DNA of 64,000 nt from positions 1-64,000 of the forward strand of contig JBDHWW010000015.1 of the NCBI GenBank assembly GCA_039810425.1. The letters run 5' to 3'. The translations under genes and the position numbers were made by a program. Positions 1 to 64,000 of this stretch are shown here, in pieces; positions within the stretch are counted from its first letter, which is position 1, and each line of letters begins with the position of its first letter. Under the pieces are notes generated by a model that saw only the letters and a list, made by a program, of their open reading frames with translations, ran no database searches and had not been told where the DNA came from. This DNA comes from Pseudobdellovibrionaceae bacterium (GTDB taxonomy: Bacteria; Bdellovibrionota; Bdellovibrionia; Bdellovibrionales; Bdellovibrionaceae).

Positions 1-13
1 GTCTATTTTTAGG

Positions 14-934
14 CTAGCATGAGGTCCATTTGTGGATGTTCCCCTGAGGGGATGCTCGCTTTCTTACATTGTCTTTGTATTCGATCCCTTGCCACATGAA
101 GGTTCCCGCATAGAAGGGATTCCTAATTCTTCTCTCGATTGCGGAGACGTAATAGGTCTTCATTTCCTTATCGTTCAACAAACGATCCGGGTGCTCCATG
201 ATCTTGCGTCTGATTTCTTCGTAAGAAAGCCCTAATGCGCGATACTTAAACTCAAGTTGCGCTTGGAGAACCTTTTTAGGGTTTGGATCAGGAACAACGA
301 TTGCCCCGCGTTTTCTTTCGCGTCCGTCATCATCCATGCTCTTCTTCAAAGCATATCCCAAAGGAACGTGATTGCTCGGGAACCAGCCACGTTCTGCCTT
401 GTCCCTCATGGCATCAATAACTTTCACGCTGATTGTTCGGCTTAACTGTTTATCCCTCCAAGCATCAATTTCCCGGTGACTAAAATCCGACGGTGCGCTG
501 AAGCGATGAAGCTGGCGGTTGTCTCGAACATAGTGAACCACGATGCGATCACTCAGGATCAGCTTCTCCATTTTTTCTAAATCCGTGAAATTTCTGACTT
601 CACGATCAGTCATGTAATACAAGAAGTGACGAATTTTATTCTTTAACGCCCATTCGACGGCCGCATGAAACTTCCGACGGAAATCGGAATCCTTTGCAGA
701 CTCGATCATGTTTTCCAACTTCACCAGCTCGATGCCGTTGTGTTCACAGTAAGCGCGGATCTCTTTTTCTTGCACCATCGCCGAAGAGTTGTCTTCTTGT
801 CCGTACCAACTGCGCCGAACAAAGGCGAACCCCTGACGATTTTCTCCCATCCATACCGGAGCACCATCACGCTCCGCCATTTCAAGGCGTTTTCTTTCAT
901 ATTGGTTATTTCTTGATGAGTAGCTTGAACTCAT
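14..934 (-). CDS. Serine recombinase/integrase (catalytic + recombinase domain; C-terminal zinc-ribbon part apparently missing)
   Basis: FVRRS catalytic motif, DRxxRN, RGWFPSNHVPLGY, RNPFYAG; SD GGAGG; similarity ends after WQGIEYK. Confidence 0.85.
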   Translation of the reverse strand: MSSSYSSRNNQYERKRLEMAERDGAPVWMGENRQGFAFVRRSWYGQEDNSSAMVQEKEIRAYCEHNGIELVKLENMIESAKDSDFRRKFHAAVEWALKNKIRHFLYYMTDREVRNFTDLEKMEKLILSDRIVVHYVRDNRQLHRFSAPSDFSHREIDAWRDKQLSRTISVKVIDAMRDKAERGWFPSNHVPLGYALKKSMDDDGRERKRGAIVVPDPNPKKVLQAQLEFKYRALGLSYEEIRRKIMEHPDRLLNDKEMKTYYVSAIERRIRNPFYAGTFMWQGIEYKDNVRKRASPQGNIHKWTSC

Positions 935-1095
935 TGTTCCTCCGTTTCTTGTGCAGAAAATTCCGCACCGTTATCGGCGGCTTCGCATTCCTCCAAGCGC
1001 AAACGCTCGTGGCGCTTTTCCCGCCAGAGTTTTAAAATCCTAAAAACATCAATTAAATTCTCCTGTTCTTCAGGAGACAGAACGCTTTCTTCCAC
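931..1095 (-). CDS. Unlisted 54-aa protein translationally coupled to the integrase (candidate directionality factor)
   Basis: GTG at 1095 preceded by GAGG; MEESVLSPEEQENLIDVFRILKLWREKRH...; stop overlaps integrase start (ATGA). Confidence 0.6.
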   Translation of the reverse strand: MEESVLSPEEQENLIDVFRILKLWREKRHERLRLEECEAADNGAEFSAQETEEQ

Positions 1096-1220
1096 TAGGG
1101 ACCTCGTTTTCCCAGAGACCGAAGCGCGTTGAACGCTTCACATCTCAGCGACGATTTCAGAACCGTCGCGCTCGTTTCCCACTCATGCGGGTGAGCCCAG
1201 AAAAACTAGGTACTCGTGAA

Positions 1221-1243
1221 AGAGGCCCACACATGAGGCCTCT
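1221..1243 (-). terminator. Hairpin, probable terminator after the recombination operon
   Basis: AGAGGCC-N9-GGCCTCT, followed by a short T run on the minus strand. Confidence 0.45.
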
Positions 1244-1258
1244 GCTTAAATTTAGAAA

Positions 1259-1552
1259 TCAGTAGTCGGACGCAAACCCAATCGTTAAAACTCGGTTTCC
1301 GTCTTCCTGATGAAATTCATAGTTGTCGTCGTAGTAGTCGAACTTGAAGAAAAACGTTTCGCCATCAACCTCAAAGAAGGCGCAGTCATGCTCCCCATGA
1401 GGGTCATTCTGAGGTGTGAAAGCGTTGAAGCTGCGTACCGCAGTGATAACGTCCTCTTTCTTCGGTGATGCGTTCAAAGCGTGGGTGATATTCACTCGGC
1501 AGCCGATGAACGTTTGGCGATACAAGTCGTTCTTTTGCGCGATGGTTTTCAT
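1259..1552 (-). CDS. DUF3768-family protein
   Basis: FNAFTPQNDPHGEHDC...FFKFDYYD...RVLTI signature. Confidence 0.8.
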   Translation of the reverse strand: MKTIAQKNDLYRQTFIGCRVNITHALNASPKKEDVITAVRSFNAFTPQNDPHGEHDCAFFEVDGETFFFKFDYYDDNYEFHQEDGNRVLTIGFASDY

Positions 1553-1992
1553 GTTTCCCCCTTAAAGCCCTTGATGAGCTCGGAGCTGCCTTCGACTTCC
1601 ATCACCACGGATTCGCCATCGGTATAGACGACGCATTTTTCCTTCACAAAATGCAGAACAATCTTGTTTTCTAAAATGAGATCGGAACACCATTCATCAG
1701 ATGCCAAGTTCCTCTCAAAGCGCGACCTTTGCTCAAAGATGACGTGACGGATTTTTTTCCGCACAGCCAACTTGATGAAGTATTCGCGCTGAGATCCTTT
1801 GAAGCGAAGTCCGGGCTCAATCACTCGCGCAATGGATTCATCCGGCAAACGTAAGTCGTTCGCTCGTGCGTAGGACCGAACGGCTATGCCTTGATCCCGA
1901 AAACTTGCCTCGGGATCGGCTTGATTGATGGAAGCTGCTCTCAATATAGCGATGGCATGACCGTTGCCACCTCGCCACGTTTGATTTTTCAT
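1549..1992 (-). CDS. Stand-alone serine-recombinase catalytic-domain paralog, catalytic Ser apparently displaced
   Basis: Aligns by eye to the integrase N-domain (KIRH..., R..RN, LILxxKIVLHFV); LRAAS versus VRRS. Confidence 0.65.
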   Translation of the reverse strand: MKNQTWRGGNGHAIAILRAASINQADPEASFRDQGIAVRSYARANDLRLPDESIARVIEPGLRFKGSQREYFIKLAVRKKIRHVIFEQRSRFERNLASDEWCSDLILENKIVLHFVKEKCVVYTDGESVVMEVEGSSELIKGFKGET

Positions 1993-2840
1993 TTTAATCC
2001 TTTCGCCAGTTCGTCAGGCCCTGGCTGTTTTTTTCTGCACGTCATGCAGTAGTAAGGATGAAAACCGGAATCACGATCCGGGTACTTTGAAACAATCATG
2101 TCCTTTCCACAGCAAACGGGAATTTTTAGGTGTGCAACGACAGCGAGTTTTTCTTTCGATGCCGCTACGGTTTTTCGCTCCTGTTTTCTTGCGGGAGACC
2201 CTTCGGCAAGCGCCTTCTTGGTTTGCGCCGGAGTTTCGTCAAGTTCCATGTCTTGGGTGAAATAATCGGACGCGCCGGTTGCAATGATCGTCGCCCCAAT
2301 CATGGATCTTTTTTGAGTCATCTTCATGAGCGTGTTTAAGATGTCGCAGACCGGAGTTTCCTCTTTCAGCGATTCCGTTATTTCTTCACCCCCTGGAAGT
2401 TGTTTTTTCTTCCATGCGGTGCGCTCACGATATTTATTCTCTTGAGAATTGGTGATGCCTTCGCAATCCGCGATGACGACACCAGACCGGAGGTCGTAAA
2501 CCTCCGAGCGATAAGTGAACATTGCAAAGTTGCCTTGGCGGTCGATCAGTTTATCAACCTGACGGTTACGGCACCCCAGCTTGAAAAGCTTCAGGAGTTT
2601 TTCGGCCCCTGGTTTGAGCAAGCTTTTCTTTTTTGAACCTGGGATGATGCCGTAATCGCCTTCGCCGTAGTCCTCGGCATTCGGGTTGCTGAACTGAGCT
2701 TCCCGCATTTGCGAGGAAATGAACTCTTTCAGCAACTTTTTGTGAGCTTTCAAGGCCGTTAAATCTTGCTTCGTAATCAAAGGCGTCTGAGCCAGGGAAA
2801 ACGGCTGTTGCGGAATAAGTTCTGCTACGGCGTTTTTCAT
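1989..2840 (-). CDS. Putative single-strand annealing/recombination protein with C-terminal Cys cluster
   Basis: DYGIIPGSKKKSLLKPGAEKL phage motif; adjacent to YqaJ exonuclease; CC...CxxC tail. Confidence 0.5.
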   Translation of the reverse strand: MKNAVAELIPQQPFSLAQTPLITKQDLTALKAHKKLLKEFISSQMREAQFSNPNAEDYGEGDYGIIPGSKKKSLLKPGAEKLLKLFKLGCRNRQVDKLIDRQGNFAMFTYRSEVYDLRSGVVIADCEGITNSQENKYRERTAWKKKQLPGGEEITESLKEETPVCDILNTLMKMTQKRSMIGATIIATGASDYFTQDMELDETPAQTKKALAEGSPARKQERKTVAASKEKLAVVAHLKIPVCCGKDMIVSKYPDRDSGFHPYYCMTCRKKQPGPDELAKGLK

Positions 2841-4141
2841 ACATTGGCCCCTTTAGACTTTTTCACGGCATCCAAGCGCACAGTCCAAGACTCGGACCCT
2901 TTTTTGCGGAACGCTTCGAGATAGTCGTCTTTCAGCTCGTGACGAGCCTTCGCTATTTCTGGAACCGCAAGAAGATCCAGTGAGCCTTGTCTGTTCACTT
3001 TAAAAATCTTTAGTCCACCGCCCGCAATTTTTGGGTGATTGAACTGAAGCACAATCTGCGAACGAAGGGTCTCAAACTGGATCTGCGCGTTTTCGGCAAG
3101 TTCCTTTGCATTGCGGAGTTCAACGAGAAGGCTATCGTCTTCCGGGATTAAATAATCTCGGTCAGATAACGGTGGGACGATTCGATTTTGAACGTCATCC
3201 CAAAACAAATGCTCAAGTTCTTCCTGGCGTTTGATAAACTCAGCGTTAGCGCGAATCGGTACTAAGATTCCGTTCTTCTTGCCGTCATGTCCGAACCAAT
3301 GACCGACATCTGCGCCACTAACCATGAAGCCATGCTGCATCTGCGTATAGTGGAAATCAGGGATACGCCCAGTTTTAGACGCTTCAAGCAGAACCTCTTG
3401 TCCAACAAGTTTTCCTTCGAGGACACCGCGACTTGAATCGAATCCATCGAGAGAAACACGAAGATATGGGTGATCGCCGTGCTCCATGCAAACGGGCTTC
3501 ATCTCAACACCAGTTTGCTCCTGAAATTGTTTTCTGATGAGAGCTTCAACTTTGTGGCCCTTCGCAAAGATAAACTCTTTTGATTCATCATCCTCCGATG
3601 GACTCAGTAGGCCCGTCTTCTCGAAGTAAAGATCGCGGACAGTCTTGTAAGGACTTGTCCCTTCGATGACAGGTGCATCAGACCCGCCAATACCGTTCAT
3701 CCTCCAAGCGTTCCACTCGGAGGTCCCTTGAATAAGGGAGACTATAACTGCACTCATGCGCACTCCTTTTGCCGCTCTTGCGGCGATGATTTGAACAACG
3801 CGCTTGCATTGCTCGACGTTAAACATGCCGATATGGCATCTCTTTAAATCCAAATTCATTTCGTCAGCGAGCCAGCTATAAGCTTCGCGGCGATTGAGGC
3901 GGCCTGACTTCCAGATCGGATCAAAGTTGGAGTGTGCGAGTTGTTTCCAGATGCGGAGTTCGGCATTGGCAAGGCGACCGAGTGGAACGTTGCGATTACT
4001 GTTCTTGTGACAGCCCACATAAGCGGAGCACGGTTCACAACTCCAAAAACGGAGGTGACGAAGATCTGCCCTGTGCGGATAGATCTCGGAACCAGTTACA
4101 AGTTGCGCGGGACTCCCGCAGTAATCGCAACGGACTTTCAT
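2837..4141 (-). CDS. DUF3268 zinc-finger fused in frame to YqaJ/lambda-type exonuclease (internal start at 3757)
   Basis: N-term CxxC...CxxC AYVGCH..PLGRLA; C-term QGTSEW..R..GIGGSD, SLDG, EGK, YTQMQH; AAGGAG before ATG 3757. Confidence 0.8.
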   Translation of the reverse strand: MKVRCDYCGSPAQLVTGSEIYPHRADLRHLRFWSCEPCSAYVGCHKNSNRNVPLGRLANAELRIWKQLAHSNFDPIWKSGRLNRREAYSWLADEMNLDLKRCHIGMFNVEQCKRVVQIIAARAAKGVRMSAVIVSLIQGTSEWNAWRMNGIGGSDAPVIEGTSPYKTVRDLYFEKTGLLSPSEDDESKEFIFAKGHKVEALIRKQFQEQTGVEMKPVCMEHGDHPYLRVSLDGFDSSRGVLEGKLVGQEVLLEASKTGRIPDFHYTQMQHGFMVSGADVGHWFGHDGKKNGILVPIRANAEFIKRQEELEHLFWDDVQNRIVPPLSDRDYLIPEDDSLLVELRNAKELAENAQIQFETLRSQIVLQFNHPKIAGGGLKIFKVNRQGSLDLLAVPEIAKARHELKDDYLEAFRKKGSESWTVRLDAVKKSKGANV

Positions 4142-4449
4142 TTCTTTGCCTTGCGCTTAAGTTTTTCCTGTTCAAACAATGCGGCGACGTTGTGGTTCAA
4201 AAACGCCATGTCCTTTGCCACCCGCAGAGGTGTCGTTTGAAAGAGAGCTGCGATTAGGCGAACCGAAGTAAGATTTTTTAGATCTGCGGCCTTTGCCCCT
4301 ACCTGGGTGTCCAGGCAAGCGCGCACGATGACATAATTGTATTTCAGGCGAACGATCCGCTTCTCTAGCGGCTTTTGTTTCGGCTTTGCTTTGGCTTTTG
4401 CCTTTTTCATTTCGGTCCTTCCAGTTTTTGAACGCAGTGGTCCATTCAC
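4138..4449 (-). CDS. Small basic hypothetical protein (start may be ~4410)
   Basis: Lys-rich ORF with ATGA overlap into the next gene. Confidence 0.55.
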   Translation of the reverse strand: MNGPLRSKTGRTEMKKAKAKAKPKQKPLEKRIVRLKYNYVIVRACLDTQVGAKAADLKNLTSVRLIAALFQTTPLRVAKDMAFLNHNVAALFEQEKLKRKAKK

Positions 4450-4515
4450 CCAGAGCGTTCAAGGTGTTCAAAGATTGACGGTTAATACTATTGATATTAA
4501 AAGATGATGTGAGCT

Positions 4516-4734
4516 TTAGATTGTGGTGGCCTCATTCCGGCGCTGTAAGCGCCGAAGTGCGACCCATGCTTTGTTTCGCGTGGACTCACGGACGTGTGCA
4601 TCTTCAAAAATCTTTCTCAATGAGGTCAGGCTTAGCTTCGACTCCTTTGAGAAGTCCGTGATTGTGTAGCCGAGACTAAGCACCCCATCCTTTAAAGTAG
4701 AACCATTGTGTTTATGAGTTTTTGTGTGTGTCAT
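4516..4734 (-). CDS. Cro-like small HTH regulator
   Basis: 72 aa, XRE-like helix pattern (GYTITDFSKESKLSLTSLRKI), divergent from the cI-like gene. Confidence 0.65.
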   Translation of the reverse strand: MTHTKTHKHNGSTLKDGVLSLGYTITDFSKESKLSLTSLRKIFEDAHVRESTRNKAWVALRRLQRRNEATTI

Positions 4735-4741
4735 AAACGCA

Positions 4742-4783
4742 AATATAACATCAGATATTAAAATGTCAATATCCCAGATATTG
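4742..4783 (-). promoter_or_regulatory. Leftward promoter TTGACA-16-TATATT (extended TGn) and operator palindrome CAATATC-cca-GATATTG
   Basis: -35 at 4769-4764, -10 at 4747-4742; perfect 7-bp inverted repeat 4767-4783 overlapping the -35 and abutting the cI SD. Confidence 0.7.
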
Positions 4784-4791
4784 GAGGCTAA

Positions 4792-5460
4792 GTGGCTAAA
4801 AAGACTGTAAATTCGCGTGATAAAAAGGTTCAGGTCCCCAAAGAACAGGGCTTAAACGACTACGCAGAGATTTTTTCCCGGAAATTAACGGCAGTAGTTC
4901 AAAGCCAGGGATGGAGCCAAGAGGAGTTCGGAAGACGCTTGGGAACCACGCAAGCAATGGCAGGTCGATATATGCACGGCAAAGCCAATCCCACGTTCGA
5001 CAGTCTTGCGCGAATTGAACTAGCCACACAGGTTCCCGCATACAAATTTTTTGAAAATGATAACTCGGTTCCGACGCCGATGGTGACAAGTTTAAGTGAC
5101 GAAGTGAAGGTCGCCGTTCAAAACGCGAACGCCGAAAACCTGGCCCTTCTTAAAACTATTGCTACTAATTTAGAGCCAGCAATTAAGGCGCTTCAGCAAG
5201 GCGACGAATTACTTCCGGTCAACGTTCAGAAGGTCTCCCGTGGCCGACTTCGAGACTTTACAGATCAGTTCACCGACGACTCTATGACCGGATACATCTA
5301 CGAAATGATGGGCAACAAAGAGCCGCTAGAAAAAATCCGCATTGAATTTGTCCGAGAGCTCGCGGTGAATTTGCTCGCCGAAGGTGGAGAAACCGCAAAA
5401 GAGTTTCGCGCCGTCATCACCGAACTTTTAGATAAAGAAGCGGAGATGAGTCGTGAATAG
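4792..5460 (+). CDS. CI-like XRE-family repressor (no obvious S24 peptidase domain)
   Basis: GWSQEEFGRRLGTTQAMAGRYMHGKANPTFDSLARI HTH; GGAGG SD. Confidence 0.8.
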   Translation: MAKKTVNSRDKKVQVPKEQGLNDYAEIFSRKLTAVVQSQGWSQEEFGRRLGTTQAMAGRYMHGKANPTFDSLARIELATQVPAYKFFENDNSVPTPMVTSLSDEVKVAVQNANAENLALLKTIATNLEPAIKALQQGDELLPVNVQKVSRGRLRDFTDQFTDDSMTGYIYEMMGNKEPLEKIRIEFVRELAVNLLAEGGETAKEFRAVITELLDKEAEMSRE

Positions 5461-6109
5461 TCCGAAGGTCATCAATTCGATGGTCGCCGCGGAAGAGACT
5501 TCTGCTGGCAACCTGATCGCAATTGCATTTCCAAAATCACCATCAAGAGCTTACAGCGAAACCGTGGCCCTCGCTCAAAGAGCAAAGTTTTACGGTGAAT
5601 TTTATCTTGGAACAAAACTTTATCACTCAGCCGTGTTCGGCCTCGATCAGACGCAAGCTTCTTATGCTTACATGGTCGTGAAAGCCGCTCGTGACTGGAA
5701 AGGCACAAAGTTCTTCACCCACGGCAGGATTCTCACCAGCAACTATCAAGTTGAAGATGTTGTCGCTTGTTACCTGGACAGCTTTGTTCCAAAGGATCAC
5801 CGCGCGCACTGCCACTATATTCACAGCGATCTTTCTGGTTTTAAGTTTGGACGACGACTTGAAGGGAGGCATCGCCATCTTGTTCCTTGCCGAAAGCTTC
5901 AAGGCTTCGCACAGCATATCGTGGAGGACAACGTTTCAACCCCTGGCGATGCGATCACTCAGCTTGCCATCAGGAGGAATGTTTATTGGTGCCCACATTT
6001 CAAACCCGAAGATTATAAAAAATCAGTGGGCTACAAAGACGACGCCCCCGAAAAAGAAAATCTTTTGGAAGTGCCGCTCTGGGAACTTTTTAAAAGGTTT
6101 TGGAAGTAG
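5453..6109 (+). CDS. Hypothetical Cys/His-containing protein co-transcribed with the repressor
   Basis: 218-aa ORF overlapping the cI stop; C/H clusters (HCH, VPCR, WCPHF). Confidence 0.6.
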   Translation: MNSPKVINSMVAAEETSAGNLIAIAFPKSPSRAYSETVALAQRAKFYGEFYLGTKLYHSAVFGLDQTQASYAYMVVKAARDWKGTKFFTHGRILTSNYQVEDVVACYLDSFVPKDHRAHCHYIHSDLSGFKFGRRLEGRHRHLVPCRKLQGFAQHIVEDNVSTPGDAITQLAIRRNVYWCPHFKPEDYKKSVGYKDDAPEKENLLEVPLWELFKRFWK

Positions 6110-6110
6110 A

Positions 6111-6566
6111 TCAAAAGGGCTCTTGGCTCATCCGCATTTTCTCAATTGCAACGAAAACAGCCGGAAGATCCTCGCTCGGTTCTCCGCGCAAAGCCCTTTC
6201 CATGCGTTCTTCCGTGATGGCACCTTTTGCGTAAAGATCACGAGCGAGCTGATGGTGGGAAACTTCTTCGCCGTTTAACATCGGAAGACTATGCCCAAGC
6301 TCAAATGAAATACGGAACTCAATGAATCTCATGCGTGACGCGATTCGCTCGTGAGCGTCCACGATACTCAAAAAACTGTCTTCGGATTTTTCACTCTCTT
6401 TCATTGCGATAAGAGAGTGATCCAAGTCGTTCACCAATTTCAGCATGTCTAACATTTTCCGAAACGAAACTTTGAAAAAGCGTGCAGACATCGAAACTTG
6501 AGAGCTCCAATCCAGGCTTTCCTTGGGATCAAAGTTTGGCTCTAAGGGATTCAATGAAGATTCCAC
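6111..6566 (-). CDS. Hypothetical protein
   Basis: 151-aa ORF overlapping the upstream ORF. Confidence 0.5.
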   Translation of the reverse strand: MESSLNPLEPNFDPKESLDWSSQVSMSARFFKVSFRKMLDMLKLVNDLDHSLIAMKESEKSEDSFLSIVDAHERIASRMRFIEFRISFELGHSLPMLNGEEVSHHQLARDLYAKGAITEERMERALRGEPSEDLPAVFVAIEKMRMSQEPF

Positions 6567-7033
6567 TTCGCTACGGTCGCAGTGCCAAATTCATATGCCA
6601 GACTCCAATTCTCAAATCTCTTATAGATATCATGAACACCGCAGATTTTCGCAATGGCAGCCGCAATGTCTTTTGTCGGAGTGCCGAAAGCGCCGATTCC
6701 CAAGAGACCTTGATTATAGGGATTGTATTCCCAAATCTTGGTGATTTCTGTTTCAAGGGTTTTAAGAAAATCCGGCGTGATGGGATAAAAATTTTTGTAA
6801 GCCGGAAGTTTATCGAGTTTCAAAATATCAGGGTGCTGATTTAAAGCGGCCGCAAGATCTTCATAGCTCAAGCCGCTTTGTGCTCTAGCTAGTTGGCAGA
6901 ACTTCTGCCGAAACGGTCGAACGCTGCGGGAAAATGGAGTGGGACTTTCAACTGTTGTTTCACGGTCCATTTCTTCTCTTAATTCGGTGAATGCTTCAAG
7001 CATCTTATGGCTCCTTTTCTTTGCAGAGGCCAC
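6551..7033 (-). CDS. Hypothetical protein with XRE-like HTH segment
   Basis: ARAQSGLSYEDLAAALN motif. Confidence 0.5.
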   Translation of the reverse strand: MASAKKRSHKMLEAFTELREEMDRETTVESPTPFSRSVRPFRQKFCQLARAQSGLSYEDLAAALNQHPDILKLDKLPAYKNFYPITPDFLKTLETEITKIWEYNPYNQGLLGIGAFGTPTKDIAAAIAKICGVHDIYKRFENWSLAYEFGTATVAKWNLH

Positions 7034-7260
7034 AAGCTTAGAAATCAGCGCGGCTCATCTTGCTCATTTGTTTTTGTTTATAAACTTCGCACAAGATGAC
7101 CATGCTATCGAACTGTCAATTTTTGGATACCGCTCTTTAGGTATAAAAATATCGAAATCGGGCAAACCATCTTCTTTCGCAAGGCTAACAACCCTCAAGC
7201 CTTCGAGGGGTCTTCCTTGATTCGCCATGTTATGACATCTCAGGTGATATATTCAAGCAA

Positions 7261-7376
7261 ATTTAGGTTCCTTTAGGTATATTTAAGTGTTTTTAGGTTT
7301 ATTTAGGTATTTTAAGCCCTCGAACAAGTTTTCCAAGGGTTTCGCTATTCATGGGGATTTAGGCAGATTTAGGTAA
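7261..7376. repeat. 10-bp-phased TTTA(G/A)G direct-repeat array
   Basis: Hexamers start at 7262, 7272, 7282, 7292, 7302, 7311, 7358, 7368. Confidence 0.85.
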
Positions 7377-7428
7377 ATTATTGCGAATTGCCCGAAACAA
7401 GCCTAATCTGGGCAAGCAGGAGAATGAT

Positions 7429-7938
7429 GTGAGAGGCAAAAAATCGTCCGAAAATTCGACTATTATCCGTCTGAGAGAGACCCCATTTAAAACGGCTGCG
7501 GAAATGAACGCAGAAGAAAACCGCATCATGCGGGAGGAATGGGAGATCCTTGAGCGCGCACGTCGCCGGCGTCTTCTCTTCAAAAAAGAACAGTTCCGCG
7601 AAATCGTTGCTCCCTATACGAACGGTTTTGGAGCGCGATTTGTTCAAGCCGTTGATGCTAAATCCAGCGCGAACAATCTTGTGAAAGCCTACCTGACCGA
7701 TAAGGACGAAGTTCAGATCGACATCGACGACAAACTCAATTCTGAAGATGCCGGATCGACCATCAATTGCCTGGTGAAATCCGTCACCGAAAGCTTGATG
7801 AATAGCTATATGGGAACAACCCTTGGCCTCAAAGAGGACTTGGACCTCGCCTCAAAACAACCCATCAAAATGCAAGAGATGGCGCAGACACCCCAGGGCA
7901 GCAAAAAGAACGCAAAAACTAAACGCCCTAAGAAATGA
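7429..7938 (+). CDS. Hypothetical protein (moron)
   Basis: ORF 7381-7938; AGGAG 6 nt before in-frame GTG 7429. Confidence 0.55.
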   Translation: MRGKKSSENSTIIRLRETPFKTAAEMNAEENRIMREEWEILERARRRRLLFKKEQFREIVAPYTNGFGARFVQAVDAKSSANNLVKAYLTDKDEVQIDIDDKLNSEDAGSTINCLVKSVTESLMNSYMGTTLGLKEDLDLASKQPIKMQEMAQTPQGSKKNAKTKRPKK

Positions 7939-8063
7939 GTTCGTCCTAATTAACGCCGAAGCTCAATGAGCAGACTGTCTGTGAAAGACTTGCCAGAACT
8001 TGCCTTCGCAATGACCTTAAACCTGCAACGGAGCTGGCTCCAAGTAAACAGGTACGGGTTAAA

Positions 8064-8294
8064 GTGGAGAAAAGTAAAAAGAAAAAAGGCGTTAGAAAAA
8101 AGGATCGCAATTCTAAAGCAAATAAAGAACTGGAAGCGGCACTAAAAGAATTTAACCGACAAGATCACACGGGAAAATCAACCCGTCGAATCGTGGGTGA
8201 ATTTGCGGAAGTTGTCGGTCGCTTTGTCCGCGACAAACTCAAAGAAGCAGATGAAAAAGAGCGCCATCGAGCAACGAAGAAATCAAAACGTTAG
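8064..8294 (+). CDS. Small basic hypothetical protein
   Basis: 76-aa Lys/Arg-rich ORF ending before a hairpin. Confidence 0.45.
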   Translation: MEKSKKKKGVRKKDRNSKANKELEAALKEFNRQDHTGKSTRRIVGEFAEVVGRFVRDKLKEADEKERHRATKKSKR

Positions 8295-8303
8295 CTGCAA
8301 TTT

Positions 8304-8330
8304 GAAAGAGGCCCTTGCGGGGCCTCTTTC
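8304..8330. terminator. Bidirectional intrinsic terminator
   Basis: GAAAGAGGCCC-ttgcg-GGGCCTCTTTC 11-bp stem between convergent genes. Confidence 0.8.
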
Positions 8331-8356
8331 TCGTGAACTGCTTTGAATCTAAAAAT

Positions 8357-9049
8357 CTAACCTCGATTGAAATACTCAAAGTGCATTCCGTCTTTGCGCT
8401 TGAATCTTCCTCCCCAGTAGAAGCCATTCTTTTCAAAAATCTTGACGACCTCTGGGTTCATTTCGGGATTGTTATTTCCAAGCTCGTTGCCCTTATAGTT
8501 CAGGTCAATGGCAATCGCCCATGAGTGAAGGCTCATGGTCGTGCTAGAGCCGCGAATCTTTCGGATGTTGAAACAGCCGTCGAAGGTTTTGATTTCATCG
8601 GTAAGACCCGCCAAAACGATTTCCTCAAATACCTTTTGAAAGACCGAGACCAGAAGCTTGTGACAGTAGAACCCTCGTGCGGTTGAACCCTTCTTGATCG
8701 GAAAAGCCTTCAGCGTGGGTGCGAGTTCGCAGAACGCAAGGTTTGCCGATGACCATCCCGAAGACAACGGATCGCCGAAAGTCTCTTTGACCTCGGTGTA
8801 GTTTTTTGGACGCTTTGGAGCGCGAGCGTTTTCTGGCGGCGCTTTTTGAATATCAAGCGCACTCCAAGTTTTGGGGCCGACAATTCCATCAACTTTCAGT
8901 CCACGCGACTTCTGAAAAAGCTGGACACCTCTTTCAGTGATCGGGCCGAACTTTCCGTCAATGGCACCCCCGTAATAGCCCAGCTCTTTCAATTTTTCCT
9001 GAAGCAGCTCAACACTTGTACCTGAAGCGTTTAGTTTGATTTTTTCCAT
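8357..9049 (-). CDS. Endolysin: peptidoglycan-binding domain + M15 zinc peptidase
   Basis: DGKFGPITE/DGIVGPKTW PG-binding repeats; SLHSWAIAID and DGMHFE motifs. Confidence 0.92.
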   Translation of the reverse strand: MEKIKLNASGTSVELLQEKLKELGYYGGAIDGKFGPITERGVQLFQKSRGLKVDGIVGPKTWSALDIQKAPPENARAPKRPKNYTEVKETFGDPLSSGWSSANLAFCELAPTLKAFPIKKGSTARGFYCHKLLVSVFQKVFEEIVLAGLTDEIKTFDGCFNIRKIRGSSTTMSLHSWAIAIDLNYKGNELGNNNPEMNPEVVKIFEKNGFYWGGRFKRKDGMHFEYFNRG

Positions 9050-9077
9050 GGGTCCTCCTTGGTTTTAGGCTTCGTCT

Positions 9078-9431
9078 TTACGGCAGCCGTTTTTGTTGAA
9101 TTTGTTCGTCAAGGTCGTAAACGCGCCTCTCCCAGTTGGAGATTTGATCGCCGCAATTGTTTTTCTCTTTGCAGACCTTGATGATGAACGTTTTGATTTC
9201 GACCCAAGATGTGATGGGAACCTGAACCATCGTGGGCCTGAGCTCCCACCAAGTAAGACCATTGAGTTTATTTTCTTCATCGACGAAGAAAGACTTGTCA
9301 GAAATTGTGTTGGTGCAAAAACCTCTCGTCATTGAGAGTTCTGTGCAGATGGGAACGTCTGGCGGCTTGGTTGCGCATCCGACTTCAAGAAGCAAACTTA
9401 ACAAGAGGAACAAACTTCTGAATGAGTTCAT
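9078..9431 (-). CDS. Lipoprotein, o-spanin-like
   Basis: Signal peptide with lipobox LEVGC; overlaps the upstream membrane-protein gene. Confidence 0.6.
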   Translation of the reverse strand: MNSFRSLFLLLSLLLEVGCATKPPDVPICTELSMTRGFCTNTISDKSFFVDEENKLNGLTWWELRPTMVQVPITSWVEIKTFIIKVCKEKNNCGDQISNWERRVYDLDEQIQQKRLP

Positions 9432-9732
9432 TCTCGGCCTCCTTCAGAGCGTCTGTTTTTCCCTCACGTTGCAATTTCCAGTAGTTCAAAGCCGCAGACT
9501 CAAAGTCGCGCCCCTGAGCTGCAACTCGCATATCTATGAAGAGAAAAAACACTTGGGTTTCAGCTTTCGTCGCTGCGAGTGTTAAGACTTTAGAAATTCC
9601 CCATTCGACCAATGGGTTGATGAGCGGAAGAGAAAAGAACCCGCCAAGGGCTATGAGTTCAGCCATGACAGCTTTCGTCCCAAGCAGAACGAAAGCCGAC
9701 CGGATGGAATTGACATAATCATCGCGGTTCAT
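9385..9732 (-). CDS. Membrane protein, i-spanin-like candidate
   Basis: Hydrophobic N-half; overlaps the lipoprotein gene by 47 bp. Confidence 0.45.
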   Translation of the reverse strand: MNRDDYVNSIRSAFVLLGTKAVMAELIALGGFFSLPLINPLVEWGISKVLTLAATKAETQVFFLFIDMRVAAQGRDFESAALNYWKLQREGKTDALKEAENELIQKFVPLVKFAS

Positions 9733-9734
9733 GG

Positions 9735-10208
9735 TCAGGTTGATTTTTTGCCGCCGAGAATTTTCTGAATGACTTCGATGATGGAAAGCCAAACGCTGCC
9801 AACTCCGGGAATGGCTTTAATAGTATTGAGAAGTTCATGAAGAATGATGGCGCCCGCACCGGCGGAGATAAACGCAAGTGCGCTTGCCCAGTTCAGATCA
9901 GAGCCGAGCGAGGCGATACCGAATATCAGCCCGAGCAAAGGTGCGGCCCAGGCTTTTGCGTTTCCCAGTTTGTCCCAGATCAATTCTCGAAGGACGCTGA
10001 CCTTCAATGTCGAAATCAAGATCGCTGCAATCCCTGCGATTTTTAAAACCCAGGGAAGCCCCCCGAACTGTTTCACGAAAGTTAGAACCTGCGTAAAGAA
10101 TCCATCGACGGTTTCCACAGGCAGAGGAACCGTTTCCTGGGCAAAGACAATGATCGTAAAGAGCATCATCGAAAAAGCGAGCGTGAGAGTTCTAAAGGCG
10201 TTTTTCAT
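9735..10208 (-). CDS. Multi-TM membrane protein (holin candidate)
   Basis: AAGGAGG SD before ATG 10208; signal plus several TM helices; lysis context. Confidence 0.55.
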   Translation of the reverse strand: MKNAFRTLTLAFSMMLFTIIVFAQETVPLPVETVDGFFTQVLTFVKQFGGLPWVLKIAGIAAILISTLKVSVLRELIWDKLGNAKAWAAPLLGLIFGIASLGSDLNWASALAFISAGAGAIILHELLNTIKAIPGVGSVWLSIIEVIQKILGGKKST

Positions 10209-10230
10209 TTTTCCTCCTTGGAAAGTTTTT

Positions 10231-10569
10231 TTATCGAGTGCCTTTGCTGACGCCGGGAGCTTTTGATCCACCGTTCGTCAGTAAAATGTTGTAAATGGAA
10301 TCAATTTTTTGACTCTGATCGCGGATCATCTGCTCGATTCGAGCGTTGTCCGTTTTGCGCTGAGTGGATTCAGCATTGAGTTGTTCTTTTGTGGCGTAAC
10401 GATTTTCAACTGCGACAACAAAGGAAGTGATCTTGCTTGCGCCGGAGAAAAAGAAAGATGAAACGCCGACGACAATTGCGATGAATGTTTGAATGGCCGC
10501 GAAGTGAAGCGGCTTAAGTTTTATTGTGTTGGAGTCGGCACGTTCTCTATTTGACATCTGTAGCTTCAT
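10231..10569 (-). CDS. Single-TM coiled-coil protein of the lysis cassette
   Basis: One TM segment followed by a coiled coil. Confidence 0.5.
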   Translation of the reverse strand: MKLQMSNRERADSNTIKLKPLHFAAIQTFIAIVVGVSSFFFSGASKITSFVVAVENRYATKEQLNAESTQRKTDNARIEQMIRDQSQKIDSIYNILLTNGGSKAPGVSKGTR

Positions 10570-10633
10570 GCTAACGATGTCAAATAGAGCGCATAATGTT
10601 TCGTTTTAGACGTGTTGAACTCTCGTCAGTTCT

Positions 10634-11641
10634 TTAGTCTGCAAGAGAGGTTTCGATGAAAGATAAAACCTCAGAAGGAGTCGGCAGAATTTTTTCCATC
10701 AATCCATCCGGCAGAACATCAACTTTGACCTCTTCATCCTGCGCTGGAAAATGGTCGGTGTAATTCCAGATGCCGTCATGCCCAAGGTTTTTCGTTCTCC
10801 ACCCCCAAGATCCATTTCTCCAATGAGTGATGTAGTCTGGGTGCTTACAAGAAGCGATAAAGCCAATGTGCGCGCTTCCTGAAGCGGCAATATGAATGGG
10901 TGATGAGTCGTTTGAGATCAGCACCTTGCAATTTTGAAGAAGCCAAACCAGCTCTTTCAAGTTGGTCTGATTGCGAAGATCAATACAGCCTTCGGGGTTC
11001 ACATCGACGGTTCCAGTTCCATCGGTTGAAAGCATTTTTCCGTCTTTGCCGACCAAGATCGGGATCAAACCTTTTTCGCTGATCGTTTGAAGGACCGAAT
11101 CCCACCATGCTTTCGGAAACGTTTTTGAAGGCCAGTGCTTTCCGGCGTGAATTGCGACATATTTCTTGGGGTCTTTCTCAAGAGAATCAGCCCAGTCCGT
11201 ATGCGGTTTTTCAGCGGTGAGAATGATCTCGCGGTCCCGAATTGGAAGCTGCTTTTTGAACATACAGATTGAGCAGTAGTCCACGGCCTGAGTCAGACAA
11301 TGACTGTAGAAATCCCAGGCAAGATGTTCCGTTGGAACTATCGAATAGAAGGCCATGAAATCTGATGGATCAATTCTTTCTTTTCTCAGGTCAAAAACTC
11401 CCTCGAATTTCAAATGGGAAAAGAGCTCTGGACACTCAGATGCCAGATAGATTTTTTTATTCGGGAAGTTCTTGAGTGCCCATCTGATTGCTGGCTCGGC
11501 ACAAACCTGATCGCCAAGACCTCCCCAGGTCACGAGCAGAACTTTGCCCGTGACGCCTTTCAATTTTGCCATTTCAAGATTCCAAGACGGAATCATTGGA
11601 CCCGGAATCAACACTTGCGGAGTTTTAAATTGTAAATTCAT
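10634..11641 (-). CDS. Glycosyltransferase family 9 (heptosyltransferase-like, GT-B)
   Basis: GGLGDQV, AIHAG..WPSKTFP, DLRNQTNL.EL, LISNDSSPIHIAA motifs. Confidence 0.88.
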   Translation of the reverse strand: MNLQFKTPQVLIPGPMIPSWNLEMAKLKGVTGKVLLVTWGGLGDQVCAEPAIRWALKNFPNKKIYLASECPELFSHLKFEGVFDLRKERIDPSDFMAFYSIVPTEHLAWDFYSHCLTQAVDYCSICMFKKQLPIRDREIILTAEKPHTDWADSLEKDPKKYVAIHAGKHWPSKTFPKAWWDSVLQTISEKGLIPILVGKDGKMLSTDGTGTVDVNPEGCIDLRNQTNLKELVWLLQNCKVLISNDSSPIHIAASGSAHIGFIASCKHPDYITHWRNGSWGWRTKNLGHDGIWNYTDHFPAQDEEVKVDVLPDGLMEKILPTPSEVLSFIETSLAD

Positions 11642-11650
11642 AATGCCCCC

Positions 11651-12982
11651 TTACTCCGACCATCTGACTTCGATGAGGTCATAAACGGATTCAGCGTGAG
11701 GCGCTAAGAACCCGCCAAAGATTCGCTCCGTCGGACTGACTGTGATGGTCGCGCCAGGTGTGACATCAATCGTGAAAGTATTCGGTGCATTTCCAGATCT
11801 GAAATCTCTGAAACCAAGAACCGCAACGGGGCTGTTAAACTGGGAGGTTGTGCCGTTGCCAAGCTCACCCCCGAAATTTGAACCCCATCCAAGAATGCCA
11901 ACTTCGGGAAGATTCGTGTCTTTCATCATTCCAAAGCAGCCGCCAGTGCCTCCGGCTTTGATCGCAAGATATTTGCGGCCGCCGACAACCTCCGTCGGAG
12001 TTGATCTTGCCGTGGTATCACCAACGCCAAGGCTCCCCCCAATGTTGTAGCCCCAGGAGAACGCTTTATAAGTGTCTTTCTCGATCGCGTAGCAGGAATC
12101 ATTTGAAGCTGCGATGTCGATATACTTGCGGCCACCAGCAACGAGCACCGGAGAGGAATACTCAACCGAGTAACTGCCAGGAACTCCGTTTCCAATCTGT
12201 CCGAAGGAGTGTGAGCCCCAAACGTAAACGTCAAAATCTGTCGTCAGACCCATTGTGTGATTGTTTCCGACGGCAACTTTCAGCCATTTTTTTCCACCCA
12301 CAACGAGAGTCGGAGACGAAACCTCATTCCCGGTTCCATGACCGAGCTTGCCGGAAAGACCATCCCCCCAGGTATAAAGATCCTGGTTCACGTCGATCAT
12401 TCCCGTGTGCGAAACACCTACGTCAAAACCGATCACTCGTCTCATGCCAGCCACGGCGACCGGAGAGGAGCGTCCTGTCGTTGTCCCATCTCCAACGCCG
12501 CCATAGAAATTTCCTCCCCACATATAAAGATTGAGAGTGTCTTTTTCTAAGGCTGCGCCGTTATTTGAACCAACATCGCAAGCAATGTATCGGCGGCCTC
12601 CAGCGACAGCCGTTGGTGTTGATTTCGGAATGATCGTTCCATCACCAATGTTGAATCCAAAGCCGCTGGCAGATCCCCAGCAATACGCAATCCCTGTGAC
12701 TTGCTCGATGGCGATGCCGTGATCTTCTCCGGTGCCGCAAGCAATCCAGCGTTTCGCGGCAGCGAGATTGATCGGAAATGATTTTGAAACGTTTGTTCCG
12801 TCGCCTAAGTTCCCGCTGAAAGCGTCTCCCGTACCCCATAGGAGTCCGTTCTCATCAACGAAGTGGGATGCCTTGTTCATTGAAACTCTGAACAAAGCAC
12901 TTCTAAATGTGACGACTGCTTTTGTGACGCCGGCTGGAACTTTCCATGTTCCTTTGTATCGGAAAGCTAAATATCCGTTCAT
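11651..12982 (-). CDS. RCC1/BLIP-II beta-propeller tail or receptor-binding protein
   Basis: About seven WG.N..G.LG.G...SP..V.G repeats. Confidence 0.85.
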   Translation of the reverse strand: MNGYLAFRYKGTWKVPAGVTKAVVTFRSALFRVSMNKASHFVDENGLLWGTGDAFSGNLGDGTNVSKSFPINLAAAKRWIACGTGEDHGIAIEQVTGIAYCWGSASGFGFNIGDGTIIPKSTPTAVAGGRRYIACDVGSNNGAALEKDTLNLYMWGGNFYGGVGDGTTTGRSSPVAVAGMRRVIGFDVGVSHTGMIDVNQDLYTWGDGLSGKLGHGTGNEVSSPTLVVGGKKWLKVAVGNNHTMGLTTDFDVYVWGSHSFGQIGNGVPGSYSVEYSSPVLVAGGRKYIDIAASNDSCYAIEKDTYKAFSWGYNIGGSLGVGDTTARSTPTEVVGGRKYLAIKAGGTGGCFGMMKDTNLPEVGILGWGSNFGGELGNGTTSQFNSPVAVLGFRDFRSGNAPNTFTIDVTPGATITVSPTERIFGGFLAPHAESVYDLIEVRWSE

Positions 12983-12990
12983 AAATCCTC

Positions 12991-13893
12991 CTAGATTGAA
13001 AACCAGTCCGCTCCATCTGAAATAAGCGTTTTGGACTGATGATTGATTTGCATTAGAAATGGCACGTTAAGCCCTTCGATCTTCGAGATGCCTGGCGGTG
13101 TGATCGTTAAGTTGTTGATCGCCGCGAAGCCCTGATAATCTTTCAGCGTCACGATGTAATTCAGCCGCGGACTCGGCAGTAGAACTTCCAGCGGCCCTGA
13201 AGACAGATCGACCAACATTGTTTTGCCGTTATGAGATTCATTGAGCTGAAACGGTCCTCCAAGGATCATCCCAACGCCAGCGCCGCCCTTACCTGGGTGA
13301 CTCATGTAAAGGCCGTTCGTTCCACCCGTGATGCGATAGAAGTTTCGCTGATTGGTTGACGAGTTTACGAAGGTGCTCGTGAACGCGAGCCAAACTTGAT
13401 CCGCAAAACAATCCGAAGACGAGATCGTAAAATTTCCGGCAACACGGCAGCCGACAAATACATTTCTTGGCGCACTCATGGTCACGTTGCCGTTGATTTC
13501 CGACTGGTAGCCCAAACCTTTCACCACGACTCCAGTCGAATCATTAAGATTCAGATTTCCTGTCATCGAGCCTTCAAGAACGAGCATCACGCCGCCGCCC
13601 TGGGCGACTACTTCGTCATAGGCTTCTTGAGGGTCGTCGTGAGTGGCAGCACCCGCATTCTTTTGTGCGGTCGTTCCAAGAACAGATCTGATCTGTCCAC
13701 CGACGCGATCCGCGCTTTCAACGGCATACCGAAGCCACTGGTCGATTGAATATAAAAGCCAGTTCATGTTCTGTGCTGGCAGAGGCTCGTTAGGACTCCA
13801 CCCTTGGTTTTTCTTAGAACCTGAAGGTTCAACAACCTTCTGAGGGTCGTTGTCTGGTGTCCAATTTAAAAATGGGACTGTCGGTCGTGCCAT
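12991..13893 (-). CDS. Tail fibre protein
   Basis: N-term GW...E.LPAQNMNWL baseplate-attachment motif; C-term LPSP...KDY.G..NNLTI...W fibre domain. Confidence 0.75.
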   Translation of the reverse strand: MARPTVPFLNWTPDNDPQKVVEPSGSKKNQGWSPNEPLPAQNMNWLLYSIDQWLRYAVESADRVGGQIRSVLGTTAQKNAGAATHDDPQEAYDEVVAQGGGVMLVLEGSMTGNLNLNDSTGVVVKGLGYQSEINGNVTMSAPRNVFVGCRVAGNFTISSSDCFADQVWLAFTSTFVNSSTNQRNFYRITGGTNGLYMSHPGKGGAGVGMILGGPFQLNESHNGKTMLVDLSSGPLEVLLPSPRLNYIVTLKDYQGFAAINNLTITPPGISKIEGLNVPFLMQINHQSKTLISDGADWFSI

Positions 13894-13904
13894 AACTCAT
13901 CCTT

Positions 13905-14480
13905 TCAATAAAGATCCGCAAGAAGTCCTCCGGCATTCGGGTCATTCACGTCTCCGAATCCGGTTCCACCGTTAAAAACAAAGGCGTTCGCCTCGTCGAA
14001 TTGCCCGAAGGAATCCAAAGACACTCCCGCAGGAAGAAATTTTTTAAGTTGGCCGCGAATCTTGGCGCGGTTCTGTGGGGGAACAACCGTTGACGAAAAA
14101 ATGTCAACCGCAGCCGGATAGACTTCCAGATACCAGATGAAAATTGAGCCGATGAAAAACTTCGCCGCCGCAATGATTTCTTCCGGTGTTCCTTGATTTA
14201 GATTCATGATGATTTTGGCTTTGATAAGAAGACGATAGTCTTCGTCTTCCTGGGCGTACTCTCTTTCAAGGCCCACAATCTCGCCAATTTTGTCGAGCTG
14301 AACGCCGACGGCTGAATCAATCCATCGCTCGGTTTTAAGCTGAAGAAGTACGTCCTCGATGTCTTGAAGCGGAGTCACCAGAGCTTCAACAATGCCTTCA
14401 ACTTTTTGTTTTCCCTTGTACTGCTGAATCAGTCGGTTCTTGGCTCTCGTAACGTGGTCGGAAATATATGTTGAACTCAT
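13905..14480 (-). CDS. Baseplate wedge protein (DUF2612-like)
   Basis: IDSAVGVQLDKIGEIVG..R..D..YR..IKAKI; PAGV. Confidence 0.8.
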   Translation of the reverse strand: MSSTYISDHVTRAKNRLIQQYKGKQKVEGIVEALVTPLQDIEDVLLQLKTERWIDSAVGVQLDKIGEIVGLEREYAQEDEDYRLLIKAKIIMNLNQGTPEEIIAAAKFFIGSIFIWYLEVYPAAVDIFSSTVVPPQNRAKIRGQLKKFLPAGVSLDSFGQFDEANAFVFNGGTGFGDVNDPNAGGLLADLY

Positions 14481-15970
14481 AGCGCATTCACCACGGTGTT
14501 TGATTCGGCAAACGAAGCCACCTCAAACGGTAGGATATTGATATTGTCATCGAGTGCCGGATCACCCGGAGTATTGGAAACGGGAACTTTATCAATGCGG
14601 ACTCGGACATCCAAAATTCCCGGAATATCCGCGAACTGTGAAATCAAACGAGGATAGACAATCACGTCCTGGCCGATGGCGAGAGCATTGCCCCAAGACA
14701 GAACTCTGTTCTTTGCCGTGAGAGCTCCGTTACTTGGAAACTCGACGGGATCAATTGTCAGATCAAGACTCAGGAAAATTGCAACCTGAGTGGGTCTGCT
14801 GAAACGGATGACCCGCGAAACACCTTGCGAATCAAGAACACTTTCGGTCAGCACCCCATGCGTTCTGATTCCAGCAGGTTTTGACTTCCAGAGTGTTTCA
14901 GCAATCAGCGCAGTCGTGCCGCCATCAATCACGCTTTCATAAGATTTTCCAGGTCGGCCATCACCATCAGTTTCAAGAGTGTCGTTCTCGAAAATAAAAG
15001 CATTTGTGACACCTTCAAGATTCAAAATGCGCGAGCGGATTGCCTCAAGGGTTGCGTTCCCCCCAACGGCCAACGTTTCTTTTCTGCGAGCTTTGAATTG
15101 AACGTCTGTCTCGCGGTTCCTTCCAATCGTGGTGCTTTCAACGTTGATTGTGCTCGTAAGACCTGAAACCGGAGTATCAATGACCGTGAGTGTTCCGATG
15201 GGCGCATCAATTGGGCCAGTCTCAAGGGCCTCAAGGTCAACGATGCCCTGAACTTCTCCGACTTGATCGTGAGCAATCGTCATGAGCACCGGATCAGATT
15301 CTTCGGTCAGCGTGTTCGTTTGCACCGCCAAAAGATCTTGAGGCTGAAGTCCATCAGCGCCATCAAATTCAATCGTGAATCCGCTTGCAAAATCGCCAGT
15401 GACAACGACGCCACTGAGTCTGACCAAAGCATTCAGAGCATTTTGAACGTCGGCTGCCGTTGCGCTATAAGGAATGAGGCTTGTGACAAAGCCTCGATGC
15501 CGAAGCGAGAAGGAGCCGCCATCGGGTGCAATTGCAAAATTGATGGTTTGGATCGCGTTTAATCCCGCGACAAGGATCACCGTGTTGCGGGTTTTGAATT
15601 TTGCGTCCGGGTTTCCATCGACTGAAAACTGCGTGTTAATAGGAATCGAAGCTCCAACGTCCCCGAAAAGGAGTTGGTTCTTCTGAACCGATTTTGCAGC
15701 GTCAATGATTTCAATTCCGTTGAAGGCGGCCGCATTGTAAAGGCTGACACCTTCGGCATCGTCTGGATACTGTGAGTGATAAACGTCTTCGATCAGTTCC
15801 CAGATTTCGGCTTCACGATCCGCGAACACCCCAACGATCTGTCCAAAGACCGTTTCCGGTAAAAGATTGATCGAGTTTCCCAGGCGTTGCCTAAGTACGT
15901 TTTCAATTTCCGGCTTGATGTCAGCAAGCCTTTTGATTTCAAGTCCGGTTGCAGAGAGTCCAAAAGCCAT
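14477..15970 (-). CDS. Baseplate J/gp47-like protein
   Basis: GRNRETDVQFKARR, KPAGIRTHG, FSRPT motifs. Confidence 0.88.
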   Translation of the reverse strand: MAFGLSATGLEIKRLADIKPEIENVLRQRLGNSINLLPETVFGQIVGVFADREAEIWELIEDVYHSQYPDDAEGVSLYNAAAFNGIEIIDAAKSVQKNQLLFGDVGASIPINTQFSVDGNPDAKFKTRNTVILVAGLNAIQTINFAIAPDGGSFSLRHRGFVTSLIPYSATAADVQNALNALVRLSGVVVTGDFASGFTIEFDGADGLQPQDLLAVQTNTLTEESDPVLMTIAHDQVGEVQGIVDLEALETGPIDAPIGTLTVIDTPVSGLTSTINVESTTIGRNRETDVQFKARRKETLAVGGNATLEAIRSRILNLEGVTNAFIFENDTLETDGDGRPGKSYESVIDGGTTALIAETLWKSKPAGIRTHGVLTESVLDSQGVSRVIRFSRPTQVAIFLSLDLTIDPVEFPSNGALTAKNRVLSWGNALAIGQDVIVYPRLISQFADIPGILDVRVRIDKVPVSNTPGDPALDDNINILPFEVASFAESNTVVNAL

Positions 15971-15973
15971 TCC

Positions 15974-16336
15974 TTAGCCTCCGAAAGTTTCAGTAAAAAA
16001 ATTGATCTCACCGGAATAGGACGTGTATTCAAATTCGACGCTTAATGCGCGCGCCGTGGAGTCGAAACTCATCGTGAAACTGACAAGCTCGATAACTCCG
16101 GGCGTGGTGAGAATGATCTGTTTTAAAATGCCATCGACCTGATTGACGTTCGGGTTCTTAACCAAAATGTCTTGGAAGTAAGGAACGCCAACGTCCAAAT
16201 CCAAAAACCATTCGCCCAAGAACGTGCGGAGTTTTTGTTGAAGATGCTGTCTAACGGCGTCGTCTCCATTGGTCAGTTGAAGGCTTCCGTTTTTGATTTC
16301 TAAATCGCCGTCAGCGCCAAGTTTTAAGTCACTCAT
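15974..16336 (-). CDS. Baseplate gp25/W-like sheath initiator
   Basis: LRTFLGEWFLDLDVGVPY...ILTTPGV. Confidence 0.8.
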   Translation of the reverse strand: MSDLKLGADGDLEIKNGSLQLTNGDDAVRQHLQQKLRTFLGEWFLDLDVGVPYFQDILVKNPNVNQVDGILKQIILTTPGVIELVSFTMSFDSTARALSVEFEYTSYSGEINFFTETFGG

Positions 16337-17034
16337 GGAGCCACCTTCACTTTCGCGCTTGCCACGTCATTGACCGTGGGAGGTGGACTGGCTGGCGGAC
16401 TTGTGTTCGACGGTCCCGCAGGTGTGTCCACATAGGGATGCGTGTGGGTTTTGACGTAGTTACTTAAGGCTTCGATTTCCTGTTTCACTTTCGAGGCAAT
16501 GGCTACGAACTCCGAAAGCGAGTGATCCCCAAGTAAGAGCTGCGAAGCTTTGATTGAAATACTGCCATCAGCCTTGATAAAGACCTCTGCCGTATCGTTT
16601 ACGATTTCAATCGCTTCCGGCTCAGTGACTTGAAAAGGCTCCTTGTTCGGATAGAGACAAGGTTTAACGTAGGCGTCCGACAGGTGATGTTTTCTAGGAT
16701 CTTCAGGATCGACGATGCCGCCTTTCGCATTCCAGTTTTCAAGACTTCTTTCGCTAAAGCAGATTTCAACTGAATCGCCTTCTTTAAGAGGCAAATGAAT
16801 ACGGGCTTTTCCGGCGCGAGGATGGGCGACGGGAACGTTCGTCAACAATGGAAGCTCGACGGTTTTTCCATCGGGATATTTTCTTTTAAGCGCCGGACGA
16901 ACATCGGCGACTTGCTTTTGCGGATCGTACTTCGCAATGACCCCAGGCATGGAGGTGTGAAGCTGGACAAGGCGTTGTTCCATCGCGGTTTTTAATACTT
17001 CTTCAAGTTGCGGAGAAAATTGGGTTTCACTCAT
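16333..17034 (-). CDS. Baseplate spike (Gp138-like)
   Basis: LHTSMPG, LPLLTNVPV, RKHHLSDA, C-terminal HTH (His-Thr-His) metal tip. Confidence 0.85.
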   Translation of the reverse strand: MSETQFSPQLEEVLKTAMEQRLVQLHTSMPGVIAKYDPQKQVADVRPALKRKYPDGKTVELPLLTNVPVAHPRAGKARIHLPLKEGDSVEICFSERSLENWNAKGGIVDPEDPRKHHLSDAYVKPCLYPNKEPFQVTEPEAIEIVNDTAEVFIKADGSISIKASQLLLGDHSLSEFVAIASKVKQEIEALSNYVKTHTHPYVDTPAGPSNTSPPASPPPTVNDVASAKVKVAP

Positions 17035-17873
17035 GCAATTTCAATCCTTGTGAACCAAGCCGTGTCAGCGGTGTCGCCCTCATGGGAAACCTTCTCGACG
17101 CGAAACTGTCCGTTGACGAACTTGCTTTGAATTTCAACCGTTCGGCCTGGGTTGATGTCAGGTTGAAGGAGTGAGACGACTTCAAGGCCCTTGTCTTTTT
17201 TGTTCGGGCTTCCAATCAATCCGGTTTCTGCGGACAGTAGAAATGCGGCCTGATCCGTTGATTTCCCTTTAGGAAGAATTTGAAGCGCGCCATTTTGCAC
17301 GGACCATTCAAGATCCATTTTGTCCGTGAGATAATTCATGTGATCTCTCACGGGGCCGGAGAGTGAGAGCCCCCCTGAAAATGCTTTTTCGGGGATTCCT
17401 TTTTGTTCGCCACGAGCAAGGCCCATCGTATTTGTCAGGGTTTGGAAGATGTCTTTTGCTGGCGTTCCTTGCTTAAAACTCACGTCAACGCGGGAATTTT
17501 GAAATGACTTAAGACCGTCACCGACTTCAAACGTCGTAACGGAATCAGGCCCCCCGATGGTGGAAATGACTCTTGATGGATTTCCACGGAAAAGAAGTTT
17601 CGGTTCTTTTCCGTATCCGGCAAAAAGCTCGATGATGTTGTCTTTGTTCTCAGCAAGACTTCGAGAGTTTGACGAAAGATTGTAAATGCGGATTTCAGCT
17701 TTATTGATGGTGCTTGAAGTGTCTTTTTCGATTTTAAAGCCAATGCGAAAGCCAGGAACCCCTGTGTCTTGTGGGTCTTCCGAATAGATGCGGCTGGCGA
17801 AGTTAAGTCCCGCAACTCCTTCAAGGCCGAAATTTAAAACCGCAAGACGGTCAAAAAGCTCTTGGCTATCCAC
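17031..17873 (-). CDS. Baseplate hub protein
   Basis: GAGGAGG before GTG 17873; IRIYNLS, WSVQNG, ETGLIGSP, HEGDT motifs. Confidence 0.8.
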   Translation of the reverse strand: MDSQELFDRLAVLNFGLEGVAGLNFASRIYSEDPQDTGVPGFRIGFKIEKDTSSTINKAEIRIYNLSSNSRSLAENKDNIIELFAGYGKEPKLLFRGNPSRVISTIGGPDSVTTFEVGDGLKSFQNSRVDVSFKQGTPAKDIFQTLTNTMGLARGEQKGIPEKAFSGGLSLSGPVRDHMNYLTDKMDLEWSVQNGALQILPKGKSTDQAAFLLSAETGLIGSPNKKDKGLEVVSLLQPDINPGRTVEIQSKFVNGQFRVEKVSHEGDTADTAWFTRIEIA

Positions 17874-18189
17874 CGGAGGCCTCCTCGTAATAGAGAAGGA
17901 CACGGTTGCCGAGATCAGCTTCCAAAGGTGGAAGGTCTTGATTGGAGGTATCGACCGCAAAGAAGCGGCCCGGAGGCCCACCGACGACACGAAAGCGCGA
18001 GGTCAGATCCATTGCGACCAGAATCGGAATCCCTGCAAGCAGAGTGATGCCTTGCTGATTGCTAATATCCATCGCCCAACGTTCACGGCGGCGGTTGTAT
18101 CTAAAAGCCAAACGATACGGAGTGCCTTCAAGCGCGATCTGAAACTCGTAGGATGGAATATCGGAACGAACTGGAATTTGGAGGATCAA
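17866..18189 (-). CDS. Small baseplate protein
   Basis: I.LEGT.Y.L.FRYN.R..RW.MDI...LLAGIP pattern; position. Confidence 0.7.
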   Translation of the reverse strand: MILQIPVRSDIPSYEFQIALEGTPYRLAFRYNRRRERWAMDISNQQGITLLAGIPILVAMDLTSRFRVVGGPPGRFFAVDTSNQDLPPLEADLGNRVLLYYEEASGG

Positions 18190-18884
18190 TTGCCACCCCC
18201 AAAGAAGTTTCCGATTTTAACGGCCAAACTCGAATTGACGTTGGGAGCCGGAGTCGCTGATTGATTTCCTAGATCGGCTTTGCTCGGTGCTGTGTGTTTG
18301 ACTGAGGGTTGAACTTTTTTAATCGCAACGGTTTTCGCAGTGACACGTCTGACTTCTTTCAGGGTTGCCCGGAAACGAAGTTGCTTGCCTGTCTTCTGGT
18401 CACGAGGGAACGACAGGGATTGAATGGCCATATTTTCGTACTGTGTGAGGCCCGTGATGACGGTCACAAGTCGTCGGTTTTTCCAGATAGCGGTCAGCAT
18501 ATCGTGGGCAACCTTTGCAGGATCATCGGCATCAGCAAAAAGAGAGGCCCCCGCAAAAGCTCCACCGATAGCACCCAAAGCGGACCCGAAGCCACCGAGC
18601 TGAGAACCCAAAATACTTCCGGCAGCGGAAACAAGGCCCCGCGCTTGCGCGCTGAGGTTGAGCGGCGTTGAGGAAATAACGCCTTCAATTTCCAGCGAGA
18701 TATTTTTCGGACGGATGTGATCTGAAACGTCAGGTCCATCTTCAACGGCGTGTTCAGTGATGTCCGACTCGTAAGTTGGAGTTTCCGTGATGGTCGCATC
18801 CACTAAAAACAGATCTGCTGCAACATCCTGACTTCTGAATTTTGTTCTGACTGGTTCACCAGTTAAAAGAGAGAGGAGTGCCAT
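18186..18884 (-). CDS. Dit-like tail tube initiator
   Basis: ITEHAVEDGPDVSDHI, YENMAIQSL, LKEVR motifs, following the TMP. Confidence 0.8.
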   Translation of the reverse strand: MALLSLLTGEPVRTKFRSQDVAADLFLVDATITETPTYESDITEHAVEDGPDVSDHIRPKNISLEIEGVISSTPLNLSAQARGLVSAAGSILGSQLGGFGSALGAIGGAFAGASLFADADDPAKVAHDMLTAIWKNRRLVTVITGLTQYENMAIQSLSFPRDQKTGKQLRFRATLKEVRRVTAKTVAIKKVQPSVKHTAPSKADLGNQSATPAPNVNSSLAVKIGNFFGGGN

Positions 18885-20626
18885 TAGTAAATCGGTGCCC
18901 CCTCTCCTAGATAAGAACTGTTCACTTTGCGAATGAGAGAAGAAAAACCTTCTTCAACGGACGCCTGAAGTTTTGGAGCGACAGTTGTCGGATCAACGTT
19001 CGGTCCCACGTTGAACGTCATTTGTGATTCGACGCTGACCGGACTTTGGACGTTCGAGGTGACGTTTGAAGTTGAAGTCGTCGGCGCGGCAAGAGGACTC
19101 GCGTTTTTGCCAAGGGCTTCTTGTGCGCCCTGAAGACTCTGAGGAGTTAAGTTTATTTTATCAAAGAAGCTGAAGGCTCCGGCTGGATTGAATCCGCTGA
19201 AAATGCTCGCGCCTCTATTTGATTGTTTTCCCGGAGCATCTTGCGAAGACTGCGCTTTTTGTTGTGCAGCTTTATTTCTTTCGACAATTTCATAGGCCCC
19301 CGTGGTATCGAGCTGACCTAATTTAGCTCCGATTTTTTCTCCGACCCATCCAAGACCTTTTCCAATGGCTGAGAAGACTGGCGCAAGATATTCGGCCACG
19401 GCTTTTGCAATCTTCATGATCCAACCGAACATGATCGAATAGGCTTCAACCACGTCCATGACCGCTTTTTTGATGAGTGAAAAGACTCCGAGGATGGCTT
19501 TTCCAAGCACGGGAAAATTCGCTAGGAACTTTCCAAAATAACTTTCTCCCCCCTGGAAGAAGGTCACAATGTCTTCAATCATGAGTCCGACCGCAAGAGC
19601 GATGGCCCCAATTGCAAGAGGAATGGCGAGAGCTGCAACGTCCATCGCCACGAAAGCGGCAACGGCTCTCCACACGGCAATGATGACGGAACCAATTCCA
19701 GAGACGAGTTTTCCGGCAAGAAAAACCGCCGCGATCACGCCGACGATCTTTGCCACGCGCTCAAGGCCGCCAAACATATCAACGAAACGGCCCACGGATT
19801 CAACGAGGGCCAACATCCCACGCCAAACCAGTCGGACGAAGGTTGCCATTCCGTCGAATGCGAATCTGATTTTGTCAGCTAAGCGGACACGGTTTTCAGA
19901 AATAAATTGATTAAACTGCTCAGCGAGAGGTTTGATGACTTTCATCAAGCCCAGTCCAAGAATGTTTCTCAGCCCTCGCAGGGCAAAAACACTTTCCTGG
20001 ATTGTGTCGTTAAACTCCGCGGAGGCTTGAACGGCCTCTTGATCCATCACAAGGCCATAGCGATCAGCAAGGCTTGCGGCCTTTTCGATTTCAGCCGAGC
20101 CCTTATTTAAAAACGGAATCATGTCTCTTCCGGCTTTTCCGAAGATGTCCATAGCGAGAGCCGTTTTTTCCAGACCATCCGGCATTTTAGAAAAGCGATC
20201 AGAAATCAGGTTGAGGGCTTCGGTTGCCGATGGGATTCGGCCACCCATGCGGCCAATGTCGATTCCAACTTTTCTGAGTGACTTGGCTGTGTCGGCAGAA
20301 CCGTCACGCGCAGACGTGAGGTTCTTCGCAAGCGTTCCGAGTCCTTGCTGAAGTGACCCATTTGAAATGTTCGCATATTCGGCGGCAGTCTGAAGACGCT
20401 GAAGGGTCTCAACATTGAGGCCCAGTTTCATCGCTGTCTTTCCGGCTTCATCACCGGCATTGGCCGTGAGCTTTGCAAACCCGAAAAGAGTTGCAGACGC
20501 CGCCGTAACAGAAAGACCGATGGTTGAAAGCGTACTTTTTAGACCATCAAGTTTTTCTTCGACTTTTTTTAGTTTGGTATCGTCAAATTCGAGACCAAGC
20601 TTTGCGTAGAGTTCACGAACAATCAT
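18884..20626 (-). CDS. Tape measure protein
   Basis: 580-aa Ala/Gly-rich helical protein with hydrophobic core, following the chaperone. Confidence 0.88.
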   Translation of the reverse strand: MIVRELYAKLGLEFDDTKLKKVEEKLDGLKSTLSTIGLSVTAASATLFGFAKLTANAGDEAGKTAMKLGLNVETLQRLQTAAEYANISNGSLQQGLGTLAKNLTSARDGSADTAKSLRKVGIDIGRMGGRIPSATEALNLISDRFSKMPDGLEKTALAMDIFGKAGRDMIPFLNKGSAEIEKAASLADRYGLVMDQEAVQASAEFNDTIQESVFALRGLRNILGLGLMKVIKPLAEQFNQFISENRVRLADKIRFAFDGMATFVRLVWRGMLALVESVGRFVDMFGGLERVAKIVGVIAAVFLAGKLVSGIGSVIIAVWRAVAAFVAMDVAALAIPLAIGAIALAVGLMIEDIVTFFQGGESYFGKFLANFPVLGKAILGVFSLIKKAVMDVVEAYSIMFGWIMKIAKAVAEYLAPVFSAIGKGLGWVGEKIGAKLGQLDTTGAYEIVERNKAAQQKAQSSQDAPGKQSNRGASIFSGFNPAGAFSFFDKINLTPQSLQGAQEALGKNASPLAAPTTSTSNVTSNVQSPVSVESQMTFNVGPNVDPTTVAPKLQASVEEGFSSLIRKVNSSYLGEGAPIY

Positions 20627-20862
20627 TTTCGCCCCTTGGCAGCTTTTTCTTCCGCCTTTCGTTTCGCTTCCTGGTCCAGTGTTAGAGCTTCGTTGGCATC
20701 GAGCAGATCAAGGATTGACCAGTGCTCCTCAATCTCGTGAAGGGTCGCCATTCCAGAAATGACGACTCTCCACACGGGCCATATCAGGTGTTCTGGGACT
20801 GAAAGTCCGCTTTGCTCGCGAGGTCTTGAAGCCCTTGCAGCCCCGCGAGACCGCCTAAAAAA
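20623..20862 (-). CDS. Tail chaperone frameshift extension (gpGT-like), entered by -1 slip at TTTTTTA
   Basis: Slippery heptamer 20862-20856; -1 frame open to TGA 20623, encoding ...WPVWRVVISGMATLHEIEEHWSILDLLDANEAL... Confidence 0.8.
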   Translation of the reverse strand, partial: FFRRSRGAARASRPREQSGLSVPEHLIWPVWRVVISGMATLHEIEEHWSILDLLDANEALTLDQEAKRKAEEKAAKGRK

Positions 20863-21254
20863 TCGCTGTATTGGAAAGCGACGGTTTTCCCTAGAACCTT
20901 GAACAAGTGACCGATGCGACCTTGGAAGTGGACATCAAAGTATTCAGCGCCGACGCCGCGGAGCTGTCCGCTTTTGGCATCAATGACTTGCACGGATTCC
21001 AAGATGTCTTTAATCAGCAGCTCGACTTCGTTTTCGTCGATGCGTGAGCTGAGCGCACTGATGGCCTGTCCAAGAACGGCATTTGCGGCCGCTTCGTCAT
21101 TTTCTTTGATGGCTTTTCCGGCGCTCAGAAACTTTGCGACGGGTTCACCCGCAAACTTCACAAGCCTTGCGAAAATTCGAGTGCCGCGAGTTGCAGAAAA
21201 ATGTCTAACTTTGTAGTTCTCTCCGTCGATGTTGAACTGTTCTTCAAACCGCAT
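20784..21254 (-). CDS. Tail assembly chaperone (gpG-like)
   Basis: Between tube and TMP; FDVHFQG..L.KV...YSDF motif. Confidence 0.8.
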   Translation of the reverse strand: MRFEEQFNIDGENYKVRHFSATRGTRIFARLVKFAGEPVAKFLSAGKAIKENDEAAANAVLGQAISALSSRIDENEVELLIKDILESVQVIDAKSGQLRGVGAEYFDVHFQGRIGHLFKVLGKTVAFQYSDFLGGLAGLQGLQDLASKADFQSQNT

Positions 21255-21670
21255 TAGTTACCTCCCAAGAACAATTGAAGGTTGTCGGTTTCAAGAACCC
21301 ATTCGACTTCGCGGACTTCGTTATCAAAGCCCAAGACCGGAAGCTTCTTCACATAGGCTTGTTCAGAAGCAATCAGAGCGCGTCCACTGAGATCTTTGAT
21401 AAGGACAGGAACAAGTCCGCCATTGTTGAGTTCATCTGCTGCCGCAAACCCCGAAAGAATGTCATTCGAGTCACTGCTTGAAAGCAGAGTGAAACGAACC
21501 TGACCTGATTTGTTATTGGATTTAGACCTTGTGCCTTCGCCATCAATGCCGACCGTCATCGAGTAAGCGTCTTCTGTGCGCTCGGCTTCAATGAATGTCC
21601 CAGGCGCGAAGCCTGCAAGTGATCTTCCTCCGACCGTAGCCACGACTTGACTTGGATCATACGTTTTCAT
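21254..21670 (-). CDS. Tail tube protein (DUF3277-like)
   Basis: MKTYDP..V, GIDGEG, FTLL..S.SN..L motifs. Confidence 0.85.
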   Translation of the reverse strand: MKTYDPSQVVATVGGRSLAGFAPGTFIEAERTEDAYSMTVGIDGEGTRSKSNNKSGQVRFTLLSSSDSNDILSGFAAADELNNGGLVPVLIKDLSGRALIASEQAYVKKLPVLGFDNEVREVEWVLETDNLQLFLGGN

Positions 21671-21684
21671 CTAAAAGTTCCTCC

Positions 21685-22977
21685 TTAAACTGAAACAAAG
21701 CCTTTGACCGTTACCTCGCCAATCGCGCCAGCAAGACGGAACTCAAAGGCAATGTCTGGGAAAATTCGATCTTGACGAAGTTGCGGATCAACCTCGGCGA
21801 CCTTTTGTGATTCGACTGTGTATCCGTCATCGCGGGAAATACCGCCCACGCGGATGCCTTCTTCAATTTTGGCGCGCACAATCGCTTCAAGAGAGGTCAC
21901 GCCGCCGTCCGTGTAAGGGACCTTTTCAACGCTCACAAGAAGTCCATAGATTCCTTCTTGCACTCGCGCCGTGAACCAATCCAAGAAGCGTGTGACATCA
22001 ATCCATTGGCCGCTTGCCATCTTTCCTTTTTGAACGATTCCAACGCCGCCGACCGTGGTGTAATGATTCACGTTCTTTGCGTTGAGGTTTGAGAGCTCCG
22101 TTGCATTCAACACGTCGGTCGAAATTCCCGAGAGACTTGCATAGCGCCATTGTTCAGAACCTGGATCAGTGGGAAGTTTTCGTCCGGCCCAAGCCGCTTC
22201 GGGACCACTCGCTTCATCGCCACTCCAAAGAAGTGCCGTGCGGTTGTAGGTTTTTTGTTTGAGGACGCTTCCAAGGTCGGTCGTGCTGGCTGTTTTGATG
22301 GAAAGGCCATCGCTCGCGGCGATAAAGATCTTTCTCAAGGCTTCGATGTAAGCCGCAGCCTGAAGAATCTCTAAGTCATCACGCGAAGTCAGAATCAGGC
22401 AATACCAGTCGTCATTGACTTGCTGAAGTGCCTGGATGTCTTCAATAACGCCGTGATTTGCGGTTGTATGAACAATTGCAAGATTGCTGGACGCGCTGAC
22501 CGAGTTGGCTTCACCAGGATTTTCGGCAGTCAAAATCAAAGTCGTCGTCCCGGACCCGCTCATCTTACAAAGTGGATCTGCATTGATAAGAGCGATAAGG
22601 CCGGCCACGATCTCGGTTGCCGTTGCATCAGCATCCGAAGTAAATTCATAGTCTTCGCCATTGATAGTGACTTTATAGGCCGTGGTGTTTGCCACCGTGG
22701 GCGTCAGTGTTTCAATCTGCACAACCTTAACGGCTCTTTTTCCAATACGAATTTGACGAGGCTTTTTCTCCTGGGAAAAGAGGCGCTGCGCCCATTTGTA
22801 TTCGTCATCGGTTGTATCAAAATCCTCGGCCACTCCCGGCAAACTCGTGTAGGTTCTAACGAGGTCCGATCCGAAATCTCCATTCGGGCCAAGCACGAGC
22901 GGAGTTCCGAATCCGGCACGAGTGACGGATTTGCTCCCCAAGGTGATTTGAATATTGACGATTTCATCTAAGCTCAT
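21685..22977 (-). CDS. Tail sheath protein (DUF3383-like)
   Basis: AAGGAGG before ATG 22977; GFGTPL, GKMASGQWIDV, KVPYTDGG, LAGAI. Confidence 0.9.
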   Translation of the reverse strand: MSLDEIVNIQITLGSKSVTRAGFGTPLVLGPNGDFGSDLVRTYTSLPGVAEDFDTTDDEYKWAQRLFSQEKKPRQIRIGKRAVKVVQIETLTPTVANTTAYKVTINGEDYEFTSDADATATEIVAGLIALINADPLCKMSGSGTTTLILTAENPGEANSVSASSNLAIVHTTANHGVIEDIQALQQVNDDWYCLILTSRDDLEILQAAAYIEALRKIFIAASDGLSIKTASTTDLGSVLKQKTYNRTALLWSGDEASGPEAAWAGRKLPTDPGSEQWRYASLSGISTDVLNATELSNLNAKNVNHYTTVGGVGIVQKGKMASGQWIDVTRFLDWFTARVQEGIYGLLVSVEKVPYTDGGVTSLEAIVRAKIEEGIRVGGISRDDGYTVESQKVAEVDPQLRQDRIFPDIAFEFRLAGAIGEVTVKGFVSV

Positions 22978-22997
22978 TTTTTTCCTCCTTGTAAGCG

Positions 22998-23516
22998 TCA
23001 GCCGATGTCGGTTTGGTCTCCGCTTGCGTTGTTCAAAATTCCGGTCTGTTCGATGAATCCGACGTTTTCTGTGATTGCCATGACGCAACCAAAATCCATG
23101 TCGAACTGAGTTCTGTTTTCAAAATTGGTTTCGAGCGGCACACTCACGTTCTTTGGTGATGTGTTAGAAAGAAGGGATACGGAACGTGCTGCCAGAAGAT
23201 CCATAGCGGAAACTTTTGACAGACCGTTGGTGATGAGTGCCGCAATCTCATCCGCATCTTTTCCGTAAGCATTGACGGACACCGTGAAAGCTCGTTGGCC
23301 TTCAAACGAATAAACTCCTGGCGAGCTCTGCCTCATGTCGTCTTCGCCATAGGAGCGAGGACCCGAAACAACATTTAGTCCGATATAAGGATTCTTCGGT
23401 CGAGGTGATCCTTGTTCCAGCCAAACGACTCGCGCCGCAGGAACGAGAGGAGCCGAGAGCGCAGAAATCAAATCCCAAACCGCTTTTCTAAATTGAGTGA
23501 CCGTGATGGCGCTCAT
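22998..23516 (-). CDS. Tail terminator/neck protein
   Basis: Position before the sheath; Q..PRP..PY motif. Confidence 0.65.
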   Translation of the reverse strand: MSAITVTQFRKAVWDLISALSAPLVPAARVVWLEQGSPRPKNPYIGLNVVSGPRSYGEDDMRQSSPGVYSFEGQRAFTVSVNAYGKDADEIAALITNGLSKVSAMDLLAARSVSLLSNTSPKNVSVPLETNFENRTQFDMDFGCVMAITENVGFIEQTGILNNASGDQTDIG

Positions 23517-23875
23517 GGTGAGTCCTCCTGGTTATTCACTCGCAGAAGAAGAGATTTGAAATACGGAATATCGACGTTGCGCCAAGCCTCTACAGATCGA
23601 ACCTGAAACAGCTCCCCATTGACCTCAACCAAGTCAGCAACGCGCAGTCCGTCTTCGCTCGCAGGAGAAAGTTCAACATCCGTGAAAAGGTTGTATGACT
23701 CGCGGTTGCGATCGTTCTCTGGAAGCAGTAAGGATTCTTTCGGCGAAAGAGGTTGCAGCGATCCGATAACTTGAACGGTTTCAATTGCCGAAGGTTGATA
23801 AACTCCTTCAAGGTAATAGCCATTCGTGACAGGTCGTCGGACTGAATAGACTCCGGTTGCAAATGAGAGAATCAT
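23513..23875 (-). CDS. Head-closure protein
   Basis: SLQPL...LLPE..R, AD.V...GE.F.V..V..W motif; position. Confidence 0.65.
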   Translation of the reverse strand: MILSFATGVYSVRRPVTNGYYLEGVYQPSAIETVQVIGSLQPLSPKESLLLPENDRNRESYNLFTDVELSPASEDGLRVADLVEVNGELFQVRSVEAWRNVDIPYFKSLLLRVNNQEDSP

Positions 23876-24378
23876 TCGTTCCTCCCATCCATGACGACGT
23901 GATGACGAATGGAGTTCAGCATCTGGCCCGTATCGACCAAAGGAACATCGCCTTTTTTACCGTCACGAGTTTTCGCTTTGATGGTCGCGGGGCTTAGTTC
24001 CGGTGGAATGTGTTCATTCGTGATGCGGTTTTTAATAAGTGAAACAGCAAAAAGGCCAAGTCTTCCGAGGGCCGTTTCGACGTTGAGCTTTTGGAAAAGC
24101 ACACTCTTTAAAAGCGAAGAAATGGCACCTTGAATCGCCTGAGATTCCTGAATCAAAGTCCCACGGATGAAACTCCGTGGCGGGATTCTTCCGTCTTCAG
24201 ATCCGTACTCATGAATCGTCGCTATCTGCGCGACCGTCAGGGCTGAACCCTTGTGAGGAGCTTCAGCCGAAGGCTCGACGAAGCCAACTTTCACATAGGG
24301 ATGATTCGCGGTCTTTCTTAAGTCCGCCGCAATCTTCTTCCAGCCTCTGTCTTTGTCGATGATCTTCGTTTTTGCCAT
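23872..24378 (-). CDS. Neck/tail-completion protein
   Basis: IHEYG...IPPRSF; TIKAK...PLVDTGQMLNSI. Confidence 0.8.
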   Translation of the reverse strand: MAKTKIIDKDRGWKKIAADLRKTANHPYVKVGFVEPSAEAPHKGSALTVAQIATIHEYGSEDGRIPPRSFIRGTLIQESQAIQGAISSLLKSVLFQKLNVETALGRLGLFAVSLIKNRITNEHIPPELSPATIKAKTRDGKKGDVPLVDTGQMLNSIRHHVVMDGRNE

Positions 24379-24380
24379 AG

Positions 24381-24767
24381 CTATGTCACCATCGGAGTGA
24401 CAAGAAGCTGGCGGCGAAGCCGCAAATACTCCATGCCGTAAGAAGTTGTCGAAAGAAGTGCGTCTTCACCGGATGAACTTGAACCGCCAGGGGCCGAGTA
24501 ACTTCGTTGAAGTTCTCCGACCTTTTCTGACGAAACCGTTCCAGCATTCGAGCTGCCGCCAGAGACTCCGGTTGCAGCCCCTGAACGTTTCAAGAGATGA
24601 GCGACCAGATAGGCCATTCCGGGCGCGTAGGCAGATCCCCAAACCTTCTGACTGACAGAAAGATTCGCAATGTCGAGAAGCGCCTGAATCCTCACGTCAT
24701 TGACGGCAGAGAACTCAGGAAAAAGTGCTTTCACATAGCTGGGATCGACGACGGTCGGAATAGCCAT
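24381..24767 (-). CDS. Head-tail adaptor (DUF4054-like)
   Basis: FPEF, YLVAHLL, SEKVGEL..SY, TSYGMEY. Confidence 0.82.
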   Translation of the reverse strand: MAIPTVVDPSYVKALFPEFSAVNDVRIQALLDIANLSVSQKVWGSAYAPGMAYLVAHLLKRSGAATGVSGGSSNAGTVSSEKVGELQRSYSAPGGSSSSGEDALLSTTSYGMEYLRLRRQLLVTPMVT

Positions 24768-24773
24768 TGGAGA

Positions 24774-25256
24774 CTACTCCTCATCTTTTTTCGTGTTGGT
24801 CGCCGCTGGAGCTTCGAGTTTTTGGATCTGCTCCTCGATGGCGCGTTTGACTTTGGATCTCTTTTCAGAATCCAGCCACTCTTTGAGAATTTTCACGTCG
24901 TAGGTTTCTGCAACCATCGACAAGGCTTTTTTCTCGTTGAATGAAGTCAATGGCGTAACAGGAGGAAGCTCGGGAGGGGCTGCGTTCTTTTTGACGCCAT
25001 CCTTATTATCGCCAAAGGCTTTTTCTTCGAGTTTTGTTTTCTCTTCATCACTGAGTCCCGCCAGTGGGTCTTCCGGTGCTTTTGGAGCGCCCTGGTCAGG
25101 AGTGACGACTTCGATGATTCCGGTATCAACGAAACGTTTGATCTCGGAATCGCTTGCGGCGATGGCCCAAAGTTTTTCATCAACGTTGTTAATGCCTGGA
25201 ATCAGGCGAATGCCGTAGGCATAGTGAATGTTCGGTCTGTTGTATTTTACGATCAC
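24774..25256 (-). CDS. Hypothetical head-associated protein
   Basis: AAGGAG SD before GTG; LIPGIN.V motif; follows the capsid gene. Confidence 0.6.
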   Translation of the reverse strand: MIVKYNRPNIHYAYGIRLIPGINNVDEKLWAIAASDSEIKRFVDTGIIEVVTPDQGAPKAPEDPLAGLSDEEKTKLEEKAFGDNKDGVKKNAAPPELPPVTPLTSFNEKKALSMVAETYDVKILKEWLDSEKRSKVKRAIEEQIQKLEAPAATNTKKDEE

Positions 25257-25297
25257 GGTTTTCTCCTTTGTTTTTTCCTGGGTTCTTTTGGAAGGTC

Positions 25298-25339
25298 GGA
25301 GCTGGCTCTGGAAAACCTAGGAAACCCCAGGCCAGCTCC
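25298..25339 (-). terminator. Long hairpin downstream of the major capsid gene (attenuator or mRNA stabiliser)
   Basis: GGAGCTGGC...GCCAGCTCC 9-bp outer stem plus inner CTGG/CCAG. Confidence 0.55.
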
Positions 25340-25376
25340 TATCTGCTCACTGTCGCCAGTAAGCAGGTTTTCTTTT

Positions 25377-26309
25377 TTAAATTCCGTCGCCGAAAGAAAT
25401 GCTCAATGGGTAGTAGATGATGACGCCACCGAAGGACTCGATGCAGTCGATCACATACTCCAAGTTTCTTTTTTCAGCTTCGAGCTGTTCAAAGTCTGAA
25501 GGGACTTCCAGAGTCAGAACTTCGGGATCGCGGCGGTAAGCAACGGCGCGATCAATTCCAGCACCACCAGCATCGGCAAGCTCATTGACCCATTCGACTT
25601 GCTTGATGAAAGGATTATTTCCCAAGAAGTATTTCAGGATCGTCGTGTCGGAATTGTCCGAACGCGGAGTGCTTGCGATATAGGTGTACTGTTCAAGCGG
25701 CAAAAGAAGTGTGTCAGGAACTTCGATGCCTTTCGTGTTGGCCGGAACGGAGTTTGCGACCAAGTTCAGATCACGAATGATTTGCGCCGGAGTTTTTGTG
25801 CTCCATGCTTTGGACGCTCCGGTTCCATCGGCAGGAATCGTGACCGTGGGAATGTTCGGATTCGTCAAGAACCCAGGCAGTCCCGTTGAAGCGTCACCAA
25901 CGAACGCGATTTTGTTCTCAGCTTGTGAGACCGCACGACGAGCGAAACTTGCGCGACGCTGATCGAGACGTTTTCCCACCATGTTAGAAGAACGAATCTC
26001 TTTGATGGTGTATGCGTAGGCCGCACCCAGTTCTTTGACAGGAGAACTGAACTCTTTCCCTTTCAGGTCAACGCGAGGCAAGTCATCTGCATAATTTGAG
26101 ATGATTTTTCCGATCCCGAATCCGTCATATTGTTGATAGGTGATTTTTGTCGCACCTGGATCAACATCAGGATTCAAAGGGAAAAGACGACGGGCTTTTA
26201 GCTCGGCGTATTTCACGTCATAGGTGTTTGACTTCACATACTCTAGTTCACGCTGAAAGAACGCACTTTCAGCGGCGTCCAGATGCAGAAGTTGTCTTTG
26301 ATTTTTCAT
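25377..26309 (-). CDS. Major capsid protein (DUF2184/encapsulin-like HK97 fold)
   Basis: ADDLPRVD, ENKIAFVGD, PDTLLLP, GGVIIYYP. Confidence 0.9.
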   Translation of the reverse strand: MKNQRQLLHLDAAESAFFQRELEYVKSNTYDVKYAELKARRLFPLNPDVDPGATKITYQQYDGFGIGKIISNYADDLPRVDLKGKEFSSPVKELGAAYAYTIKEIRSSNMVGKRLDQRRASFARRAVSQAENKIAFVGDASTGLPGFLTNPNIPTVTIPADGTGASKAWSTKTPAQIIRDLNLVANSVPANTKGIEVPDTLLLPLEQYTYIASTPRSDNSDTTILKYFLGNNPFIKQVEWVNELADAGGAGIDRAVAYRRDPEVLTLEVPSDFEQLEAEKRNLEYVIDCIESFGGVIIYYPLSISFGDGI

Positions 26310-26337
26310 AAATTGGATTCCTTTCCTAAGTTTTGGA

Positions 26338-26844
26338 TTACGCCGGAGGAGTAAAAGTTGTTGCTGGGAAGTTCACTTCAATGACAGCCAGGCCATTTGC
26401 CGAAGCGCCTGTCAGGAATTGGGCACCGGCTAATTTCGCAAGACCCGTGTTGGCGGCTCCCGCAAAACTCCCCAAACCGTTTCCACCTGCCGCGTGTCGA
26501 ACATAAACGTCAGATCCTGGCGTCACGGTGTCTTCGACTTTCACCCATGCACGGCCCTTGCGAAGAGTGGAGACCACGGACTTTTCAGGGTATTGCGGAT
26601 CACCCGTAAGACTTTGCTCAAGGGCTTGAGTGGAAAGAGAAAGGCCAAGTGTTCGCTGCGCATTCGTAACGTCGAGCGCGGACGAAGGAAGTTTTCCTTG
26701 GAAATCGCCCGTGTCTTTGACTAGAAGGCGCCCGAATAGAATTGCGGTCAGACACTTGATGCTGATTTTGTCTGTAAAGCCAGAATCATAGAGCTGTCCT
26801 TCGTAGGCTGCCGCTCCCTGATCTGTTGAGTAAGATGTTTGCAT
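26338..26844 (-). CDS. Capsid decoration/cement protein
   Basis: Between protease and MCP; LRKGRAWV, VYVR, GAQF motifs. Confidence 0.75.
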   Translation of the reverse strand: MQTSYSTDQGAAAYEGQLYDSGFTDKISIKCLTAILFGRLLVKDTGDFQGKLPSSALDVTNAQRTLGLSLSTQALEQSLTGDPQYPEKSVVSTLRKGRAWVKVEDTVTPGSDVYVRHAAGGNGLGSFAGAANTGLAKLAGAQFLTGASANGLAVIEVNFPATTFTPPA

Positions 26845-26871
26845 TTTGAAATCTCCTTTTTTAAAAATTTC

Positions 26872-28113
26872 TTACTTGGTTGCTGAAAGTGGTTTTTTCC
26901 ATTCGTCTTCTGAGTCCTTGCGCATTTGTTTGCGCTTCTCATCAGAGTCCGGTGCGGCTTCATTTCGAGAGTCGTTTTTCACAACTGCTTTTCCGAAATT
27001 TGTGTTGAAGTCGGAACGCGCACGAATTTTTTCGGCAACCGAGTCGAAACGTGTTTCGAGGTAGATTTCAGATTTGCCGTCAAGAATGGCCGTTGGGCTG
27101 TCAGCTTGAATGATGGCCTTCTTGATCTCGACATCAGACATCGAGTCCATTTTTTCGATCTGCTCTTGCGGAAGAACGTGGGCCGCAATCTTCTCCAAGC
27201 TCATGCGAGCCTTCGCAAATTCGCGGACCTTGGCATCGCTCGGATCAACGGAGTCGGTTCTCTTTTTGAGTTCTTCATTTGCGGCATCAAGCTTGGCTTG
27301 AGTGGCCTCAAGTTTCGCTTCTGTTTCCGTGAGCTTTGTCTCGGCGCTTGTGGCCTTCGTTGTCAGCTCTGAGTTCTCTTTTTTTAGAGTGGCATTTGTT
27401 GAGTTTGCAGAATCCAGATCCGTTTTCGTTTTCTGGTGAACTGCTTGGTCAGCCTCGACAGCGGCCTGAACCTCAGATGTAACCTCATGTTCTTTTCCAT
27501 CAAGGCGTACTTTTCCCATTGAAATCTCCTCTTTCTTTTTTGGTTTTGGGTTTTGAATTGGTTCGACTTCCATCACGGCATCTTCCGAATCGAGGCGAAT
27601 GCGGACATCAGGTCCGGCGCGGCCCTTATCGACGATGGCGATATGGTTGTATTTGATGTTTCGTTGGATGAAGTCGTAGGCTTGACCCTGGTAAACGCCA
27701 GGTTCCTCGACAAGATCTGCGGTATAACCGCAAGAGACTTCGCGCATTCCATCGGACTCAACGGCACCGATGGCGTCAGCGTGTGAAATGATGATGGTCC
27801 CTGAAACCTTGTCACCATCACGATTGATCGACTCTAAGGCGTATCCTTTTTGATAAAGCGATACGTTTTCAGGAGTAATCATTTCGGGAGGATGTCTGAG
27901 GGTGACAGGTGCGCCGACTAATGTTGAAAGCGAGTCCTCTTTGAAAACTTCATCAGGTGGACGAAATTCACGGATGATTTTTCCTTCGCCTGTTTTGTAA
28001 GTGAAAACTCCCGCGCGAGTTGCAAAAATCGGAACGCGCAAAAATCCCTGCGGAGTTTTTTCCGCAGACTGAAGTTCACCTTTATCAAAACGATTTACTG
28101 ATTTTGTTTTCAT
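26872..28113 (-). CDS. Prohead protease/scaffold (DUF2213)
   Basis: TPQGFL, EVSCGY, NHIAIVDKGRAG; coiled-coil C-half. Confidence 0.88.
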   Translation of the reverse strand: MKTKSVNRFDKGELQSAEKTPQGFLRVPIFATRAGVFTYKTGEGKIIREFRPPDEVFKEDSLSTLVGAPVTLRHPPEMITPENVSLYQKGYALESINRDGDKVSGTIIISHADAIGAVESDGMREVSCGYTADLVEEPGVYQGQAYDFIQRNIKYNHIAIVDKGRAGPDVRIRLDSEDAVMEVEPIQNPKPKKKEEISMGKVRLDGKEHEVTSEVQAAVEADQAVHQKTKTDLDSANSTNATLKKENSELTTKATSAETKLTETEAKLEATQAKLDAANEELKKRTDSVDPSDAKVREFAKARMSLEKIAAHVLPQEQIEKMDSMSDVEIKKAIIQADSPTAILDGKSEIYLETRFDSVAEKIRARSDFNTNFGKAVVKNDSRNEAAPDSDEKRKQMRKDSEDEWKKPLSATK

Positions 28114-28152
28114 GCGCGATTGGGTTCAGTGTGAACACGCGCAAAAAACTTT

Positions 28153-28202
28153 TCACCGCTTCATTTTCAACACGTCGAACGTTCGACAGTTGAATGTTCA
28201 AC
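28153..28202 (-). promoter_or_regulatory. Late-gene motif TCACCGCTTCATTTTCAAC plus array of TTCRAC/GTYGAA half-sites
   Basis: 19-mer 28153-28171; palindromes GTCGAACGTTCGAC 28174-28187 and GTTGAAtgTTCAAC 28189-28202. Confidence 0.65.
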
Positions 28203-28217
28203 GTTGCTTTTCAAATT

Positions 28218-29108
28218 TCACTCTGCAAGATCATCAATCATCGGCTCTGCATAACACCGACACTGAATAGCTTCGCCTGGATGAACGGCCTCACCATCAA
28301 CGATAGGTGGAGAGTTCCAAGAATAAATCTCCCCCTCAAGATCTCGATGAGAAGACCTTTCGCGTTCATCTCCGACACCGCGCCAACGATAGTGAGTGAT
28401 GCCAAGACCAACTTGCGAAATTTCCGTGAGCTGTCCGTTTATTTTTCCAACTTGGTCGCGTGCAATAAGCTCCGCGTTTGAGTCCATCGACGCAAACTGA
28501 TCGTCAATAACGGATTCGATGTCCTCGACGCGTTTGCCTTGAGTGATCGCTTGCATGATTTCAGTTTGAAGTTTTCCGAAGTGTCGATCTGCGAGCGTTT
28601 TAATAAGTTGAACGTTCTCGCTCACTCTTAAGCGGAGATAATCGCGCACTTCGCTTGTCAGAGCTCCTGATCCAAGACGAATGTTGAAAGGGATCAGAGA
28701 ATCCCGCTGCCGACTTTCATTTCCGCGCATCACGGATTCAACGGCAGACCCCATCCGGGATGCAATTGCTGAAATCATTGAATCCGTAAACAGAACGCCT
28801 AAGCGCGCTCGTGCCTCGCCAATCAAAGCCGCGAGGTCATCAATCATGTCGTCTTGCCGAACACGGCTAGGAACTTTTGAATTTATCTCTGAGATGAGGG
28901 ATGGAAGGTTTGGAAGAATCGCTTTTTTTGTGATGGCTTTGGCCTCAGCAACAAACCCAGAGAGTTCTCTTTGGTATTGCCTTTGCGCTCCGTGAGGAAA
29001 CGCGGGTTTGAGCGGCCTTGGCAACCGGCGGGATCTTTTCGGTGTTTTAAGTTTTCGCTCCCGAATCTGGGCAATAGTGTCGGCATCGAAGCGTTGAGCC
29101 GCTTTCAT
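28218..29108 (-). CDS. Minor head protein (Mu gpF/SPP1 gp7-like)
   Basis: IARDQ..K.NG, YRWR...DERER.SH, HPGEAIQCRC. Confidence 0.9.
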   Translation of the reverse strand: MKAAQRFDADTIAQIRERKLKTPKRSRRLPRPLKPAFPHGAQRQYQRELSGFVAEAKAITKKAILPNLPSLISEINSKVPSRVRQDDMIDDLAALIGEARARLGVLFTDSMISAIASRMGSAVESVMRGNESRQRDSLIPFNIRLGSGALTSEVRDYLRLRVSENVQLIKTLADRHFGKLQTEIMQAITQGKRVEDIESVIDDQFASMDSNAELIARDQVGKINGQLTEISQVGLGITHYRWRGVGDERERSSHRDLEGEIYSWNSPPIVDGEAVHPGEAIQCRCYAEPMIDDLAE

Positions 29109-30437
29109 TTACTCTTCCTCTGGCTTTTCTTTTTCGGGTGCCGGAGGAGTTTCTTTTTCTGGATTTACTCGCGTTGAAACGTCGAGTTTGGTTTCCATTG
29201 AAAACCCACCCTGACCAAATCTCGAAACCGCAACTTCGGCAGGATCTAACACCCCTCGGTCTAGGTACACGGCGTCTGCCTGGGAAACCTTGACCCGCAC
29301 ATCGGCCTCTTCCTTTTCATCAAGTTGCCATAGGGGTTCAAATTCGATTTCTAAGCTCTCTATCGCCCCACGGTTGAGTTTTCTTGTCAGGTTGAGGATC
29401 TTAGGCGCTAGGTACTCTTGGCGCTGGGAATCGACAAAATCATACCAAGCCAAAACGGTCGAGTTTCCGGTTGCATTTGAACCGACTGGACTTTCGCCCA
29501 AGAGCTTCGTGTGCGGAATATCCGTCTGCGCAACGAGATTGTCTGCCGAGGCTCTTAGAAGCTCAGGCATTCCGGTGACGGTGCGGGATTTTTCTTCGTA
29601 GGTTTCAGACTCGTCGATAATCAAAGAACGAATGACTGATTTTGAATAATTAGCCAGCTCAATGCGTTCCCGAATTTGATCTTCTTTTCCTGCGGCGACG
29701 AGCTCCGCGAGGTTGCGCATTTTAAAAACGCCCACGTTAAAATCTTGCAAGATCGCTGATGCAGCGTCGTGACTCGTTTGAAAGTTACGGAGGGAATTAA
29801 AAGGCTTTGTGAGAACGGAATCATGCCAATAGCCATTCTGGATAAAGAGTCTTCTCGGAAGAATAGCCCCGTTAAAAATCTCAAGCCGCGAGGCATGAAT
29901 GACAAGCGAGTTGAGTGAACTCGAAACGCTTTGTTGAAGATTGAGCCTATATTTTGTCGGAAGGCGAAAGTACGGAGAAAAAGGATTCATGTCGATGGAA
30001 CTAAAATCGGCCTGAAGTTCAAAACGGCCAAGAACCTGAAGTCCAGTGACCTCTTCCGTTTCCAGCATGGGTTCTTCCATGCGACTGCTTCCGCGACTCA
30101 AATACAGAATGGCTGAACCGCCATATTTTCGGGCCTGCTTCCAGGCCTCAATAATTTTCAGACGAGCGCCAAGTTCTCTGATCCGCTTCGCATAGGCATC
30201 TGAGTCCTTTTGTGAAATTCCTTTGTACGACCATTTTTTGCGACACGCTTCTTCGGGAAGTAAATTGACGATTCTCGTCGCCAATCCATCGGAGGCGTAG
30301 AGGTGCTCAAAAAAAAGTTCATCGTGATGAGTCCAAAATGCTTCCGACGAAGTTCTTTTGTCTTTTCCTCGAACGCCTAAGCCTGTGATTAAGTTGAGCC
30401 AGCCATCAAGTCTGGCAACGAAGGTTCTACGATCCAT
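29109..30437 (-). CDS. Portal protein (DUF1073-like)
   Basis: IHASRL, DIPHTKLLGESP.G.NATG, F.PLWQ motifs. Confidence 0.9.
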   Translation of the reverse strand: MDRRTFVARLDGWLNLITGLGVRGKDKRTSSEAFWTHHDELFFEHLYASDGLATRIVNLLPEEACRKKWSYKGISQKDSDAYAKRIRELGARLKIIEAWKQARKYGGSAILYLSRGSSRMEEPMLETEEVTGLQVLGRFELQADFSSIDMNPFSPYFRLPTKYRLNLQQSVSSSLNSLVIHASRLEIFNGAILPRRLFIQNGYWHDSVLTKPFNSLRNFQTSHDAASAILQDFNVGVFKMRNLAELVAAGKEDQIRERIELANYSKSVIRSLIIDESETYEEKSRTVTGMPELLRASADNLVAQTDIPHTKLLGESPVGSNATGNSTVLAWYDFVDSQRQEYLAPKILNLTRKLNRGAIESLEIEFEPLWQLDEKEEADVRVKVSQADAVYLDRGVLDPAEVAVSRFGQGGFSMETKLDVSTRVNPEKETPPAPEKEKPEEE

Positions 30438-30468
30438 GAGATCATTGAATATCGGGCCTTCAAAGAGA

Positions 30469-30557
30469 TCACCGCTTAGTCTTCAACGTGTTGAAGAGAT
30501 GACAGTGACAAAGATATTTAAAGTCGTTGTCTCGTTGAACGGAAGTTCACCGCTTAG
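30469..30557 (-). promoter_or_regulatory. Late-gene motif upstream of the portal
   Basis: TCACCGCTTAGTCTTCAAC 30469-30487, IR TCTTCAAC-gt-GTTGAAGA, second TCACCGCTTAG 30547-30557. Confidence 0.65.
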
Positions 30558-30657
30558 GACATTCAAAAATAGAATTATGGAGGATTCTCCGAGAGGATTT
30601 TGAAAGGGGTCCTTTTATAAAGACCCCAAGATCTGAGGTCTTTATATTCTTCAACTA

Positions 30658-31416
30658 TCACTTATTCTTTTTTGCCGCGTAGTTTCTCATGATGTCCTCG
30701 CAGGCTTTTAAGTCGTCAGCATTAAGTTGGAATGTCGATTTGCCATTGATCTGCTTTTCAATAAGTTCAAAAAGTTCAAAGTCGATAAATGGAGTGACCT
30801 TTCCTGATTGATATTCACGTTCTTTTTCTTCATAAAGGCCATCAAAGGTGCGGTCACGGAACCAGGACTGACGATTTTGCTCCTGAAGTTTCTGTTGTTT
30901 GTCTTTGCTTGGGTGACGCTCTAGGAACTCAAAGAACATTCCGCTGGCTTTCATTCCAGGAAAGAACCACTCGCCACTGAATACCTGAATCAAGTCTTCT
31001 TCAGCGTCATTTAAAATTGGGGTCACAAAGTTCACGCCCAAAGAAAGTGCGTGTTCGTGGAACGAAATCAGATCCGGTGTTCTGAGCGCAATATGTTGCC
31101 AATGGGCTGCGGCCTGATGCCCGTCGAGCATTTCTCTAACGTGGGATGGACGAGACTGCGGCTCCGAGGGTTGAACGACAGCCACAATTGTATTCATCAG
31201 CTCGCGCGGAGTTTCGTCAGCCTTTCCGATCATAAGGGCATAAGTCATGGATTTTTCGCCCTGACCTTTTTCCCACTCTTTGCGTTTATCATAGAGGATG
31301 TCCGCAGCTTGCACTCCGAACACCACGCGAAAAATCGCATAGGCCACCGAATATAGGCGCGGCTGAAGAAGGAGCGTCATGTGATCGACTTGAAAATTTA
31401 AGTATGGCTGTTTCAT
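30658..31416 (-). CDS. VOC-superfamily protein resembling the C-terminal domain of 4-hydroxyphenylpyruvate dioxygenase
   Basis: VDHMT, WQHIALRTPDL, LIQVFS, FFEFLER, FDGLYEEKERE (His-His-Glu triad). Confidence 0.7.
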   Translation of the reverse strand: MKQPYLNFQVDHMTLLLQPRLYSVAYAIFRVVFGVQAADILYDKRKEWEKGQGEKSMTYALMIGKADETPRELMNTIVAVVQPSEPQSRPSHVREMLDGHQAAAHWQHIALRTPDLISFHEHALSLGVNFVTPILNDAEEDLIQVFSGEWFFPGMKASGMFFEFLERHPSKDKQQKLQEQNRQSWFRDRTFDGLYEEKEREYQSGKVTPFIDFELFELIEKQINGKSTFQLNADDLKACEDIMRNYAAKKNK

Positions 31417-31664
31417 TTAGTTTCCTTTCAAAAACATAGTTATTTAAACCCGAAGATAAAATGTGGGTTTTTGGACCGAGCTACCTTATCACCGAGAGTG
31501 CCTTGAGTGAATACGAGGCGCGCCATCAAATCCCCCAAATTTCCGAGGGAAATCAGTAAGAAAGCCCAACGGATAGGCTGGCGAGTTTCGTTTCGAGTTG
31601 CCCAATTTTGCAATCTTTTTGCCTGATTTTGCTTTCACCAAAGGATTGACGCCGTTATCTCTTT

Positions 31665-31686
31665 ATAGTATAGGGTACTATACTAT
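31665..31686 (+). promoter_or_regulatory. CsoR/RcnR-type operator palindrome
   Basis: ATAGTATAG-ggta-CTATACTAT perfect 9-bp IR around a G tract, overlapping the start codon; TTGACG at 31646. Confidence 0.7.
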
Positions 31687-31957
31687 GCACACAATTAGAG
31701 ACAAGAAAAAAGTAATTACAAGAATAAAGCGAATCCAAGGGCAATTGTCGGCTCTCCAAAACTCTATCGAGGCCGAGGAAGATGATTGCTACAAAGTCAT
31801 GCAGCTTCTTGCTTCGTGCCGTGGCGCTCTAAATGGCCTCATGGGTGACATCGTAAATGGACACATCAAAGACCACATTGTCCTAGCTTCAAATAAGCAG
31901 GATGCGGCAGAGGCTGGAGACGAGCTGATCCAAGTCTTAGGTAGCTTTTTAAAATGA
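31685..31957 (+). CDS. rcnR: RcnR-like Ni/Co-responsive repressor (CsoR/RcnR family)
   Basis: MHTIRDK..., RIKRIQGQ; His2, Cys35, His60, His64 match the RcnR ligand pattern. Confidence 0.8.
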   Translation: MHTIRDKKKVITRIKRIQGQLSALQNSIEAEEDDCYKVMQLLASCRGALNGLMGDIVNGHIKDHIVLASNKQDAAEAGDELIQVLGSFLK

Positions 31958-32025
31958 AAAATACAGCGCACCCAAAACTGGGTTCAGATCAATAACGAAA
32001 GTCAGAAAACTTTAGAGGATTAAAT

Positions 32026-32337
32026 ATGGGGAACGACGAACAATCAAAACATGAACATCATCACACATCTGAAGCACTCACGCTTCTACGATTATCACTC
32101 AAGAATTTAGAAATGGCCGATGAAATGCTCGTTAATGGAAAGCCATGCGTTGAAGTTGTGAGACGGCTTTCCGGCGTCGTGTCGCTGCTGATTGAATGTA
32201 AAAGTTTGGTTGCAAACGATCACTTGCTGTCATGTGTGCAATCTGCTCTCAAGCCAGGTCAGGAATCGGTGATAAACGAACTCAAAATACTTGTTAGCGA
32301 GTTATCAACTTCAGCCAGCAAGGGTTCACACCATTGA
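32026..32337 (+). CDS. Divergent CsoR-family protein with His-rich N-terminus
   Basis: Cys41, His66, Cys70 fingerprint; lacks RxxRxxGQ. Confidence 0.6.
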   Translation: MGNDEQSKHEHHHTSEALTLLRLSLKNLEMADEMLVNGKPCVEVVRRLSGVVSLLIECKSLVANDHLLSCVQSALKPGQESVINELKILVSELSTSASKGSHH

Positions 32338-33677
32338 GCACGAAAACTTGGTCACTCTCTTCAAAGTTATTGATTGGACGACTTCTCACGAGATCTGGTG
32401 ATCAAGCTTGGGATTTTGCGGTTCCGTTAGCATTGTTAAGTCTTGTTCCCGGCGAGGTTCGAGTTGCAGCTCTTTACTATCTTATTGTTCGTCTGTTTTT
32501 AGTGGTGCTACTTCCGAGAATTACAGCTCTCATTGATGAAATGAATCGTTTGCGAGCAGCAAGACTAGGAATATCGTTGCAGTTCATTGGTGTTTTACTC
32601 GGAGCGATTGCATTTTTCGCTCTTAGTTACTTTAAATCGCAGTCATTGACTGTTTCCAGCCCGCAAATTATCGGAGCTTTTCTGGTGCTTCTCTTCGGAG
32701 GAGTGTTGAGCAGTTTCGGATCAAATTTCATGGATATCGCAATTGCAAACGATCTTGTTCCGTCAGGAATTAGCGAAGCTGAGTTGGCCGCATTCAACAG
32801 TCGCTTTAGACAAGTTGATCTTTTCACCGAGGTGGCGGCTCCAATTGCTGCGGGATTTCTTTTGGTGATGGGATCTTCTGATCTGCCAATGCTGGGATTT
32901 TACCTCGTTGCACTTTGGAATCTGATTTCATTTTTTCCAGAGTATGGAATTTTGACTTCGATATTTCACGAGCGTCCCGACTTGTCCGAGAAGCGTATTG
33001 CCGTCAGTAAGAGTGCGAAAGTTTCTTTCCTAGAAAAGCTCACCGGAGGATGGCGATCATTCTTTAGAGAACCTGTCGCCCTGGTCGTCGCCGCTTATGC
33101 AATTCTTTGGCTTTCTGTTTTAAGTCCGCATGGAGTTTTACTCACGGCCTTTCTAAAGGATGGCTGGAAATTGCCGGAGTGGGAGATCGGATTGTTTCGC
33201 GGATTGGGTGCTGTCTTTGGTTTAGCAGCTACCGTCATTTTCCCATTCGTTGAGAAAAAAATCGGTCTTATCCAAAGCTCAAAATCTTTCGTTATTTATC
33301 AGGCCATCACCGTTGCAATTGCCTTGGCCTTTTTCTTTTCCGATTCTCGAATGGGGCAGATTGGATTTCTGGCTTTTATATTGCTATCACGAATCGGTGT
33401 GTACGGATTCGGCTTAGGTGAAATGCAAATTCGTCAACTGGGGATTCGTCCGAGCGTTCGCGGAGAGGTAAACGGATTCGCAAGTGCTTTGACCGGCATT
33501 GCGACGCTCGGACTTTTTGCATCGGGCGTTCTCCTGCCTTCCACAAACGACTTTGTTTATCTCATCATCGCATCAGTCGTATTCGTGGTTTTGGCTGCAC
33601 TGGTTTTTAGCTTTTGGGCATGGCGAACGAAGGACAAAGCATTCTTGGGAGTGGAACATGAAGCGGCTCGTGGATAG
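32334..33677 (+). CDS. Bacterial ferroportin (SLC40/FPN1 family MFS divalent-metal exporter)
   Basis: GRLLTRSGDQAWDF, WNL.SF.PEY, LWLSVLSPHGVLL, EIGLFRGLGAVFG match my recollection of Bdellovibrio bacteriovorus Fpn. Confidence 0.9.
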   Translation: MSTKTWSLSSKLLIGRLLTRSGDQAWDFAVPLALLSLVPGEVRVAALYYLIVRLFLVVLLPRITALIDEMNRLRAARLGISLQFIGVLLGAIAFFALSYFKSQSLTVSSPQIIGAFLVLLFGGVLSSFGSNFMDIAIANDLVPSGISEAELAAFNSRFRQVDLFTEVAAPIAAGFLLVMGSSDLPMLGFYLVALWNLISFFPEYGILTSIFHERPDLSEKRIAVSKSAKVSFLEKLTGGWRSFFREPVALVVAAYAILWLSVLSPHGVLLTAFLKDGWKLPEWEIGLFRGLGAVFGLAATVIFPFVEKKIGLIQSSKSFVIYQAITVAIALAFFFSDSRMGQIGFLAFILLSRIGVYGFGLGEMQIRQLGIRPSVRGEVNGFASALTGIATLGLFASGVLLPSTNDFVYLIIASVVFVVLAALVFSFWAWRTKDKAFLGVEHEAARG

Positions 33678-33758
33678 CTACATAGTGCGTTCTGTCATTG
33701 TGAGACGTTTTGCAATTCCCGTTGCGATGCCAAACGCTTAGGTTTAAAGTAGGATGTT

Positions 33759-34148
33759 GTGAAATTCTTGATAATTCTCACTTTTTTAACGATGCAGGTC
33801 ACTTCTGTGGGTGGCCTTGATTCTCTTTTTGGAGTCTATGCCTCTGCTTCGACAGAAGGACATCATCAACATCCTGCTGAGCTAAACGAACACGAAAGTG
33901 AAAGCACGGAACACGGTTCTACGGAGAACTACTCTCACGAACATACACACAGTCATGGACCTGGGGAGCCAGAACATTCTCACAGCCACCAGCACTCATT
34001 TCCAAATGCCCAACAATCGTTTTGCACGTTCCGCGATACCATTCTTCTTGAAATGGCTATCAGTACCTCGCTGAGCTTGTCTTCTGCTGAAGACCTTGAG
34101 CATCCAAGCCCTTATCTTGGATCTCTCTTCAGACCTCCAATTGTCTAA
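33759..34148 (+). CDS. His-rich secreted CzcI-like leader protein ending in FRPP
   Basis: Signal-like N-terminus, HxH repeats, C-term PSPYLGSLFRPPIV. Confidence 0.7.
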   Translation: MKFLIILTFLTMQVTSVGGLDSLFGVYASASTEGHHQHPAELNEHESESTEHGSTENYSHEHTHSHGPGEPEHSHSHQHSFPNAQQSFCTFRDTILLEMAISTSLSLSSAEDLEHPSPYLGSLFRPPIV

Positions 34149-34271
34149 AAAAACACGTCTTCAGATCGCGTTAGCTGGCCCAATTTTGCCATCATAGGCA
34201 CTGCTGCGTCCTAACGGCGTCACAACAAAATTCAAAATTAAAACAGCAGCACTTTGCTGCGAAAGGTATTT

Positions 34272-35522
34272 ATGTCGGCGAGACTACTTTTGTCTCTATG
34301 GCTAGGAATGCTTGGCGCGCCAGTATTTGCCCAGACGCAAACTCAAGCTTGCCAAGCTCTATCCAGCTATAAGGACGTTCTTCAGTGTGCTATTCAGAAT
34401 CATCCGAGCACTCAACGATCAAGACTGGTGCTCGACCAGAACCAAAATTTGACCGGCGTTGCGGAGCAAATCCCAAACCCTCAAATCAGCACCCAGATTC
34501 TGTCTGGCAAAACTAATAGCGACGAACGCGTTGATTACACGCAAGTCAATTTAGCACAGCCGTTCGAGTTAGGTGGCAAGCGCGGGTCTCGAATAAAAAA
34601 AGCGAAAGCATTGGTCGAAGTGAGCGAGATAGATCTTCAGCTTACTCAAGAGGAGATATATTTAAGGACGTATCTCTCCATGATTAGATTGCGACAGATC
34701 TCAGAAGAAATTGAGATTTACGACGACGCTTTGTCCACCTTCGAGAAAATTCAAAAACAGTATCGCTCACGCCCTCGCATGACTCCTGAACAACGTGCGA
34801 CGTATTCAGTTCTGGACATTGCAGCTAGTGACTATCGGGTGCGCCGACAGCCGCTTGTGCGCGAAGCGCGAGTTCATGAACGATTCCTTGAAATCGCAGT
34901 TGGACGAAGACTTGATGTTCGCAGAGACTTCTATCCCGCACGTCGCAAAGACTGGCCGAAAATTTCAGATGGAACTGAAGAAGCTAATTTGAAAAGTGCC
35001 GCGATCAGAAAATCTCAAGCAGAGGTTGAGGTCGCACTGGCCGAACTTGAGTCTGCAAAAAGCCTTGCTTGGCCGGACCTTCAAATCGGACCTACTTTTG
35101 AAACTCAGTCGCAAGGTAGTCAACGCTATCAACAACTAGGCGTTAATATCAGTTTCGCAATTCCCATTTTCAATCTCAACGGTGCAGGAAAATCATACGC
35201 AAATGCTGGCGTCTCGGTCGCAGAAGCTACTGCCACGGCTACAGTGCGGGAAGAACGCAACGAACTAAACCTAAATCGTCAGACCTATGAGGAAATTGTC
35301 CAGCTACTCAAATCCACAATTTCCGCATCTGACCTTCAACGCAAACACAGAGAAGTCGAATCGTCCTTTGCTAATGGCATTGTCCCGAGCTCACTCATCA
35401 TCGAAATTCATCGGCAATTGGCTGACTACACTCGAAGCGTAAATGAACAAGAAACATCAGCAATTGAAGCACTGGCAAAAATCTACTCAGTTCAGGGTCG
35501 CTTGCTTTCGGAGGGACTATGA
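34272..35522 (+). CDS. TolC-family outer membrane factor (CzcC-like)
   Basis: Signal peptide; PNP, QPFELGGKRGSR, PDL.IG, IPIFNLN motifs. Confidence 0.85.
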   Translation: MSARLLLSLWLGMLGAPVFAQTQTQACQALSSYKDVLQCAIQNHPSTQRSRLVLDQNQNLTGVAEQIPNPQISTQILSGKTNSDERVDYTQVNLAQPFELGGKRGSRIKKAKALVEVSEIDLQLTQEEIYLRTYLSMIRLRQISEEIEIYDDALSTFEKIQKQYRSRPRMTPEQRATYSVLDIAASDYRVRRQPLVREARVHERFLEIAVGRRLDVRRDFYPARRKDWPKISDGTEEANLKSAAIRKSQAEVEVALAELESAKSLAWPDLQIGPTFETQSQGSQRYQQLGVNISFAIPIFNLNGAGKSYANAGVSVAEATATATVREERNELNLNRQTYEEIVQLLKSTISASDLQRKHREVESSFANGIVPSSLIIEIHRQLADYTRSVNEQETSAIEALAKIYSVQGRLLSEGL

Positions 35523-35941
35523 GATTCAAAATCTATTTACTGCCGTTTTCTATTTTTATTGGCTTTAGCTTTTCCCACGCCCAGTCACCTGAAGGAGTCG
35601 AGGGTTTCAGAGCTGGTCCAGCTCTCGCAGTTCAAGAGGCCAATCTTAAAGACGGATTTAGACTCAGTGATAAAGCAAAAGAAGTCATTGGAGTGAAAAC
35701 AAAAAAACTCGGCACAAGACCATTCTCAATTTCGCAATCTTCAATTGTTCACTACGGCGATAAAGCAGGTGTTTACCGATACCGCGATGGCTGGTTCAAA
35801 CTTATTGAAGTTCAGATACAAAATAAATCTCAGGCTGTTGAAATCTCCAGCAGCGAACTTCGTGACAATGATGAAGTCGCAGTTCAAGGCGTCGCTCTCC
35901 TGCGGGTGAGTGAGATGGACGCTTTCGGGGGTGAAGAATGA
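35519..35941 (+). CDS. Miniature CzcB-like periplasmic adaptor (membrane-proximal part only)
   Basis: 140 aa at the czcB position; LS....IGVKT N-segment joined to V.I..VEI....L...DEV.VQG..LL C-segment. Confidence 0.6.
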   Translation: MRFKIYLLPFSIFIGFSFSHAQSPEGVEGFRAGPALAVQEANLKDGFRLSDKAKEVIGVKTKKLGTRPFSISQSSIVHYGDKAGVYRYRDGWFKLIEVQIQNKSQAVEISSSELRDNDEVAVQGVALLRVSEMDAFGGEE

Positions 35942-38900
35942 TAAGCCGAATCATAGCATTTTCAATTTATAATAGAATGGCCGTGCTTGCTATTACGGTG
36001 GGGATCGCTATTGCGGGTTGGATCACCTTTGAGAATTTGCCGATCGACGCAGTTCCAGACGTTACGAACAATCAAGTTCAAATCAACACCGAGGTCGATG
36101 GTCTTTCACCAGAAGAGACGGAAAAGAATGTCACCTTCGTGATCGAAACAGCCATGAGAGGGCTCGCTGGGGTCAATGAAGTGCGCTCACTCACGCGCTT
36201 CAATCTCTCGCAGGTTACAGTCATTTTTGAGGACGACGTTGACATATATCGAGCACGTCAGCTTGTAAGCGAACGCCTGCAATCTGTTTCCGGCTCTCTG
36301 CCGGCAGGCATTCGTCCTGAACCTGGCCCTATCAGTTCCGGCCTTGGTGAAATCGTTCACTATTCCGTTGAAGCGGAGAAAATTGAAAGCGGAGACAAAC
36401 GCCTTGAACAGTTGATGGAAATGCGAACGATCCAGGAATGGTATGTGAAGCCGAGACTTCTGACCGTGAAAGGTGTTGCGGAAGTAAATACCATCGGCGG
36501 ATTCGAGAAGCAGTTTCACATTCAGCCGGACACGCAAAAGATGGCGAGATACGGAGTTCAGTTCTCCGAGATTATAGATGCAATCGAGCGCACTAATAAA
36601 AATCTGGGCGGCGGATATGTTCAGCAAACCGGAGAACAGTTTCTCGTTCAGGCGGTCGGACTTCTTCAAGACATGGAGGACATCAAGTCAGTACCTTTAA
36701 AGTCTCTTGAAAACTTTAAAACAATCACCATCGGAGATGTCGCCAACGTCAGACTAGCGACTGAGCTTCGATCTGGTGCGGGACTTGTTCGAGCACGAGA
36801 AGCCGTAGTTGGCACCGTGATGATGCTCATGGGGGAAAACAGCCGAACAGTTGCTATTCGAGTAGCGGATCGCCTTAAGGAAGTTCAAGAGGGAATGCCA
36901 AAAGGTTATAAGATCGAGACCCTTTACATTCGCTCAGATCTTGTGAGTTCTACCATTGGAACAGTTGAGCATAACCTTTTAACGGGCGCATTTCTTGTCA
37001 TCGTGGTTCTTGCTCTGCTGATGGGTAACATCCGCGCTGCAATTATCACGGCAGTCACCATTCCACTTTCCCTTCTGATCTCATTTATCGCGATGAGATA
37101 TTTTAACATTTCAGGGAACTTGATGAGTCTCGGTGCCCTCGATTTCGGGATCATCGTTGACGGAACTGTTATCCTCTTGGATCACTGCGTTCGGGTTATT
37201 CAAGATCGTTCAACCGCGCTCAAGCGAACTCTCACAAAGGAAGAACTTCAGAAAGCCATTTACGATGCCACAGTTCACATTCGTACTGCGGCGGGATTCG
37301 GACAACTTATCATCGTTGTGGTTTTCCTACCTATTTTTTCACTTGTTGGCGTTGAAGGTAAAATGTTTCGGCCAATGGCTGCGACCTTCATTATCGCTAT
37401 TGTCGCGGCGCTAATTCTGTCCTTCACGACCGCACCAGCACTCGCAAGCATTTTGATGACAGGAAAAGTAGTCGATAAAGAACCTTGGCTGATGAGAAAG
37501 CTAGAGAAACTTTACGCTCCAGTCTTGGCGTTTGTTCTTCGGCACCGTCTTGCAACCGCAGGTGTCGGCCTTGCAGCCACTGTTTTAGGAGCAGTTCTTT
37601 TCATGCGCTTAGGGGGCGAGTTTCTTCCTCAGCTCGACGAAGGAACGCTTCTTGTTCAGACAACTCGTCCGGTGAATGTCAGCATTGATCAGTCAGTCGT
37701 GCTTCAGGCAAAAACCGAGGAAATAGCTTCAGATTTCCCCGAGGTCGCATTTACTTTCTCGAAAATCGGCACTTCTGAAATTGCAAATGATCCGATGGGC
37801 GTCAACCAAGCGGATACATACGTGATCTATAAGCCAGAGAAAGAGTGGCCGCTGATCGAGGGACGTAAGCGAACTCGCGCGGAAGTTGCCAATGCGATTA
37901 TCGAAAGACTTGATGCTGAATTACCAGGTCAATCGGTTCTCCGTAGTCAGCCGATTCAGATGCGCTTCAACGATCTTCTTGAAGGCTCCAAATCCGATGT
38001 TTCCGTGAAGCTTTACGGTGATGACATGGCAACGCTTTCGTCGATCACAAAACAAATTGCCGCAATTGTAGAGAAAATTGAAGGTGCGGGAGAAGTTGAA
38101 ACTGAGCTCCGCGGAACTTCACCTCTTTTGCGTGTGACGCCAAAGAAAGATGTTTTGCGGTCAATGGGCATTCCTACTCAATCCGTTCTACAGACAGTGG
38201 GTGTTGCACTTGGTGGCGCAGAAGCTGGAATGCTCTATCAGGGCGAACGACGATTTCCAATTTTTGTGCGCTTAAGTGAAGATCGACGATCTGATTTAGA
38301 TGCGATTCGTGGCCTTCCCGTGGGGTATGGAAACAATGCCACCGCACCTTTAAGCGAACTGGCCGACATTAAATTTGAAGAAGCCTACGGAACTATTGTC
38401 CGCGAAGATGGAAAACGTCGCGCAGCAGTTCTTATCAATCCTCACGGAAGAGACACTGAGAGTTTCGTCAATGAGGCGCGCGCCGCCGTGGAAGCCCAGA
38501 TTAAATTGCCTGAAGGCTATTACATCGAGTGGACCGGAACATTTAGGAATCTTCAGACGGCTAAGTCGCGTTTGATGCTCCTTGCACCGTTAGCACTGCT
38601 TCTGGTTCTTATGATGATCTACGCCGCATTTAAGAGCATCGGCGAGACGCTGCTTATCTTCGTTTGCGTACCGATGTCCTTGGTCGGTGGAGTTTTAGGA
38701 CTCATGCTGAATGGGCTTCCGTTCAGTATCACGGCGGGCGTTGGCTTCATTGCGCTTTCGGGAATCGCTGTTCTAAACGGCGTCGTTCTCGTGAACTACT
38801 TCAATGAGCTCCGAAAAGAAAATCTCGGCGCGCATGAAGTCGTGACTCGCGGTGCGCTTCTCCGACTGCGGCCTGTTTTGATGACGGCTCTGGTGGATAT

Positions 38901-39084
38901 TTTTGGATTCTTACCAATGATGATCTCTACTGGAATTGGTGCCGAAGTTCAGAAGCCGTTGGCGTCGGTCGTAATTGGCGGAATTGTTTCGTCAACACTT
39001 CTCACGCTGCTCGTACTACCTGCACTCTACCTAGCTTTCGAACGTCACTTTAAATTTAACAACAATGAAACAAGTCACCTATAG
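35938..39084 (+). CDS. czcA: CzcA/CusA-family heavy-metal RND transporter
   Basis: LPIDAVPDVT, MSLGALDFGIIVDG, RLRPVLMTA, GAEVQKPLA. Confidence 0.93.
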   Translation: MISRIIAFSIYNRMAVLAITVGIAIAGWITFENLPIDAVPDVTNNQVQINTEVDGLSPEETEKNVTFVIETAMRGLAGVNEVRSLTRFNLSQVTVIFEDDVDIYRARQLVSERLQSVSGSLPAGIRPEPGPISSGLGEIVHYSVEAEKIESGDKRLEQLMEMRTIQEWYVKPRLLTVKGVAEVNTIGGFEKQFHIQPDTQKMARYGVQFSEIIDAIERTNKNLGGGYVQQTGEQFLVQAVGLLQDMEDIKSVPLKSLENFKTITIGDVANVRLATELRSGAGLVRAREAVVGTVMMLMGENSRTVAIRVADRLKEVQEGMPKGYKIETLYIRSDLVSSTIGTVEHNLLTGAFLVIVVLALLMGNIRAAIITAVTIPLSLLISFIAMRYFNISGNLMSLGALDFGIIVDGTVILLDHCVRVIQDRSTALKRTLTKEELQKAIYDATVHIRTAAGFGQLIIVVVFLPIFSLVGVEGKMFRPMAATFIIAIVAALILSFTTAPALASILMTGKVVDKEPWLMRKLEKLYAPVLAFVLRHRLATAGVGLAATVLGAVLFMRLGGEFLPQLDEGTLLVQTTRPVNVSIDQSVVLQAKTEEIASDFPEVAFTFSKIGTSEIANDPMGVNQADTYVIYKPEKEWPLIEGRKRTRAEVANAIIERLDAELPGQSVLRSQPIQMRFNDLLEGSKSDVSVKLYGDDMATLSSITKQIAAIVEKIEGAGEVETELRGTSPLLRVTPKKDVLRSMGIPTQSVLQTVGVALGGAEAGMLYQGERRFPIFVRLSEDRRSDLDAIRGLPVGYGNNATAPLSELADIKFEEAYGTIVREDGKRRAAVLINPHGRDTESFVNEARAAVEAQIKLPEGYYIEWTGTFRNLQTAKSRLMLLAPLALLLVLMMIYAAFKSIGETLLIFVCVPMSLVGGVLGLMLNGLPFSITAGVGFIALSGIAVLNGVVLVNYFNELRKENLGAHEVVTRGALLRLRPVLMTALVDIFGFLPMMISTGIGAEVQKPLASVVIGGIVSSTLLTLLVLPALYLAFERHFKFNNNETSHL

Positions 39085-39093
39085 GAGTAAAAA

Positions 39094-39852
39094 ATGAGAC
39101 AACTAATTTTCTTATTAACGACAATTCTAGCGAGTTCCAGCGCATGGGCGCATGGAATTTCAGCCGCAGATCGAGCCGCAATGCTTAGCGGTGGATATGG
39201 AAAGTATGTCTGGCTTGGAGCCAGTCACATGCTGACTGGTTACGATCACTTACTGTTTATTTTTGGGGTCATATTTTTTCTAACGTCTTTCAGAGACATT
39301 GTTAAATTCATCAGCGTGTTCACGTTCGGACACTGTATCACTTTGGTTTTTGCGACCTTCTTTAAGATCACCGCGAACTACTATCTGATTGATGCCGTTA
39401 TCGCACTCAGTGTGATGTACAAAGGTTTCGAGAATATCGACGGATTTAAAAAGTTCTTCGATTGGAAGGCTCCTAGTCTTTTGAAGATGGTCTTTTTCTT
39501 CGGTCTTATTCACGGTTTTGGTCTTTCGACAAGACTACAACAGCTCCCCCTGGGAGATGACAGTTTCCAGATGCTGTTTAGAATCCTCTCGTTCAACGTC
39601 GGAGTTGAGATCGGGCAAATCGTGGCTCTTACCGCAATGCTGATACTACTTAGCGGCTGGAGAAAAGCCGCTGCCTACATGAAGTTCGCAAAAGCTGCGA
39701 ATGTCGGGCTGATCGCCGGAGGAGTTTTTCTGTTCTTCATGCAGTTCCACGGATACTGGCATGGATCTGATCCAGATGCTTTTCCGTTGAATCGTGACGA
39801 TCACTCTCACGTCCATCAAGACATGCAACAAGAAGAAACGAACACTCATTAA
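39094..39852 (+). CDS. HupE/UreJ-family Ni-binding membrane protein
   Basis: AHG, HMLTGYDHLLF, FTFGHCITL, FGLIHGFG, FNVGVEIGQ. Confidence 0.88.
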   Translation: MRQLIFLLTTILASSSAWAHGISAADRAAMLSGGYGKYVWLGASHMLTGYDHLLFIFGVIFFLTSFRDIVKFISVFTFGHCITLVFATFFKITANYYLIDAVIALSVMYKGFENIDGFKKFFDWKAPSLLKMVFFFGLIHGFGLSTRLQQLPLGDDSFQMLFRILSFNVGVEIGQIVALTAMLILLSGWRKAAAYMKFAKAANVGLIAGGVFLFFMQFHGYWHGSDPDAFPLNRDDHSHVHQDMQQEETNTH

Positions 39853-39886
39853 CCGCTACCACAACAACAACGCCAAAGGAGGCAAT

Positions 39887-40231
39887 ATGAAAATCGTAGC
39901 ATTGTTACTAGCACTAGGTTGTGCCCAATACACTTGGGCTCACGGAGAACATCCACCGCAAGTGGCGAAGTGCCAAAAAGCGAAGGCATGTACTGAATCT
40001 GAAGTTCTGGCAGGAGCTGAATCGGCAATCAAATTGATCGCCGCGAAAGATCCTAGCAAAGCCAGCTTCGCATCAGTTAAGCCATCGAAAGCGGAGCTTC
40101 GTGATTTTGCAAAGGGCAAAGAATGGGTCGCAACTTTCAATAGCGAAAGTCAGCCCGAAGGAAAGAAATCCCTATTTGTCTTCATCACACAAGATGGATA
40201 CCTGAATGGTTCCAACTTCACGGGCAAGTAA
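39887..40231 (+). CDS. Secreted small protein (DUF6488-like)
   Basis: AGGAGG SD; signal peptide + HGEH; EW...FN...L.VF...G......NFTG. Confidence 0.65.
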   Translation: MKIVALLLALGCAQYTWAHGEHPPQVAKCQKAKACTESEVLAGAESAIKLIAAKDPSKASFASVKPSKAELRDFAKGKEWVATFNSESQPEGKKSLFVFITQDGYLNGSNFTGK

Positions 40232-40251
40232 CTCAATAATGAAAAAGTTCG

Positions 40252-40287
40252 TCCTCCGCTCCGCGATGATTTTCGCGGAGCGGAGGA
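40252..40287. terminator. Perfect 15-bp hairpin closing the czc operon
   Basis: TCCTCCGCTCCGCGA-tgattt-TCGCGGAGCGGAGGA. Confidence 0.7.
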
Positions 40288-40385
40288 TCTGCGCCCACTC
40301 ATGTCCGGCAGTCATTAAAAGCTGGAAAAAGCCCAATCCCATTCAATTACTTGCGCTTTTTGTTTCAAATTTTTTTAAATACCCC

Positions 40386-40416
40386 TTGACCTTCCAATTG
40401 CTGGAAGCACGAGGAT
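40386..40416 (+). promoter_or_regulatory. CueR-type promoter in front of a 25-codon ORF
   Basis: TTGACC-19-GAGGAT with CTTCCA-N5-TGGAAG dyad; AAGGAG SD, ATG 40447. Confidence 0.65.
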
Positions 40417-40630
40417 GAGGGTTTGTCATAATCAAGGAGAATTAAAATGCTAAATCAACAAGGAGAAATCGACAGAAATACCATTCGCGCCGCCACTTCA
40501 ACAGGCAAACCGTCAGAGAGATGAAGGCGCGATGGACTCTTGGATCTCAAAAATCATAAAATTCAAAAAGATCGTTCTTGATAAGGTTATGCCTTCAGGG
40601 TTCGTAGAAGTTCGCTGGCTTTTTTGACTT

Positions 40631-41455
40631 ATGAAAAAGCTTGAATCCGCTTCGCCCGATTTTCCAACTAGGAATTTCGGTCCTCCTGGAATTGTCACAG
40701 GAGGCATCTTAAATTTTTCTGCGGACATGGTATCAAGAACCCCGCGCACTCACACGGGCCAAGTTCTTATACTTATTCGCTCTGGCGTGATAGGTTACGT
40801 TTTTCAGAACGAGTACCACGTCGTTTCGGCAGGCATGATGATTTTCATTCCTGCCCAATCTCATTATTTTGAACTGTCTTTCAGAGTTGATGTCCTGGCT
40901 TGGCACATCAATATCCCTGTCGAAAAATCGGTAAGAAAACACTGTTTGAGTCCTGAGATTTTTAAAGCACGACCGCTTATCGAGGGCTTTTGCGAGAAGA
41001 TCGTCAGTGCGAAGTTGTCGTCAGCGGACGAAAAAGATTCAACTTTGAAAAGACTGGTTATGGCTTTCATGGATGAACTGGATTGTTCCGAGCCCATCCG
41101 TCATTTAGTTATTCCGGTTCCAAAGTGTCCAAAAATCTTTGAAGTTGCGCACGAAATTTTGATGAGCCCAGGTATCAAGGAAAATATTGATTACTGGGCT
41201 AAGAAGTCCGGGATGTCGAGACGTACCTTTACCGACAGATTTCTTAAAGAGATGGGTTTGTCATTTGTTGCTTGGAGAAAGCGCGTACTTCTTCAGGCAT
41301 CTTTGATTCATTTATCACAGGGGCGAAATGTAAAAGAGATTGCGGACCTATTGGAGTTTTCAACTCCAAGCGCCTTCGTCAATTCGTTTCATAGTCAGTT
41401 TGGTGTTTCACCAAAAAGCTATCTGAAAAAGGAGATCAGGTCCTTGGGAAAGTAG
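40631..41455 (+). CDS. AraC-family regulator (cupin + double HTH)
   Basis: GMSRRTFTDRF..EMGLSF..WR; F.TPSAF...F....GVSP. Confidence 0.9.
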   Translation: MKKLESASPDFPTRNFGPPGIVTGGILNFSADMVSRTPRTHTGQVLILIRSGVIGYVFQNEYHVVSAGMMIFIPAQSHYFELSFRVDVLAWHINIPVEKSVRKHCLSPEIFKARPLIEGFCEKIVSAKLSSADEKDSTLKRLVMAFMDELDCSEPIRHLVIPVPKCPKIFEVAHEILMSPGIKENIDYWAKKSGMSRRTFTDRFLKEMGLSFVAWRKRVLLQASLIHLSQGRNVKEIADLLEFSTPSAFVNSFHSQFGVSPKSYLKKEIRSLGK

Positions 41456-41457
41456 CC

Positions 41458-41859
41458 CTATGAACTTTGCCGGTTTTCAGAAATATCTTCGAGAATCGGA
41501 CACGTTGGCCTGTCGTCACCGTGACAGTGTTTTGCGAGGTTAGATAACGTGTTTTTGATCGCTTGAAGGTCTTGGATTTTTTCTTCCAGAGCCTTGATGT
41601 GGGTCATGGTCATGCTCTTAACTTCGGAACTTGCTCGTGAGCGGTTTCGCCAGAGGCTCACAAGTTTTTTGATTTCCTTCATGGAAAAACCCAAACTTCG
41701 AGAGCGTCTGACGAACGTAAGAATGTGAACGTCATTTTCAGAATACTTCCTATAGCCGGACTCCGACCGGCTGGCTTTAGGGATGATTCCGATTGATTCG
41801 TAGTGACGAATCAATTTTGCATTTACACCGGAGGCTTTCGCCGCTTCACCTATATTCAT
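41458..41859 (-). CDS. cueR: Cu(I)-responsive MerR regulator CueR, copy 1
   Basis: MNIGEAA..SGV..K.IRHYE; CHGDDRPTCPIL metal loop. Confidence 0.92.
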   Translation of the reverse strand: MNIGEAAKASGVNAKLIRHYESIGIIPKASRSESGYRKYSENDVHILTFVRRSRSLGFSMKEIKKLVSLWRNRSRASSEVKSMTMTHIKALEEKIQDLQAIKNTLSNLAKHCHGDDRPTCPILEDISENRQSS

Positions 41860-41865
41860 AATTTA

Positions 41866-41896
41866 AGTTTAAACCTTCTAATTATTGTAAGGTCAA
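41866..41896 (-). promoter_or_regulatory. CueR-type promoter of cueR1 (leaderless)
   Basis: TTGACC-19-TAAACT, dyad ACCTT...AAGGT, 6 nt to ATG. Confidence 0.75.
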
Positions 41897-41959
41897 GGGG
41901 TTGACCGCAACTTCAGTCAGAGAATGGTTAGATTCTCCCGCCGCATTGTATCTATCCTA

Positions 41960-42385
41960 TCAGTGACCGCCGTGACCCTCGTGAGAGTCTGTCGATTTCG
42001 ACGAACCCTCAGATCCGTGCAGCGAAGGATCTTTCATGTATTTCTCAAAGTTCTTTTTGTTCGCAAAGTACATCACATCTCCTGCGTCGTTTGCGGCGAT
42101 GATAGCCGTGGCTTTATCGACCGACTTTTTCGTAAGCGGGTCAGTGGCCGTTCTTGCGGTTTTATCTTCAGAGAGAGTTTTCTTGCAGTTGTCGCAACAC
42201 CCGTAATAAGTTTTGCCGCTCACTTTCACGGGAATTTGTGGCTTACCGAAGTGCTTTTCCGTGACCATGCACACAGTTTCATTCGGAACAACTTTCCAGC
42301 TCATGTCGTGCCCCTGATGGGGCGACTGGGCAAATGCAGTTGCCGAAACGAATACTGAGAATAAGAGTGTCGTGATTGCTTTCAT
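41960..42385 (-). CDS. Secreted YHS/TRASH-like metal-binding protein
   Basis: Signal peptide; VCMV, YYGCC..C, DP.T...VDKA; His-rich tail. Confidence 0.75.
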   Translation of the reverse strand: MKAITTLLFSVFVSATAFAQSPHQGHDMSWKVVPNETVCMVTEKHFGKPQIPVKVSGKTYYGCCDNCKKTLSEDKTARTATDPLTKKSVDKATAIIAANDAGDVMYFANKKNFEKYMKDPSLHGSEGSSKSTDSHEGHGGH

Positions 42386-42475
42386 ATTTTTTTCCTTTTC
42401 TTTTAGGTTAAAGTTCTTCTTTTCTAAATTGAATCCATTTTCTAATTTGAAACTCCTCGCGCAGTGCAAGAGCCC

Positions 42476-44803
42476 TTAGAATTGATATTCAAAGCCAGCC
42501 CCTAAACTATCATTCGTCAGCATCAATCCGGCAGCCCATTCCCATTTCGGTGAATACATCAAAGAGAGCTCAAATTCCGTTTCGTGTTCGCCCCCTTGAT
42601 TGTCCGGTCGCCATGTAAACTCAAGCTCCGAAAACACCGTCTTCGTCCATTGAAATTCGCGCTCAATATCCAATCGAAATTTCCCATCATGATTCACTAA
42701 TAAATTCGTCTCGATCATCATCGGAAGAAAATGTCCGATACCAATTACGCCGTGAGTTTTTTCTCCGTAGGATGTTCCCCCCACGATGAGATTCGTCCAA
42801 TTATTAAACCAACGACGGTAAAAGACATCGCCTTCGTAGTCCCATTCATCCTTGAAGTTATAATCAAAGTTTTTGCCTTTGATATTTGCGCCTTCAATGC
42901 GAGCAGAAAACTCATTCCAGGCTTGAGAGATTCTGAAGTTTCCTTCCATGTGGTTAGAGGAAAGTTCCACGCGGCCGTAATTGAACCAAGGGTCCATGCG
43001 ATGATGATCGTGCTTATCGTGTTCGGCCATTTCGCCCTCTAACGCGAAATTTGAGTATTTAACGACTCTAGCCATACCTGTATCCATGTGGAAGAGGTTG
43101 TGGCAGTGGAGCATCCATTGTCCGACTTCATCAGTGTAAAACTCAATTGTGCGCGAACCCATTGGAGGTACGTCCACGGTATGTTTCCAAGGCGAATAAG
43201 TTCCGTTTTCATTGATGACGCGGAAGAAATGGCCGTGCAAGTGCATCGGATGGTGCATCATGCTGTCGTTCTGATAAGTGATGCGAACAATCTCTCCTGG
43301 ATTCACTGTAAGCAAGCGATCCTCGGAAATCGTTTTTCCATTGATGTGCCATACATAACGTCTCATATCACCGTTAAGAACAAGCTTAAGATCATGGACC
43401 TTCGCGTTTTTTGGGAAATTGATCGGCTCCAACGCCTTCAGTTTATCAACGCTCAATTGTTCGATGACCTTCCCTGATGCCATCGTCATTGGAGTGGCTT
43501 GAGCGCCTTTCATATCGTGACCAGAGTGATCTTCTTTTGCTGGGGTGGATTTCTTGGGCTTAGATTCAGAGTGGTCCATGCTTTTCATTTTCGAGTGATC
43601 CATCCCTTGCATTTTGCTATGGTCCATTTCGCCCATTTTGGAGTGATCCATCTCCTTCATTTTAGAATGGTCCATGTCTTTCATCTGACTATGATCCATG
43701 CCTTGCATCTTACTGTGATCCATACCGCTCATTTTCGAGTGGTCCATTCCACCCATCGCAGAGTGATCCATGCCGGACATATCGTGGTCCATCGTGGCGT
43801 AAAGATCTGGCTTAGGAACATCCTTTGCGAAAACCTTTTCACCCATACCGATGAACGTAGATGCGTAACCAGTTCCGTCTTGGCAGGTTGCGCGCAACTC
43901 GTAATTTTTATGCTCAGGCACCGTGAAAAGTACGTCGTAGGTTTCAGCCATGCCCATCAGAATTTCATTTGTCTGAATAGGTTCAATGTCTATTCCGTCC
44001 GAAGAAATGACCGTCATCGGCAATCCTCCTAACGAAACCTGGAAATAACTTGAAGCGGCCGCATTGATAATTCTGAGACGAATGCGCTGTCCTGGGTGCG
44101 CTTCCAAAAGTTGTGACACGGGTTTACCGTTAATCAAAAATGCGTCGTAGCCAACGTCTGAGAGGTCCATGCCCCCCATGCGTGTCCACTCGTTTTTGAA
44201 TTGGTTCATGAGCTTTCCTTCTTTGATGGCTTCAAAGTAGGATCGCATGGTGCCTTTTTTATAAAGATAGTAGTCGCCATCTTTTTTGAGATTGCGAAGA
44301 ATATGATCGGCGTTTTCATCCGACCAGTCGCTCAAAACAACGACGGCTTCTTTATCTACTTTTATCGTTTCTTTTTTTGGATGAATGACGATGGAACCAA
44401 AGACACCTTTTTGTTCCTGAAGCATCGTGTGAGAGTGATACCAGTAGGTTCCGTTCTGGCGAATTGGAAACTTAAACGTACGAGATTTTCCTGGATAGAT
44501 CGGCGGAGTGTTTACGAACGGAACTCCGTCCTCAAGCGGCGGCAAAAGAATGCCGTGCCAGTGGATTGAAACGTCTTCGTTGGAGTTTTTAAGCTCGTTT
44601 TTGACCGTGATTTCAGCATCATCTCCCTCAGTAAACTCTAACGTTGGCGCAGGAATCCCGCCGTTTACGGTGAGCGCAAAGTCCACGGTCTTTTTTCCAC
44701 TCATGTTGACGGGTTCATTTCTGATCGTCAGTTCATAGCGAACGGTCTTTGCGAAAGACGAAAGCGGGAGAATCATCAAAACAAATAACAACAAACTTTT
44801 CAT
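42476..44803 (-). CDS. Multicopper oxidase with Met/His-rich insert and C-terminal beta-barrel-like extension
   Basis: [25 protein letters not shown] copper motifs; ends GFEYQF. Confidence 0.92.
43568..43792 (-). repeat. Ten MDH(S)xMxx units (~24-nt period) inside the oxidase
   Basis: [23 protein letters not shown] ... MDHSE. Confidence 0.9.
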
Positions 44804-44811
44804 AAAATTTC

Positions 44812-45297
44812 CTATTCGAGTCTTTTCAAGATGGTTTTCATTTTCTCAATTTCGTCATGTTGTGCCTTGATAATATCGGCGCAAAGGCTTTTTAGCTCTG
44901 CGTCTTCAAGCTTACCTTCCTGACACATCAAGATCGCGCCTGAGTGGTGCGGGATCATAGAGCGGACAAACTGTTTATCCCCAACGAATGTCTGCTGACG
45001 GATGAAAATAAAAGACAGTACGAAAATCAAAATCGAAACGCCGGAGAGTGCAGCGTTTAGCTTTTTGTTTGGATACATTTCCTTCATCAGAAGAATCATT
45101 ATCACAACAGAAGGAGCGACCATCCAAAGCGTCATGTAGAGCGCATTAACGTTCATGAAAATGCTGCTGGCGGCATCAACCATCAGAAAGTTCATCCCGT
45201 ACATAAAAGCAAAATGCAGGATGGTCATCAGGGCGAGACCCGTATAGGGGTTTAAGCCTTTGTGCTGTTGATGCGAATTGTGATTGCCGTGTTTCAT
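44812..45297 (-). CDS. DUF305-family (CopM-like) membrane protein
   Basis: [15 protein letters not shown]...L...II.AQ..EI..M. Confidence 0.85.
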
Positions 45298-45321
45298 GTC
45301 ATCCTCGTTGGTTTTGTGGTT

Positions 45322-45714
45322 TTATTTTTTCTTCGTAAAGTCCTCTAAAATGGGGCACGTCGGTCTATCATCGCCATGACAGTGAAGCGCAAGATCCACT
45401 AAAGTATTTCTGATGGATTGAAGGGCTTGGATCTTGTCTTCTAATTCTTTTACATGAGCCAGAGTCAACGCCTTCACGTCCGAACTCTTTCTTGAGCGGT
45501 TGCGCCAGAGACTCAGAAGCTTCTTAATATCTTTCATGGAAAAGCCTAAAGTTCTAGCGCGTTTCACAAAACACAAGGTGTGAACGTCGCTCTCGCTGTA
45601 CGTTCGATAGCCGGATTCTGAACGGCTGGCTTTGGGGATGATTCCAATAGATTCGTAGTGACGAATCAACTTTGCATTTACTCCTGAGGCTTTCGCGGCT
45701 TGACCTATATTCAT
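45322..45714 (-). CDS. cueR: CueR, copy 2 (heads the oxidase operon)
   Basis: Close paralog of 41458-41859; CHGDDRPTCPIL. Confidence 0.92.
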   Translation of the reverse strand: MNIGQAAKASGVNAKLIRHYESIGIIPKASRSESGYRTYSESDVHTLCFVKRARTLGFSMKDIKKLLSLWRNRSRKSSDVKALTLAHVKELEDKIQALQSIRNTLVDLALHCHGDDRPTCPILEDFTKKK

Positions 45715-45720
45715 GATTCC

Positions 45721-45751
45721 AGCGTAATCCTTCCAATAGTTGGAAGGTCAA
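45721..45751 (-). promoter_or_regulatory. CueR-type promoter of cueR2 (leaderless)
   Basis: TTGACC-19-TACGCT, dyad CCTTCCAA-N3-TTGGAAGG, 6 nt to ATG. Confidence 0.78.
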
Positions 45752-45831
45752 GAGGGCTCTGCATGAACATGGCGCAACATATTGAAACAGCGCGTAAATT
45801 CTCGGAAGATTACAATTCTTTGGATAGTCTA

Positions 45832-45862
45832 TTGACCTTCCAATGCTTGGAAGGTGCAGAAT
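45832..45862 (+). promoter_or_regulatory. CueR-type promoter of copA
   Basis: TTGACC-19-CAGAAT; ACCTTCCAA-tgc-TTGGAAGGT perfect dyad. Confidence 0.85.
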
Positions 45863-45901
45863 GAACTCAGATTAAGGACATTTGCATTCAAGGAGCAGTA
45901 T

Positions 45902-48718
45902 ATGACACACGACAATCACCACAATCATCAGGGGCATGACCACGGCGAACATGGCTGCTGTGGTGTTCACAACTCAAAAGCAGAAACCAAAAAAGTGACC
46001 GACCCCGTTTGCGGAATGCAAATTGATCCCGCAACCGCTAAGGGTGGCAAAAGCAATTTTCAAGGCAACGACTATTTCTTCTGCAATCCTAAATGCAAAG
46101 CGAAGTTTGATGAGAATCCCTTCGCGTATATTCACGGCGGAAAAGATAGCTGTCACGCACCGAGCGCCACTGAAAACAAAGCCCATGCAGAACATGGTGG
46201 CGGCTGCTGCGCCCCAAAAGCAAAGGCGCAAGCCGAAGATCAGCTTGTGACTGATCCCGTGTGCGGAATGAAGATCAATCCTCAAACTGCCAAGGGCGGC
46301 AAAAGCACCGTTGACGGAAAAGATTATTTTTTCTGTAACCCCAAGTGCAAAACGAAATTCGACGCCGACCCTCAATCCTACATTCAAAAATCATCAACCG
46401 TGATTGATCCGGTTTGCGGAATGAAAGTAGATCCAAATAACGCCAAAGGGGGCAAGAGCACCTTTGATGGCAAGGATTATTTCTTCTGCAACCCGAAATG
46501 TAAAACCAAGTTCGATGCGGACCCTCACGCGTATCTCCACAAGAAAAGCGAAGCACCCAAGGCCGATGCCAGCGATAAACGAATGTACACTTGCCCAATG
46601 GACCCCGAAGTCAGGCAAGTAGGCCCTGGGACCTGTCCGAAATGCGGCATGGCTCTTGAGCCTGAAGAAATCTCTTTGGATGAAGGTGAAAATCCTGAAC
46701 TCACGGACTTTAAAAAACGTTTGAAAGTGAGCGCGTTCTTAGCGATTCCGCTTCTGCTTTTTGCGATGTCGGACATTATCCCTGGGCAACCTGTTCAGAT
46801 GAGTCTTCCGCATTGGATCTATGCTGGGATTCAGCTTCTTCTTGCGACCCCTGTCGTTCTTTGGGCAGGCTATCCGTTCTTTCATCGTGGCTGGTATTCA
46901 ATTAAAACTTGGAACCTGAATATGTTCACGCTGATTGCAATTGGGACCGGCGTTGCTTACGCGTTCAGTGTCGTTGCAACTTTTTTCCCTTCAATCATTC
47001 CTGAAAGCATGATCGCGCACGGCGGACAAGTGCCTCTGTACTTTGAAGCGGCCGCCACGATCACGGCCCTGGTTCTCCTAGGCCAAGTCCTTGAGCTCCG
47101 CGCAAGAAGCCAAACCGGAAACGCAATCAAAGCCCTTCTAGGACTTGCCGCGAAAACTGCGCGAAGAATCAGACCGGATGGAACCGAAGAGGATGTTTCA
47201 ATTGATGACATTCGCCCAGGCGACCTCCTGCGCGTTCGCCCTGGTGAAAAAGTTCCGACCGATGGCGAAGTCACTGATGGAAGATCCGTCATTGATGAGT
47301 CGATGATTTCAGGCGAGCCGATCCCAGTTGAAAAAGAAGTTGGCGATAAAGTTACGGGAGCGACCGTGAACACCACAGGCTCTTTCGTGATGAAGGCAAC
47401 CAAAGTGGGATCTGACACTCTTCTTTCGCAGATCGTAAAGATGGTTTCACAAGCCCAAAGAAGTCGCGCGCCGATTCAGAAGCTGGCTGACACCGTGTCT
47501 TCGTACTTTGTTCCAATTGTGGTCCTCATTGCCGTTGCAACGGCTGTGGTGTGGTATCTAGTCGGACCAGATCCGAAGCTCACTCATGCCATGATTAACG
47601 CGGTTGCGGTTCTTATCATTGCGTGTCCGTGTGCCCTGGGTCTTGCAACTCCAATGGCTATCATGGTGGGAACTGGTAAAGGTGCCACTCACGGGGTTTT
47701 GATTAAAAACGCCGAAGCCTTAGAGCGCATGGAGAAAATCACAACTCTCGTCGTCGATAAAACTGGAACCCTGACACTTGGAAAACCAAAACTCTCAGAA
47801 GTGAAAGTGCTTGGCGGATTTAACGAAGCTGAAGTGCTTTCGCTTGCAGCTTCACTTGAAAATTCGAGTGAACATCCACTCGCTGAAGCCATTGTGTCCG
47901 GCGCAAGAGAGCGCGGCGCTCAGATTTTGAATGTTGCGGATTTCTCTTCTGTCACCGGAATGGGCGTGAAAGGAACAATTTCAGGCCGAACCGTTCTTAT
48001 CGGTAACAAACGCCTAATGGAAGAAAATCGCATCTCTGCAAACGAACTTTCTCAGATTGCGCAAGACCTTCAAATGAAAGGTCACGGAGCGATGCTTGTG
48101 GCAATCGACGGAAAAGCTGCGGGAGTGATTACGGTCAAAGATCCAATCAAAGAATCCTCTAAACCTGCGATTCAATACTTTCACGAGCAAGGCATCGAAG
48201 TTGTGATGCTCACTGGTGACAACAAAAACACCGCAAGCGTCGTGGCAAAAGAGCTTGGAATCGACAGAGTGGAAGCCGATGTGCTTCCTCATCAAAAAGG
48301 TGAAATTGTTAAGAAGCTTCAACAAAGCGGCAAGCGCGTGGCGATGGCCGGAGACGGAATCAATGACGCCCCAGCACTCGCGCAAGCTGACATCGGGATT
48401 GCAATGGGCACCGGAACTGACGTTGCGATTGAAAGCGCCGGAGTGACTTTGGTGAAAGGCGACCTGTCTGGAATTGTGCGCGCTCACAAACTGAGCCAAG
48501 CCACGATGAAAAACATCAGACAGAACCTTTTCTTCGCTTTCGGCTATAACACCCTCGGCGTTCCTGTCGCTGCCGGAGTGCTCTATCCAGTCTTTGGTCT
48601 CTTGCTGAGTCCAATGATCGCAAGTATAGCTATGAGTTTGAGCTCCGTCTCTGTTATCGGGAACTCACTCAGACTTAGATCCGCAAAAATTGATAACGAA
48701 GAAAAATTTAAGGTTTAA
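45902..48718 (+). CDS. copA: Cu(I)-exporting P1B-ATPase with His-rich N-terminus, three YHS domains and a YTCPM domain
   Basis: AAGGAG before ATG 45902; [22 protein letters not shown], MxxSS. Confidence 0.95.
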
Positions 48719-48727
48719 AGTTTTACT

Positions 48728-49753
48728 ATGGCTAACAATCACAATCACGAAAATCACAAAGGGCACAATCATAAGCACGATCACAAAGGCCATGAAGGAC
48801 ACGACCACGGTCACAAAGATCACAAGGGACACGATCACGGTGATGACCATGACCATTCGCACGTTCCGGCTGTCACCGAGGGAAATGAAAAGAAGATTTT
48901 AATTTCATTCATCCTTATTTTAGGTTTCATGGTCGTTGAAGCCGTGGGCGGCTACATTTCGGGATCTCTCGCGCTCTTGGCCGATGCGGGTCACATGATG
49001 ACTGATGCTGCGGCTCTAGGTTTGGCTTACATGGCTTTTCGTTTTGGTCGGCGCGCAAGTGACCAACGCCGCACTTTTGGTTATCTTCGATTTGAAGTCA
49101 TCGCGGGTCTTATAAACGCAATCACACTCTTTGCGATTGTGGGATGGATTCTCTTTGAGGCCTATGAGCGATTCCACAGTCCACAACCTGTTTTAGCGGG
49201 TTCAATGTTCCTCGTTGCTATCGGTGGATTGCTCGTGAATATCTTTGTTCTTTGGTTCCTTACTCGTGGTGATACAGATCACGTCAATGTGAAGGGTGCG
49301 ATCCTTCATGTGATGGGAGACCTTCTGGGCTCAGTGGGAGCAGTGATCGCCGCCGTTGTGATTTGGTACACAGGCTGGACACCTATTGATCCAATTCTCT
49401 CGGTTCTTGTTTCGCTTCTGGTTCTTAACAGTGCGTGGAGCCTTTTCAAAAGCACACTTCACATCCTGCTTGAAGGCGCTCCTCCTGACATGACTGCATC
49501 TGACGTTGAAACTCATTTGCTTAAAAGTGTTGAGGGCTTAAATAAAGTCAGTCACGTCCACGTTTGGTTAATCACGTCAGGTCGAACTCTAGCAACTTTA
49601 CAGATTCAACCAAAACCTGACGCTGACGTTCCGACGGTGGCAAAACAAGTTGAACATGAATTAAGAGAAAGATTCAAAATTGAACACGCCACCGTTGGAG
49701 TGGACTGGGATGGTGTTGCCATTTGCAGTTTAGAAAAACCAAAATCTAAATGA
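48728..49753 (+). CDS. Cation diffusion facilitator (CzcD/ZitB-like) with His-rich N-terminus
   Basis: SLALLADAGHMMTD, LHVMGDLLGS, HVHVW. Confidence 0.92.
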   Translation: MANNHNHENHKGHNHKHDHKGHEGHDHGHKDHKGHDHGDDHDHSHVPAVTEGNEKKILISFILILGFMVVEAVGGYISGSLALLADAGHMMTDAAALGLAYMAFRFGRRASDQRRTFGYLRFEVIAGLINAITLFAIVGWILFEAYERFHSPQPVLAGSMFLVAIGGLLVNIFVLWFLTRGDTDHVNVKGAILHVMGDLLGSVGAVIAAVVIWYTGWTPIDPILSVLVSLLVLNSAWSLFKSTLHILLEGAPPDMTASDVETHLLKSVEGLNKVSHVHVWLITSGRTLATLQIQPKPDADVPTVAKQVEHELRERFKIEHATVGVDWDGVAICSLEKPKSK

Positions 49754-49759
49754 CGTGTT

Positions 49760-51061
49760 CTACTTTTTTCTTCTCTCAGAGTCAGCTAACACTCGCTTTA
49801 CACTGACCCTGATTTGCACAAGCGAAAGAATGATCCGACTATTCTTTCGCTTGTGAACTCTCTGCGCGTGATAAATTCCTCGGTGGCCCGATACGGCGTA
49901 ACTCACAAAGCAAGCAACCAAAGCATAGATTCCAATTTGCGGCCCGAAAAGTTCAAGTGCCATGATCGTGCAAGCTAGTGGCGTGTTGGCTGCTCCCGCG
50001 AACACGGCGACAAACCCCATCACAGCTAGGATCGGCAACGGAATTGGCAGAAATCCACTCAAAGCATTTCCGAGAGCTGCCCCGATGAATAGAAGCGGAG
50101 TCACTTCGCCGCCTTTAAAGCCCACTCCCAAAGTGAATGCCGTGAAAGTTAGTTTTCCAATCCAGTCATAGGCCGGAAGCGGAGCTTTGAGGGCATCAAC
50201 AATGATCGAAACTCCAAGCCCCGCGTAGCGAGTCGTGAGAGGAACCAAAAAGAAAACGAGTGAAATAAACGCGCCCCCAATGAGTGCTCTTATTGGCAGA
50301 TACGGAAAAATCTTTTTAAAGCTCGCTTTGATTTGTTCCGTCATCAGTGCAAACAGTTTTGCAGTTAGGCCGAAAAGCACCCCTGCGAAAGTCACGGATG
50401 CCCAGAACACGAACGAGTTTGGAATTTCTAAAGTCGGATGAACGTAACTTGTATGATGAACGCCTAGAAGTTGCGTCACATAGTGCGCGGTGAAAGCTGC
50501 GGTGGCACATTCAACAAGCGCCCAGAGGTGAAGCTTTCCGATCGCCAGCACTTCTAGTCCAAAAATAGTTCCAGCAAACGGAACACCGAAAACCGAGCCG
50601 AAGCCTCCGGCCATTCCTGCCATGAGAAGTGTGCGCCGATCTTCGGGAGTCATTTTAAAAATGCGTGTGAACTGATCGGCAATCGAGCCACCCATTTGCA
50701 CGGCAGTACCTTCGCGTCCTGCCGATCCGCCGAAGAGATGCGTCGCTAAAGTTCCGAATAACACAAGCGGAGCCATACGAAACGGCACCACATTTTTTAG
50801 ATCATGAAATTCATCTATGATGAGATTATTTCCGGCCTCAACGGACTTTCCCCAGTAGTGATAAGCACCCCCCACGATAAGGCCACCCAGTGGAAGAAGA
50901 AAAAGCAGCCATGAGTGCGCTTCCCGAAACTCCGTCGTCAGTTCAAGAGTCCGCAAGAAAATGGTCGAGGCAACGCCGCAACCGACGCCGATCAAGCTTG
51001 AGAGAAAAATCCACTTAACGTAATGCTGGAAAATTGATTGAAGGGTTTTTGGTTTCTTCAA
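49760..51061 (-). CDS. CLC-F fluoride/proton antiporter (EriC-type)
   Basis: CLC-F signatures GNNLI, GREGT, GEVTP; TTG start behind a fluoride riboswitch. Confidence 0.92.
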   Translation of the reverse strand: MKKPKTLQSIFQHYVKWIFLSSLIGVGCGVASTIFLRTLELTTEFREAHSWLLFLLPLGGLIVGGAYHYWGKSVEAGNNLIIDEFHDLKNVVPFRMAPLVLFGTLATHLFGGSAGREGTAVQMGGSIADQFTRIFKMTPEDRRTLLMAGMAGGFGSVFGVPFAGTIFGLEVLAIGKLHLWALVECATAAFTAHYVTQLLGVHHTSYVHPTLEIPNSFVFWASVTFAGVLFGLTAKLFALMTEQIKASFKKIFPYLPIRALIGGAFISLVFFLVPLTTRYAGLGVSIIVDALKAPLPAYDWIGKLTFTAFTLGVGFKGGEVTPLLFIGAALGNALSGFLPIPLPILAVMGFVAVFAGAANTPLACTIMALELFGPQIGIYALVACFVSYAVSGHRGIYHAQRVHKRKNSRIILSLVQIRVSVKRVLADSERRKK

Positions 51062-51066
51062 GATAC

Positions 51067-51143
51067 ACTCCTACCTTTGATTGGTAGGAGTCATTAGCGC
51101 GATCTCTAAATTGAGCGGCGGTTCAAGGCAGACTCCATTGCCT
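51067..51143 (-). ncRNA. Fluoride riboswitch (crcB motif) with SD-sequestering hairpin
   Basis: GGCAAUGGAGUCUGCC-UUGAACCGC...GCUAAUGACUCCUAC; ACUCCUACC pairs with downstream GGUAGGAGU (SD); promoter TTGATT-17-TATTCT upstream. Confidence 0.93.
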
Positions 51144-51217
51144 GAACTTAAGAATAGATGGATGGCACTCGTAAATCAAGCCTGATGCTTCCCAGCAGCC
51201 CCGAATCAAGTCAGAGG

Positions 51218-52666
51218 TTACATTTTCAGGAGCATTTCAAGTCGTTTTGAAGAGGTCTCGCGCAAGCGCATGATCGCAAGCGAAGCGCAATCCACGGTGT
51301 CATCATGAGCCGCATTCGGAAACGAAACGATTTCCTCAACATTGGTTCCCACCCACGGCGCGATTGTCGGATCTGGGTAGAAGACATTGCCAGCCTCATA
51401 GATCGGAGACACCGCCGCAAGACGCGCATCTTTTCCGGTTTGCGGCTTATAGGGAACGATCCCCATGATTTCATCTTGAAGGGTTTGAATGACGGCCGCA
51501 CCGTTGGCAGCTTCTTCGATCACCTTTGCAATGGCATCGGGGTGTTTCGCGGACATGGCTTTAATCGCCTGAACTTGCGCCGGGAAACCCATTCGATCCC
51601 TAATCTGGTCGATCAAATACAAACTTGAACCCTTGCGCCCCCAAACTTCAATCACCGTGAAGTCCGAAGTCTTTGCATCTTTATAGGTAAGATCCGCGAC
51701 GATGATTTTCTCATCGAGTTTATCAGGAAGCTCTTTGTAATACTTGATCCACGCACGTTTGATGATACCGCCAGCCCGAGGCGACGGATCTTGCTGATGT
51801 TGTCCAGAAAACCCGTATGAACCGAGGTCTTTCTTTGCTTGTTCAAGTTCCTCTTTGCCGTCGCGCTCCGGATGCATCAGCTCCCCAGGCTCACGAATCA
51901 GTTCCTTTCCAGAAATCGGAAAAGTGATGATCGTTTTCTTCTCGCAGACGGAAGGAATTTTTAAAACTTCATAGCCCAGGTTCTTTGCAATCAAGTGACC
52001 TGTTAGATCCTGGTGATGGAGCCTTTGCATAATCAGAATGATTCGGCCCGTTTTCTTGTTGTTGAGTCGGTTTGACCAAGCCAGGTCAAAGTTCTGAAGT
52101 GTCGCCTCACGATCAGCGTCACTCTCAGCACCTTTTGGATTGTGAGGGTCATCAATAAGAATGAAGTCGCCACCTTCACCAGTGATCGATCCCTTGATGC
52201 CGGCGGATTTCATTTGTCCGGTTTTGTTATTGGCAAACTCGGTCTTTTTATTCAGGTCGCCCGAAAGCTGAAACTTGTGCCCCCATCCTTTTTGATACCA
52301 GTCGGACTCAATCAGGTTTCGACGAAGAAGAGAGTGCTTGGTTGCAAGAGTCTCGGCGTAAGATCCAAATAGAAAGCGCGTCGCTGGCGAGTGAGTCCAG
52401 ATCCAGTCAGGGAAGGAAACAGTTGCCAGGAGCGACTTCGTTGAACGTGGTGCTATGTTGATAATGAGGCGTCTGATTTCGCCGCGCTCAGCGGCCATCA
52501 GATATTCACAAATTAAGTCATGGTGCCAGTTCCAGAGAAGCGGCGTCTGAGGCTCTAGGACATCCCATGCGCCGACGACGAATTGATTGAGTGAGCGAGT
52601 ACAAAGTTCGTACTCACGGGCTCGGGCATCGAGGTAAGCGCGTAGCAACGCCTCACGACTCATCAC
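51218..52666 (-). CDS. terL: Terminase large subunit
   Basis: NIAPRSTKS Walker A, FILIDDP Walker B, IEEAANG, FPNAAHDDTVD. Confidence 0.93.
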   Translation of the reverse strand: MMSREALLRAYLDARAREYELCTRSLNQFVVGAWDVLEPQTPLLWNWHHDLICEYLMAAERGEIRRLIINIAPRSTKSLLATVSFPDWIWTHSPATRFLFGSYAETLATKHSLLRRNLIESDWYQKGWGHKFQLSGDLNKKTEFANNKTGQMKSAGIKGSITGEGGDFILIDDPHNPKGAESDADREATLQNFDLAWSNRLNNKKTGRIILIMQRLHHQDLTGHLIAKNLGYEVLKIPSVCEKKTIITFPISGKELIREPGELMHPERDGKEELEQAKKDLGSYGFSGQHQQDPSPRAGGIIKRAWIKYYKELPDKLDEKIIVADLTYKDAKTSDFTVIEVWGRKGSSLYLIDQIRDRMGFPAQVQAIKAMSAKHPDAIAKVIEEAANGAAVIQTLQDEIMGIVPYKPQTGKDARLAAVSPIYEAGNVFYPDPTIAPWVGTNVEEIVSFPNAAHDDTVDCASLAIMRLRETSSKRLEMLLKM

Positions 52667-53090
52667 CGACCGCCATATTCAGGCGGGCGCGAATCTTGCG
52701 AACTTCTTGGTCCAGCTCCTCATCGCTTAGGTGTGAAAGGTCTTGAACTGGGATCGGGCCACCCGCAGGACCTGAGTGTTCAATAGGCTGAGTGACCTTG
52801 CCAATAAGACGACTCAGAAGAAGTTCAAGCATTCGTCCGTCGCCCTTGATTGCTTCATGGATCAACGACACGACGGCCAGATCCAGGGCAATTGTGTTGG
52901 GATCGTTGAGAATTGAGCGGATTTCTTCTTTCGTCGAAAACAGATACTTGTTCGCGGTGAGTACGAACTGCGCATGAGAGAGCCGCAACTTCATGCGGTC
53001 TTCCAAAGGCAAGGGCTTAGGGCCTCTAGGATTGCCAGATTGCCCCTTTTTAAAATCTCTCCCTCCGGTTTTCTTACCCTTTGCCACCAT
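52653..53090 (-). CDS. terS: Terminase small subunit
   Basis: FKKGQSGNPRG motif, EHSGPAGGPI tail; overlaps terL. Confidence 0.75.
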   Translation of the reverse strand: MVAKGKKTGGRDFKKGQSGNPRGPKPLPLEDRMKLRLSHAQFVLTANKYLFSTKEEIRSILNDPNTIALDLAVVSLIHEAIKGDGRMLELLLSRLIGKVTQPIEHSGPAGGPIPVQDLSHLSDEELDQEVRKIRARLNMAVGDES

Positions 53091-53148
53091 TCACATCCTT
53101 GTTTTTATCGCTGCCGGATCGCTGCCAGCCGTTGAAAGCTCGACAGTC

Positions 53149-53700
53149 CTAAGCCTTCAGCAATGCCAGAACCTCGCTCCTTGCGGCCTGGTCCTCACGA
53201 AAGACTCCGCGCATGGCGGAAGTGACCATCGTCGTTGATTGTTTCTTAATCCCTCGGGCACTCATGCACTGGTGATGGGCCTCAACGACAACCGCAATGC
53301 CCTTGGGCTTGAGATGTTCTTCAATGGCGTTGGCAATCTGGGCCGTCATCTTCTCTTGAATCTGAAGACGACGAGCAAAGCACTCGGTCAGACGTGCAAG
53401 TTTCGACAGTCCAACGACTTTTCCAGCGGGAAGATACGCAATGTGCGCCACCCCGATGAAAGGAATCATGTGATGCTCGCACATGGACGAAAACGCGATG
53501 TTCTTTAAAATCACGACCTCATCACACGCACCATCTTCAAAAACCGTCGAAAGGATCTCTGCGGGTTTTTGCATATATCCGGCGTAGAGTTCGGACCAAG
53601 ACTTCACGACACGTTTCGGAGTGTCTTTCAGACCCTCACGGTCTGGGTCTTCGCCGATGGCGACCAATACTTCACGAATCAAGTCAGGATAGTTTTTCAT
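53149..53700 (-). CDS. folE: GTP cyclohydrolase I
   Basis: [41 protein letters not shown]. Confidence 0.96.
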
Positions 53701-54326
53701 TATTCAACTCCAAGAATTTTGTGTGTCTGTAACGAGAGCCGCCACTCAGGGCGTCTGAAAATAAAGGCAAGCGTCTCGTCACGGTTGATTTCGTAACCAT
53801 CTTCAGCGATGGGCTGAAGGAACTTCTGCTTTGCGGGAAAGTCAGAAAACGCATCCGGCGTGACGAGCGGATCGCTCAACGGAAACAGAATTTTAAGATC
53901 GTCGCAGCTTTCAAGTTTTGTCTGCGCGCGGCCTTGCTTTGGACTCATCGTCACATGGTCGATCAAAGGCAAAAGCTCACCCAACGACTTAGAGCCGTTG
54001 GTTTCAAGATGAATTGCAAAGCCGTTCTCTCGAAGAGTGAGGAGCAGATCCTTGTCGATCTGAAGTGTGGGCTCTCCCCCCGTAATGACAACGGTCTTCG
54101 GGCCGCTCAAGTCATTTAGAGCGGCTGCAATTCCTTGAGCGGTCATGGGGGTTCCTCCCCTGAAGTCGGTGTCACAGAAGCGACAAAATGAACGCGCTCG
54201 ATCTTTTTCCAAACCGGACCAACGGTTGCACCCCGCAAACCTCAGAAAGAGAACACAAGTTCCGACATGACTGCCTTCGCCTTGAATCGTGGGACCGAAG
54301 ATAGATTTCACCTGATAGGTTTTCAT
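53700..54326 (-). CDS. queE: 7-carboxy-7-deazaguanine synthase (radical SAM, CX14CX2C type)
   Basis: TIQGEG..G...FLRFAGC-X14-[25 protein letters not shown]. Confidence 0.93.
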
Positions 54327-54328
54327 CT

Positions 54329-54778
54329 CTATCTCCAATCCATATAGATGCCGCTGTTCTTGTCGTTCTCGCGGACTTCGACCTTCACGCACGTTGCGCG
54401 TCCCGCAGTTTCAACAGACAAGAACTCGTTCATTTGTTCATAAAGAAAGTGCGCGGTGCCTTCCATGCCCACATTGGGAAGAACAGTGATTTTGCAAGCC
54501 CCCTTAGCCTCCAGAGCTCGGAACTCACCAAGCAAAGGATCGTCTTCGTTCAGCAGTAAAGTGTGATCGAACCATTCATCCAGTTTTGCGCGGAATTTTT
54601 TGAAAGCTCCAAAATCAACGACAAAGCCGAACGAATCCAATTCCGAAGCTTCAAACGTGAAGTGAAAACTTCGAGAGTAGCCGTGAATGAAAGCGCAGTG
54701 ACCCGCGTGACGCCATTGGCGATGTGAACAAGGATAATTCCAAAACGATTTCGTTGATCGAAGTTGGGCGCGGCTCAT
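54329..54778 (-). CDS. queD: 6-carboxytetrahydropterin synthase
   Basis: SHR...C..IHGY, GFVVDF, FDH, ME, V.V.E. Confidence 0.85.
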   Translation of the reverse strand: MSRAQLRSTKSFWNYPCSHRQWRHAGHCAFIHGYSRSFHFTFEASELDSFGFVVDFGAFKKFRAKLDEWFDHTLLLNEDDPLLGEFRALEAKGACKITVLPNVGMEGTAHFLYEQMNEFLSVETAGRATCVKVEVRENDKNSGIYMDWR

Positions 54779-55440
54779 GATTTCACCTCGTAAACGGTCG
54801 GATCTTTTACTCCCGCTTTTGCGAAGGCTTCAATGCGCTCAACGCAAGTGCCGCATTTCCCGCAATGAACTTTGCCGCCTTTGTAGCAGCTCCAAGTCAG
54901 CTTAAATGGGACGTCGAGCTCCGATCCGATTTTGGCAATTTCAGCTTTGGTCTTGTGCATGAACGGAGACCAGATTTTGATTCGGGCGTAGGTGCCGCGC
55001 TCAATGGCCTCAAACATGGGCTTGATAAACTCTTCGCGGCAATCTGGATAAATCGCATGGTCGCCGATGTGATTTCCAATCGTGACCATCTCACCCCCCA
55101 GACTCTCAGCTAACCCCGCCGCAATAGCGAGCATGATCCCATTTCTGAAAGGAACCACGGTGTGCTTCATGGATTGATCTTCATAATGACCTTCGGGAAT
55201 CTCCCCACCGGATTGAAGAAGATCACTTTTGAAAAGGTCATTGATGAACGGAAGATCAACGACCTTCAACGGGACATCGAAAAACTCTGTGACAGCTTTG
55301 ACCGCCGCAAGTTCTTGCTTATTGTGTTTTGACCCATACTGAAAGTGAACGGCACCGATCACTTCATGACCGTTTTCTTTTGCCTGGGCCAGTGCTGCGG
55401 TGGAGTCCATGCCACCAGAAAGGACGACGAGTGTTTTCAT
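54775..55440 (-). CDS. queC: 7-cyano-7-deazaguanine synthase
   Basis: SGGMDS, VVPFRN, YPDCR, TWSCY...HCGKCGTC. Confidence 0.95.
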   Translation of the reverse strand: MKTLVVLSGGMDSTAALAQAKENGHEVIGAVHFQYGSKHNKQELAAVKAVTEFFDVPLKVVDLPFINDLFKSDLLQSGGEIPEGHYEDQSMKHTVVPFRNGIMLAIAAGLAESLGGEMVTIGNHIGDHAIYPDCREEFIKPMFEAIERGTYARIKIWSPFMHKTKAEIAKIGSELDVPFKLTWSCYKGGKVHCGKCGTCVERIEAFAKAGVKDPTVYEVKS

Positions 55441-55443
55441 TTC

Positions 55444-56256
55444 TTATTCCTCCAAGAGAAGTTCCGCGGCGTACCTCGTGGCAGCCGCTAAAAATAAATT
55501 TGTTCCAATGTTTTTGCCGACATCATCACTGAGCTGACGCATACTTTTTGCCCCCAGACGCCGAGTGATGCTGCGGCCTCCATTCCAATTTTCAGGTTTC
55601 AAAAGATCATTCGGGTTGAAGCCGTAGCGTTGAATGGCTTGAACAATCACAGGGTCCCGGAGCTGATTTCCCAGGGCTTTTTTCGTGATTTGAACAAGTG
55701 GCAAGCCCCGCCCTAAATAGAGTGAGCAAGAAGCGTATCGAGCGCCCATTTCCCAAGTGCTTGAATCGGCCATGTAGGGCTTAAAGACTTTTAGAAATGC
55801 CAAGTTCGTAAAGCCCAGCCAATGGACCTTGCGACCGTTGACCTTTCCCATGATGCCCTTGACGAATCCCTTATTCTTTTCGGTTCCGACAAGGCCACCG
55901 ATGCCGACAACTTCCGAAGTCTTATAGTATTCCTCCAAAAGACTCGGATCTTCGCCACGGGTGAAAATCGGAACAGGCTTAAACCCGCGCTTCAGCATGA
56001 TTTCGTAATTTTTAAGAGTCCCGTGAGGATCACCGATGACATCAAGGGTGAAGTACCTCCAAGGCTTGATCGGAAGCGATTCAATGAAGCGGCAATAATC
56101 ATCAACTGAAATGGATGTTCCGGCTTTCCAAGCTGTGAAAGCGCCCGAATCAATCAGGACCCGAATCTCACTTTTTCTTTCGATGAAAAAACGTAAGACA
56201 TCGGGCTTGATGTAGGGATAAGCCATCAGAAGATTCAACGGAGGCCGCTTAGACAA
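55444..56256 (-). CDS. TGT/DpdA-like transglycosylase, putative DNA 7-deazaguanine-inserting enzyme
   Basis: IDSGAFT, LDVIGD, GIGGLV, VHWLG, ADSSTW mirror TGT-fold catalytic motifs; directly upstream of queC. Confidence 0.7.
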   Translation of the reverse strand: MSKRPPLNLLMAYPYIKPDVLRFFIERKSEIRVLIDSGAFTAWKAGTSISVDDYCRFIESLPIKPWRYFTLDVIGDPHGTLKNYEIMLKRGFKPVPIFTRGEDPSLLEEYYKTSEVVGIGGLVGTEKNKGFVKGIMGKVNGRKVHWLGFTNLAFLKVFKPYMADSSTWEMGARYASCSLYLGRGLPLVQITKKALGNQLRDPVIVQAIQRYGFNPNDLLKPENWNGGRSITRRLGAKSMRQLSDDVGKNIGTNLFLAAATRYAAELLLEE

Positions 56257-56875
56257 TCTCCACCCCCGTGAAACTGGTCTCCATGATTTTTGCCTTCAGG
56301 TAGATGCAAACTTCGTCATAGATTTCTTGAGGGCATTTGATTTTGATCGTGGCTGTGATGCCATCGAGATTTTCTGAAGTCTTATCGACGGATTCAGTTC
56401 CGGTCTCCCACCCCCCGAAAAGTCGATCCAGTTCCTCCTCATCAAACATGGTCAGTTCTTTGTCGAAGCCTTCGGCCTCAAGCTCCGTCATCCATTCGGT
56501 CAACTGCGGAAAGTCCCAATCACCAGCTCCTTTATTCGCGGCAATGTTGGCGGCTTTTTCCTTCGTCTCACTCCATTGGACTTCACGGTAGGCGAACTCT
56601 TCGCCATCTATTTCAATGAACCCCTCGGCCACAGTTCCGGTGCGCGTGGGTTTATCAAATGTTTTTCGGAGCGTGATCTTTGCGTCAGGAGACAGAACTT
56701 TGACCCGTTGATGCCCCCCAACGAGTTGTCCTGTCTTTCGGTTGAAAATGATGCCGGAGAGATCCCCGAACTCTGCCAATGCTTTTTTCAGCATCTCAAG
56801 TTTTTGGTCGGTCACTCTGCGCGGATTCTTCGGATTCCCAGGGAGTTGAGCTAAGGAAGTTCTTTTTGATTTCAT
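56249..56875 (-). CDS. ParB/Srx-like N-terminal domain protein
   Basis: NPKNPR, L.EFG, LVGGHQR, NIAANK..GDWD. Confidence 0.82.
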   Translation of the reverse strand: MKSKRTSLAQLPGNPKNPRRVTDQKLEMLKKALAEFGDLSGIIFNRKTGQLVGGHQRVKVLSPDAKITLRKTFDKPTRTGTVAEGFIEIDGEEFAYREVQWSETKEKAANIAANKGAGDWDFPQLTEWMTELEAEGFDKELTMFDEEELDRLFGGWETGTESVDKTSENLDGITATIKIKCPQEIYDEVCIYLKAKIMETSFTGVEIV

Positions 56876-56886
56876 CAGATACCTCT

Positions 56887-57126
56887 TTAGTCGTGGCCGT
56901 TGCCAGAGTCTGAGATCACCCCGTGACGTTTAGCTTTTGAAATGAGAGTTGTTCGATTCAGTCCAAGCGCGTGAGCCGCGTGAGTGCGGTTCCCTTGACT
57001 TCGCTCCATCGCTTTTTCTAGCAAAGTGGCTTGGAACTTCTCCAAGACATCTGGAAGGTTCAGAGGGAGCTTTACTGATATTGTGATTTCATCATCGCCG
57101 TTAAAATTTAAACTGTTAGTTTCCAT
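56887..57126 (-). CDS. Stand-alone Fis-family HTH protein
   Basis: AMERSQGNRTHAAHALGLNRTTLISK. Confidence 0.8.
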   Translation of the reverse strand: METNSLNFNGDDEITISVKLPLNLPDVLEKFQATLLEKAMERSQGNRTHAAHALGLNRTTLISKAKRHGVISDSGNGHD

Positions 57127-57141
57127 ACACTGTCGAGTTTC

Positions 57142-57180
57142 GCGCAGCTAAATTTTCAACGTCACCGCGTATTTTTCGAC
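57142..57180 (-). promoter_or_regulatory. Tandem late-gene motifs (20-bp period)
   Basis: GCGCAGCTAAATTTTCAAC 57142-57160 and TCACCGCGTATTTTTCGAC 57162-57180. Confidence 0.6.
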
Positions 57181-57419
57181 ACCATTTCTGACTTCTACTC
57201 GTTGGCCCTATGAGATGAATCGTCATCTGAAATCAAAAAACAGATGAGCGATTTTCAAACGCAAAAGCAGTTCCGAATTTATCCTTGGGCGGGAAAATTA
57301 TTTTTAAATTTTACCGCGAGTCGTCGGCGTCGAACTCTCAACTGTCGAATCAGGAACATTATGCGCGCCACTCATCGCTGACAGAATGGATTTCAAATTC
57401 ATTCACAAGGAGGATGAGC

Positions 57420-58145
57420 GTGAAATATATGATGTCACTTTTTTTATTGATCGGTTTGCTATGGCTTGTAGAGCAGAACGAAAGTTTTGCGATGTCGAGG
57501 AAGGTGCCCACGACACCTATTGAGGCGAAGCCGACGCCAATACCTGAAAAGCCCGTTGAGAAATTGGCACTGAGTTGGGAGAAGAATCACCCCGAAAGAA
57601 AAGAGTGGAGCGCCTTCGTTTCAGAACTCTTAAGTGCTGAACTGTTTGAAGCGTTCGACTTAGCAAAGGACGCGACCAGAATCTGTCCGAAGTATGAGAC
57701 TCTTGCGAGGGATCAAAGGATTGCGGTTTGGAGTGAGTTGATTTCGGCCACGGCCTACTATGAAAGTGGGTGGAGTCCAGTCAGTCGGATGACTGAAACG
57801 ACGATGGGTACAGATCCCGTGACGAAGAAGCAAGTTGTCAGCGAGGGACTGCTTCAGTTGAGCTATCAAGATGTTCCGAATTATGGTGCGGTCTTGAAAT
57901 ATCCGCTTTGTCGTATTGAATGGCAGAAGGATAAAGCTCTTGAAGTCACCAGTTCAAAAAAGACGATTCTTGATCCACTCATAAACTTAGAGTGCGGAAT
58001 GCGAATCCTGGCGAATCAGATTAAAAAGAAGGGAAACGTGATTTTAGCGAGCGGCGTTTATTGGGCCGTTCTTCGTGATGGTGGGAAGTATTCAAAAGTG
58101 CCTGCCATCATTGGCAAGGTCAGACAGACCGGATTGTGTCTTTAA
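57420..58145 (+). CDS. Secreted SLT-domain lytic transglycosylase
   Basis: AGGAGG before GTG 57420; signal peptide; YES, SEGLLQLS, DP..NL.CG..IL. Confidence 0.8.
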   Translation: MKYMMSLFLLIGLLWLVEQNESFAMSRKVPTTPIEAKPTPIPEKPVEKLALSWEKNHPERKEWSAFVSELLSAELFEAFDLAKDATRICPKYETLARDQRIAVWSELISATAYYESGWSPVSRMTETTMGTDPVTKKQVVSEGLLQLSYQDVPNYGAVLKYPLCRIEWQKDKALEVTSSKKTILDPLINLECGMRILANQIKKKGNVILASGVYWAVLRDGGKYSKVPAIIGKVRQTGLCL

Positions 58146-58150
58146 GTTTG

Positions 58151-58170
58151 GGCGTTCTAAAAAGAACGCC
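58151..58170. terminator. Hairpin between convergent genes
   Basis: GGCGTTCT-aaaa-AGAACGCC. Confidence 0.5.
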
Positions 58171-58205
58171 TCGGGAATCCGTCCCCAAGGTATTCTAAGG
58201 GTGAT

Positions 58206-58439
58206 TTAGTCTTTCTTCTTCACCCCCTCATTTGCAATCACTGACGAAACAGCTTCACTCTGATCTTTCGGAAGTCTTTTGATTTCTTGATCCAATGACG
58301 TTTCAACGTAAATTGAGATCCTTTTCTTATCGACCTTCAGAATCCTGATGACCGTTTCACCGACGAGAATCGTCTCTCCGGGATAACGGCTCAGCACAGC
58401 GACGCGCTTCTGTTTTTCAGTTTTCTTGTTTTCGCTCAT
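58206..58439 (-). CDS. CsrA/RsmA-like RNA-binding protein
   Basis: VLSRYPGETILVGETVIRIL...ISIYVET..D..IKR follows the CsrA LTR..GE.I.IG...V.IG..AP....R pattern. Confidence 0.7.
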   Translation of the reverse strand: MSENKKTEKQKRVAVLSRYPGETILVGETVIRILKVDKKRISIYVETSLDQEIKRLPKDQSEAVSSVIANEGVKKKD

Positions 58440-58462
58440 GGCGTTCCTCTTTCCGCCTTGGT

Positions 58463-58945
58463 TTAAAAAACTGCGGAATTGCGGTTTTTGCCCAAGGCTA
58501 GAGGTGCCCCATGCAGTCGAAGCTGAATTAAGGTAAACAAAACATAGTTATTTTTTATGATTAGGATTTTCTGCTGAAGAGAAGGCCGCTTGAACGTGCC
58601 TTTCCAGATGTGAAGTGTTGCGGGTCCGTAATGTTCCCAGAGACGTTTTTTGATTTTCCAGTCTGTTGTTTCTTGTCCTTTGGCCTCAACAAAAAAAACT
58701 TCGTTGGATCTGAGATCAAGACATTTGAAATCTGGGATGTAGAGAATTTTTGCTTCGGTCAAATACACACGAGGCTGAACTTCAAGAATCTGAAGAATGC
58801 CTGTTCTTGAAAGATTCTTGAGTTCTAAATAAACTGCGGCCTCAAGCTTTGAGGCAAAAGATTTTCCGTCGATGTTCACACGACGATTCTTTAACTTTGA
58901 TCTTTTAGCAAAACGGCTTGTAAAGTGGCCGTCCCTGGCCTTCAT
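58463..58945 (-). CDS. DUF1064-like PD-(D/E)xK endonuclease
   Basis: IDG..FASKLEA..Y, Y.PDF, VEAKG. Confidence 0.82.
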   Translation of the reverse strand: MKARDGHFTSRFAKRSKLKNRRVNIDGKSFASKLEAAVYLELKNLSRTGILQILEVQPRVYLTEAKILYIPDFKCLDLRSNEVFFVEAKGQETTDWKIKKRLWEHYGPATLHIWKGTFKRPSLQQKILIIKNNYVLFTLIQLRLHGAPLALGKNRNSAVF

Positions 58946-59019
58946 GCGGACTCCCTCCTGAAGTGCAGGTACGCGCCAAGGGCGCGACCCCTTCAGGATA
59001 GAATCCTTAGAAGGAAAGT

Positions 59020-59038
59020 TCGCCGTATAGTTTTCGAC
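59020..59038 (-). promoter_or_regulatory. Late-gene motif copy upstream of the DUF1064/csrA unit
   Basis: TCGCCGTATAGTTTTCGAC; TATCCT 19 nt downstream on the minus strand. Confidence 0.55.
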
Positions 59039-59040
59039 GG

Positions 59041-59065
59041 TTAAGAATTCTTAAGTCCTCTTAAG
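59041..59065. repeat. 10-bp-phased TTAAG repeats
   Basis: TTAAG at 59041, 59051, 59061. Confidence 0.55.
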
Positions 59066-59216
59066 TTTAAATGAACTTAAATGGTTTATTTAATGAAAAC
59101 TAAATAGAAAACCGTTTTGCTATGCGACGAACCAATCAAGTTGATTGATTTTAGAGTCTTTTGATTTATCTTGCTATCCCATTACGGCATAAAAATATCA
59201 TTATTGGGCAAAACGA

Positions 59217-60080
59217 ATGAAGAAACTTAAAGCCATTCCACTTCCTGATGCCGCCTTGTCTATTGAAAAGGTGCAAGGTCCCGACGTGGTTGCCGGTTTT
59301 CGTTTTTCAATTGATTCATCTTTTCGGATGGAATGGTCCGAGTGTGAGAACGGGATTCTTATTGTGGTTGAATCCGGTCTGCTCTCGACAAGAACGGATA
59401 ACGAGTGTGTTGTCTATTCTTCGGGAATGCTGATCTATGTTCCGCCAGGTGTGATTTTCCGCTCGGAAGTCCTCACGGAAAAAGTCGAAGGTTATTATAT
59501 CAATATCCCAGGAGACCGTTCGGTTCTTGCACCCAACAAAATTCACGTCTTGAAACCTTCAAGTTTGATATTGAGGATCGCCGGAGAAATCACTCGTTGG
59601 GGACCGATCATGAGTCACAACAAAACGGCAGCGCAGAAGCGGCTTGTTTTAACTTTCCTCGATCAGCTTGAAACGCTTCAAAGCGTCCGTCATTTAATTG
59701 TTCCGATGCCAACGTCATCGGCTCTCTGTATTGTCGTCGCTCGGATTTTAAATGACCCCGCAGATAAGAACGGACTTGATTACTGGGCCGATGTTGCCGG
59801 GATGTCACGGCGGTCTTTCACGGATTACTTTCTCAAGGAAACTGGTCTGTCGTTTTCCATTTGGCGGCAGCGAGCGAAAGTTTATGAGGGAATCAAATTG
59901 CTTTTGCTGGGAAAGAGCGTGACGGAAGTGGCCGCGGAACTGAATTATCCAACCACGAGCGCGTTTTCAGAGAGTTTTCGATTTCAAGTTGGCATCTCGC
60001 CGAAGCAATTTATCTTGAGAGAAAAAGACCAGATGTTGCAGCAGGAATCGGCACAATTTAAAACGCGAAAGAAGTCGTAA
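59217..60080 (+). CDS. AraC-family regulator, paralog of 40631-41455
   Basis: DYWA...GMSRRSFTD.FLKE.GLSF..WR; SAF...F....GISP. Confidence 0.9.
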   Translation: MKKLKAIPLPDAALSIEKVQGPDVVAGFRFSIDSSFRMEWSECENGILIVVESGLLSTRTDNECVVYSSGMLIYVPPGVIFRSEVLTEKVEGYYINIPGDRSVLAPNKIHVLKPSSLILRIAGEITRWGPIMSHNKTAAQKRLVLTFLDQLETLQSVRHLIVPMPTSSALCIVVARILNDPADKNGLDYWADVAGMSRRSFTDYFLKETGLSFSIWRQRAKVYEGIKLLLLGKSVTEVAAELNYPTTSAFSESFRFQVGISPKQFILREKDQMLQQESAQFKTRKKS

Positions 60081-60095
60081 CGAATCTTGAGACCC

Positions 60096-60323
60096 TTAAT
60101 CGTGGTCAACCAAAACAGCCGTTAAGCGTGTAGAGTCCGCATCGTCGCCAGCTTTCTTGTATTCCCCAAGGGCTTGCTTTGCAGCCTCCGAAGTACGCTC
60201 CTGAACAGATACAATTTCAAGATTATAAATATCGGCAAACCCTTCCTCATCAAGACCCCGAGTGACGACAAGCATCTCGGGGTCAAAGGCTCTCAGCTTT
60301 TCAATGAGGTCTTTCACTTTCAT
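60096..60323 (-). CDS. Small phage hypothetical protein
   Basis: MKVKDLIEKL..FDPEM.V motif; ATGA coupling. Confidence 0.65.
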   Translation of the reverse strand: MKVKDLIEKLRAFDPEMLVVTRGLDEEGFADIYNLEIVSVQERTSEAAKQALGEYKKAGDDADSTRLTAVLVDHD

Positions 60324-61123
60324 TTTTTATTCCTCTTAAAAATGTAGAGCCTGTCGTGCAGACCCCACCAAACCGGAATCTCGATGGATTCGACTTCGTG
60401 AAAATGTTCTTCAAGGTGATCGAAAAACTTGTCATCGCCATTGCATCCACCTTTGTCTTCGCCCACGAAAATCACTGTGTCTCCCTTGTAACTCTTCAAA
60501 CACTTATAGGCCATTGTCTCCCCGTAGGGCGGCCAACACAGAAAAAGAGCGCGGTCTGGGTGGCGAGCTGCTGACTTTTCATCGCCTTGAATCACTTCAA
60601 ACCATCGGTGATGGAAGTTCGTCGGGCCGCTAAGTGCGTAGCGATTTTCTTTTTCGATGTCGTAGGCAATAATATCGCAGCCCATCTGACTCAGAAGATG
60701 CGCCCAGTATCCGCTTCCAGCGCCGACTTCAACAATCGGTCCTTCTTTCGTGATGGCCTCAAGCGCCGCCTTGCAGGGAATGGCCCAAGCGTATTTGTAA
60801 ACGTAACGTCGCCGTGCAACCGTCATCAGCATTCCGTATTTGATTCCAGCCTGTGAAAACATATCGTCTCGAATACTCATTTCATCTTCATCAACAAGCA
60901 TGAAAACGTCCCGCAAATAAGGATTCATTTCTTCTTTGGATTCAAAGATCGGCGGTTTTTTGGGAGGATTGTATCCTGACCTTTCAAATTTCGGGACTGC
61001 CCAGTCTGGGGCTCTAGGGAAAGTCTCTTCGTAAAACTTTTTGATCGCTTGAGGAGTGAAATCGCGCTCAATGCAAAGTGTGCTTACGTCATCTGGATCT
61101 GGCTTTATGTTTTTCGATTTCAT
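60320..61123 (-). CDS. Class I SAM-dependent methyltransferase-like protein
   Basis: IVEVGAGSGYWA motif I, AYD, LFLCWPPY. Confidence 0.72.
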   Translation of the reverse strand: MKSKNIKPDPDDVSTLCIERDFTPQAIKKFYEETFPRAPDWAVPKFERSGYNPPKKPPIFESKEEMNPYLRDVFMLVDEDEMSIRDDMFSQAGIKYGMLMTVARRRYVYKYAWAIPCKAALEAITKEGPIVEVGAGSGYWAHLLSQMGCDIIAYDIEKENRYALSGPTNFHHRWFEVIQGDEKSAARHPDRALFLCWPPYGETMAYKCLKSYKGDTVIFVGEDKGGCNGDDKFFDHLEEHFHEVESIEIPVWWGLHDRLYIFKRNKK

Positions 61124-61131
61124 GTGACTTC

Positions 61132-61986
61132 CTATTTTAGCAATTCGTGCTTTTCTAAAAACTCGTTTATCTCTTTGATGATTTCCAAAATATCCGCGTT
61201 CAATTCCGCAGCCGTGGTTTCAGCAAGGGTTCCACGATAGGCGTTCCAGTAAGCCTGAAGCTTCTTCGTGTCTTCGGCAGGAATGTCGATAGGACCAATT
61301 GCCGTTCCGCGATTCGTGAACGTGTCTTGAATTGCAGACTTCGCTTTCGGAATTTCGACGATCTCCCCCCGCATAAGGAAGATCAAATCGTGATAGTCTT
61401 TCATGCGGCTGTTTTCTTGCGAGCGAGCGATTGCGGTTTGCAGCTTTTCGGCAAAGATGGACTCTACCGGATAGGCCCATAGCTCGATGTCTTTTTCAAA
61501 GAGTGGGGCTTTGTCCGTGCTCAGAAGGCGCATCGTGATTTCTGTCGGCTTCACGGCATCACCGACGCCCACGTCGATGAAAATTTTCGTTCGCGTTTTC
61601 CCCAGGTGAGCAACGACTGAAACAGAATAACCAGGATATTGCATGTGAGTGTGCGAGAGAAGCTGCACATCCAGCGACTCAAATGTGAATCCGTCATCAA
61701 TGGAAATGGCCGCGACTTCACCGAGATAACTTTTTACGTCCTCGATGCTGCCTTGGAGATCCCTCAAAAGAAAATCCAAGTCTTTTGTTTGACGTTGCAG
61801 ATCCGTATATCTTGCAAGGCACATGGCACCTTTAAAAATAAAATTCTTCCGATATTTCGATTGAGCCAAACGAGCCAGCCAGCGTTCAAGGACGACTTCT
61901 TGCCAGACCTCCCCGAAAGTTCTCCCGTGTTGGTCCGCAATCTTTTTCACGCGGTCTTTGACGGATTGTTCTTTGCCCTGACTCAT
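61132..61986 (-). CDS. abiEii: AbiEii nucleotidyltransferase toxin (type IV TA)
   Basis: FIFKGA, RQTKDLDF, AEKL, NSRMKDYHD. Confidence 0.9.
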   Translation of the reverse strand: MSQGKEQSVKDRVKKIADQHGRTFGEVWQEVVLERWLARLAQSKYRKNFIFKGAMCLARYTDLQRQTKDLDFLLRDLQGSIEDVKSYLGEVAAISIDDGFTFESLDVQLLSHTHMQYPGYSVSVVAHLGKTRTKIFIDVGVGDAVKPTEITMRLLSTDKAPLFEKDIELWAYPVESIFAEKLQTAIARSQENSRMKDYHDLIFLMRGEIVEIPKAKSAIQDTFTNRGTAIGPIDIPAEDTKKLQAYWNAYRGTLAETTAAELNADILEIIKEINEFLEKHELLK

Positions 61987-62564
61987 GTAAGTGCCGCCAG
62001 GTAAGGGCTGATATTCACGCGAAGCTCACGCGCATATCTTCCAAGTTTTGCGATGTCAGGCTTATGGTCTTTTGTCATTTTTAGATACTCCTTGAGCGAG
62101 TGGATGGCTGATTCAATTGAAAGATAACGAAAGGCATCCACGACACTTCGCTCTCGGTCGAAAATAAAAGTTTGATACTTGTCCACCTTCAGCGGAACTC
62201 TTCCGAGCTCAAGGTTACGCATTCGGAGGATCTTCGTTTTGGGCCGCCGCGGAGTCCCCCCAGAGTGAGGGACGGCAATCCAAAGCTGCCGAGGAATCTC
62301 AAGGGTCAGTCCGTAATAACTCAGGGCTGAAACCCCGCAGATAGTTCCCTCGGGAATACTCTGAGCCGTTTCGAGCAGGTCCTGAATCTCGAAAGGTGCA
62401 GAGGTGGCGACATTAGGATTGCGATAAACCCCGCGAGCAATGCGCTCAAGGACTCCGGTTTTCACATAGTAAGGCAGCACATGGGGATCGACCCCGTGGG
62501 CTTTGGCCTCTTTGCCGGTGAATGATGGGAGCTCCAGGAGCTTTTTAAATTCTGGTCTGTTCAT
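61983..62564 (-). CDS. abiEi: AbiEi antitoxin (winged HTH)
   Basis: G.LERIARGVY, IC..SAL.YYGLT..IP, ERSVVD; ATGA coupling to the toxin. Confidence 0.9.
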   Translation of the reverse strand: MNRPEFKKLLELPSFTGKEAKAHGVDPHVLPYYVKTGVLERIARGVYRNPNVATSAPFEIQDLLETAQSIPEGTICGVSALSYYGLTLEIPRQLWIAVPHSGGTPRRPKTKILRMRNLELGRVPLKVDKYQTFIFDRERSVVDAFRYLSIESAIHSLKEYLKMTKDHKPDIAKLGRYARELRVNISPYLAALT

Positions 62565-62571
62565 GTTCTTA

Positions 62572-62723
62572 ATTTTACGAAATGCCCCCAGTGAAGTCAA
62601 GTGGGTGCAGTTCGTAAATAGGCCAGTCATAGTAAAATCAATCACTTAGCCTCCGTTTCTCGACTTGAGACGACCTTTTTTACGATTCCAACCCAAAGTC
62701 TTGAAGTGGGTGTAATTCGTAAA
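62572..62723 (-). promoter_or_regulatory. abiE promoter TTGACT-17-TAAAAT and two operator inverted repeats
   Basis: 17-bp arms, 11-bp spacer: 62574-62618 and 62679-62723. Confidence 0.75.
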
Positions 62724-62741
62724 ATGGGCATTTTACCACCC

Positions 62742-63608
62742 TTAAACCCTTCCATGGAGATCCCTTAGCCTTTCAGCAAGCACGTCACGACGGCGGTCTC
62801 GGGCCTTGAGGGTGACTGGAATACAGAGACCCAAAAGCCGCGAGGTCAATCGCTCGTGCATGAGGTTCTTCACTTCGCCCGTGGCAAGATTCGTGGTCAC
62901 GAAAGTTGGAAGTTCCCAGTTAAGCCGCCGATCCAAAATCTGGAAAAGACGTTCTGTCTCCCAGGGCTTTCCTTGCTGAGTTCCCAAGTCATCAAGAAAA
63001 AGCACGTCGGCGTTGAGCGCATCTTGAAACGTGGGCTCCGCTCGGTCCTCGCGCGCAAAGTCCTTCGTGATCTGATCGAACAAAAAGGGCACGGACCACC
63101 AGACCATGTGAGGCACTTTTTCGGTGGACGCTTCAAAATAGCGGTGAACAAAAGATCCCATGAGGTGACTCTTGCCGCTACCGGGAGGCCCCTGAAACCA
63201 AAAGCCATAGTGATCCGTTGGCCGCCATCGCTTCACAAGTTCCAACTCTCGCGCGCAATCCGGGTCCACTTGAAAACTTGAAAGCGTTTTAGCCATCACG
63301 TTGCCCGGAAAGCCTGAGCGTTTCAGGACGTGATTGATTTCTTGTTTTCGCCGAATGGCGGCCGCCGCGTGCGCGCGCTCGCGCATTCTGGATTCACAGT
63401 TGAGGTGCGTGATGGGCCGCCACGCAAGACGTGACAAAACCGTGCGCGGAAGCGCGGAGGAGTCCTTTGCCGAAAACTCGGGGTTCTTTTCGTACTGAAA
63501 AACCTCGCCGCATTCAGGGCACCGATCCTGTGGGGTTTCCAGGTCATCGGCACTGGAAACAATGATCGGAGTGAACGCCTTAGCCATTGGCTGCATTGAC
63601 GCCTCCAA
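62742..63608 (-). CDS. DnaC/IstB-like AAA+ helicase loader
   Basis: GPPGSGKSH, LFLDDLG, R......PTFVTTN, R..SRL; N-term CxxC. Confidence 0.88.
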   Translation of the reverse strand: MEASMQPMAKAFTPIIVSSADDLETPQDRCPECGEVFQYEKNPEFSAKDSSALPRTVLSRLAWRPITHLNCESRMRERAHAAAAIRRKQEINHVLKRSGFPGNVMAKTLSSFQVDPDCARELELVKRWRPTDHYGFWFQGPPGSGKSHLMGSFVHRYFEASTEKVPHMVWWSVPFLFDQITKDFAREDRAEPTFQDALNADVLFLDDLGTQQGKPWETERLFQILDRRLNWELPTFVTTNLATGEVKNLMHERLTSRLLGLCIPVTLKARDRRRDVLAERLRDLHGRV

Positions 63609-64000
63609 CTTCCCCCAGAGTCTCGGTTTTGATTTTCTCGATTACGGCATCAAGGTCTTCTTCGCGCTCATGAGCTCCGGCAGGCCGAGTATATCCCCCC
63701 TTCGAGAAAGACGAATTGCTCGGAAGCCTTGACGTGTGGTCATCCCACCCCCGCGACAGCCAGTTTCCCAGGAACCGAGGGAAGTTTTTCTTTCGCTTGT
63801 GGGGGTTCATCGTTTCCCAGGCGAGAGCCTTGAACACTTGCTGCGCGACCCATTTCGGATCGGGATACGCATCAAGCAGAGCTTGCTGAGTTTCGATGGG
63901 AACTTTACGTTGAAGAAATGTCAGCTCAAGTTTGGATTCAGGATCAAAAGGCCGAAGGGCTTCAGCGAGAAGGCTCGGCATTTCCGGTGCCGAGCTATCA
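63580..64000 (-). CDS. Replication initiator, C-terminal part (5' end outside window)
   Basis: Frame open to the edge; W...NP.KRK...RFL.NWL.R motif; upstream of the DnaC-like gene. Confidence 0.6.
   Translation of the reverse strand, partial: DSSAPEMPSLLAEALRPFDPESKLELTFLQRKVPIETQQALLDAYPDPKWVAQQVFKALAWETMNPHKRKKNFPRFLGNWLSRGWDDHTSRLPSNSSFSKGGYTRPAGAHEREEDLDAVIEKIKTETLGEVGGVNAANG

Follow-up and report, generated by a model that had tools for sequence, protein, structure and literature searches.

The genomic and comparative data identify the spacer between terL and portal in this prophage as a bay of exchangeable foreign genes. The best explanation overall, held with considerable confidence, is that a hypervariable terL-portal bay has captured cargo of host-family origin and that this copy is oversized. 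The window, meaning the whole 64,000-nt stretch analysed, very probably belongs to one temperate prophage of myovirus type, ~65 kb long, and position 1 of the window falls at or close to one of its ends; its right end was placed at ~65.2 kb of contig C15 by gene content only.

The left wall of the bay is terL (51218-52666, minus strand), which encodes a full-length large terminase subunit (482 aa; PHROG 38, E 6e-107; Terminase_6C). Next to it lies the gene for a small terminase-like DUF5681 protein (52653-53090, minus strand; PF18932), which is 52-54% identical to the product of the gene preceding terL in the related loci L021, L040 and L041. The full-length portal gene (29109-30437, minus strand; 442 aa; PF06381, E 2.5e-69; PHROG 146) lies beyond the bay, and its product is 71-74% identical to the portals of L021, L030, L031 and L032. 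Both terL and portal align with their relatives at full length, and 20,780 bp (30438-51217) separate them. An earlier note on this DNA had described an intact pair set apart by about 21 kb, which this confirms.

The comparison draws on a small sample, only five relatives having sequence from one or other side of the bay. L021, L040 and L041 form a close clade with the window (terL 85-88% aa), and non-phage genes follow terL in all four members (20.8 kb in the window; 2.1, >10 and >10 kb in the others). The 2.09-kb bay of L021 encodes a DUF4238 protein and a D-2-hydroxyacid dehydrogenase. That of L040 holds DUF4238, D-2-hydroxyacid dehydrogenase, a fluoride riboswitch with CLC, DUF190, pyrophosphatase, MFS, DsrE, ArsC-type phosphatase, MIP, MerR, DoxX, chromate transporter and TauE genes, and that of L041 holds a ParB-like nuclease, a two-component system, PepSY, OEP, RND, carbonic anhydrase and phosphoesterase. 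For the latter two loci 10 kb was compared and the far wall lies beyond, which makes each insert more than 10 kb without a portal. In L030, a CsoR/RcnR-family gene, 24% identical to that of the window, stands directly upstream of portal. Cargo of more than 10 kb in three clade members would be odd if large cargo soon killed the phage.

The edges of these inserts coincide. On the terL side, nucleotide homology to L021, L040 and L041 ends at the stop codon (51218/51219). On the portal side it resumes at 30490 for L030 and at 30426 for L021; the right-hand restart coincides with a conserved motif located ~50-70 nt before portal. L021 matches L040 at 92.4% nt up to L021:4264 and L030 at 92.9% from L021:4361; on these alignments the close kin L021, L040 and L030 appear to differ by cargo only. 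The window and L040 share 87% aa in terL and 48% in the riboswitch-linked CLC, and bay contents appear to turn over faster than the phage core diverges. In 12 of 12 more distant relatives whose portal could be identified, it adjoins terL, the arrangement that the earlier note took to be usual: the gap is 46-240 nt in all six loci where tblastn detects portal, and in all six further loci with a PHROG match the first large ORF beyond terL is portal. This distribution indicates that the closed junction is the ancestral state. Because the closest relatives carry different cargo at the same spot, the terL-portal spacer of this lineage is best read as a real, reusable cargo bay. Comparison of related prophages at the junction, which the earlier note had suggested, reveals different foreign DNA in every close relative where it is visible. 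The interpretation given there is partly supported: the comparison bears out the built-in cargo slot, and the phage may be either resistance-transducing or too large to package and under domestication.

The same comparison bears on whether the arrangement might be artefactual, either a chimeric contig or two prophage remnants or copies split by ordinary host chromosome. The cargo does resemble chromosome of the host's family, and IMG/VR calls two relatives proviruses with a boundary or contig end at portal. However, contigs of runs X1, X2 and X8, from three studies, bridge the portal junction (30438-30657); since each is flagged as a possible source of the assembly, no more than two of them count as independent. 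The terL junction was judged by sampled words, and 0.90-1.00 of those in the stretch across it are present in 13 runs of 8 studies. Depth is equal on phage arm and cargo (X1, 16.5/15.6/16.3; X2, 45/44.9), which excludes two collapsed copies, and the contigs of the runs compared contain no joints, an excision joint included. Moreover, L021 has terL and portal of this lineage in the same order, 2.1 kb apart on one 8.6-kb contig, which assigns both halves to a single phage type. In L040 and L041, taken from other assemblies, terL is followed at once by host-like genes, and the prophage end in provirus record G384 is the recombinase-proximal one rather than the terL-portal spacer. An artefact is thus extremely improbable, and the two objections anticipated earlier, misassembled junctions and phage halves drawn from different elements, both fall away.

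The bay itself is densely coding, with 19 ORFs occupying 92.4% of 30438-51217 and a largest gap of 399 nt. Thirteen of the 19 genes are antisense to the late operon, and the genes make up at least six modules. The families include exporters and sensors of Ni/Co, Cu and Zn type and a fluoride riboswitch with a CLC exporter. This agrees with the Ni/Co, Cu and Zn/Cd systems named in the earlier note, the metal specificities being inferred from family names only. Its fluoride assignment is borne out by the first cargo element after terL, a fluoride riboswitch aptamer (51078-51151, minus strand; Rfam RF01734, 48 bits against a gathering cutoff of 34, E 6.4e-10, full model 1-64). This lies 66 nt past the terL stop and directly before a CLC-family gene of CLC-F type by context (49760-51061, minus strand; PF00654, E 7.6e-68). 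A 9-bp hairpin after the riboswitch encloses AGGAG before the TTG start and is presumably functional.

Next is a copper/zinc module on mixed strands (45322-49753), with CueR (45322-45714, minus; TIGR02044, 175 bits), a Cu-type P1B ATPase with YHS/HMBD domains (45854-48718, plus; TIGR01511, 613 bits), a ZitB-like CDF (48728-49753, plus; TIGR01297, 285 bits) and MerR-type palindromes at 45725-45757 and 45832-45864. A second copper module, also of mixed strands (41458-45297), contains another CueR (41458-41859, minus), 77% aa identical to the first, a 144-aa ORF of unknown family (41924-42358, plus), a CopA-type multicopper oxidase with MDHSKM-type repeats (42476-44803, minus; 24-nt tandem units at 43548-43795) and a CopM-like DUF305 protein (44812-45297, minus). 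The following AraC-family regulator (40631-41455, plus; HTH_18/HTH_AraC) is 35% aa identical to an AraC gene product of the phage's own right arm (59217-60080). An HME-RND module (33759-40231, plus) comprises a CopL-like His-rich ORF, OEP, a 140-aa ORF, CzcA/CusA (TIGR00914, 1190 bits), HupE/UreJ and DUF6488. Beyond it, at 31598-33677 (plus), are RcnR-like and CsoR-like repressors (PF02583 twice; the NF011613 RcnR match is below cutoff) and a ferroportin-family exporter (PF06963, E 2e-62). The last cargo gene before portal encodes a VOC/glyoxalase-like protein (30658-31416, minus), with weak Pfam glyoxalase matches (E 0.02-0.04) and a 62% aa paralogue on contig C16. In a protein atlas it falls among unnamed and VOC-type clusters, commonest in Bdellovibrionota; with these matches, it was rejected as a candidate recombinase. 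PADLOC found no anti-phage defence system in the bay.

Analysis of the cargo DNA suggests a nearby source. It is matched in 83 of the 101 genomes searched (G000 included), the best matches being 72-73% nt over 4-4.5 kb. The RND operon recurs in G014 and G003 (CzcA 87% and 85% aa), the order OEP-small ORF-CzcA-HupE-DUF6488(-ferroportin) is kept in relatives, and a ferroportin homologue adjoins the operon in G003, which is of the same genus. CueR-ATPase pairs in relatives' chromosomes are 67-74% aa identical to those of the window. These similarities demonstrate, as far as homology can, that the cargo operons come from chromosomes of the host's own bacterial family.

One alternative would be that the insert is a mobile element in its own right (a transposon, integrative element or integron-like array) with the spacer as its target. 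A site-specific element would be in keeping with the return of inserts to a single exact site in several phages. However, Pfam, NCBIfam, PHROG and PADLOC find no transposase or recombinase among the 19 ORFs, with at most 399 nt between genes; no tRNA was found in the insert, and no direct or inverted repeat at both of its boundaries, in agreement with the earlier description of an insert devoid of transposase, integrase or flanking repeat. End sequences are not shared by the window, L040 and L041 either, and their inserts begin with different genes (CLC, DUF4238 and a ParB-like nuclease, respectively). This alternative is very unlikely. No capture mechanism is visible in the sequence, and host-chromosome pieces may have entered by illegitimate recombination at one insertion-tolerant place in the late operon.

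That tolerance may reside in the region upstream of portal (30438-30657, minus strand), which forms the right wall of the bay and contains a hairpin after the VOC gene, a partial motif copy (30547-30557, minus) and a palindrome with the conserved motif GTTGAAGACTAAGCGGTGA (30469-30487, minus). A second copy precedes the protease/scaffold gene (28153-28171, minus), making 2 matches against 0.02 expected. The motif is conserved in relatives and precedes the protease gene in L021, L031 and L032, consistent with the claim that portal has its own copy of an upstream motif. Sigma-70 and terminator scans at both junctions gave nothing above chance, and the hairpin folds no better than shuffles (z -1.0). 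GTTGAAGACTAAGCGGTGA is a putative promoter. If portal and the head genes run from this element and not by read-through from terL, the spacer would tolerate insertions because those genes are served from their own upstream element.

On this reading, a short terL-portal spacer would have become a hypervariable cargo bay in this sub-lineage, walled by the terL stop codon and the conserved element ~50-70 nt upstream of portal. Related prophages could exchange complete cassettes, with the conserved terL and portal flanks serving as the sites of homologous recombination. The 20.8 kb would consist of self-regulated resistance operons, with RcnR/CsoR, two CueR, AraC and the fluoride riboswitch as sensors. 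In a lysogen, cargo may be expressed on demand, separately from the phage cycle, to the host's benefit.

Whether such a prophage can still leave its host depends on size and integrity. Head, neck, contractile tail, baseplate, fibre and lysis genes (8357-29108, minus strand; PHROGs and endolysin domains) are gene-for-gene collinear with G384, and no frameshift or stop occurs in the structural genes compared. The serine recombinase (14-934, minus; Resolvase and Recombinase domains), beside the contig end at position 1, is apparently cut short: it has 306 aa against 540 aa in G384, the two being 77% identical across residues 8-267; homology breaks off at window ~69, and an early stop comes soon after. 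The intact prophage described earlier is thus intact in its structural module and doubtful in its recombinase. The break lies only 68 nt from the end of a contig in a metagenome-type assembly (smallest contig 2500 nt), so an assembly or strain artefact is possible. CheckV completeness of four relatives' records (33173/0.74, 23303/0.53, 12701/0.28 and 8617/0.19) gives an expected genome of ~44-45 kb, close to the ~44.4 kb of the window's phage arms together. The insert adds ~47%, bringing the prophage to ~145% of expected length, the size limit being drawn from these estimates and general knowledge of capsid capacity. The copy is most likely longer than one headful and would therefore not travel as a complete genome in one particle.

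One reading, with nearly even chances, is that the prophage is locked in and heading to domestication, being too large for its capsid, damaged in its integrase and kept for its resistance genes. Size, recombinase, uniform depth and lack of joints fit this. So does the finding that multicopper oxidase, CopM-like, ferroportin and HupE genes have no second copy in the genome (tblastn, E 1e-5, half-length cover); CueR-type matches outside the bay are only 25-33% identical. Against it are the undamaged structural genes and the possible artefact at the recombinase, and decay leaves cargo gain at exactly the same site in relatives unexplained.

The oversized prophage may still function as a phage and disseminate its cargo, though this is rather doubtful. 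Its capsid might take 65 kb, or particles might carry partial permuted genomes, with cargo transduced and the prophage rebuilt after multiple infection; located directly behind the terminase genes, the cargo would be packaged with the earliest DNA. An oversized P22 with a tetracycline-resistance element, there a transposon, is a precedent. The structural, lysis and terminase ORFs are all full length, and cargo above 10 kb at the same site in three diverged clade members is easier to understand if laden phages persist and move. Near-identical copies also occur in runs of several studies, although 0-7 differing letters per 20 kb between other-run contigs and the window may reflect one widespread host strain. 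The best isolate match of terL (37% aa) is Aeromonas phage 56, whose group is described, in the available part of the source, as headful packagers with circularly permuted, terminally redundant genomes (PMC3391216). Against a working phage stand the short recombinase, equal depth on phage arm and cargo with no excision joint, hence no sign of induction in the runs compared, and the lack of close relatives in searches of 383 other genomes from the order and 400 from the phylum. Reduced or lost autonomy is favoured for this oversized copy because it measures ~65 kb against ~44-45 kb and its recombinase reads as truncated.

Oversized headful transducers such as P22, and lateral transduction, offer one parallel: a temperate phage of headful type that carries resistance cargo beside its packaging genes and, cargo included, is longer than one headful, a likeness known for the window from genes alone. 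Chromosomal metal-resistance islands of the host family share its OEP-small ORF-CzcA-HupE-DUF6488, CueR-P1B ATPase and multicopper oxidase-CopM arrangements. In the window these operons are assembled inside a prophage, whereas searches of the relatives carrying such islands yielded neither a terL nor a portal of this lineage.

Among dwarf myoviruses resembling phiPLPE (Aeromonas phage 56, Bdellovibrio phage phi1422 and others), the available description gives contractile tails, the gene order terminase-portal-head-tail-baseplate-fibres and genomes of 43.5-48.5 kb, near the ~44 kb core of the window; unlike in the window, terL and portal lie within one conserved block (PMC3391216). Strict membership in this group was rejected: no isolate exceeds 32% identity to the window's portal, and the best matches listed are other phages. 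P2-like hotspots (old/tin, Z/fun), as far as the accessible text of their surveys goes, likewise hold variable accessory genes at a fixed position between core genes, and one abuts portal, as here (10.1101/2024.10.15.618418; PMC9122126). They carry mainly anti-phage defence, whereas this bay carries toxic-ion resistance with no PADLOC match, sits inside the packaging/head operon and adds ~47% to the genome. Lambdoid morons are, in the portion available, similarly autonomously regulated accessory units between late genes and useful to the lysogen (10.1101/2024.10.15.618418), but classical ones consist of one to a few genes with promoter and terminator, whereas this bay groups 19 genes, of which 13 run antisense, into at least six modules. 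The earlier statement that morons usually comprise 1-3 genes is too narrow, islands above 20 kb being reported in the accessible part of the hotspot survey (10.1101/2024.10.15.618418). The theme of phage hotspots and morons is already known; the bay of the window is unusual in its size, position and content.

Along its minus strand the window runs from replication genes (DnaC-like, 62742-63608) through an early region with an AbiEii/AbiEi toxin-antitoxin pair (61132-62645, -), a methyltransferase and a resolvase to a ParB-like protein, a 7-deazaguanine cluster (53149-56256, -), a small terminase-like gene (52653-53090) and terL (51218-52666, -; 482 aa). After an insert of 20,780 bp (30438-51217), the phage gene order resumes with portal (29109-30437, -; 442 aa), a Mu F-like protein, protease/scaffold and the major capsid protein; neck, sheath, tube, tape measure, baseplate and fibres; the endolysin (8357-9049); a cI-like repressor on the strand opposite to the late genes (4792-5460); a YqaJ-type exonuclease; and a serine recombinase (14-934, -). 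Both terL and portal are full length, as judged by profile cover and alignment to relatives. The packaging, head, tail and lysis modules are complete and free of broken genes, according to PHROG assignments and full-length collinear matches to two related phage records, G384 and G385. The window takes up the first 64,000 of the 69,367 bases of its contig, C15, which belongs to an assembly of 149 contigs, the smallest of which, at 2,500 nt, suggests a metagenome-derived genome.

The terL-cargo-portal arrangement is not an artefact. Misassembly of the junctions, which the earlier note named as a refutation, fails as an explanation at the portal junction: this is crossed by contigs of X1, X2 and X8, sequencing runs from three studies, each flagged as a possible assembly source, so that at most two are independent. 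When Logan contigs of four runs were placed on 29800-49799, the bridging contig measured 30,893 nt in X1 and 23,388 nt in X2, the latter reaching 45028 with six differing letters. Two prophage copies collapsed into one are ruled out by depth, which is equal on phage arm and cargo (16.5, 15.6 and 16.3 in X1; 45 and 44.9 in X2), with no joints. A further run, X15, has depth in all 30 bins, yet no listed piece of it spans the portal junction. Over the compared stretch, runs differ by 0-7 letters per 20 kb. At the terL junction the support is indirect. The 10-kb stretch at 46500-56499 has 0.90-1.00 of its sampled words in 13 runs from 8 studies (activated sludge, bioreactor, biofilm and unspecified metagenomes; one run may be the assembly source), and a 44,310-nt X2 contig extends from 44999 past the end of the compared stretch at 49799. 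The RNA runs X17-X20 have small shares.

Three short stretches in X1 (30911-30945, 31373-31406 and 47660-47694) form separate unitigs at twice the surrounding depth, and 30911 is also the branching point of a 2,737-nt contig. Within the assembly, the 30-mers of these stretches are single-copy, which indicates that another sequence in the X1 community shares them.

Nineteen ORFs cover 92.4% of the insert, with a largest gap of 399 nt; 13 of the 19 lie antisense to the phage late genes. Counted from terL, the cargo opens with a fluoride riboswitch, a crcB-motif aptamer at 51078-51151 (RF01734, 48 bits against a gathering score of 34), directly before a CLC gene that starts 16 nt downstream (PF00654) and encodes a putative riboswitch-controlled CLC-F exporter. 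Next are a ZitB-like CDF and a Cu-type P1B ATPase with YHS and HMBD domains, divergent from a CueR; a CopM-like DUF305 protein and a CopA-type multicopper oxidase; a 144-aa ORF of unknown function; a second CueR, 77% identical to the first; and an AraC regulator (40631-41455, +). Towards portal, these are followed by DUF6488, HupE/UreJ, a CzcA/CusA-type RND pump, a 140-aa ORF, an outer-membrane factor and a His-rich CopL-like ORF, then by a ferroportin-family exporter with CsoR-like and RcnR-like repressors, and lastly by a VOC/glyoxalase-like protein. The pump belongs to the CzcA/CusA subfamily of HME-RND transporters (TIGR00914, 1190 bits against a cutoff of 701) and is accompanied by an outer-membrane efflux protein (OEP; PF02321). 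Between these two genes no canonical membrane-fusion protein (~350-450 aa) is found, only the 140-aa ORF, which has no family hit. The cargo carries its own sensors (RcnR/CsoR, two CueR with MerR-type palindromes, AraC and the fluoride riboswitch) and may form transcription units separate from the phage late operon. The earlier labels Ni/Co, Cu, Zn/Cd and fluoride are reasonable, family names being the only basis for all of them except fluoride.

The RND operon spans 34254-40231 (+), and its 140-aa-ORF layout is common to the relatives' genomes G014, G003 and G046 and to a second copy in the same assembly (contig C28). In the related phage contig L041 (14903-19776), a 170-aa ORF stands in the same place. 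The multicopper oxidase gene contains at least eight tandem 24-nt units (43548-43795, -), which, translated by eye, encode Met/His-rich repeats of the MDHSKMxx type.

How this block came to lie between two phage genes is not accounted for by a mobile element of its own. None of the 19 cargo ORFs is a transposase or recombinase in Pfam, NCBIfam, PHROGs or PADLOC, and a repeat search of 29000-53000 returned no pair at the boundaries, bearing out both observations made from the sequence in the earlier note. The longest repeat pair spanning most of the insert in that search is 17 nt and lies within genes. A transposon, integrative element or integron is very unlikely, since those four libraries show no transposase or recombinase in the insert and the repeat search no terminal inverted or direct repeats. 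The insert contains no tRNA, and PADLOC found no defence systems in it.

The content of the cargo points to bacterial chromosomes close at hand. Matches to the cargo DNA occur in 83 of the 101 genomes searched (the window's own included), the best at 72-73% identity over 4-4.5 kb in G014, from the same family, and G003, from the same genus. In both, the order OEP-small ORF-CzcA-HupE-DUF6488 is kept, and in G003 ferroportin adjoins it; the CzcA proteins are 87% (G014) and 85% (G003) identical to that of the window. CueR-ATPase pairs recur at 67-74% amino acid identity in several relatives. Paralogues elsewhere in the same assembly are more distant (CzcA 60%, ATPase 42%, CLC 34%), and at the thresholds used no copy of the oxidase, the CopM-like protein, ferroportin or HupE was found there outside the insert. 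The GC content is 46.6% for the cargo, 48.7-48.9% for the phage arms and 49.0% for the genome. Taken together, the matches, the kept operon order and the GC content suggest that the cargo consists of chromosome blocks from host-family bacteria and was not acquired from afar.

Comparison with close relatives, for which IMG/VR and a metagenome collection provided six useful contigs, identifies the terL-portal interval as a hypervariable hotspot, with conserved core flanks (terL 85-88%, portal 71-74% amino acid identity) and differing content. In L021 (by the locus tables, terL 85% and portal 72%; by tblastn, 87% and 73% of the aligned part) the two genes lie 2,090 nt apart, separated by a DUF4238 protein and a D-2-hydroxyacid dehydrogenase. 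The same two genes stand first in L040 (terL 87%), where the insert continues with a fluoride riboswitch and its CLC, DUF190, pyrophosphatase, an MFS transporter and DsrE, and then by an ArsC-type phosphatase, aquaglyceroporin, MerR, DoxX, a chromate transporter and TauE. L041 (terL 88%) carries a ParB-like nuclease, a two-component system, PepSY, an outer-membrane factor, the 170-aa ORF, an RND pump, carbonic anhydrase and a phosphoesterase. Within the 10 kb examined in each of L040 and L041 portal is absent, so both inserts exceed 10 kb. In L030 (portal 71%), a CsoR/RcnR-family gene lies directly upstream of portal, where the contig ends. Thus, in every one of the four clade members whose terL side could be read, foreign DNA comes after terL, and no two inserts are the same.

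This interval has sharply defined walls. At nucleotide level, the window ceases to match L021, L040 and L041 at 51218/51219, the terL stop codon, and homology resumes at 30490 (L030) and 30426 (L021). L021 shares 92.4% identity with L040 as far as L021:4264 and 92.9% with L030 from L021:4361, with 96 unique bases between, so that very close kin differ essentially by what fills the bay. The earlier proposal of a cargo slot is right for this sub-lineage. Inheritance of the cargo from a common ancestor with the relatives was also considered and rejected: the riboswitch-linked CLC proteins of the window and L040 are 48% identical, as against 87% for terL, and the repressor next to portal in L030 is 24% identical to that of the window. 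The cargo was not inherited with the phage, and the same function was loaded twice.

Other parts of these phages also vary. Directly upstream of the small terminase gene, FolE, QueE, QueD, QueC and a DpdA-like tRNA-guanine transglycosylase homologue (53149-56256, -) form a 7-deazaguanine DNA-modification cluster; L021, L040 and L041 carry an N6/N4 DNA methylase at this place. The different modification genes make the position look like a second swap site, for DNA-modification modules. An AraC-family regulator in the right arm (59217-60080, +), 35% identical to the cargo AraC, is also found upstream of terL in L040 and L041. Among the tail-fibre genes, a family-9 glycosyltransferase (heptosyltransferase type) and an RCC1-repeat protein (10634-12982, -) are kept in G384 and G385, at 52% and 27-35% identity, respectively.

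More distant relatives have a closed junction at all 12 scorable loci: the gap is 46-240 nt in the six with a tblastn-detectable portal, and in six others the first large ORF after terL is portal (PHROGs), starting 20-166 nt past the terL match. Three further loci (L020, L048 and L103) were inspected and left out of this count as unscorable. The open bay is therefore a derived trait of this sub-lineage. Close kin of this phage are scarce. Alignments of terL and portal against IMG/VR yielded no new close clade members. Among isolates, no terL exceeds 39% and no portal 32% identity. The best terL among 100 relatives' genomes is 47% identical (G007, G052), with no portal homologue nearby, and terL matches against the genome contigs reach at most 43%. 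For portal, 383 further genomes of the order contain a single match, at 39%, and 400 of the phylum contain none at E 1e-60. Membership in the phiPLPE-like dwarf myoviruses, to which only terL points (37%), was rejected because the identity of portal to isolates does not go above 32% and no named member is among the 15 best matches listed. The nearest isolates by terL are described in the available part of PMC3391216 as circularly permuted and terminally redundant, with genomes of 43.5-48.5 kb.

Expression of the head genes may not depend on transcripts from terL. The portal has its own copy of a shared motif, as stated in the earlier note: GTTGAAGACTAAGCGGTGA lies ~32 nt before the portal start and is preceded by the palindrome TCTTCAACACGTTGAAGA, and a related copy, GTTGAAAATGAAGCGGTGA, lies 40 nt before the protease gene, also after palindromes of the TTCAAC/GTTGAA type. 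The pattern occurs twice in the window, where 0.02 matches are expected, and is found again before portal in L021 and, with one change, in L030, and before the protease gene in L021 and in two further phage loci, L031 and L032; a partial third copy lies at 30547-30557. The motif is a putative late promoter or activator site. A sigma-70 scan finds nothing special at the portal copy, and at both cargo junctions the counts of sigma-70 promoters and intrinsic terminators fall within the shuffled range, that is, at chance level. The hairpin after the last cargo gene and the palindrome before portal fold no better than shuffles. At the other wall, transcripts leaving terL would by position run straight into the fluoride riboswitch, downstream of which a predicted hairpin may hold the AGGAG before the CLC start.

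The size of the element bears on whether this copy is autonomous. G384, a record of 33,173 nt listed as a provirus, has the same genes in the same order as 14-30437, from portal to recombinase, and CheckV completeness values for four relatives' records (74, 53, 28 and 19%) give full lengths of 44.0-45.4 kb. The phage arms sum to ~44.4 kb if the right end lies at ~65.2 kb of the contig, where a HEPN/nucleotidyltransferase pair and an ECF sigma factor take over from phage-like genes; adding the cargo brings the prophage to ~65 kb. Capsids of ~45-kb phages are not known to take 65 kb, and this copy may exceed the capacity of its own. The description of the prophage as apparently intact holds for the structural, packaging and lysis modules and is doubtful for the recombinase, which reads 306 aa versus 540 aa in G384, with 77% identity to residue 267. 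Homology is lost at position ~69, and the reading frame closes 13 nt from the first base of the contig, the first 68 nt of which match nothing else in the assembly or in any locus compared. This break may be a truncated gene or an assembly break.

The nucleotidyltransferase/HEPN pair occupies 65230-65968 (+) of C15, immediately beyond the presumed prophage end. No att repeat was detected, and neither C15 nor C36, a contig whose start overlaps the right end of C15 by 77 nt, has a tRNA. This overlap and the lack of terminal self-overlap in C15 rule out a circular contig or phage-plasmid. At 3266-4966, C36 carries a tyrosine integrase adjoining an 18-nt tRNA-Leu-like fragment, and the start of C40 (1-600) and the end of C37 (last 600 nt) hold C-terminal fragments of a large serine recombinase overlapping a tRNA-Leu gene. 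These features, together with the overlap of C15 and C36, suggest a tandem array of integrated elements around the prophage.

For this copy, we lean towards impaired autonomy. An active cargo-shuttling phage is possible, since over 10 kb of cargo sits at this site in each of three diverged members. A broader proposal is that a temperate myovirus lineage has made the terL-portal spacer an insulated bay that repeatedly takes up 10-20 kb islands of toxic-ion resistance (metals, fluoride, arsenic, chromate) from host chromosomes. Given this position immediately after the packaging genes, oversized members would still shed cargo-enriched particles and serve as dedicated high-frequency shuttles of whole islands among wastewater bacteria, probably Bdellovibrionota. 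We regard this full scheme as rather unlikely.

Phages are usually thought to carry little resistance cargo. Prophage callers split such elements at the host-like insert, and two of the relatives are recorded as proviruses ending at or in portal; an automated "host region between two phage fragments" can be one prophage. A bay that takes multi-operon islands provides a concrete system for asking how much foreign DNA a headful phage tolerates, how cargo enters a late operon without breaking late genes, and whether metal and fluoride resistance travels by phage in engineered water systems, from which several studies' runs contain near-identical copies of this element.

By title or abstract, none of the papers listed in literature searches describes a cargo site between terL and portal or a metal island within the late operon of a prophage. 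Hypervariable accessory loci between conserved phage genes are already known, and surveys, in the part of the source available, report islands of more than 20 kb (10.1101/2024.10.15.618418). As described in the same part of that source, one of the P2 hotspots borders portal (10.1101/2024.10.15.618418), as does the bay here. What is unusual here is the terL-portal position, the presence of whole toxic-ion resistance islands instead of defence genes, and a load that amounts to nearly half the genome again.

Follow-up and report, generated by a model that had tools for sequence, protein, structure and literature searches.

The window, that is, the whole 64,000-nt stretch of DNA from a Bdellovibrio-like bacterium analyzed here, contains part of an integrated, myovirus-like prophage, and a multi-metal island of about 20.7 kb with some 18 genes (30495..51217) lies as cargo in the variable slot exactly between the large terminase and portal genes of this prophage. 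One module of the island is a probable nine-gene unit composed of two regulator genes, a ferroportin gene and the genes of a His-rich protein, an outer-membrane factor, a mini-adaptor, a CzcA-type permease, a HupE_UreJ_2 protein and a DUF6488 protein. The initial annotation had described an operator palindrome, an RcnR-type repressor with H2/C35/H60/H64, a second CsoR-like gene and a ferroportin with three sequence motifs, followed by a Czc-type pump and HupE/UreJ, and all of these elements were recovered.

The ferroportin gene (32334..33677, + strand) starts with TTG and encodes a transporter of 447 aa. The protein matched PF06963 over profile positions 6-430 of 430 (E 2.1e-62; 211.6 bits, cut-off 24.6), which was the single match to this family in the genome, and its translation contains the motifs TRSGDQAWDF, WNLISFFPEY and SPHG. 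It aligned with the Bdellovibrio bacteriovorus ferroportin BbFPN (PDB 5AYM) over 424 residues (residues 8-431, E 6.5e-104). The metal site of BbFPN is described as Thr20, Asp24, Asn196, Ser199 and Phe200 (PMC4633820), with His261 as a further residue (PMC8232785). The equivalents in the window protein are T19, D23, N196, S199, F200 and H266, and five of these six columns (T19, D23, N196, F200 and H266) were invariant across 16 bacterial ferroportins. BbFPN is reported to transport Fe, Co, Mn and Ni in liposomes, and its N-lobe site was visible in an Fe2+-soaked crystal (PMC4633820); the physiological substrate was still called unknown in 2025 (PMC11890741). These iron data would fit an Fe(II) exporter like vertebrate ferroportin, a role to which we give very little credence. 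No iron-related gene or regulator was found beside the window ferroportin or among the nearest genes scanned in 28 loci, and no iron sensor is among the DUF156 members named in the DUF156 literature surveyed. The fungal homologue FpnA is reported to confer resistance to Ni, Co and Ga, with none to iron and no role in iron handling, and plant homologues cited in the same article also act on Ni and Co (PMC11890741).

The first gene of the unit (31685..31957, + strand) encodes a DUF156 repressor of the RcnR/DmeR type with 90 aa (PF02583, E 1.3e-19, 70.8 bits). Counted on the translation it has H2, D34, C35, H60, D63 and H64, and therefore the H-C-H-H fingerprint at W-X-Y-Z plus the N-terminal X-His on the PF02583 fold. 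H-C-H-H is given as the fingerprint of RcnR and DmeR in a review (PMC7055735). The RcnR carboxylate ligands Glu34 and Glu63 are both replaced by Asp. RcnR was the best NCBIfam match at 79.5 bits, below the equivalog cut-off of 138, so that by the NCBIfam rule the protein is not an orthologue of E. coli RcnR; FrmR came second with 71.5 bits, also below its cut-off (133). Formaldehyde sensing by FrmR needs Pro2 and Cys35, which become joined in a methylene bridge (PMC5146963), a pair that the first regulator lacks because its residue 2 is His.

A candidate operator palindrome, ATAGTATAG-GGTA-CTATACTAT, with 9-nt arms and 4 nt between them, was located at 31665..31686 and overlaps both the -10 element and the first regulator gene's ATG. 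It may also be parsed as 8-nt AT-rich arms flanking a GGGTAC core. The palindrome was unique in the window even with 3 mismatches, and 100 shuffles gave 0 matches. A homologous site, CATAGTATA-CTCCCC-TATACTATG, covers the ATG in the loci L048 and L049. Between the two versions the AT-rich arms are kept, and the G/C core, GGGTAC in the window and CTCCCC in L048/L049, is shorter than a G6 tract. AT-rich inverted repeats flanking a G/C tract are described as the operator type of RcnR, FrmR and DmeR (PMC5016687, PMC7055735). A probable sigma-70-type promoter (31646..31674, + strand) was read by eye, with a putative -35 TTGACG at 31646-31651, a 17-nt spacer and a -10 TATAGG at 31669-31674. It was missing from the consensus scan because the scan rule requires T as the last -10 base. 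The start codon is 10 nt past the -10 element and the mRNA would thus be nearly leaderless. L048 and L049 displayed the matching layout (TTGACT, 17 nt, TATACT, 10 nt, ATG).

The second DUF156 repressor gene (32026..32337, + strand) encodes 103 aa and scored 26.4 bits against PF02583 (cut-off 22.8). The protein carries C41, H66 and C70 and has His-rich ends, with HEHHH near the N terminus and SHH at the C terminus. The stop codon of its gene overlaps the ferroportin start codon, and homologues of this regulator adjoin ferroportin in L072, L132, L077, L078 and L055. The pattern x-C-H-C is that of the ligands in CsoR and InrS (PMC7055735), and InrS is reported to sense nickel (PMC3320959, PMC4235346). 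Through this regulator the operon might respond chiefly to copper, or to nickel alone, and the ferroportin would then belong to the copper response of the island. The CsoR/InrS ligand pattern, the translational coupling of the regulator gene to ferroportin, the island's two CueR genes, multicopper oxidase, CopM and CopA, and the best match to RicR of the Bdellovibrio-genus regulators beside ferroportin all agree with such a switch. However, the metal site of ferroportin consists of hard O/N ligands and was shown to bind divalent ions (PMC4633820), CopA already covers Cu(I) efflux, InrS senses nickel with the same pattern, and the His-rich ends would fit Ni/Zn better than Cu(I). We regard this explanation as quite improbable.

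The gene following ferroportin (33759..34148, + strand) encodes a secreted His-rich protein of 129 aa with a C-terminal FRPPIV, which belongs to no Pfam family and matched CopL_fam weakly (20.6 bits, cut-off 40). Proteins sharing the His-rich body and the RPPI end adjoin HupE_UreJ_2 or RND genes in L044, L055, L057 and L058. Next come a CzcC/TolC-like outer-membrane factor (34254..35522, + strand; PF02321, E 1e-20), a mini-adaptor of 140 aa in the usual CzcB position (35519..35941, + strand; no Pfam or NCBIfam match) and a heavy-metal RND permease of the CusA/CzcA family with 1048 aa (35938..39084, + strand; PF00873, E 1e-276; TIGR00914, 1189.9 bits, cut-off 701). The CzcA-family permease and the PF02321 outer-membrane factor are components of an HME-RND (CzcCBA-type) system. 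The pump operon has no periplasmic adaptor of full length, which would comprise hairpin, lipoyl, barrel and membrane-proximal domains, but only the 140-aa protein. The AlphaFold model of this protein reached a mean pLDDT of 80, and its best Foldseek matches were all membrane-fusion proteins (BesA, CusB, SilB, ZneB, AcrA and MexA), spanning some 60-70 residues at weak E-values (best 6.5e-3); the folding covered the kind found in the window and L031 only. Proteins of about 140-150 aa beside RND or HupE genes in other loci fell into at least three unrelated kinds. The unit continues with a HupE_UreJ_2 membrane protein (39094..39852, + strand; PF13795, E 2.4e-50, 170.7 bits) and a DUF6488 protein (39887..40231, + strand; PF20098, 38.4 bits, cut-off 27), for which ATG 39887 was chosen by eye as the probable start in a frame open from 39794. 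A GC-rich hairpin with a 15-bp stem (40252..40287) is the only strong terminator-like stem in 31.6-40.3 kb and probably ends the nine-gene unit.

The neighbourhood survey of bacterial ferroportin genes proposed in the initial annotation was carried out on 28 loci and on a wider, overlapping set of 79. A DUF156 (PF02583) gene was found beside ferroportin in 18 of the 28 loci, 16 of them by Pfam and two by tblastn, and these 18 loci fall in six of the 12 ferroportin-bearing genera. In the wider set, such a gene was located within 1.3 kb of ferroportin in 28/79 loci, and all eight re-tested proteins passed Pfam. Loci without a nearby DUF156 gene numbered 10/28 and, among those evaluable, 41/69. 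CzcA-like genes occurred within 3 kb of ferroportin in 21/79 loci and HupE_UreJ_2 genes within 1.3 kb in 11/79.

The gene order RcnR-like regulator, CDF exporter DmeF (Co/Ni), ferroportin was detected in two genomes (L048 and L049). The regulator of these loci is 75% identical to the first regulator of the window and has H3/C35/H60/H64, and the CDF protein exceeds the DmeF equivalog cut-off (350 vs 250 bits). The L048 regulator scored higher against FrmR than against RcnR in NCBIfam. In L031, an RcnR-like-ferroportin pair diverges from a His-rich-CzcC-mini-adaptor-CzcA-HupE operon, and both units share one 144-bp region holding a related palindrome; L072, L075 and L132 displayed the same divergent arrangement as far as gene order is concerned. 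In a quick tree with SH-aLRT support only, every one of the 12 rows whose RcnR-like gene is co-directional fell in the window's half. Six of the closest loci (L072, L075, L132, L076, L085 and L095) encode RcnR-like proteins with Pro, Ala or Glu instead of Cys35. The loci of the genus Bdellovibrio, including BbFPN-like ones, have a different regulator with C...H-x-x-H-C, the metal of which cannot be read from its sequence; the best NCBIfam match of the regulator in BbFPN-like loci was the copper sensor RicR at 43 bits, far below the cut-off.

These surveys link the ferroportin gene to metal sensing and efflux, and export of Ni and Co therefore appears to be the best-supported role of the window ferroportin. 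We propose, with moderate confidence, that the unit is an efflux operon induced by metal and that its ferroportin-family transporter serves as the inner-membrane exporter of Ni and Co. The RcnR/DmeR-type tetramer would sit on the AT-rich palindrome and thereby cover the -10 element, the transcription start and its own start codon. In analogy to E. coli RcnR, either Ni(II) or Co(II) may be bound through the amine at the N terminus, His2, Asp34, Cys35, Asp63 and His64, whereupon the repressor would be released. Judging from how the genes are ordered and from the absence of strong terminators in between, transcription would then run through the second, His-rich sensor gene and the translationally coupled ferroportin gene, most likely to the hairpin at 40.25 kb. 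Ferroportin would move cytoplasmic Ni and Co to the periplasm via its Thr/Asp/Asn/Ser/Phe and His sites, and the CzcA-type pump with the outer-membrane factor and the mini-adaptor may expel the periplasmic metal. The operon is one of the Ni/Co-type, Cu and Zn modules in the 20.7 kb prophage island.

The probable Ni/Co exporter of the initial annotation was upheld as far as the context goes, through the H-C-H-H fingerprint with Asp carboxylates, the lack of Pro2 and the related regulator heading the DmeF-ferroportin operon; the close loci without Cys35 and the Bdellovibrio loci with another regulator speak against it. The further claim that ferroportin feeds the RND pump was borne out as a recurrent linkage with CzcA-like genes, but not as a functional relay, and the pump in the window has an adaptor of only 140 aa.

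A number of observations run against the Ni/Co reading. The first regulator scored below the RcnR cut-off with FrmR close behind, and the operator core has GGG only, not a G6 tract. The gene coupled to ferroportin encodes an x-C-H-C sensor, which would fit copper-sensing CsoR as well, and the island has copper modules. Cys35 is missing in six of the closest loci, the regulator of BbFPN-like loci is nearest RicR, and many loci lack a nearby DUF156 gene. In vitro, Fe and Mn are also among the metals that BbFPN transports, and the RND set has no full-length adaptor.

Part of this evidence would also suit a broad divalent-metal exporter (Zn/Cd/Co/Mn and others) within a Czc-type system, whose RcnR-like regulator answers another metal or several, although we judge this rather unlikely. 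The pump belongs to the CusA/CzcA family, a ZitB-like CDF is encoded in the island, the regulators of the nearest relatives have no Cys35, and BbFPN moved four metals in liposomes. Moreover, DUF156 proteins are reported to bind several metals in vitro (PMC4235346, PMC5709419), so that specificity is set in the cell. On the other hand, the window copy has the complete RcnR ligand set, its nearest full-fingerprint relative is linked to DmeF, and the fungal homologue, like the plant ones as cited in PMC11890741, acts on Ni and Co.

The island is bordered on the left by the portal gene (29109..30437, - strand; PF06381, E 2.5e-69; phrog_146), which ends 221 bp away, and abuts the large terminase gene on the other side (51218..52666, - strand; TIGR01630; phrog_38, E 5.8e-107). 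Besides the ferroportin/RND operon it contains the VOC-like orf252, an AraC regulator, two CueR genes, and genes for a TRASH-domain protein, a multicopper oxidase, CopM/DUF305, a CopA ATPase, a ZitB-like CDF (336.6 bits, below the cut-off of 408) and a ClC channel. For orf252 there was only a VOC/glyoxalase lead from a protein atlas, and by BLASTP it was unrelated to the Glyoxalase_8 protein beside the L031 ferroportin. The GC content was 46.6% in the island, 49.1% in the structural genes and 49.0% in the genome. Homology to the related phage contig L059 ends at the terminase stop codon and returns roughly 60 bp upstream of where the portal gene starts. L059 carries a different cargo of 2.1 kb in the same terminase-portal slot, and in L064/L066 the gap measures 121-130 bp; the assignment as a cargo slot is based on one close relative (L059). 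No transposase, integrase or other mobility gene was detected among the island ORFs scanned, no tRNA gene was found in the 64,000-nt window, and the contig ends did not overlap with each other.

An assembly chimera at the phage-island junction was ruled out by metagenome contigs bridging the portal side. A 6,900-base contig from run X16 covers 29,162-36,061 with 3 differences and a 486-base contig from run X19 covers 30,190-30,676. The phage-plus-island junction was 99-100% identical in runs from several studies, and the island in its slot was seen with hardly any change in metagenomes from sludge, bioreactors, biofilm and an estuary. An island-free phage form was not seen in the contig sets of four runs, in which 20 kb were compared and the right junction lay outside; absence from contigs is no proof in this case. 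Runs X15, X18 and X19 (0.46-0.64 of words) were considered as phage-only or island-only forms and rejected, as both parts had thin, fragmented coverage in 29-30 of 30 bins. One X19 contig joins 21,039 to 30,046, with a shorter side of 25 letters only, which is below the caution limit of the method, and single loose contig ends were noted at 30,835 (X15) and 30,072 (X19).

The initial annotation had also inferred a phage-borne route of spread. Of this, only the location was confirmed, in a prophage slot with a portal-side junction bridged by independent contigs. The prophage covers 65 kb or more, 20.7 kb of it cargo, and its backbone amounts to about 44 kb. The island adds about 47% to this backbone and brings the prophage to about 1.5 times its backbone, and spread by phage is therefore unproven. 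There is an even chance, in our estimation, that the island entered a resident prophage that can no longer package its own genome, in which case the phage would be a landing site and not a vehicle, and ferroportin would spread otherwise. The size of the prophage is in line with this, and distant relatives occupy IMG/VR contigs of 39-49 kb. The IMG/VR terminase scan gave nine loci, of which only L059 was close, and 61 genomes of the family contained three distant terminases (41-47% identity). Cargo genes lie on both strands between terminase and portal. Searches by tblastn of 50,697 phage records and of 72,556 plasmids found no ferroportin. In IMG/VR, a scan with a single ferroportin protein on few peptide patterns gave seven candidate stretches, one of which encoded a relative, and no locus, and a scan with a 16-sequence ferroportin alignment, also on few patterns, gave no relative. 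The phage marker genes of this prophage were present in 0/79 other ferroportin loci. Against a mere landing site, all phage modules gave full-length PHROG matches in an otherwise complete-looking prophage, the junction was nearly identical across the runs of several studies, and the island has no transposase or integrase of its own. The different cargo of L059 in the same slot further indicates that the slot is used by live phages.

Taken together, the genomic context suggests that bacterial ferroportins export Ni and Co rather than iron. In a wider reading, Ni/Co efflux would be the native job of bacterial ferroportins, which would feed, at the inner membrane, a Bdellovibrionota two-sensor regulon (RcnR-type plus His-rich x-C-H-C) driving a minimal-adaptor RND pump, with a temperate phage still moving the 20.7 kb cargo between hosts. 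As a whole this reading is doubtful. If it were true, the ferroportin of the window would be the first one carried by a phage, and its metal-resistance island would be unusually large for phage cargo; with the fungal and plant data added, Ni/Co efflux may be the role that the entire ferroportin family had ancestrally. BbFPN serves as the bacterial model for the structure of human ferroportin, and no paper discussing its gene neighbourhood was found in the literature on Bdellovibrio ferroportin/Bd2019, nickel, RcnR and CsoR. The window and about 100 related loci place bacterial ferroportins under DUF156 metal sensors and near metal-efflux pumps. The purpose of bacterial ferroportin can thereby be put to a simple test in which promoter, operator, both regulators and the transporter are defined, and the Ni/Co reading matches the role found in a fungus and that cited for plants. 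The prophage setting is of interest in its own right, with a multi-metal island of 20.7 kb in the cargo slot between terminase and portal that is nearly unchanged across metagenomes.

Among known systems, BbFPN (Bd2019; PDB 5AYM/5AYN/5AYO/6BTX) of B. bacteriovorus shares PF06963, the N-lobe site and the C-lobe His with the window protein, and a DUF156 regulator gene adjoins ferroportin in both cases. However, the window ferroportin is about 46% identical (tblastn) to those of BbFPN-like loci, which belong to the other half of the quick tree. BbFPN-type loci have a single divergent C...H-x-x-H-C regulator, a TATCCCC-N5-GGGGATA site and no RND/HupE genes nearby, while the window has a co-directional RcnR-type regulator, a pump operon and a prophage.

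The E. coli RcnR-RcnAB system for Ni/Co efflux likewise has a DUF156 repressor with H-C-H-H and an N-terminal X-His. RcnR is described as autoregulating via an inverted repeat that is AT-rich around its G/C core, and as controlling an inner-membrane metal exporter (PMC7055735). The exporter in the window is a ferroportin of the MFS superfamily instead of RcnA, its regulator has Asp for Glu34/Glu63 and misses the NCBIfam RcnR cut-off, and one long palindrome over the start codon replaces the two TACT-G6-N-AGTA sites. DmeR-DmeF (Co/Ni) of Rhizobium, Agrobacterium and Sinorhizobium also has an H-C-H-H regulator that heads an exporter operon and binds AT-rich inverted repeats (PMC7055735, PMC6044271, PMC9820535). 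L048/L049 represent the exact DmeR-DmeF pair plus ferroportin, whereas the window has no DmeF gene and its regulator is followed by a second DUF156 gene and then ferroportin. In the InrS-NrsD system of Synechocystis, nrsD adjoins RND-type nrs genes and, to our knowledge, NrsD is not a member of PF06963. InrS, a DUF156 nickel sensor, is reported to repress the gene of this MFS-type nickel exporter (PMC4235346), and with x-C-H-C it resembles the second regulator of the window, unlike the first.

Fungal FpnA and plant IREG/FPN2 are ferroportin homologues acting in tolerance to Ni and Co (and Ga), not in iron export, according to PMC11890741, but they are eukaryotic, vacuolar or plasma-membrane proteins with unrelated regulation. 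The island itself resembles phage morons and cargo slots in that non-phage genes occupy a fixed gap between conserved late genes and a relative carries other cargo there. Morons usually comprise one or few genes, whereas the island of the window has 20.7 kb and about 18 genes, near half of the backbone size, and is devoted to multi-metal efflux.

A series of same-strand genes beginning at position 31,685 was identified from the ORF list and family scans of the window, and the operon and ferroportin noted in the initial annotation were thereby confirmed. The first gene encodes a DUF156 (PF02583) repressor of 90 aa (70.8 bits), followed by a second DUF156 protein of 103 aa (26.4 bits against a cut-off of 22.8) and a ferroportin of 447 aa (PF06963, 211.6 bits, profile positions 6-430 of 430). 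Next come a His-rich secreted protein (33759-34148), an outer-membrane factor, a 140-aa protein (35519-35941) and a CzcA-family RND permease (TIGR00914, 1189.9 bits against 701), and the last two genes encode HupE_UreJ_2 and DUF6488 proteins. The ferroportin gene begins with a TTG that overlaps the stop codon of the second repressor gene, the remaining intergenic gaps are at most 105 bp, and the sole strong terminator-like hairpin (40,252-40,287) lies directly past the DUF6488 gene; therefore, the nine genes are predicted to form one unit. The 3.54 Mb genome has no further PF06963 match. The 99%-identical cluster of this ferroportin is encoded by 26 contigs.

The ferroportin matched the solved Bdellovibrio bacteriovorus protein (BbFPN, 5AYM) over residues 8-431 (E 6.5e-104). 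Metal is coordinated in that structure by Thr20, Asp24, Asn196, Ser199 and Phe200 (PMC4633820), and His261 has been named as a residue of the C-lobe metal site (PMC8232785). They correspond to T19, D23, N196, S199, F200 and H266 of the window ferroportin, and the three motifs first noticed in the sequence proved, by alignment to 5AYM, to be the BbFPN metal sites. When 16 bacterial ferroportins were aligned, the columns of T19, D23, N196, F200 and H266 did not vary.

Counted on its translation, the first repressor carries H2, D34, C35, H60, D63 and H64. The ligands of Escherichia coli RcnR are the N-terminal amine, His3, Glu34, Cys35, Glu63 and His64, and the H-C-H-H fingerprint is common to RcnR and DmeR (PMC7055735). 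The N terminus of the window repressor is one residue shorter than that of E. coli RcnR; if Met1 is retained, the mature end would be an RcnR-like X-His. Pro2, required by the formaldehyde sensor FrmR (PMC5146963), is absent. On sequence grounds we class this repressor as RcnR-like and not as an RcnR orthologue, because it scored below the NCBIfam RcnR equivalog cut-off (79.5 against 138) and nearly as high for FrmR (71.5). The putative operator, a palindrome at 31,665-31,686, occurs once in the window and overlaps both the start codon and a -10 element read by hand. In the second repressor, C41, H66 and C70 form the pattern of CsoR (copper) and InrS (nickel), and the ends are His-rich.

The CzcA-type pump is encoded without a full-length periplasmic adaptor. 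A conserved secreted protein of 138-140 aa occupies the CzcB position, and proteins of this type were also located in other loci (L031:11427-11846, L072:6038-6457, L073:4027-4446, L075:6296-6715, L132:6025-6444 and L043:13381-13797). In a structural model (pLDDT 80), the match to the known adaptors BesA, CusB, SilB and ZneB was limited to about 60-70 residues, and the 140-aa protein may represent a minimal adaptor that lacks the hairpin and lipoyl domains. A family of small His-rich secreted proteins with an RPPI ending recurs next to HupE_UreJ_2, DUF6488 and RND genes, in the window and at L044:4676-5134, L055:7097-7546, L057:7151-7573 and L058:1755-2183; the single library match of this family was a weak one to CopL_fam.

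The neighbourhood survey proposed in the initial annotation was run on two overlapping sets of loci. Of 401 genomes sampled across the phylum, 28, counting the window's genome, had a PF06963 match above the cut-off, and the two nearest ORFs on each side of the ferroportin gene (106 proteins) were scanned in 28 loci from the 27 other genomes. A PF02583 gene adjoined ferroportin in 16 loci by Pfam and in two more (L036 and L053) by tblastn, with 89-99% identity to the Pfam-positive ones. This gave 18 of 28 loci and 6 of the 12 genera having a ferroportin gene, counts that are non-independent because 14 of the 28 loci came from one genus. The second survey covered 79 loci of a species-representative genome collection, and regulators were searched with a local HMM made from 19 of these regulators. 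Of the 79 loci, 28 had a regulator no farther than 1.3 kb from ferroportin; the evaluable total is 69, because 10 loci have less than 400 bp upstream. All eight regulators re-tested by Pfam passed. Many ferroportin loci have no nearby regulator. A HupE_UreJ_2 gene was found within 1.3 kb in 11 of the 79 loci and a CzcA-like gene within 3 kb in 21. The suggested link to an RND pump is a recurrent association. Our literature search found no paper tying a bacterial ferroportin to a DUF156 regulator.

Phage modules were assigned by PHROG and Pfam scans. They include an integrase (14-934), a RecE-like exonuclease, a repressor, endolysin, baseplate, tape measure and sheath proteins, a major head protein, a protease, a MuF-like protein, a ParB-like protein, a resolvase and a DnaC-like loader. 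A possible receptor-binding protein of 443 aa (11651-12982, minus strand), which matches RCC1-like repeats, is encoded amid the tail and baseplate genes. The contig has 69,367 bases; its phage genes stop at about 64.5 kb, where ordinary genes take over. The portal gene (29,109-30,437) is separated by 20.7 kb of metal genes, the nine-gene series among them, from the large terminase gene (51,218-52,666), on whose side a DUF5681 protein is also encoded. Beside the terminase genes lies a FolE, QueE, QueD, QueC and transglycosylase-like gene set (53149-56256, minus strand), a type that phages employ to place 7-deazaguanine bases in their own DNA. The copper/zinc part of the cargo (40631-51061) encodes an AraC regulator, two CueR proteins over the equivalog cut-off, a TRASH-domain ORF, a multicopper oxidase (775 aa), CopM/DUF305, a CopA-type ATPase (954 aa), a ZitB-like CDF and a ClC channel abutting the terminase gene.

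L059 is the closest viral relative (terminase 87% and portal 73% identical). Its homology to the prophage ends at the terminase stop codon and restarts about 60 bp ahead of the portal start, and the gap holds 2.1 kb of different genes, encoding a DUF4238 protein and a D-2-hydroxyacid dehydrogenase. The terminase-portal spacing is 121-130 bp in two distant phage relatives. Because of the homology breaks and the other gap contents, the island is considered to fill a slot that this phage lineage uses for cargo, with one close relative as support.

An assembly chimera at the portal-island junction was ruled out by bridging contigs from two metagenome runs (X16 and X19, 99-100% identity) and by the presence of the junction stretch across runs. 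At least 0.89 of the sampled words of a 10 kb stretch over this left junction were present in 12 runs; part of the stretch occurred in 20 runs from 12 studies, or in 11 runs from 8 studies once nine flagged as possible sources are set aside. Phage and island are thus widely found together, in samples of sludge, bioreactor, biofilm and estuary, and the run evidence fits equally a circulating phage and a host strain that is widespread and carries a fixed prophage. Phage heads have size limits on packaged DNA. Full packaging of the prophage plus cargo is doubtful given these limits, because together they reach at least 65 kb, against a backbone of about 44 kb and distant relatives on contigs of 39-49 kb. 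A phage-borne route for spreading ferroportin had been proposed; the phage location is real, and the phage is a possible vehicle. No ferroportin was found in the other phage, viral contig or plasmid records searched, and marker genes of this phage occurred in none of the 79 other ferroportin loci.

An integrase, resolvase or conjugative coupling protein adjoins the ferroportin locus at L043:5966-7183, L044:1234-2055 and L052:5988-7448; therefore, ferroportin may also move on non-phage elements. A 252-aa protein of the window (30658-31416, minus strand), with no match in Pfam, NCBIfam or PHROG and a weak VOC/glyoxalase lead in a protein atlas, is 88% identical to the product of a ferroportin-adjacent gene in L048 (9173-9970) and L049 (9266-10063), from two genomes of another family of the same phylum. 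The ferroportins themselves share only 52-53% identity, a contrast which suggests that sequences around the ferroportin gene have undergone mosaic exchange.

The gene arrangement of L048 and L049 is the strongest pointer to the metal. A regulator (H3/C35/H60/H64) 75% identical to the first repressor of the window is followed by a CDF that scores 350 bits for the DmeF Co/Ni equivalog, whose cut-off is 250, and then by ferroportin. Both loci share the promoter plan of the window (-35 element, 17 nt, -10 element, 10 nt, ATG), and their palindrome, CATAGTATA-CTCCCC-TATACTATG, spans the ATG. In L031, an RcnR-like-ferroportin pair and a His-rich-CzcC-mini-adaptor-CzcA-HupE operon diverge from one short region with a related site. 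This order is repeated in L072, L075 and L132, which suggests one regulon, and the two-regulator arrangement of the window also occurs in L072 and L132. In a quick maximum-likelihood tree (70 rows, SH-aLRT support only, ten short loci omitted), the 12 rows whose RcnR-like gene is co-directional all fell in the window's half, 11 of them inside a set supported at 95, and all 15 rows with a divergent Bdellovibrio-type regulator fell in the opposite half.

Other loci argue against a Ni/Co role. The regulators of six near relatives (L072, L075, L132, L076, L085 and L095) have an E. coli-like N terminus (SHTIRD or AHTI..) but Pro, Ala or Glu in place of the Cys35 ligand, and may use a different metal-sensing mode or respond to another signal. 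The BbFPN-like loci L036, L054 and L056 encode a regulator with C...H-x-x-H-C and carry a TATCCCC-N5-GGGGATA site; the top NCBIfam match of this regulator was the copper sensor RicR (43 bits). Loci without a regulator also weigh against the claim. BbFPN transported Fe, Co, Mn and Ni in liposomes (PMC4633820). Its physiological substrate is described as unknown in PMC11890741, where an Aspergillus homologue is reported to give tolerance to Ni, Co and Ga and not to iron. The published data agree with a non-iron role. Ni/Co export, as originally put forward, is therefore kept as the best-supported reading of the operon, with a probability slightly above even; the neighbourhood survey now backs it, and the operon has a clear experimental path. 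Compared with known systems, this is an RcnR/DmeR-type efflux operon with ferroportin as the predicted inner-membrane exporter, and such use of a ferroportin is a new variant.
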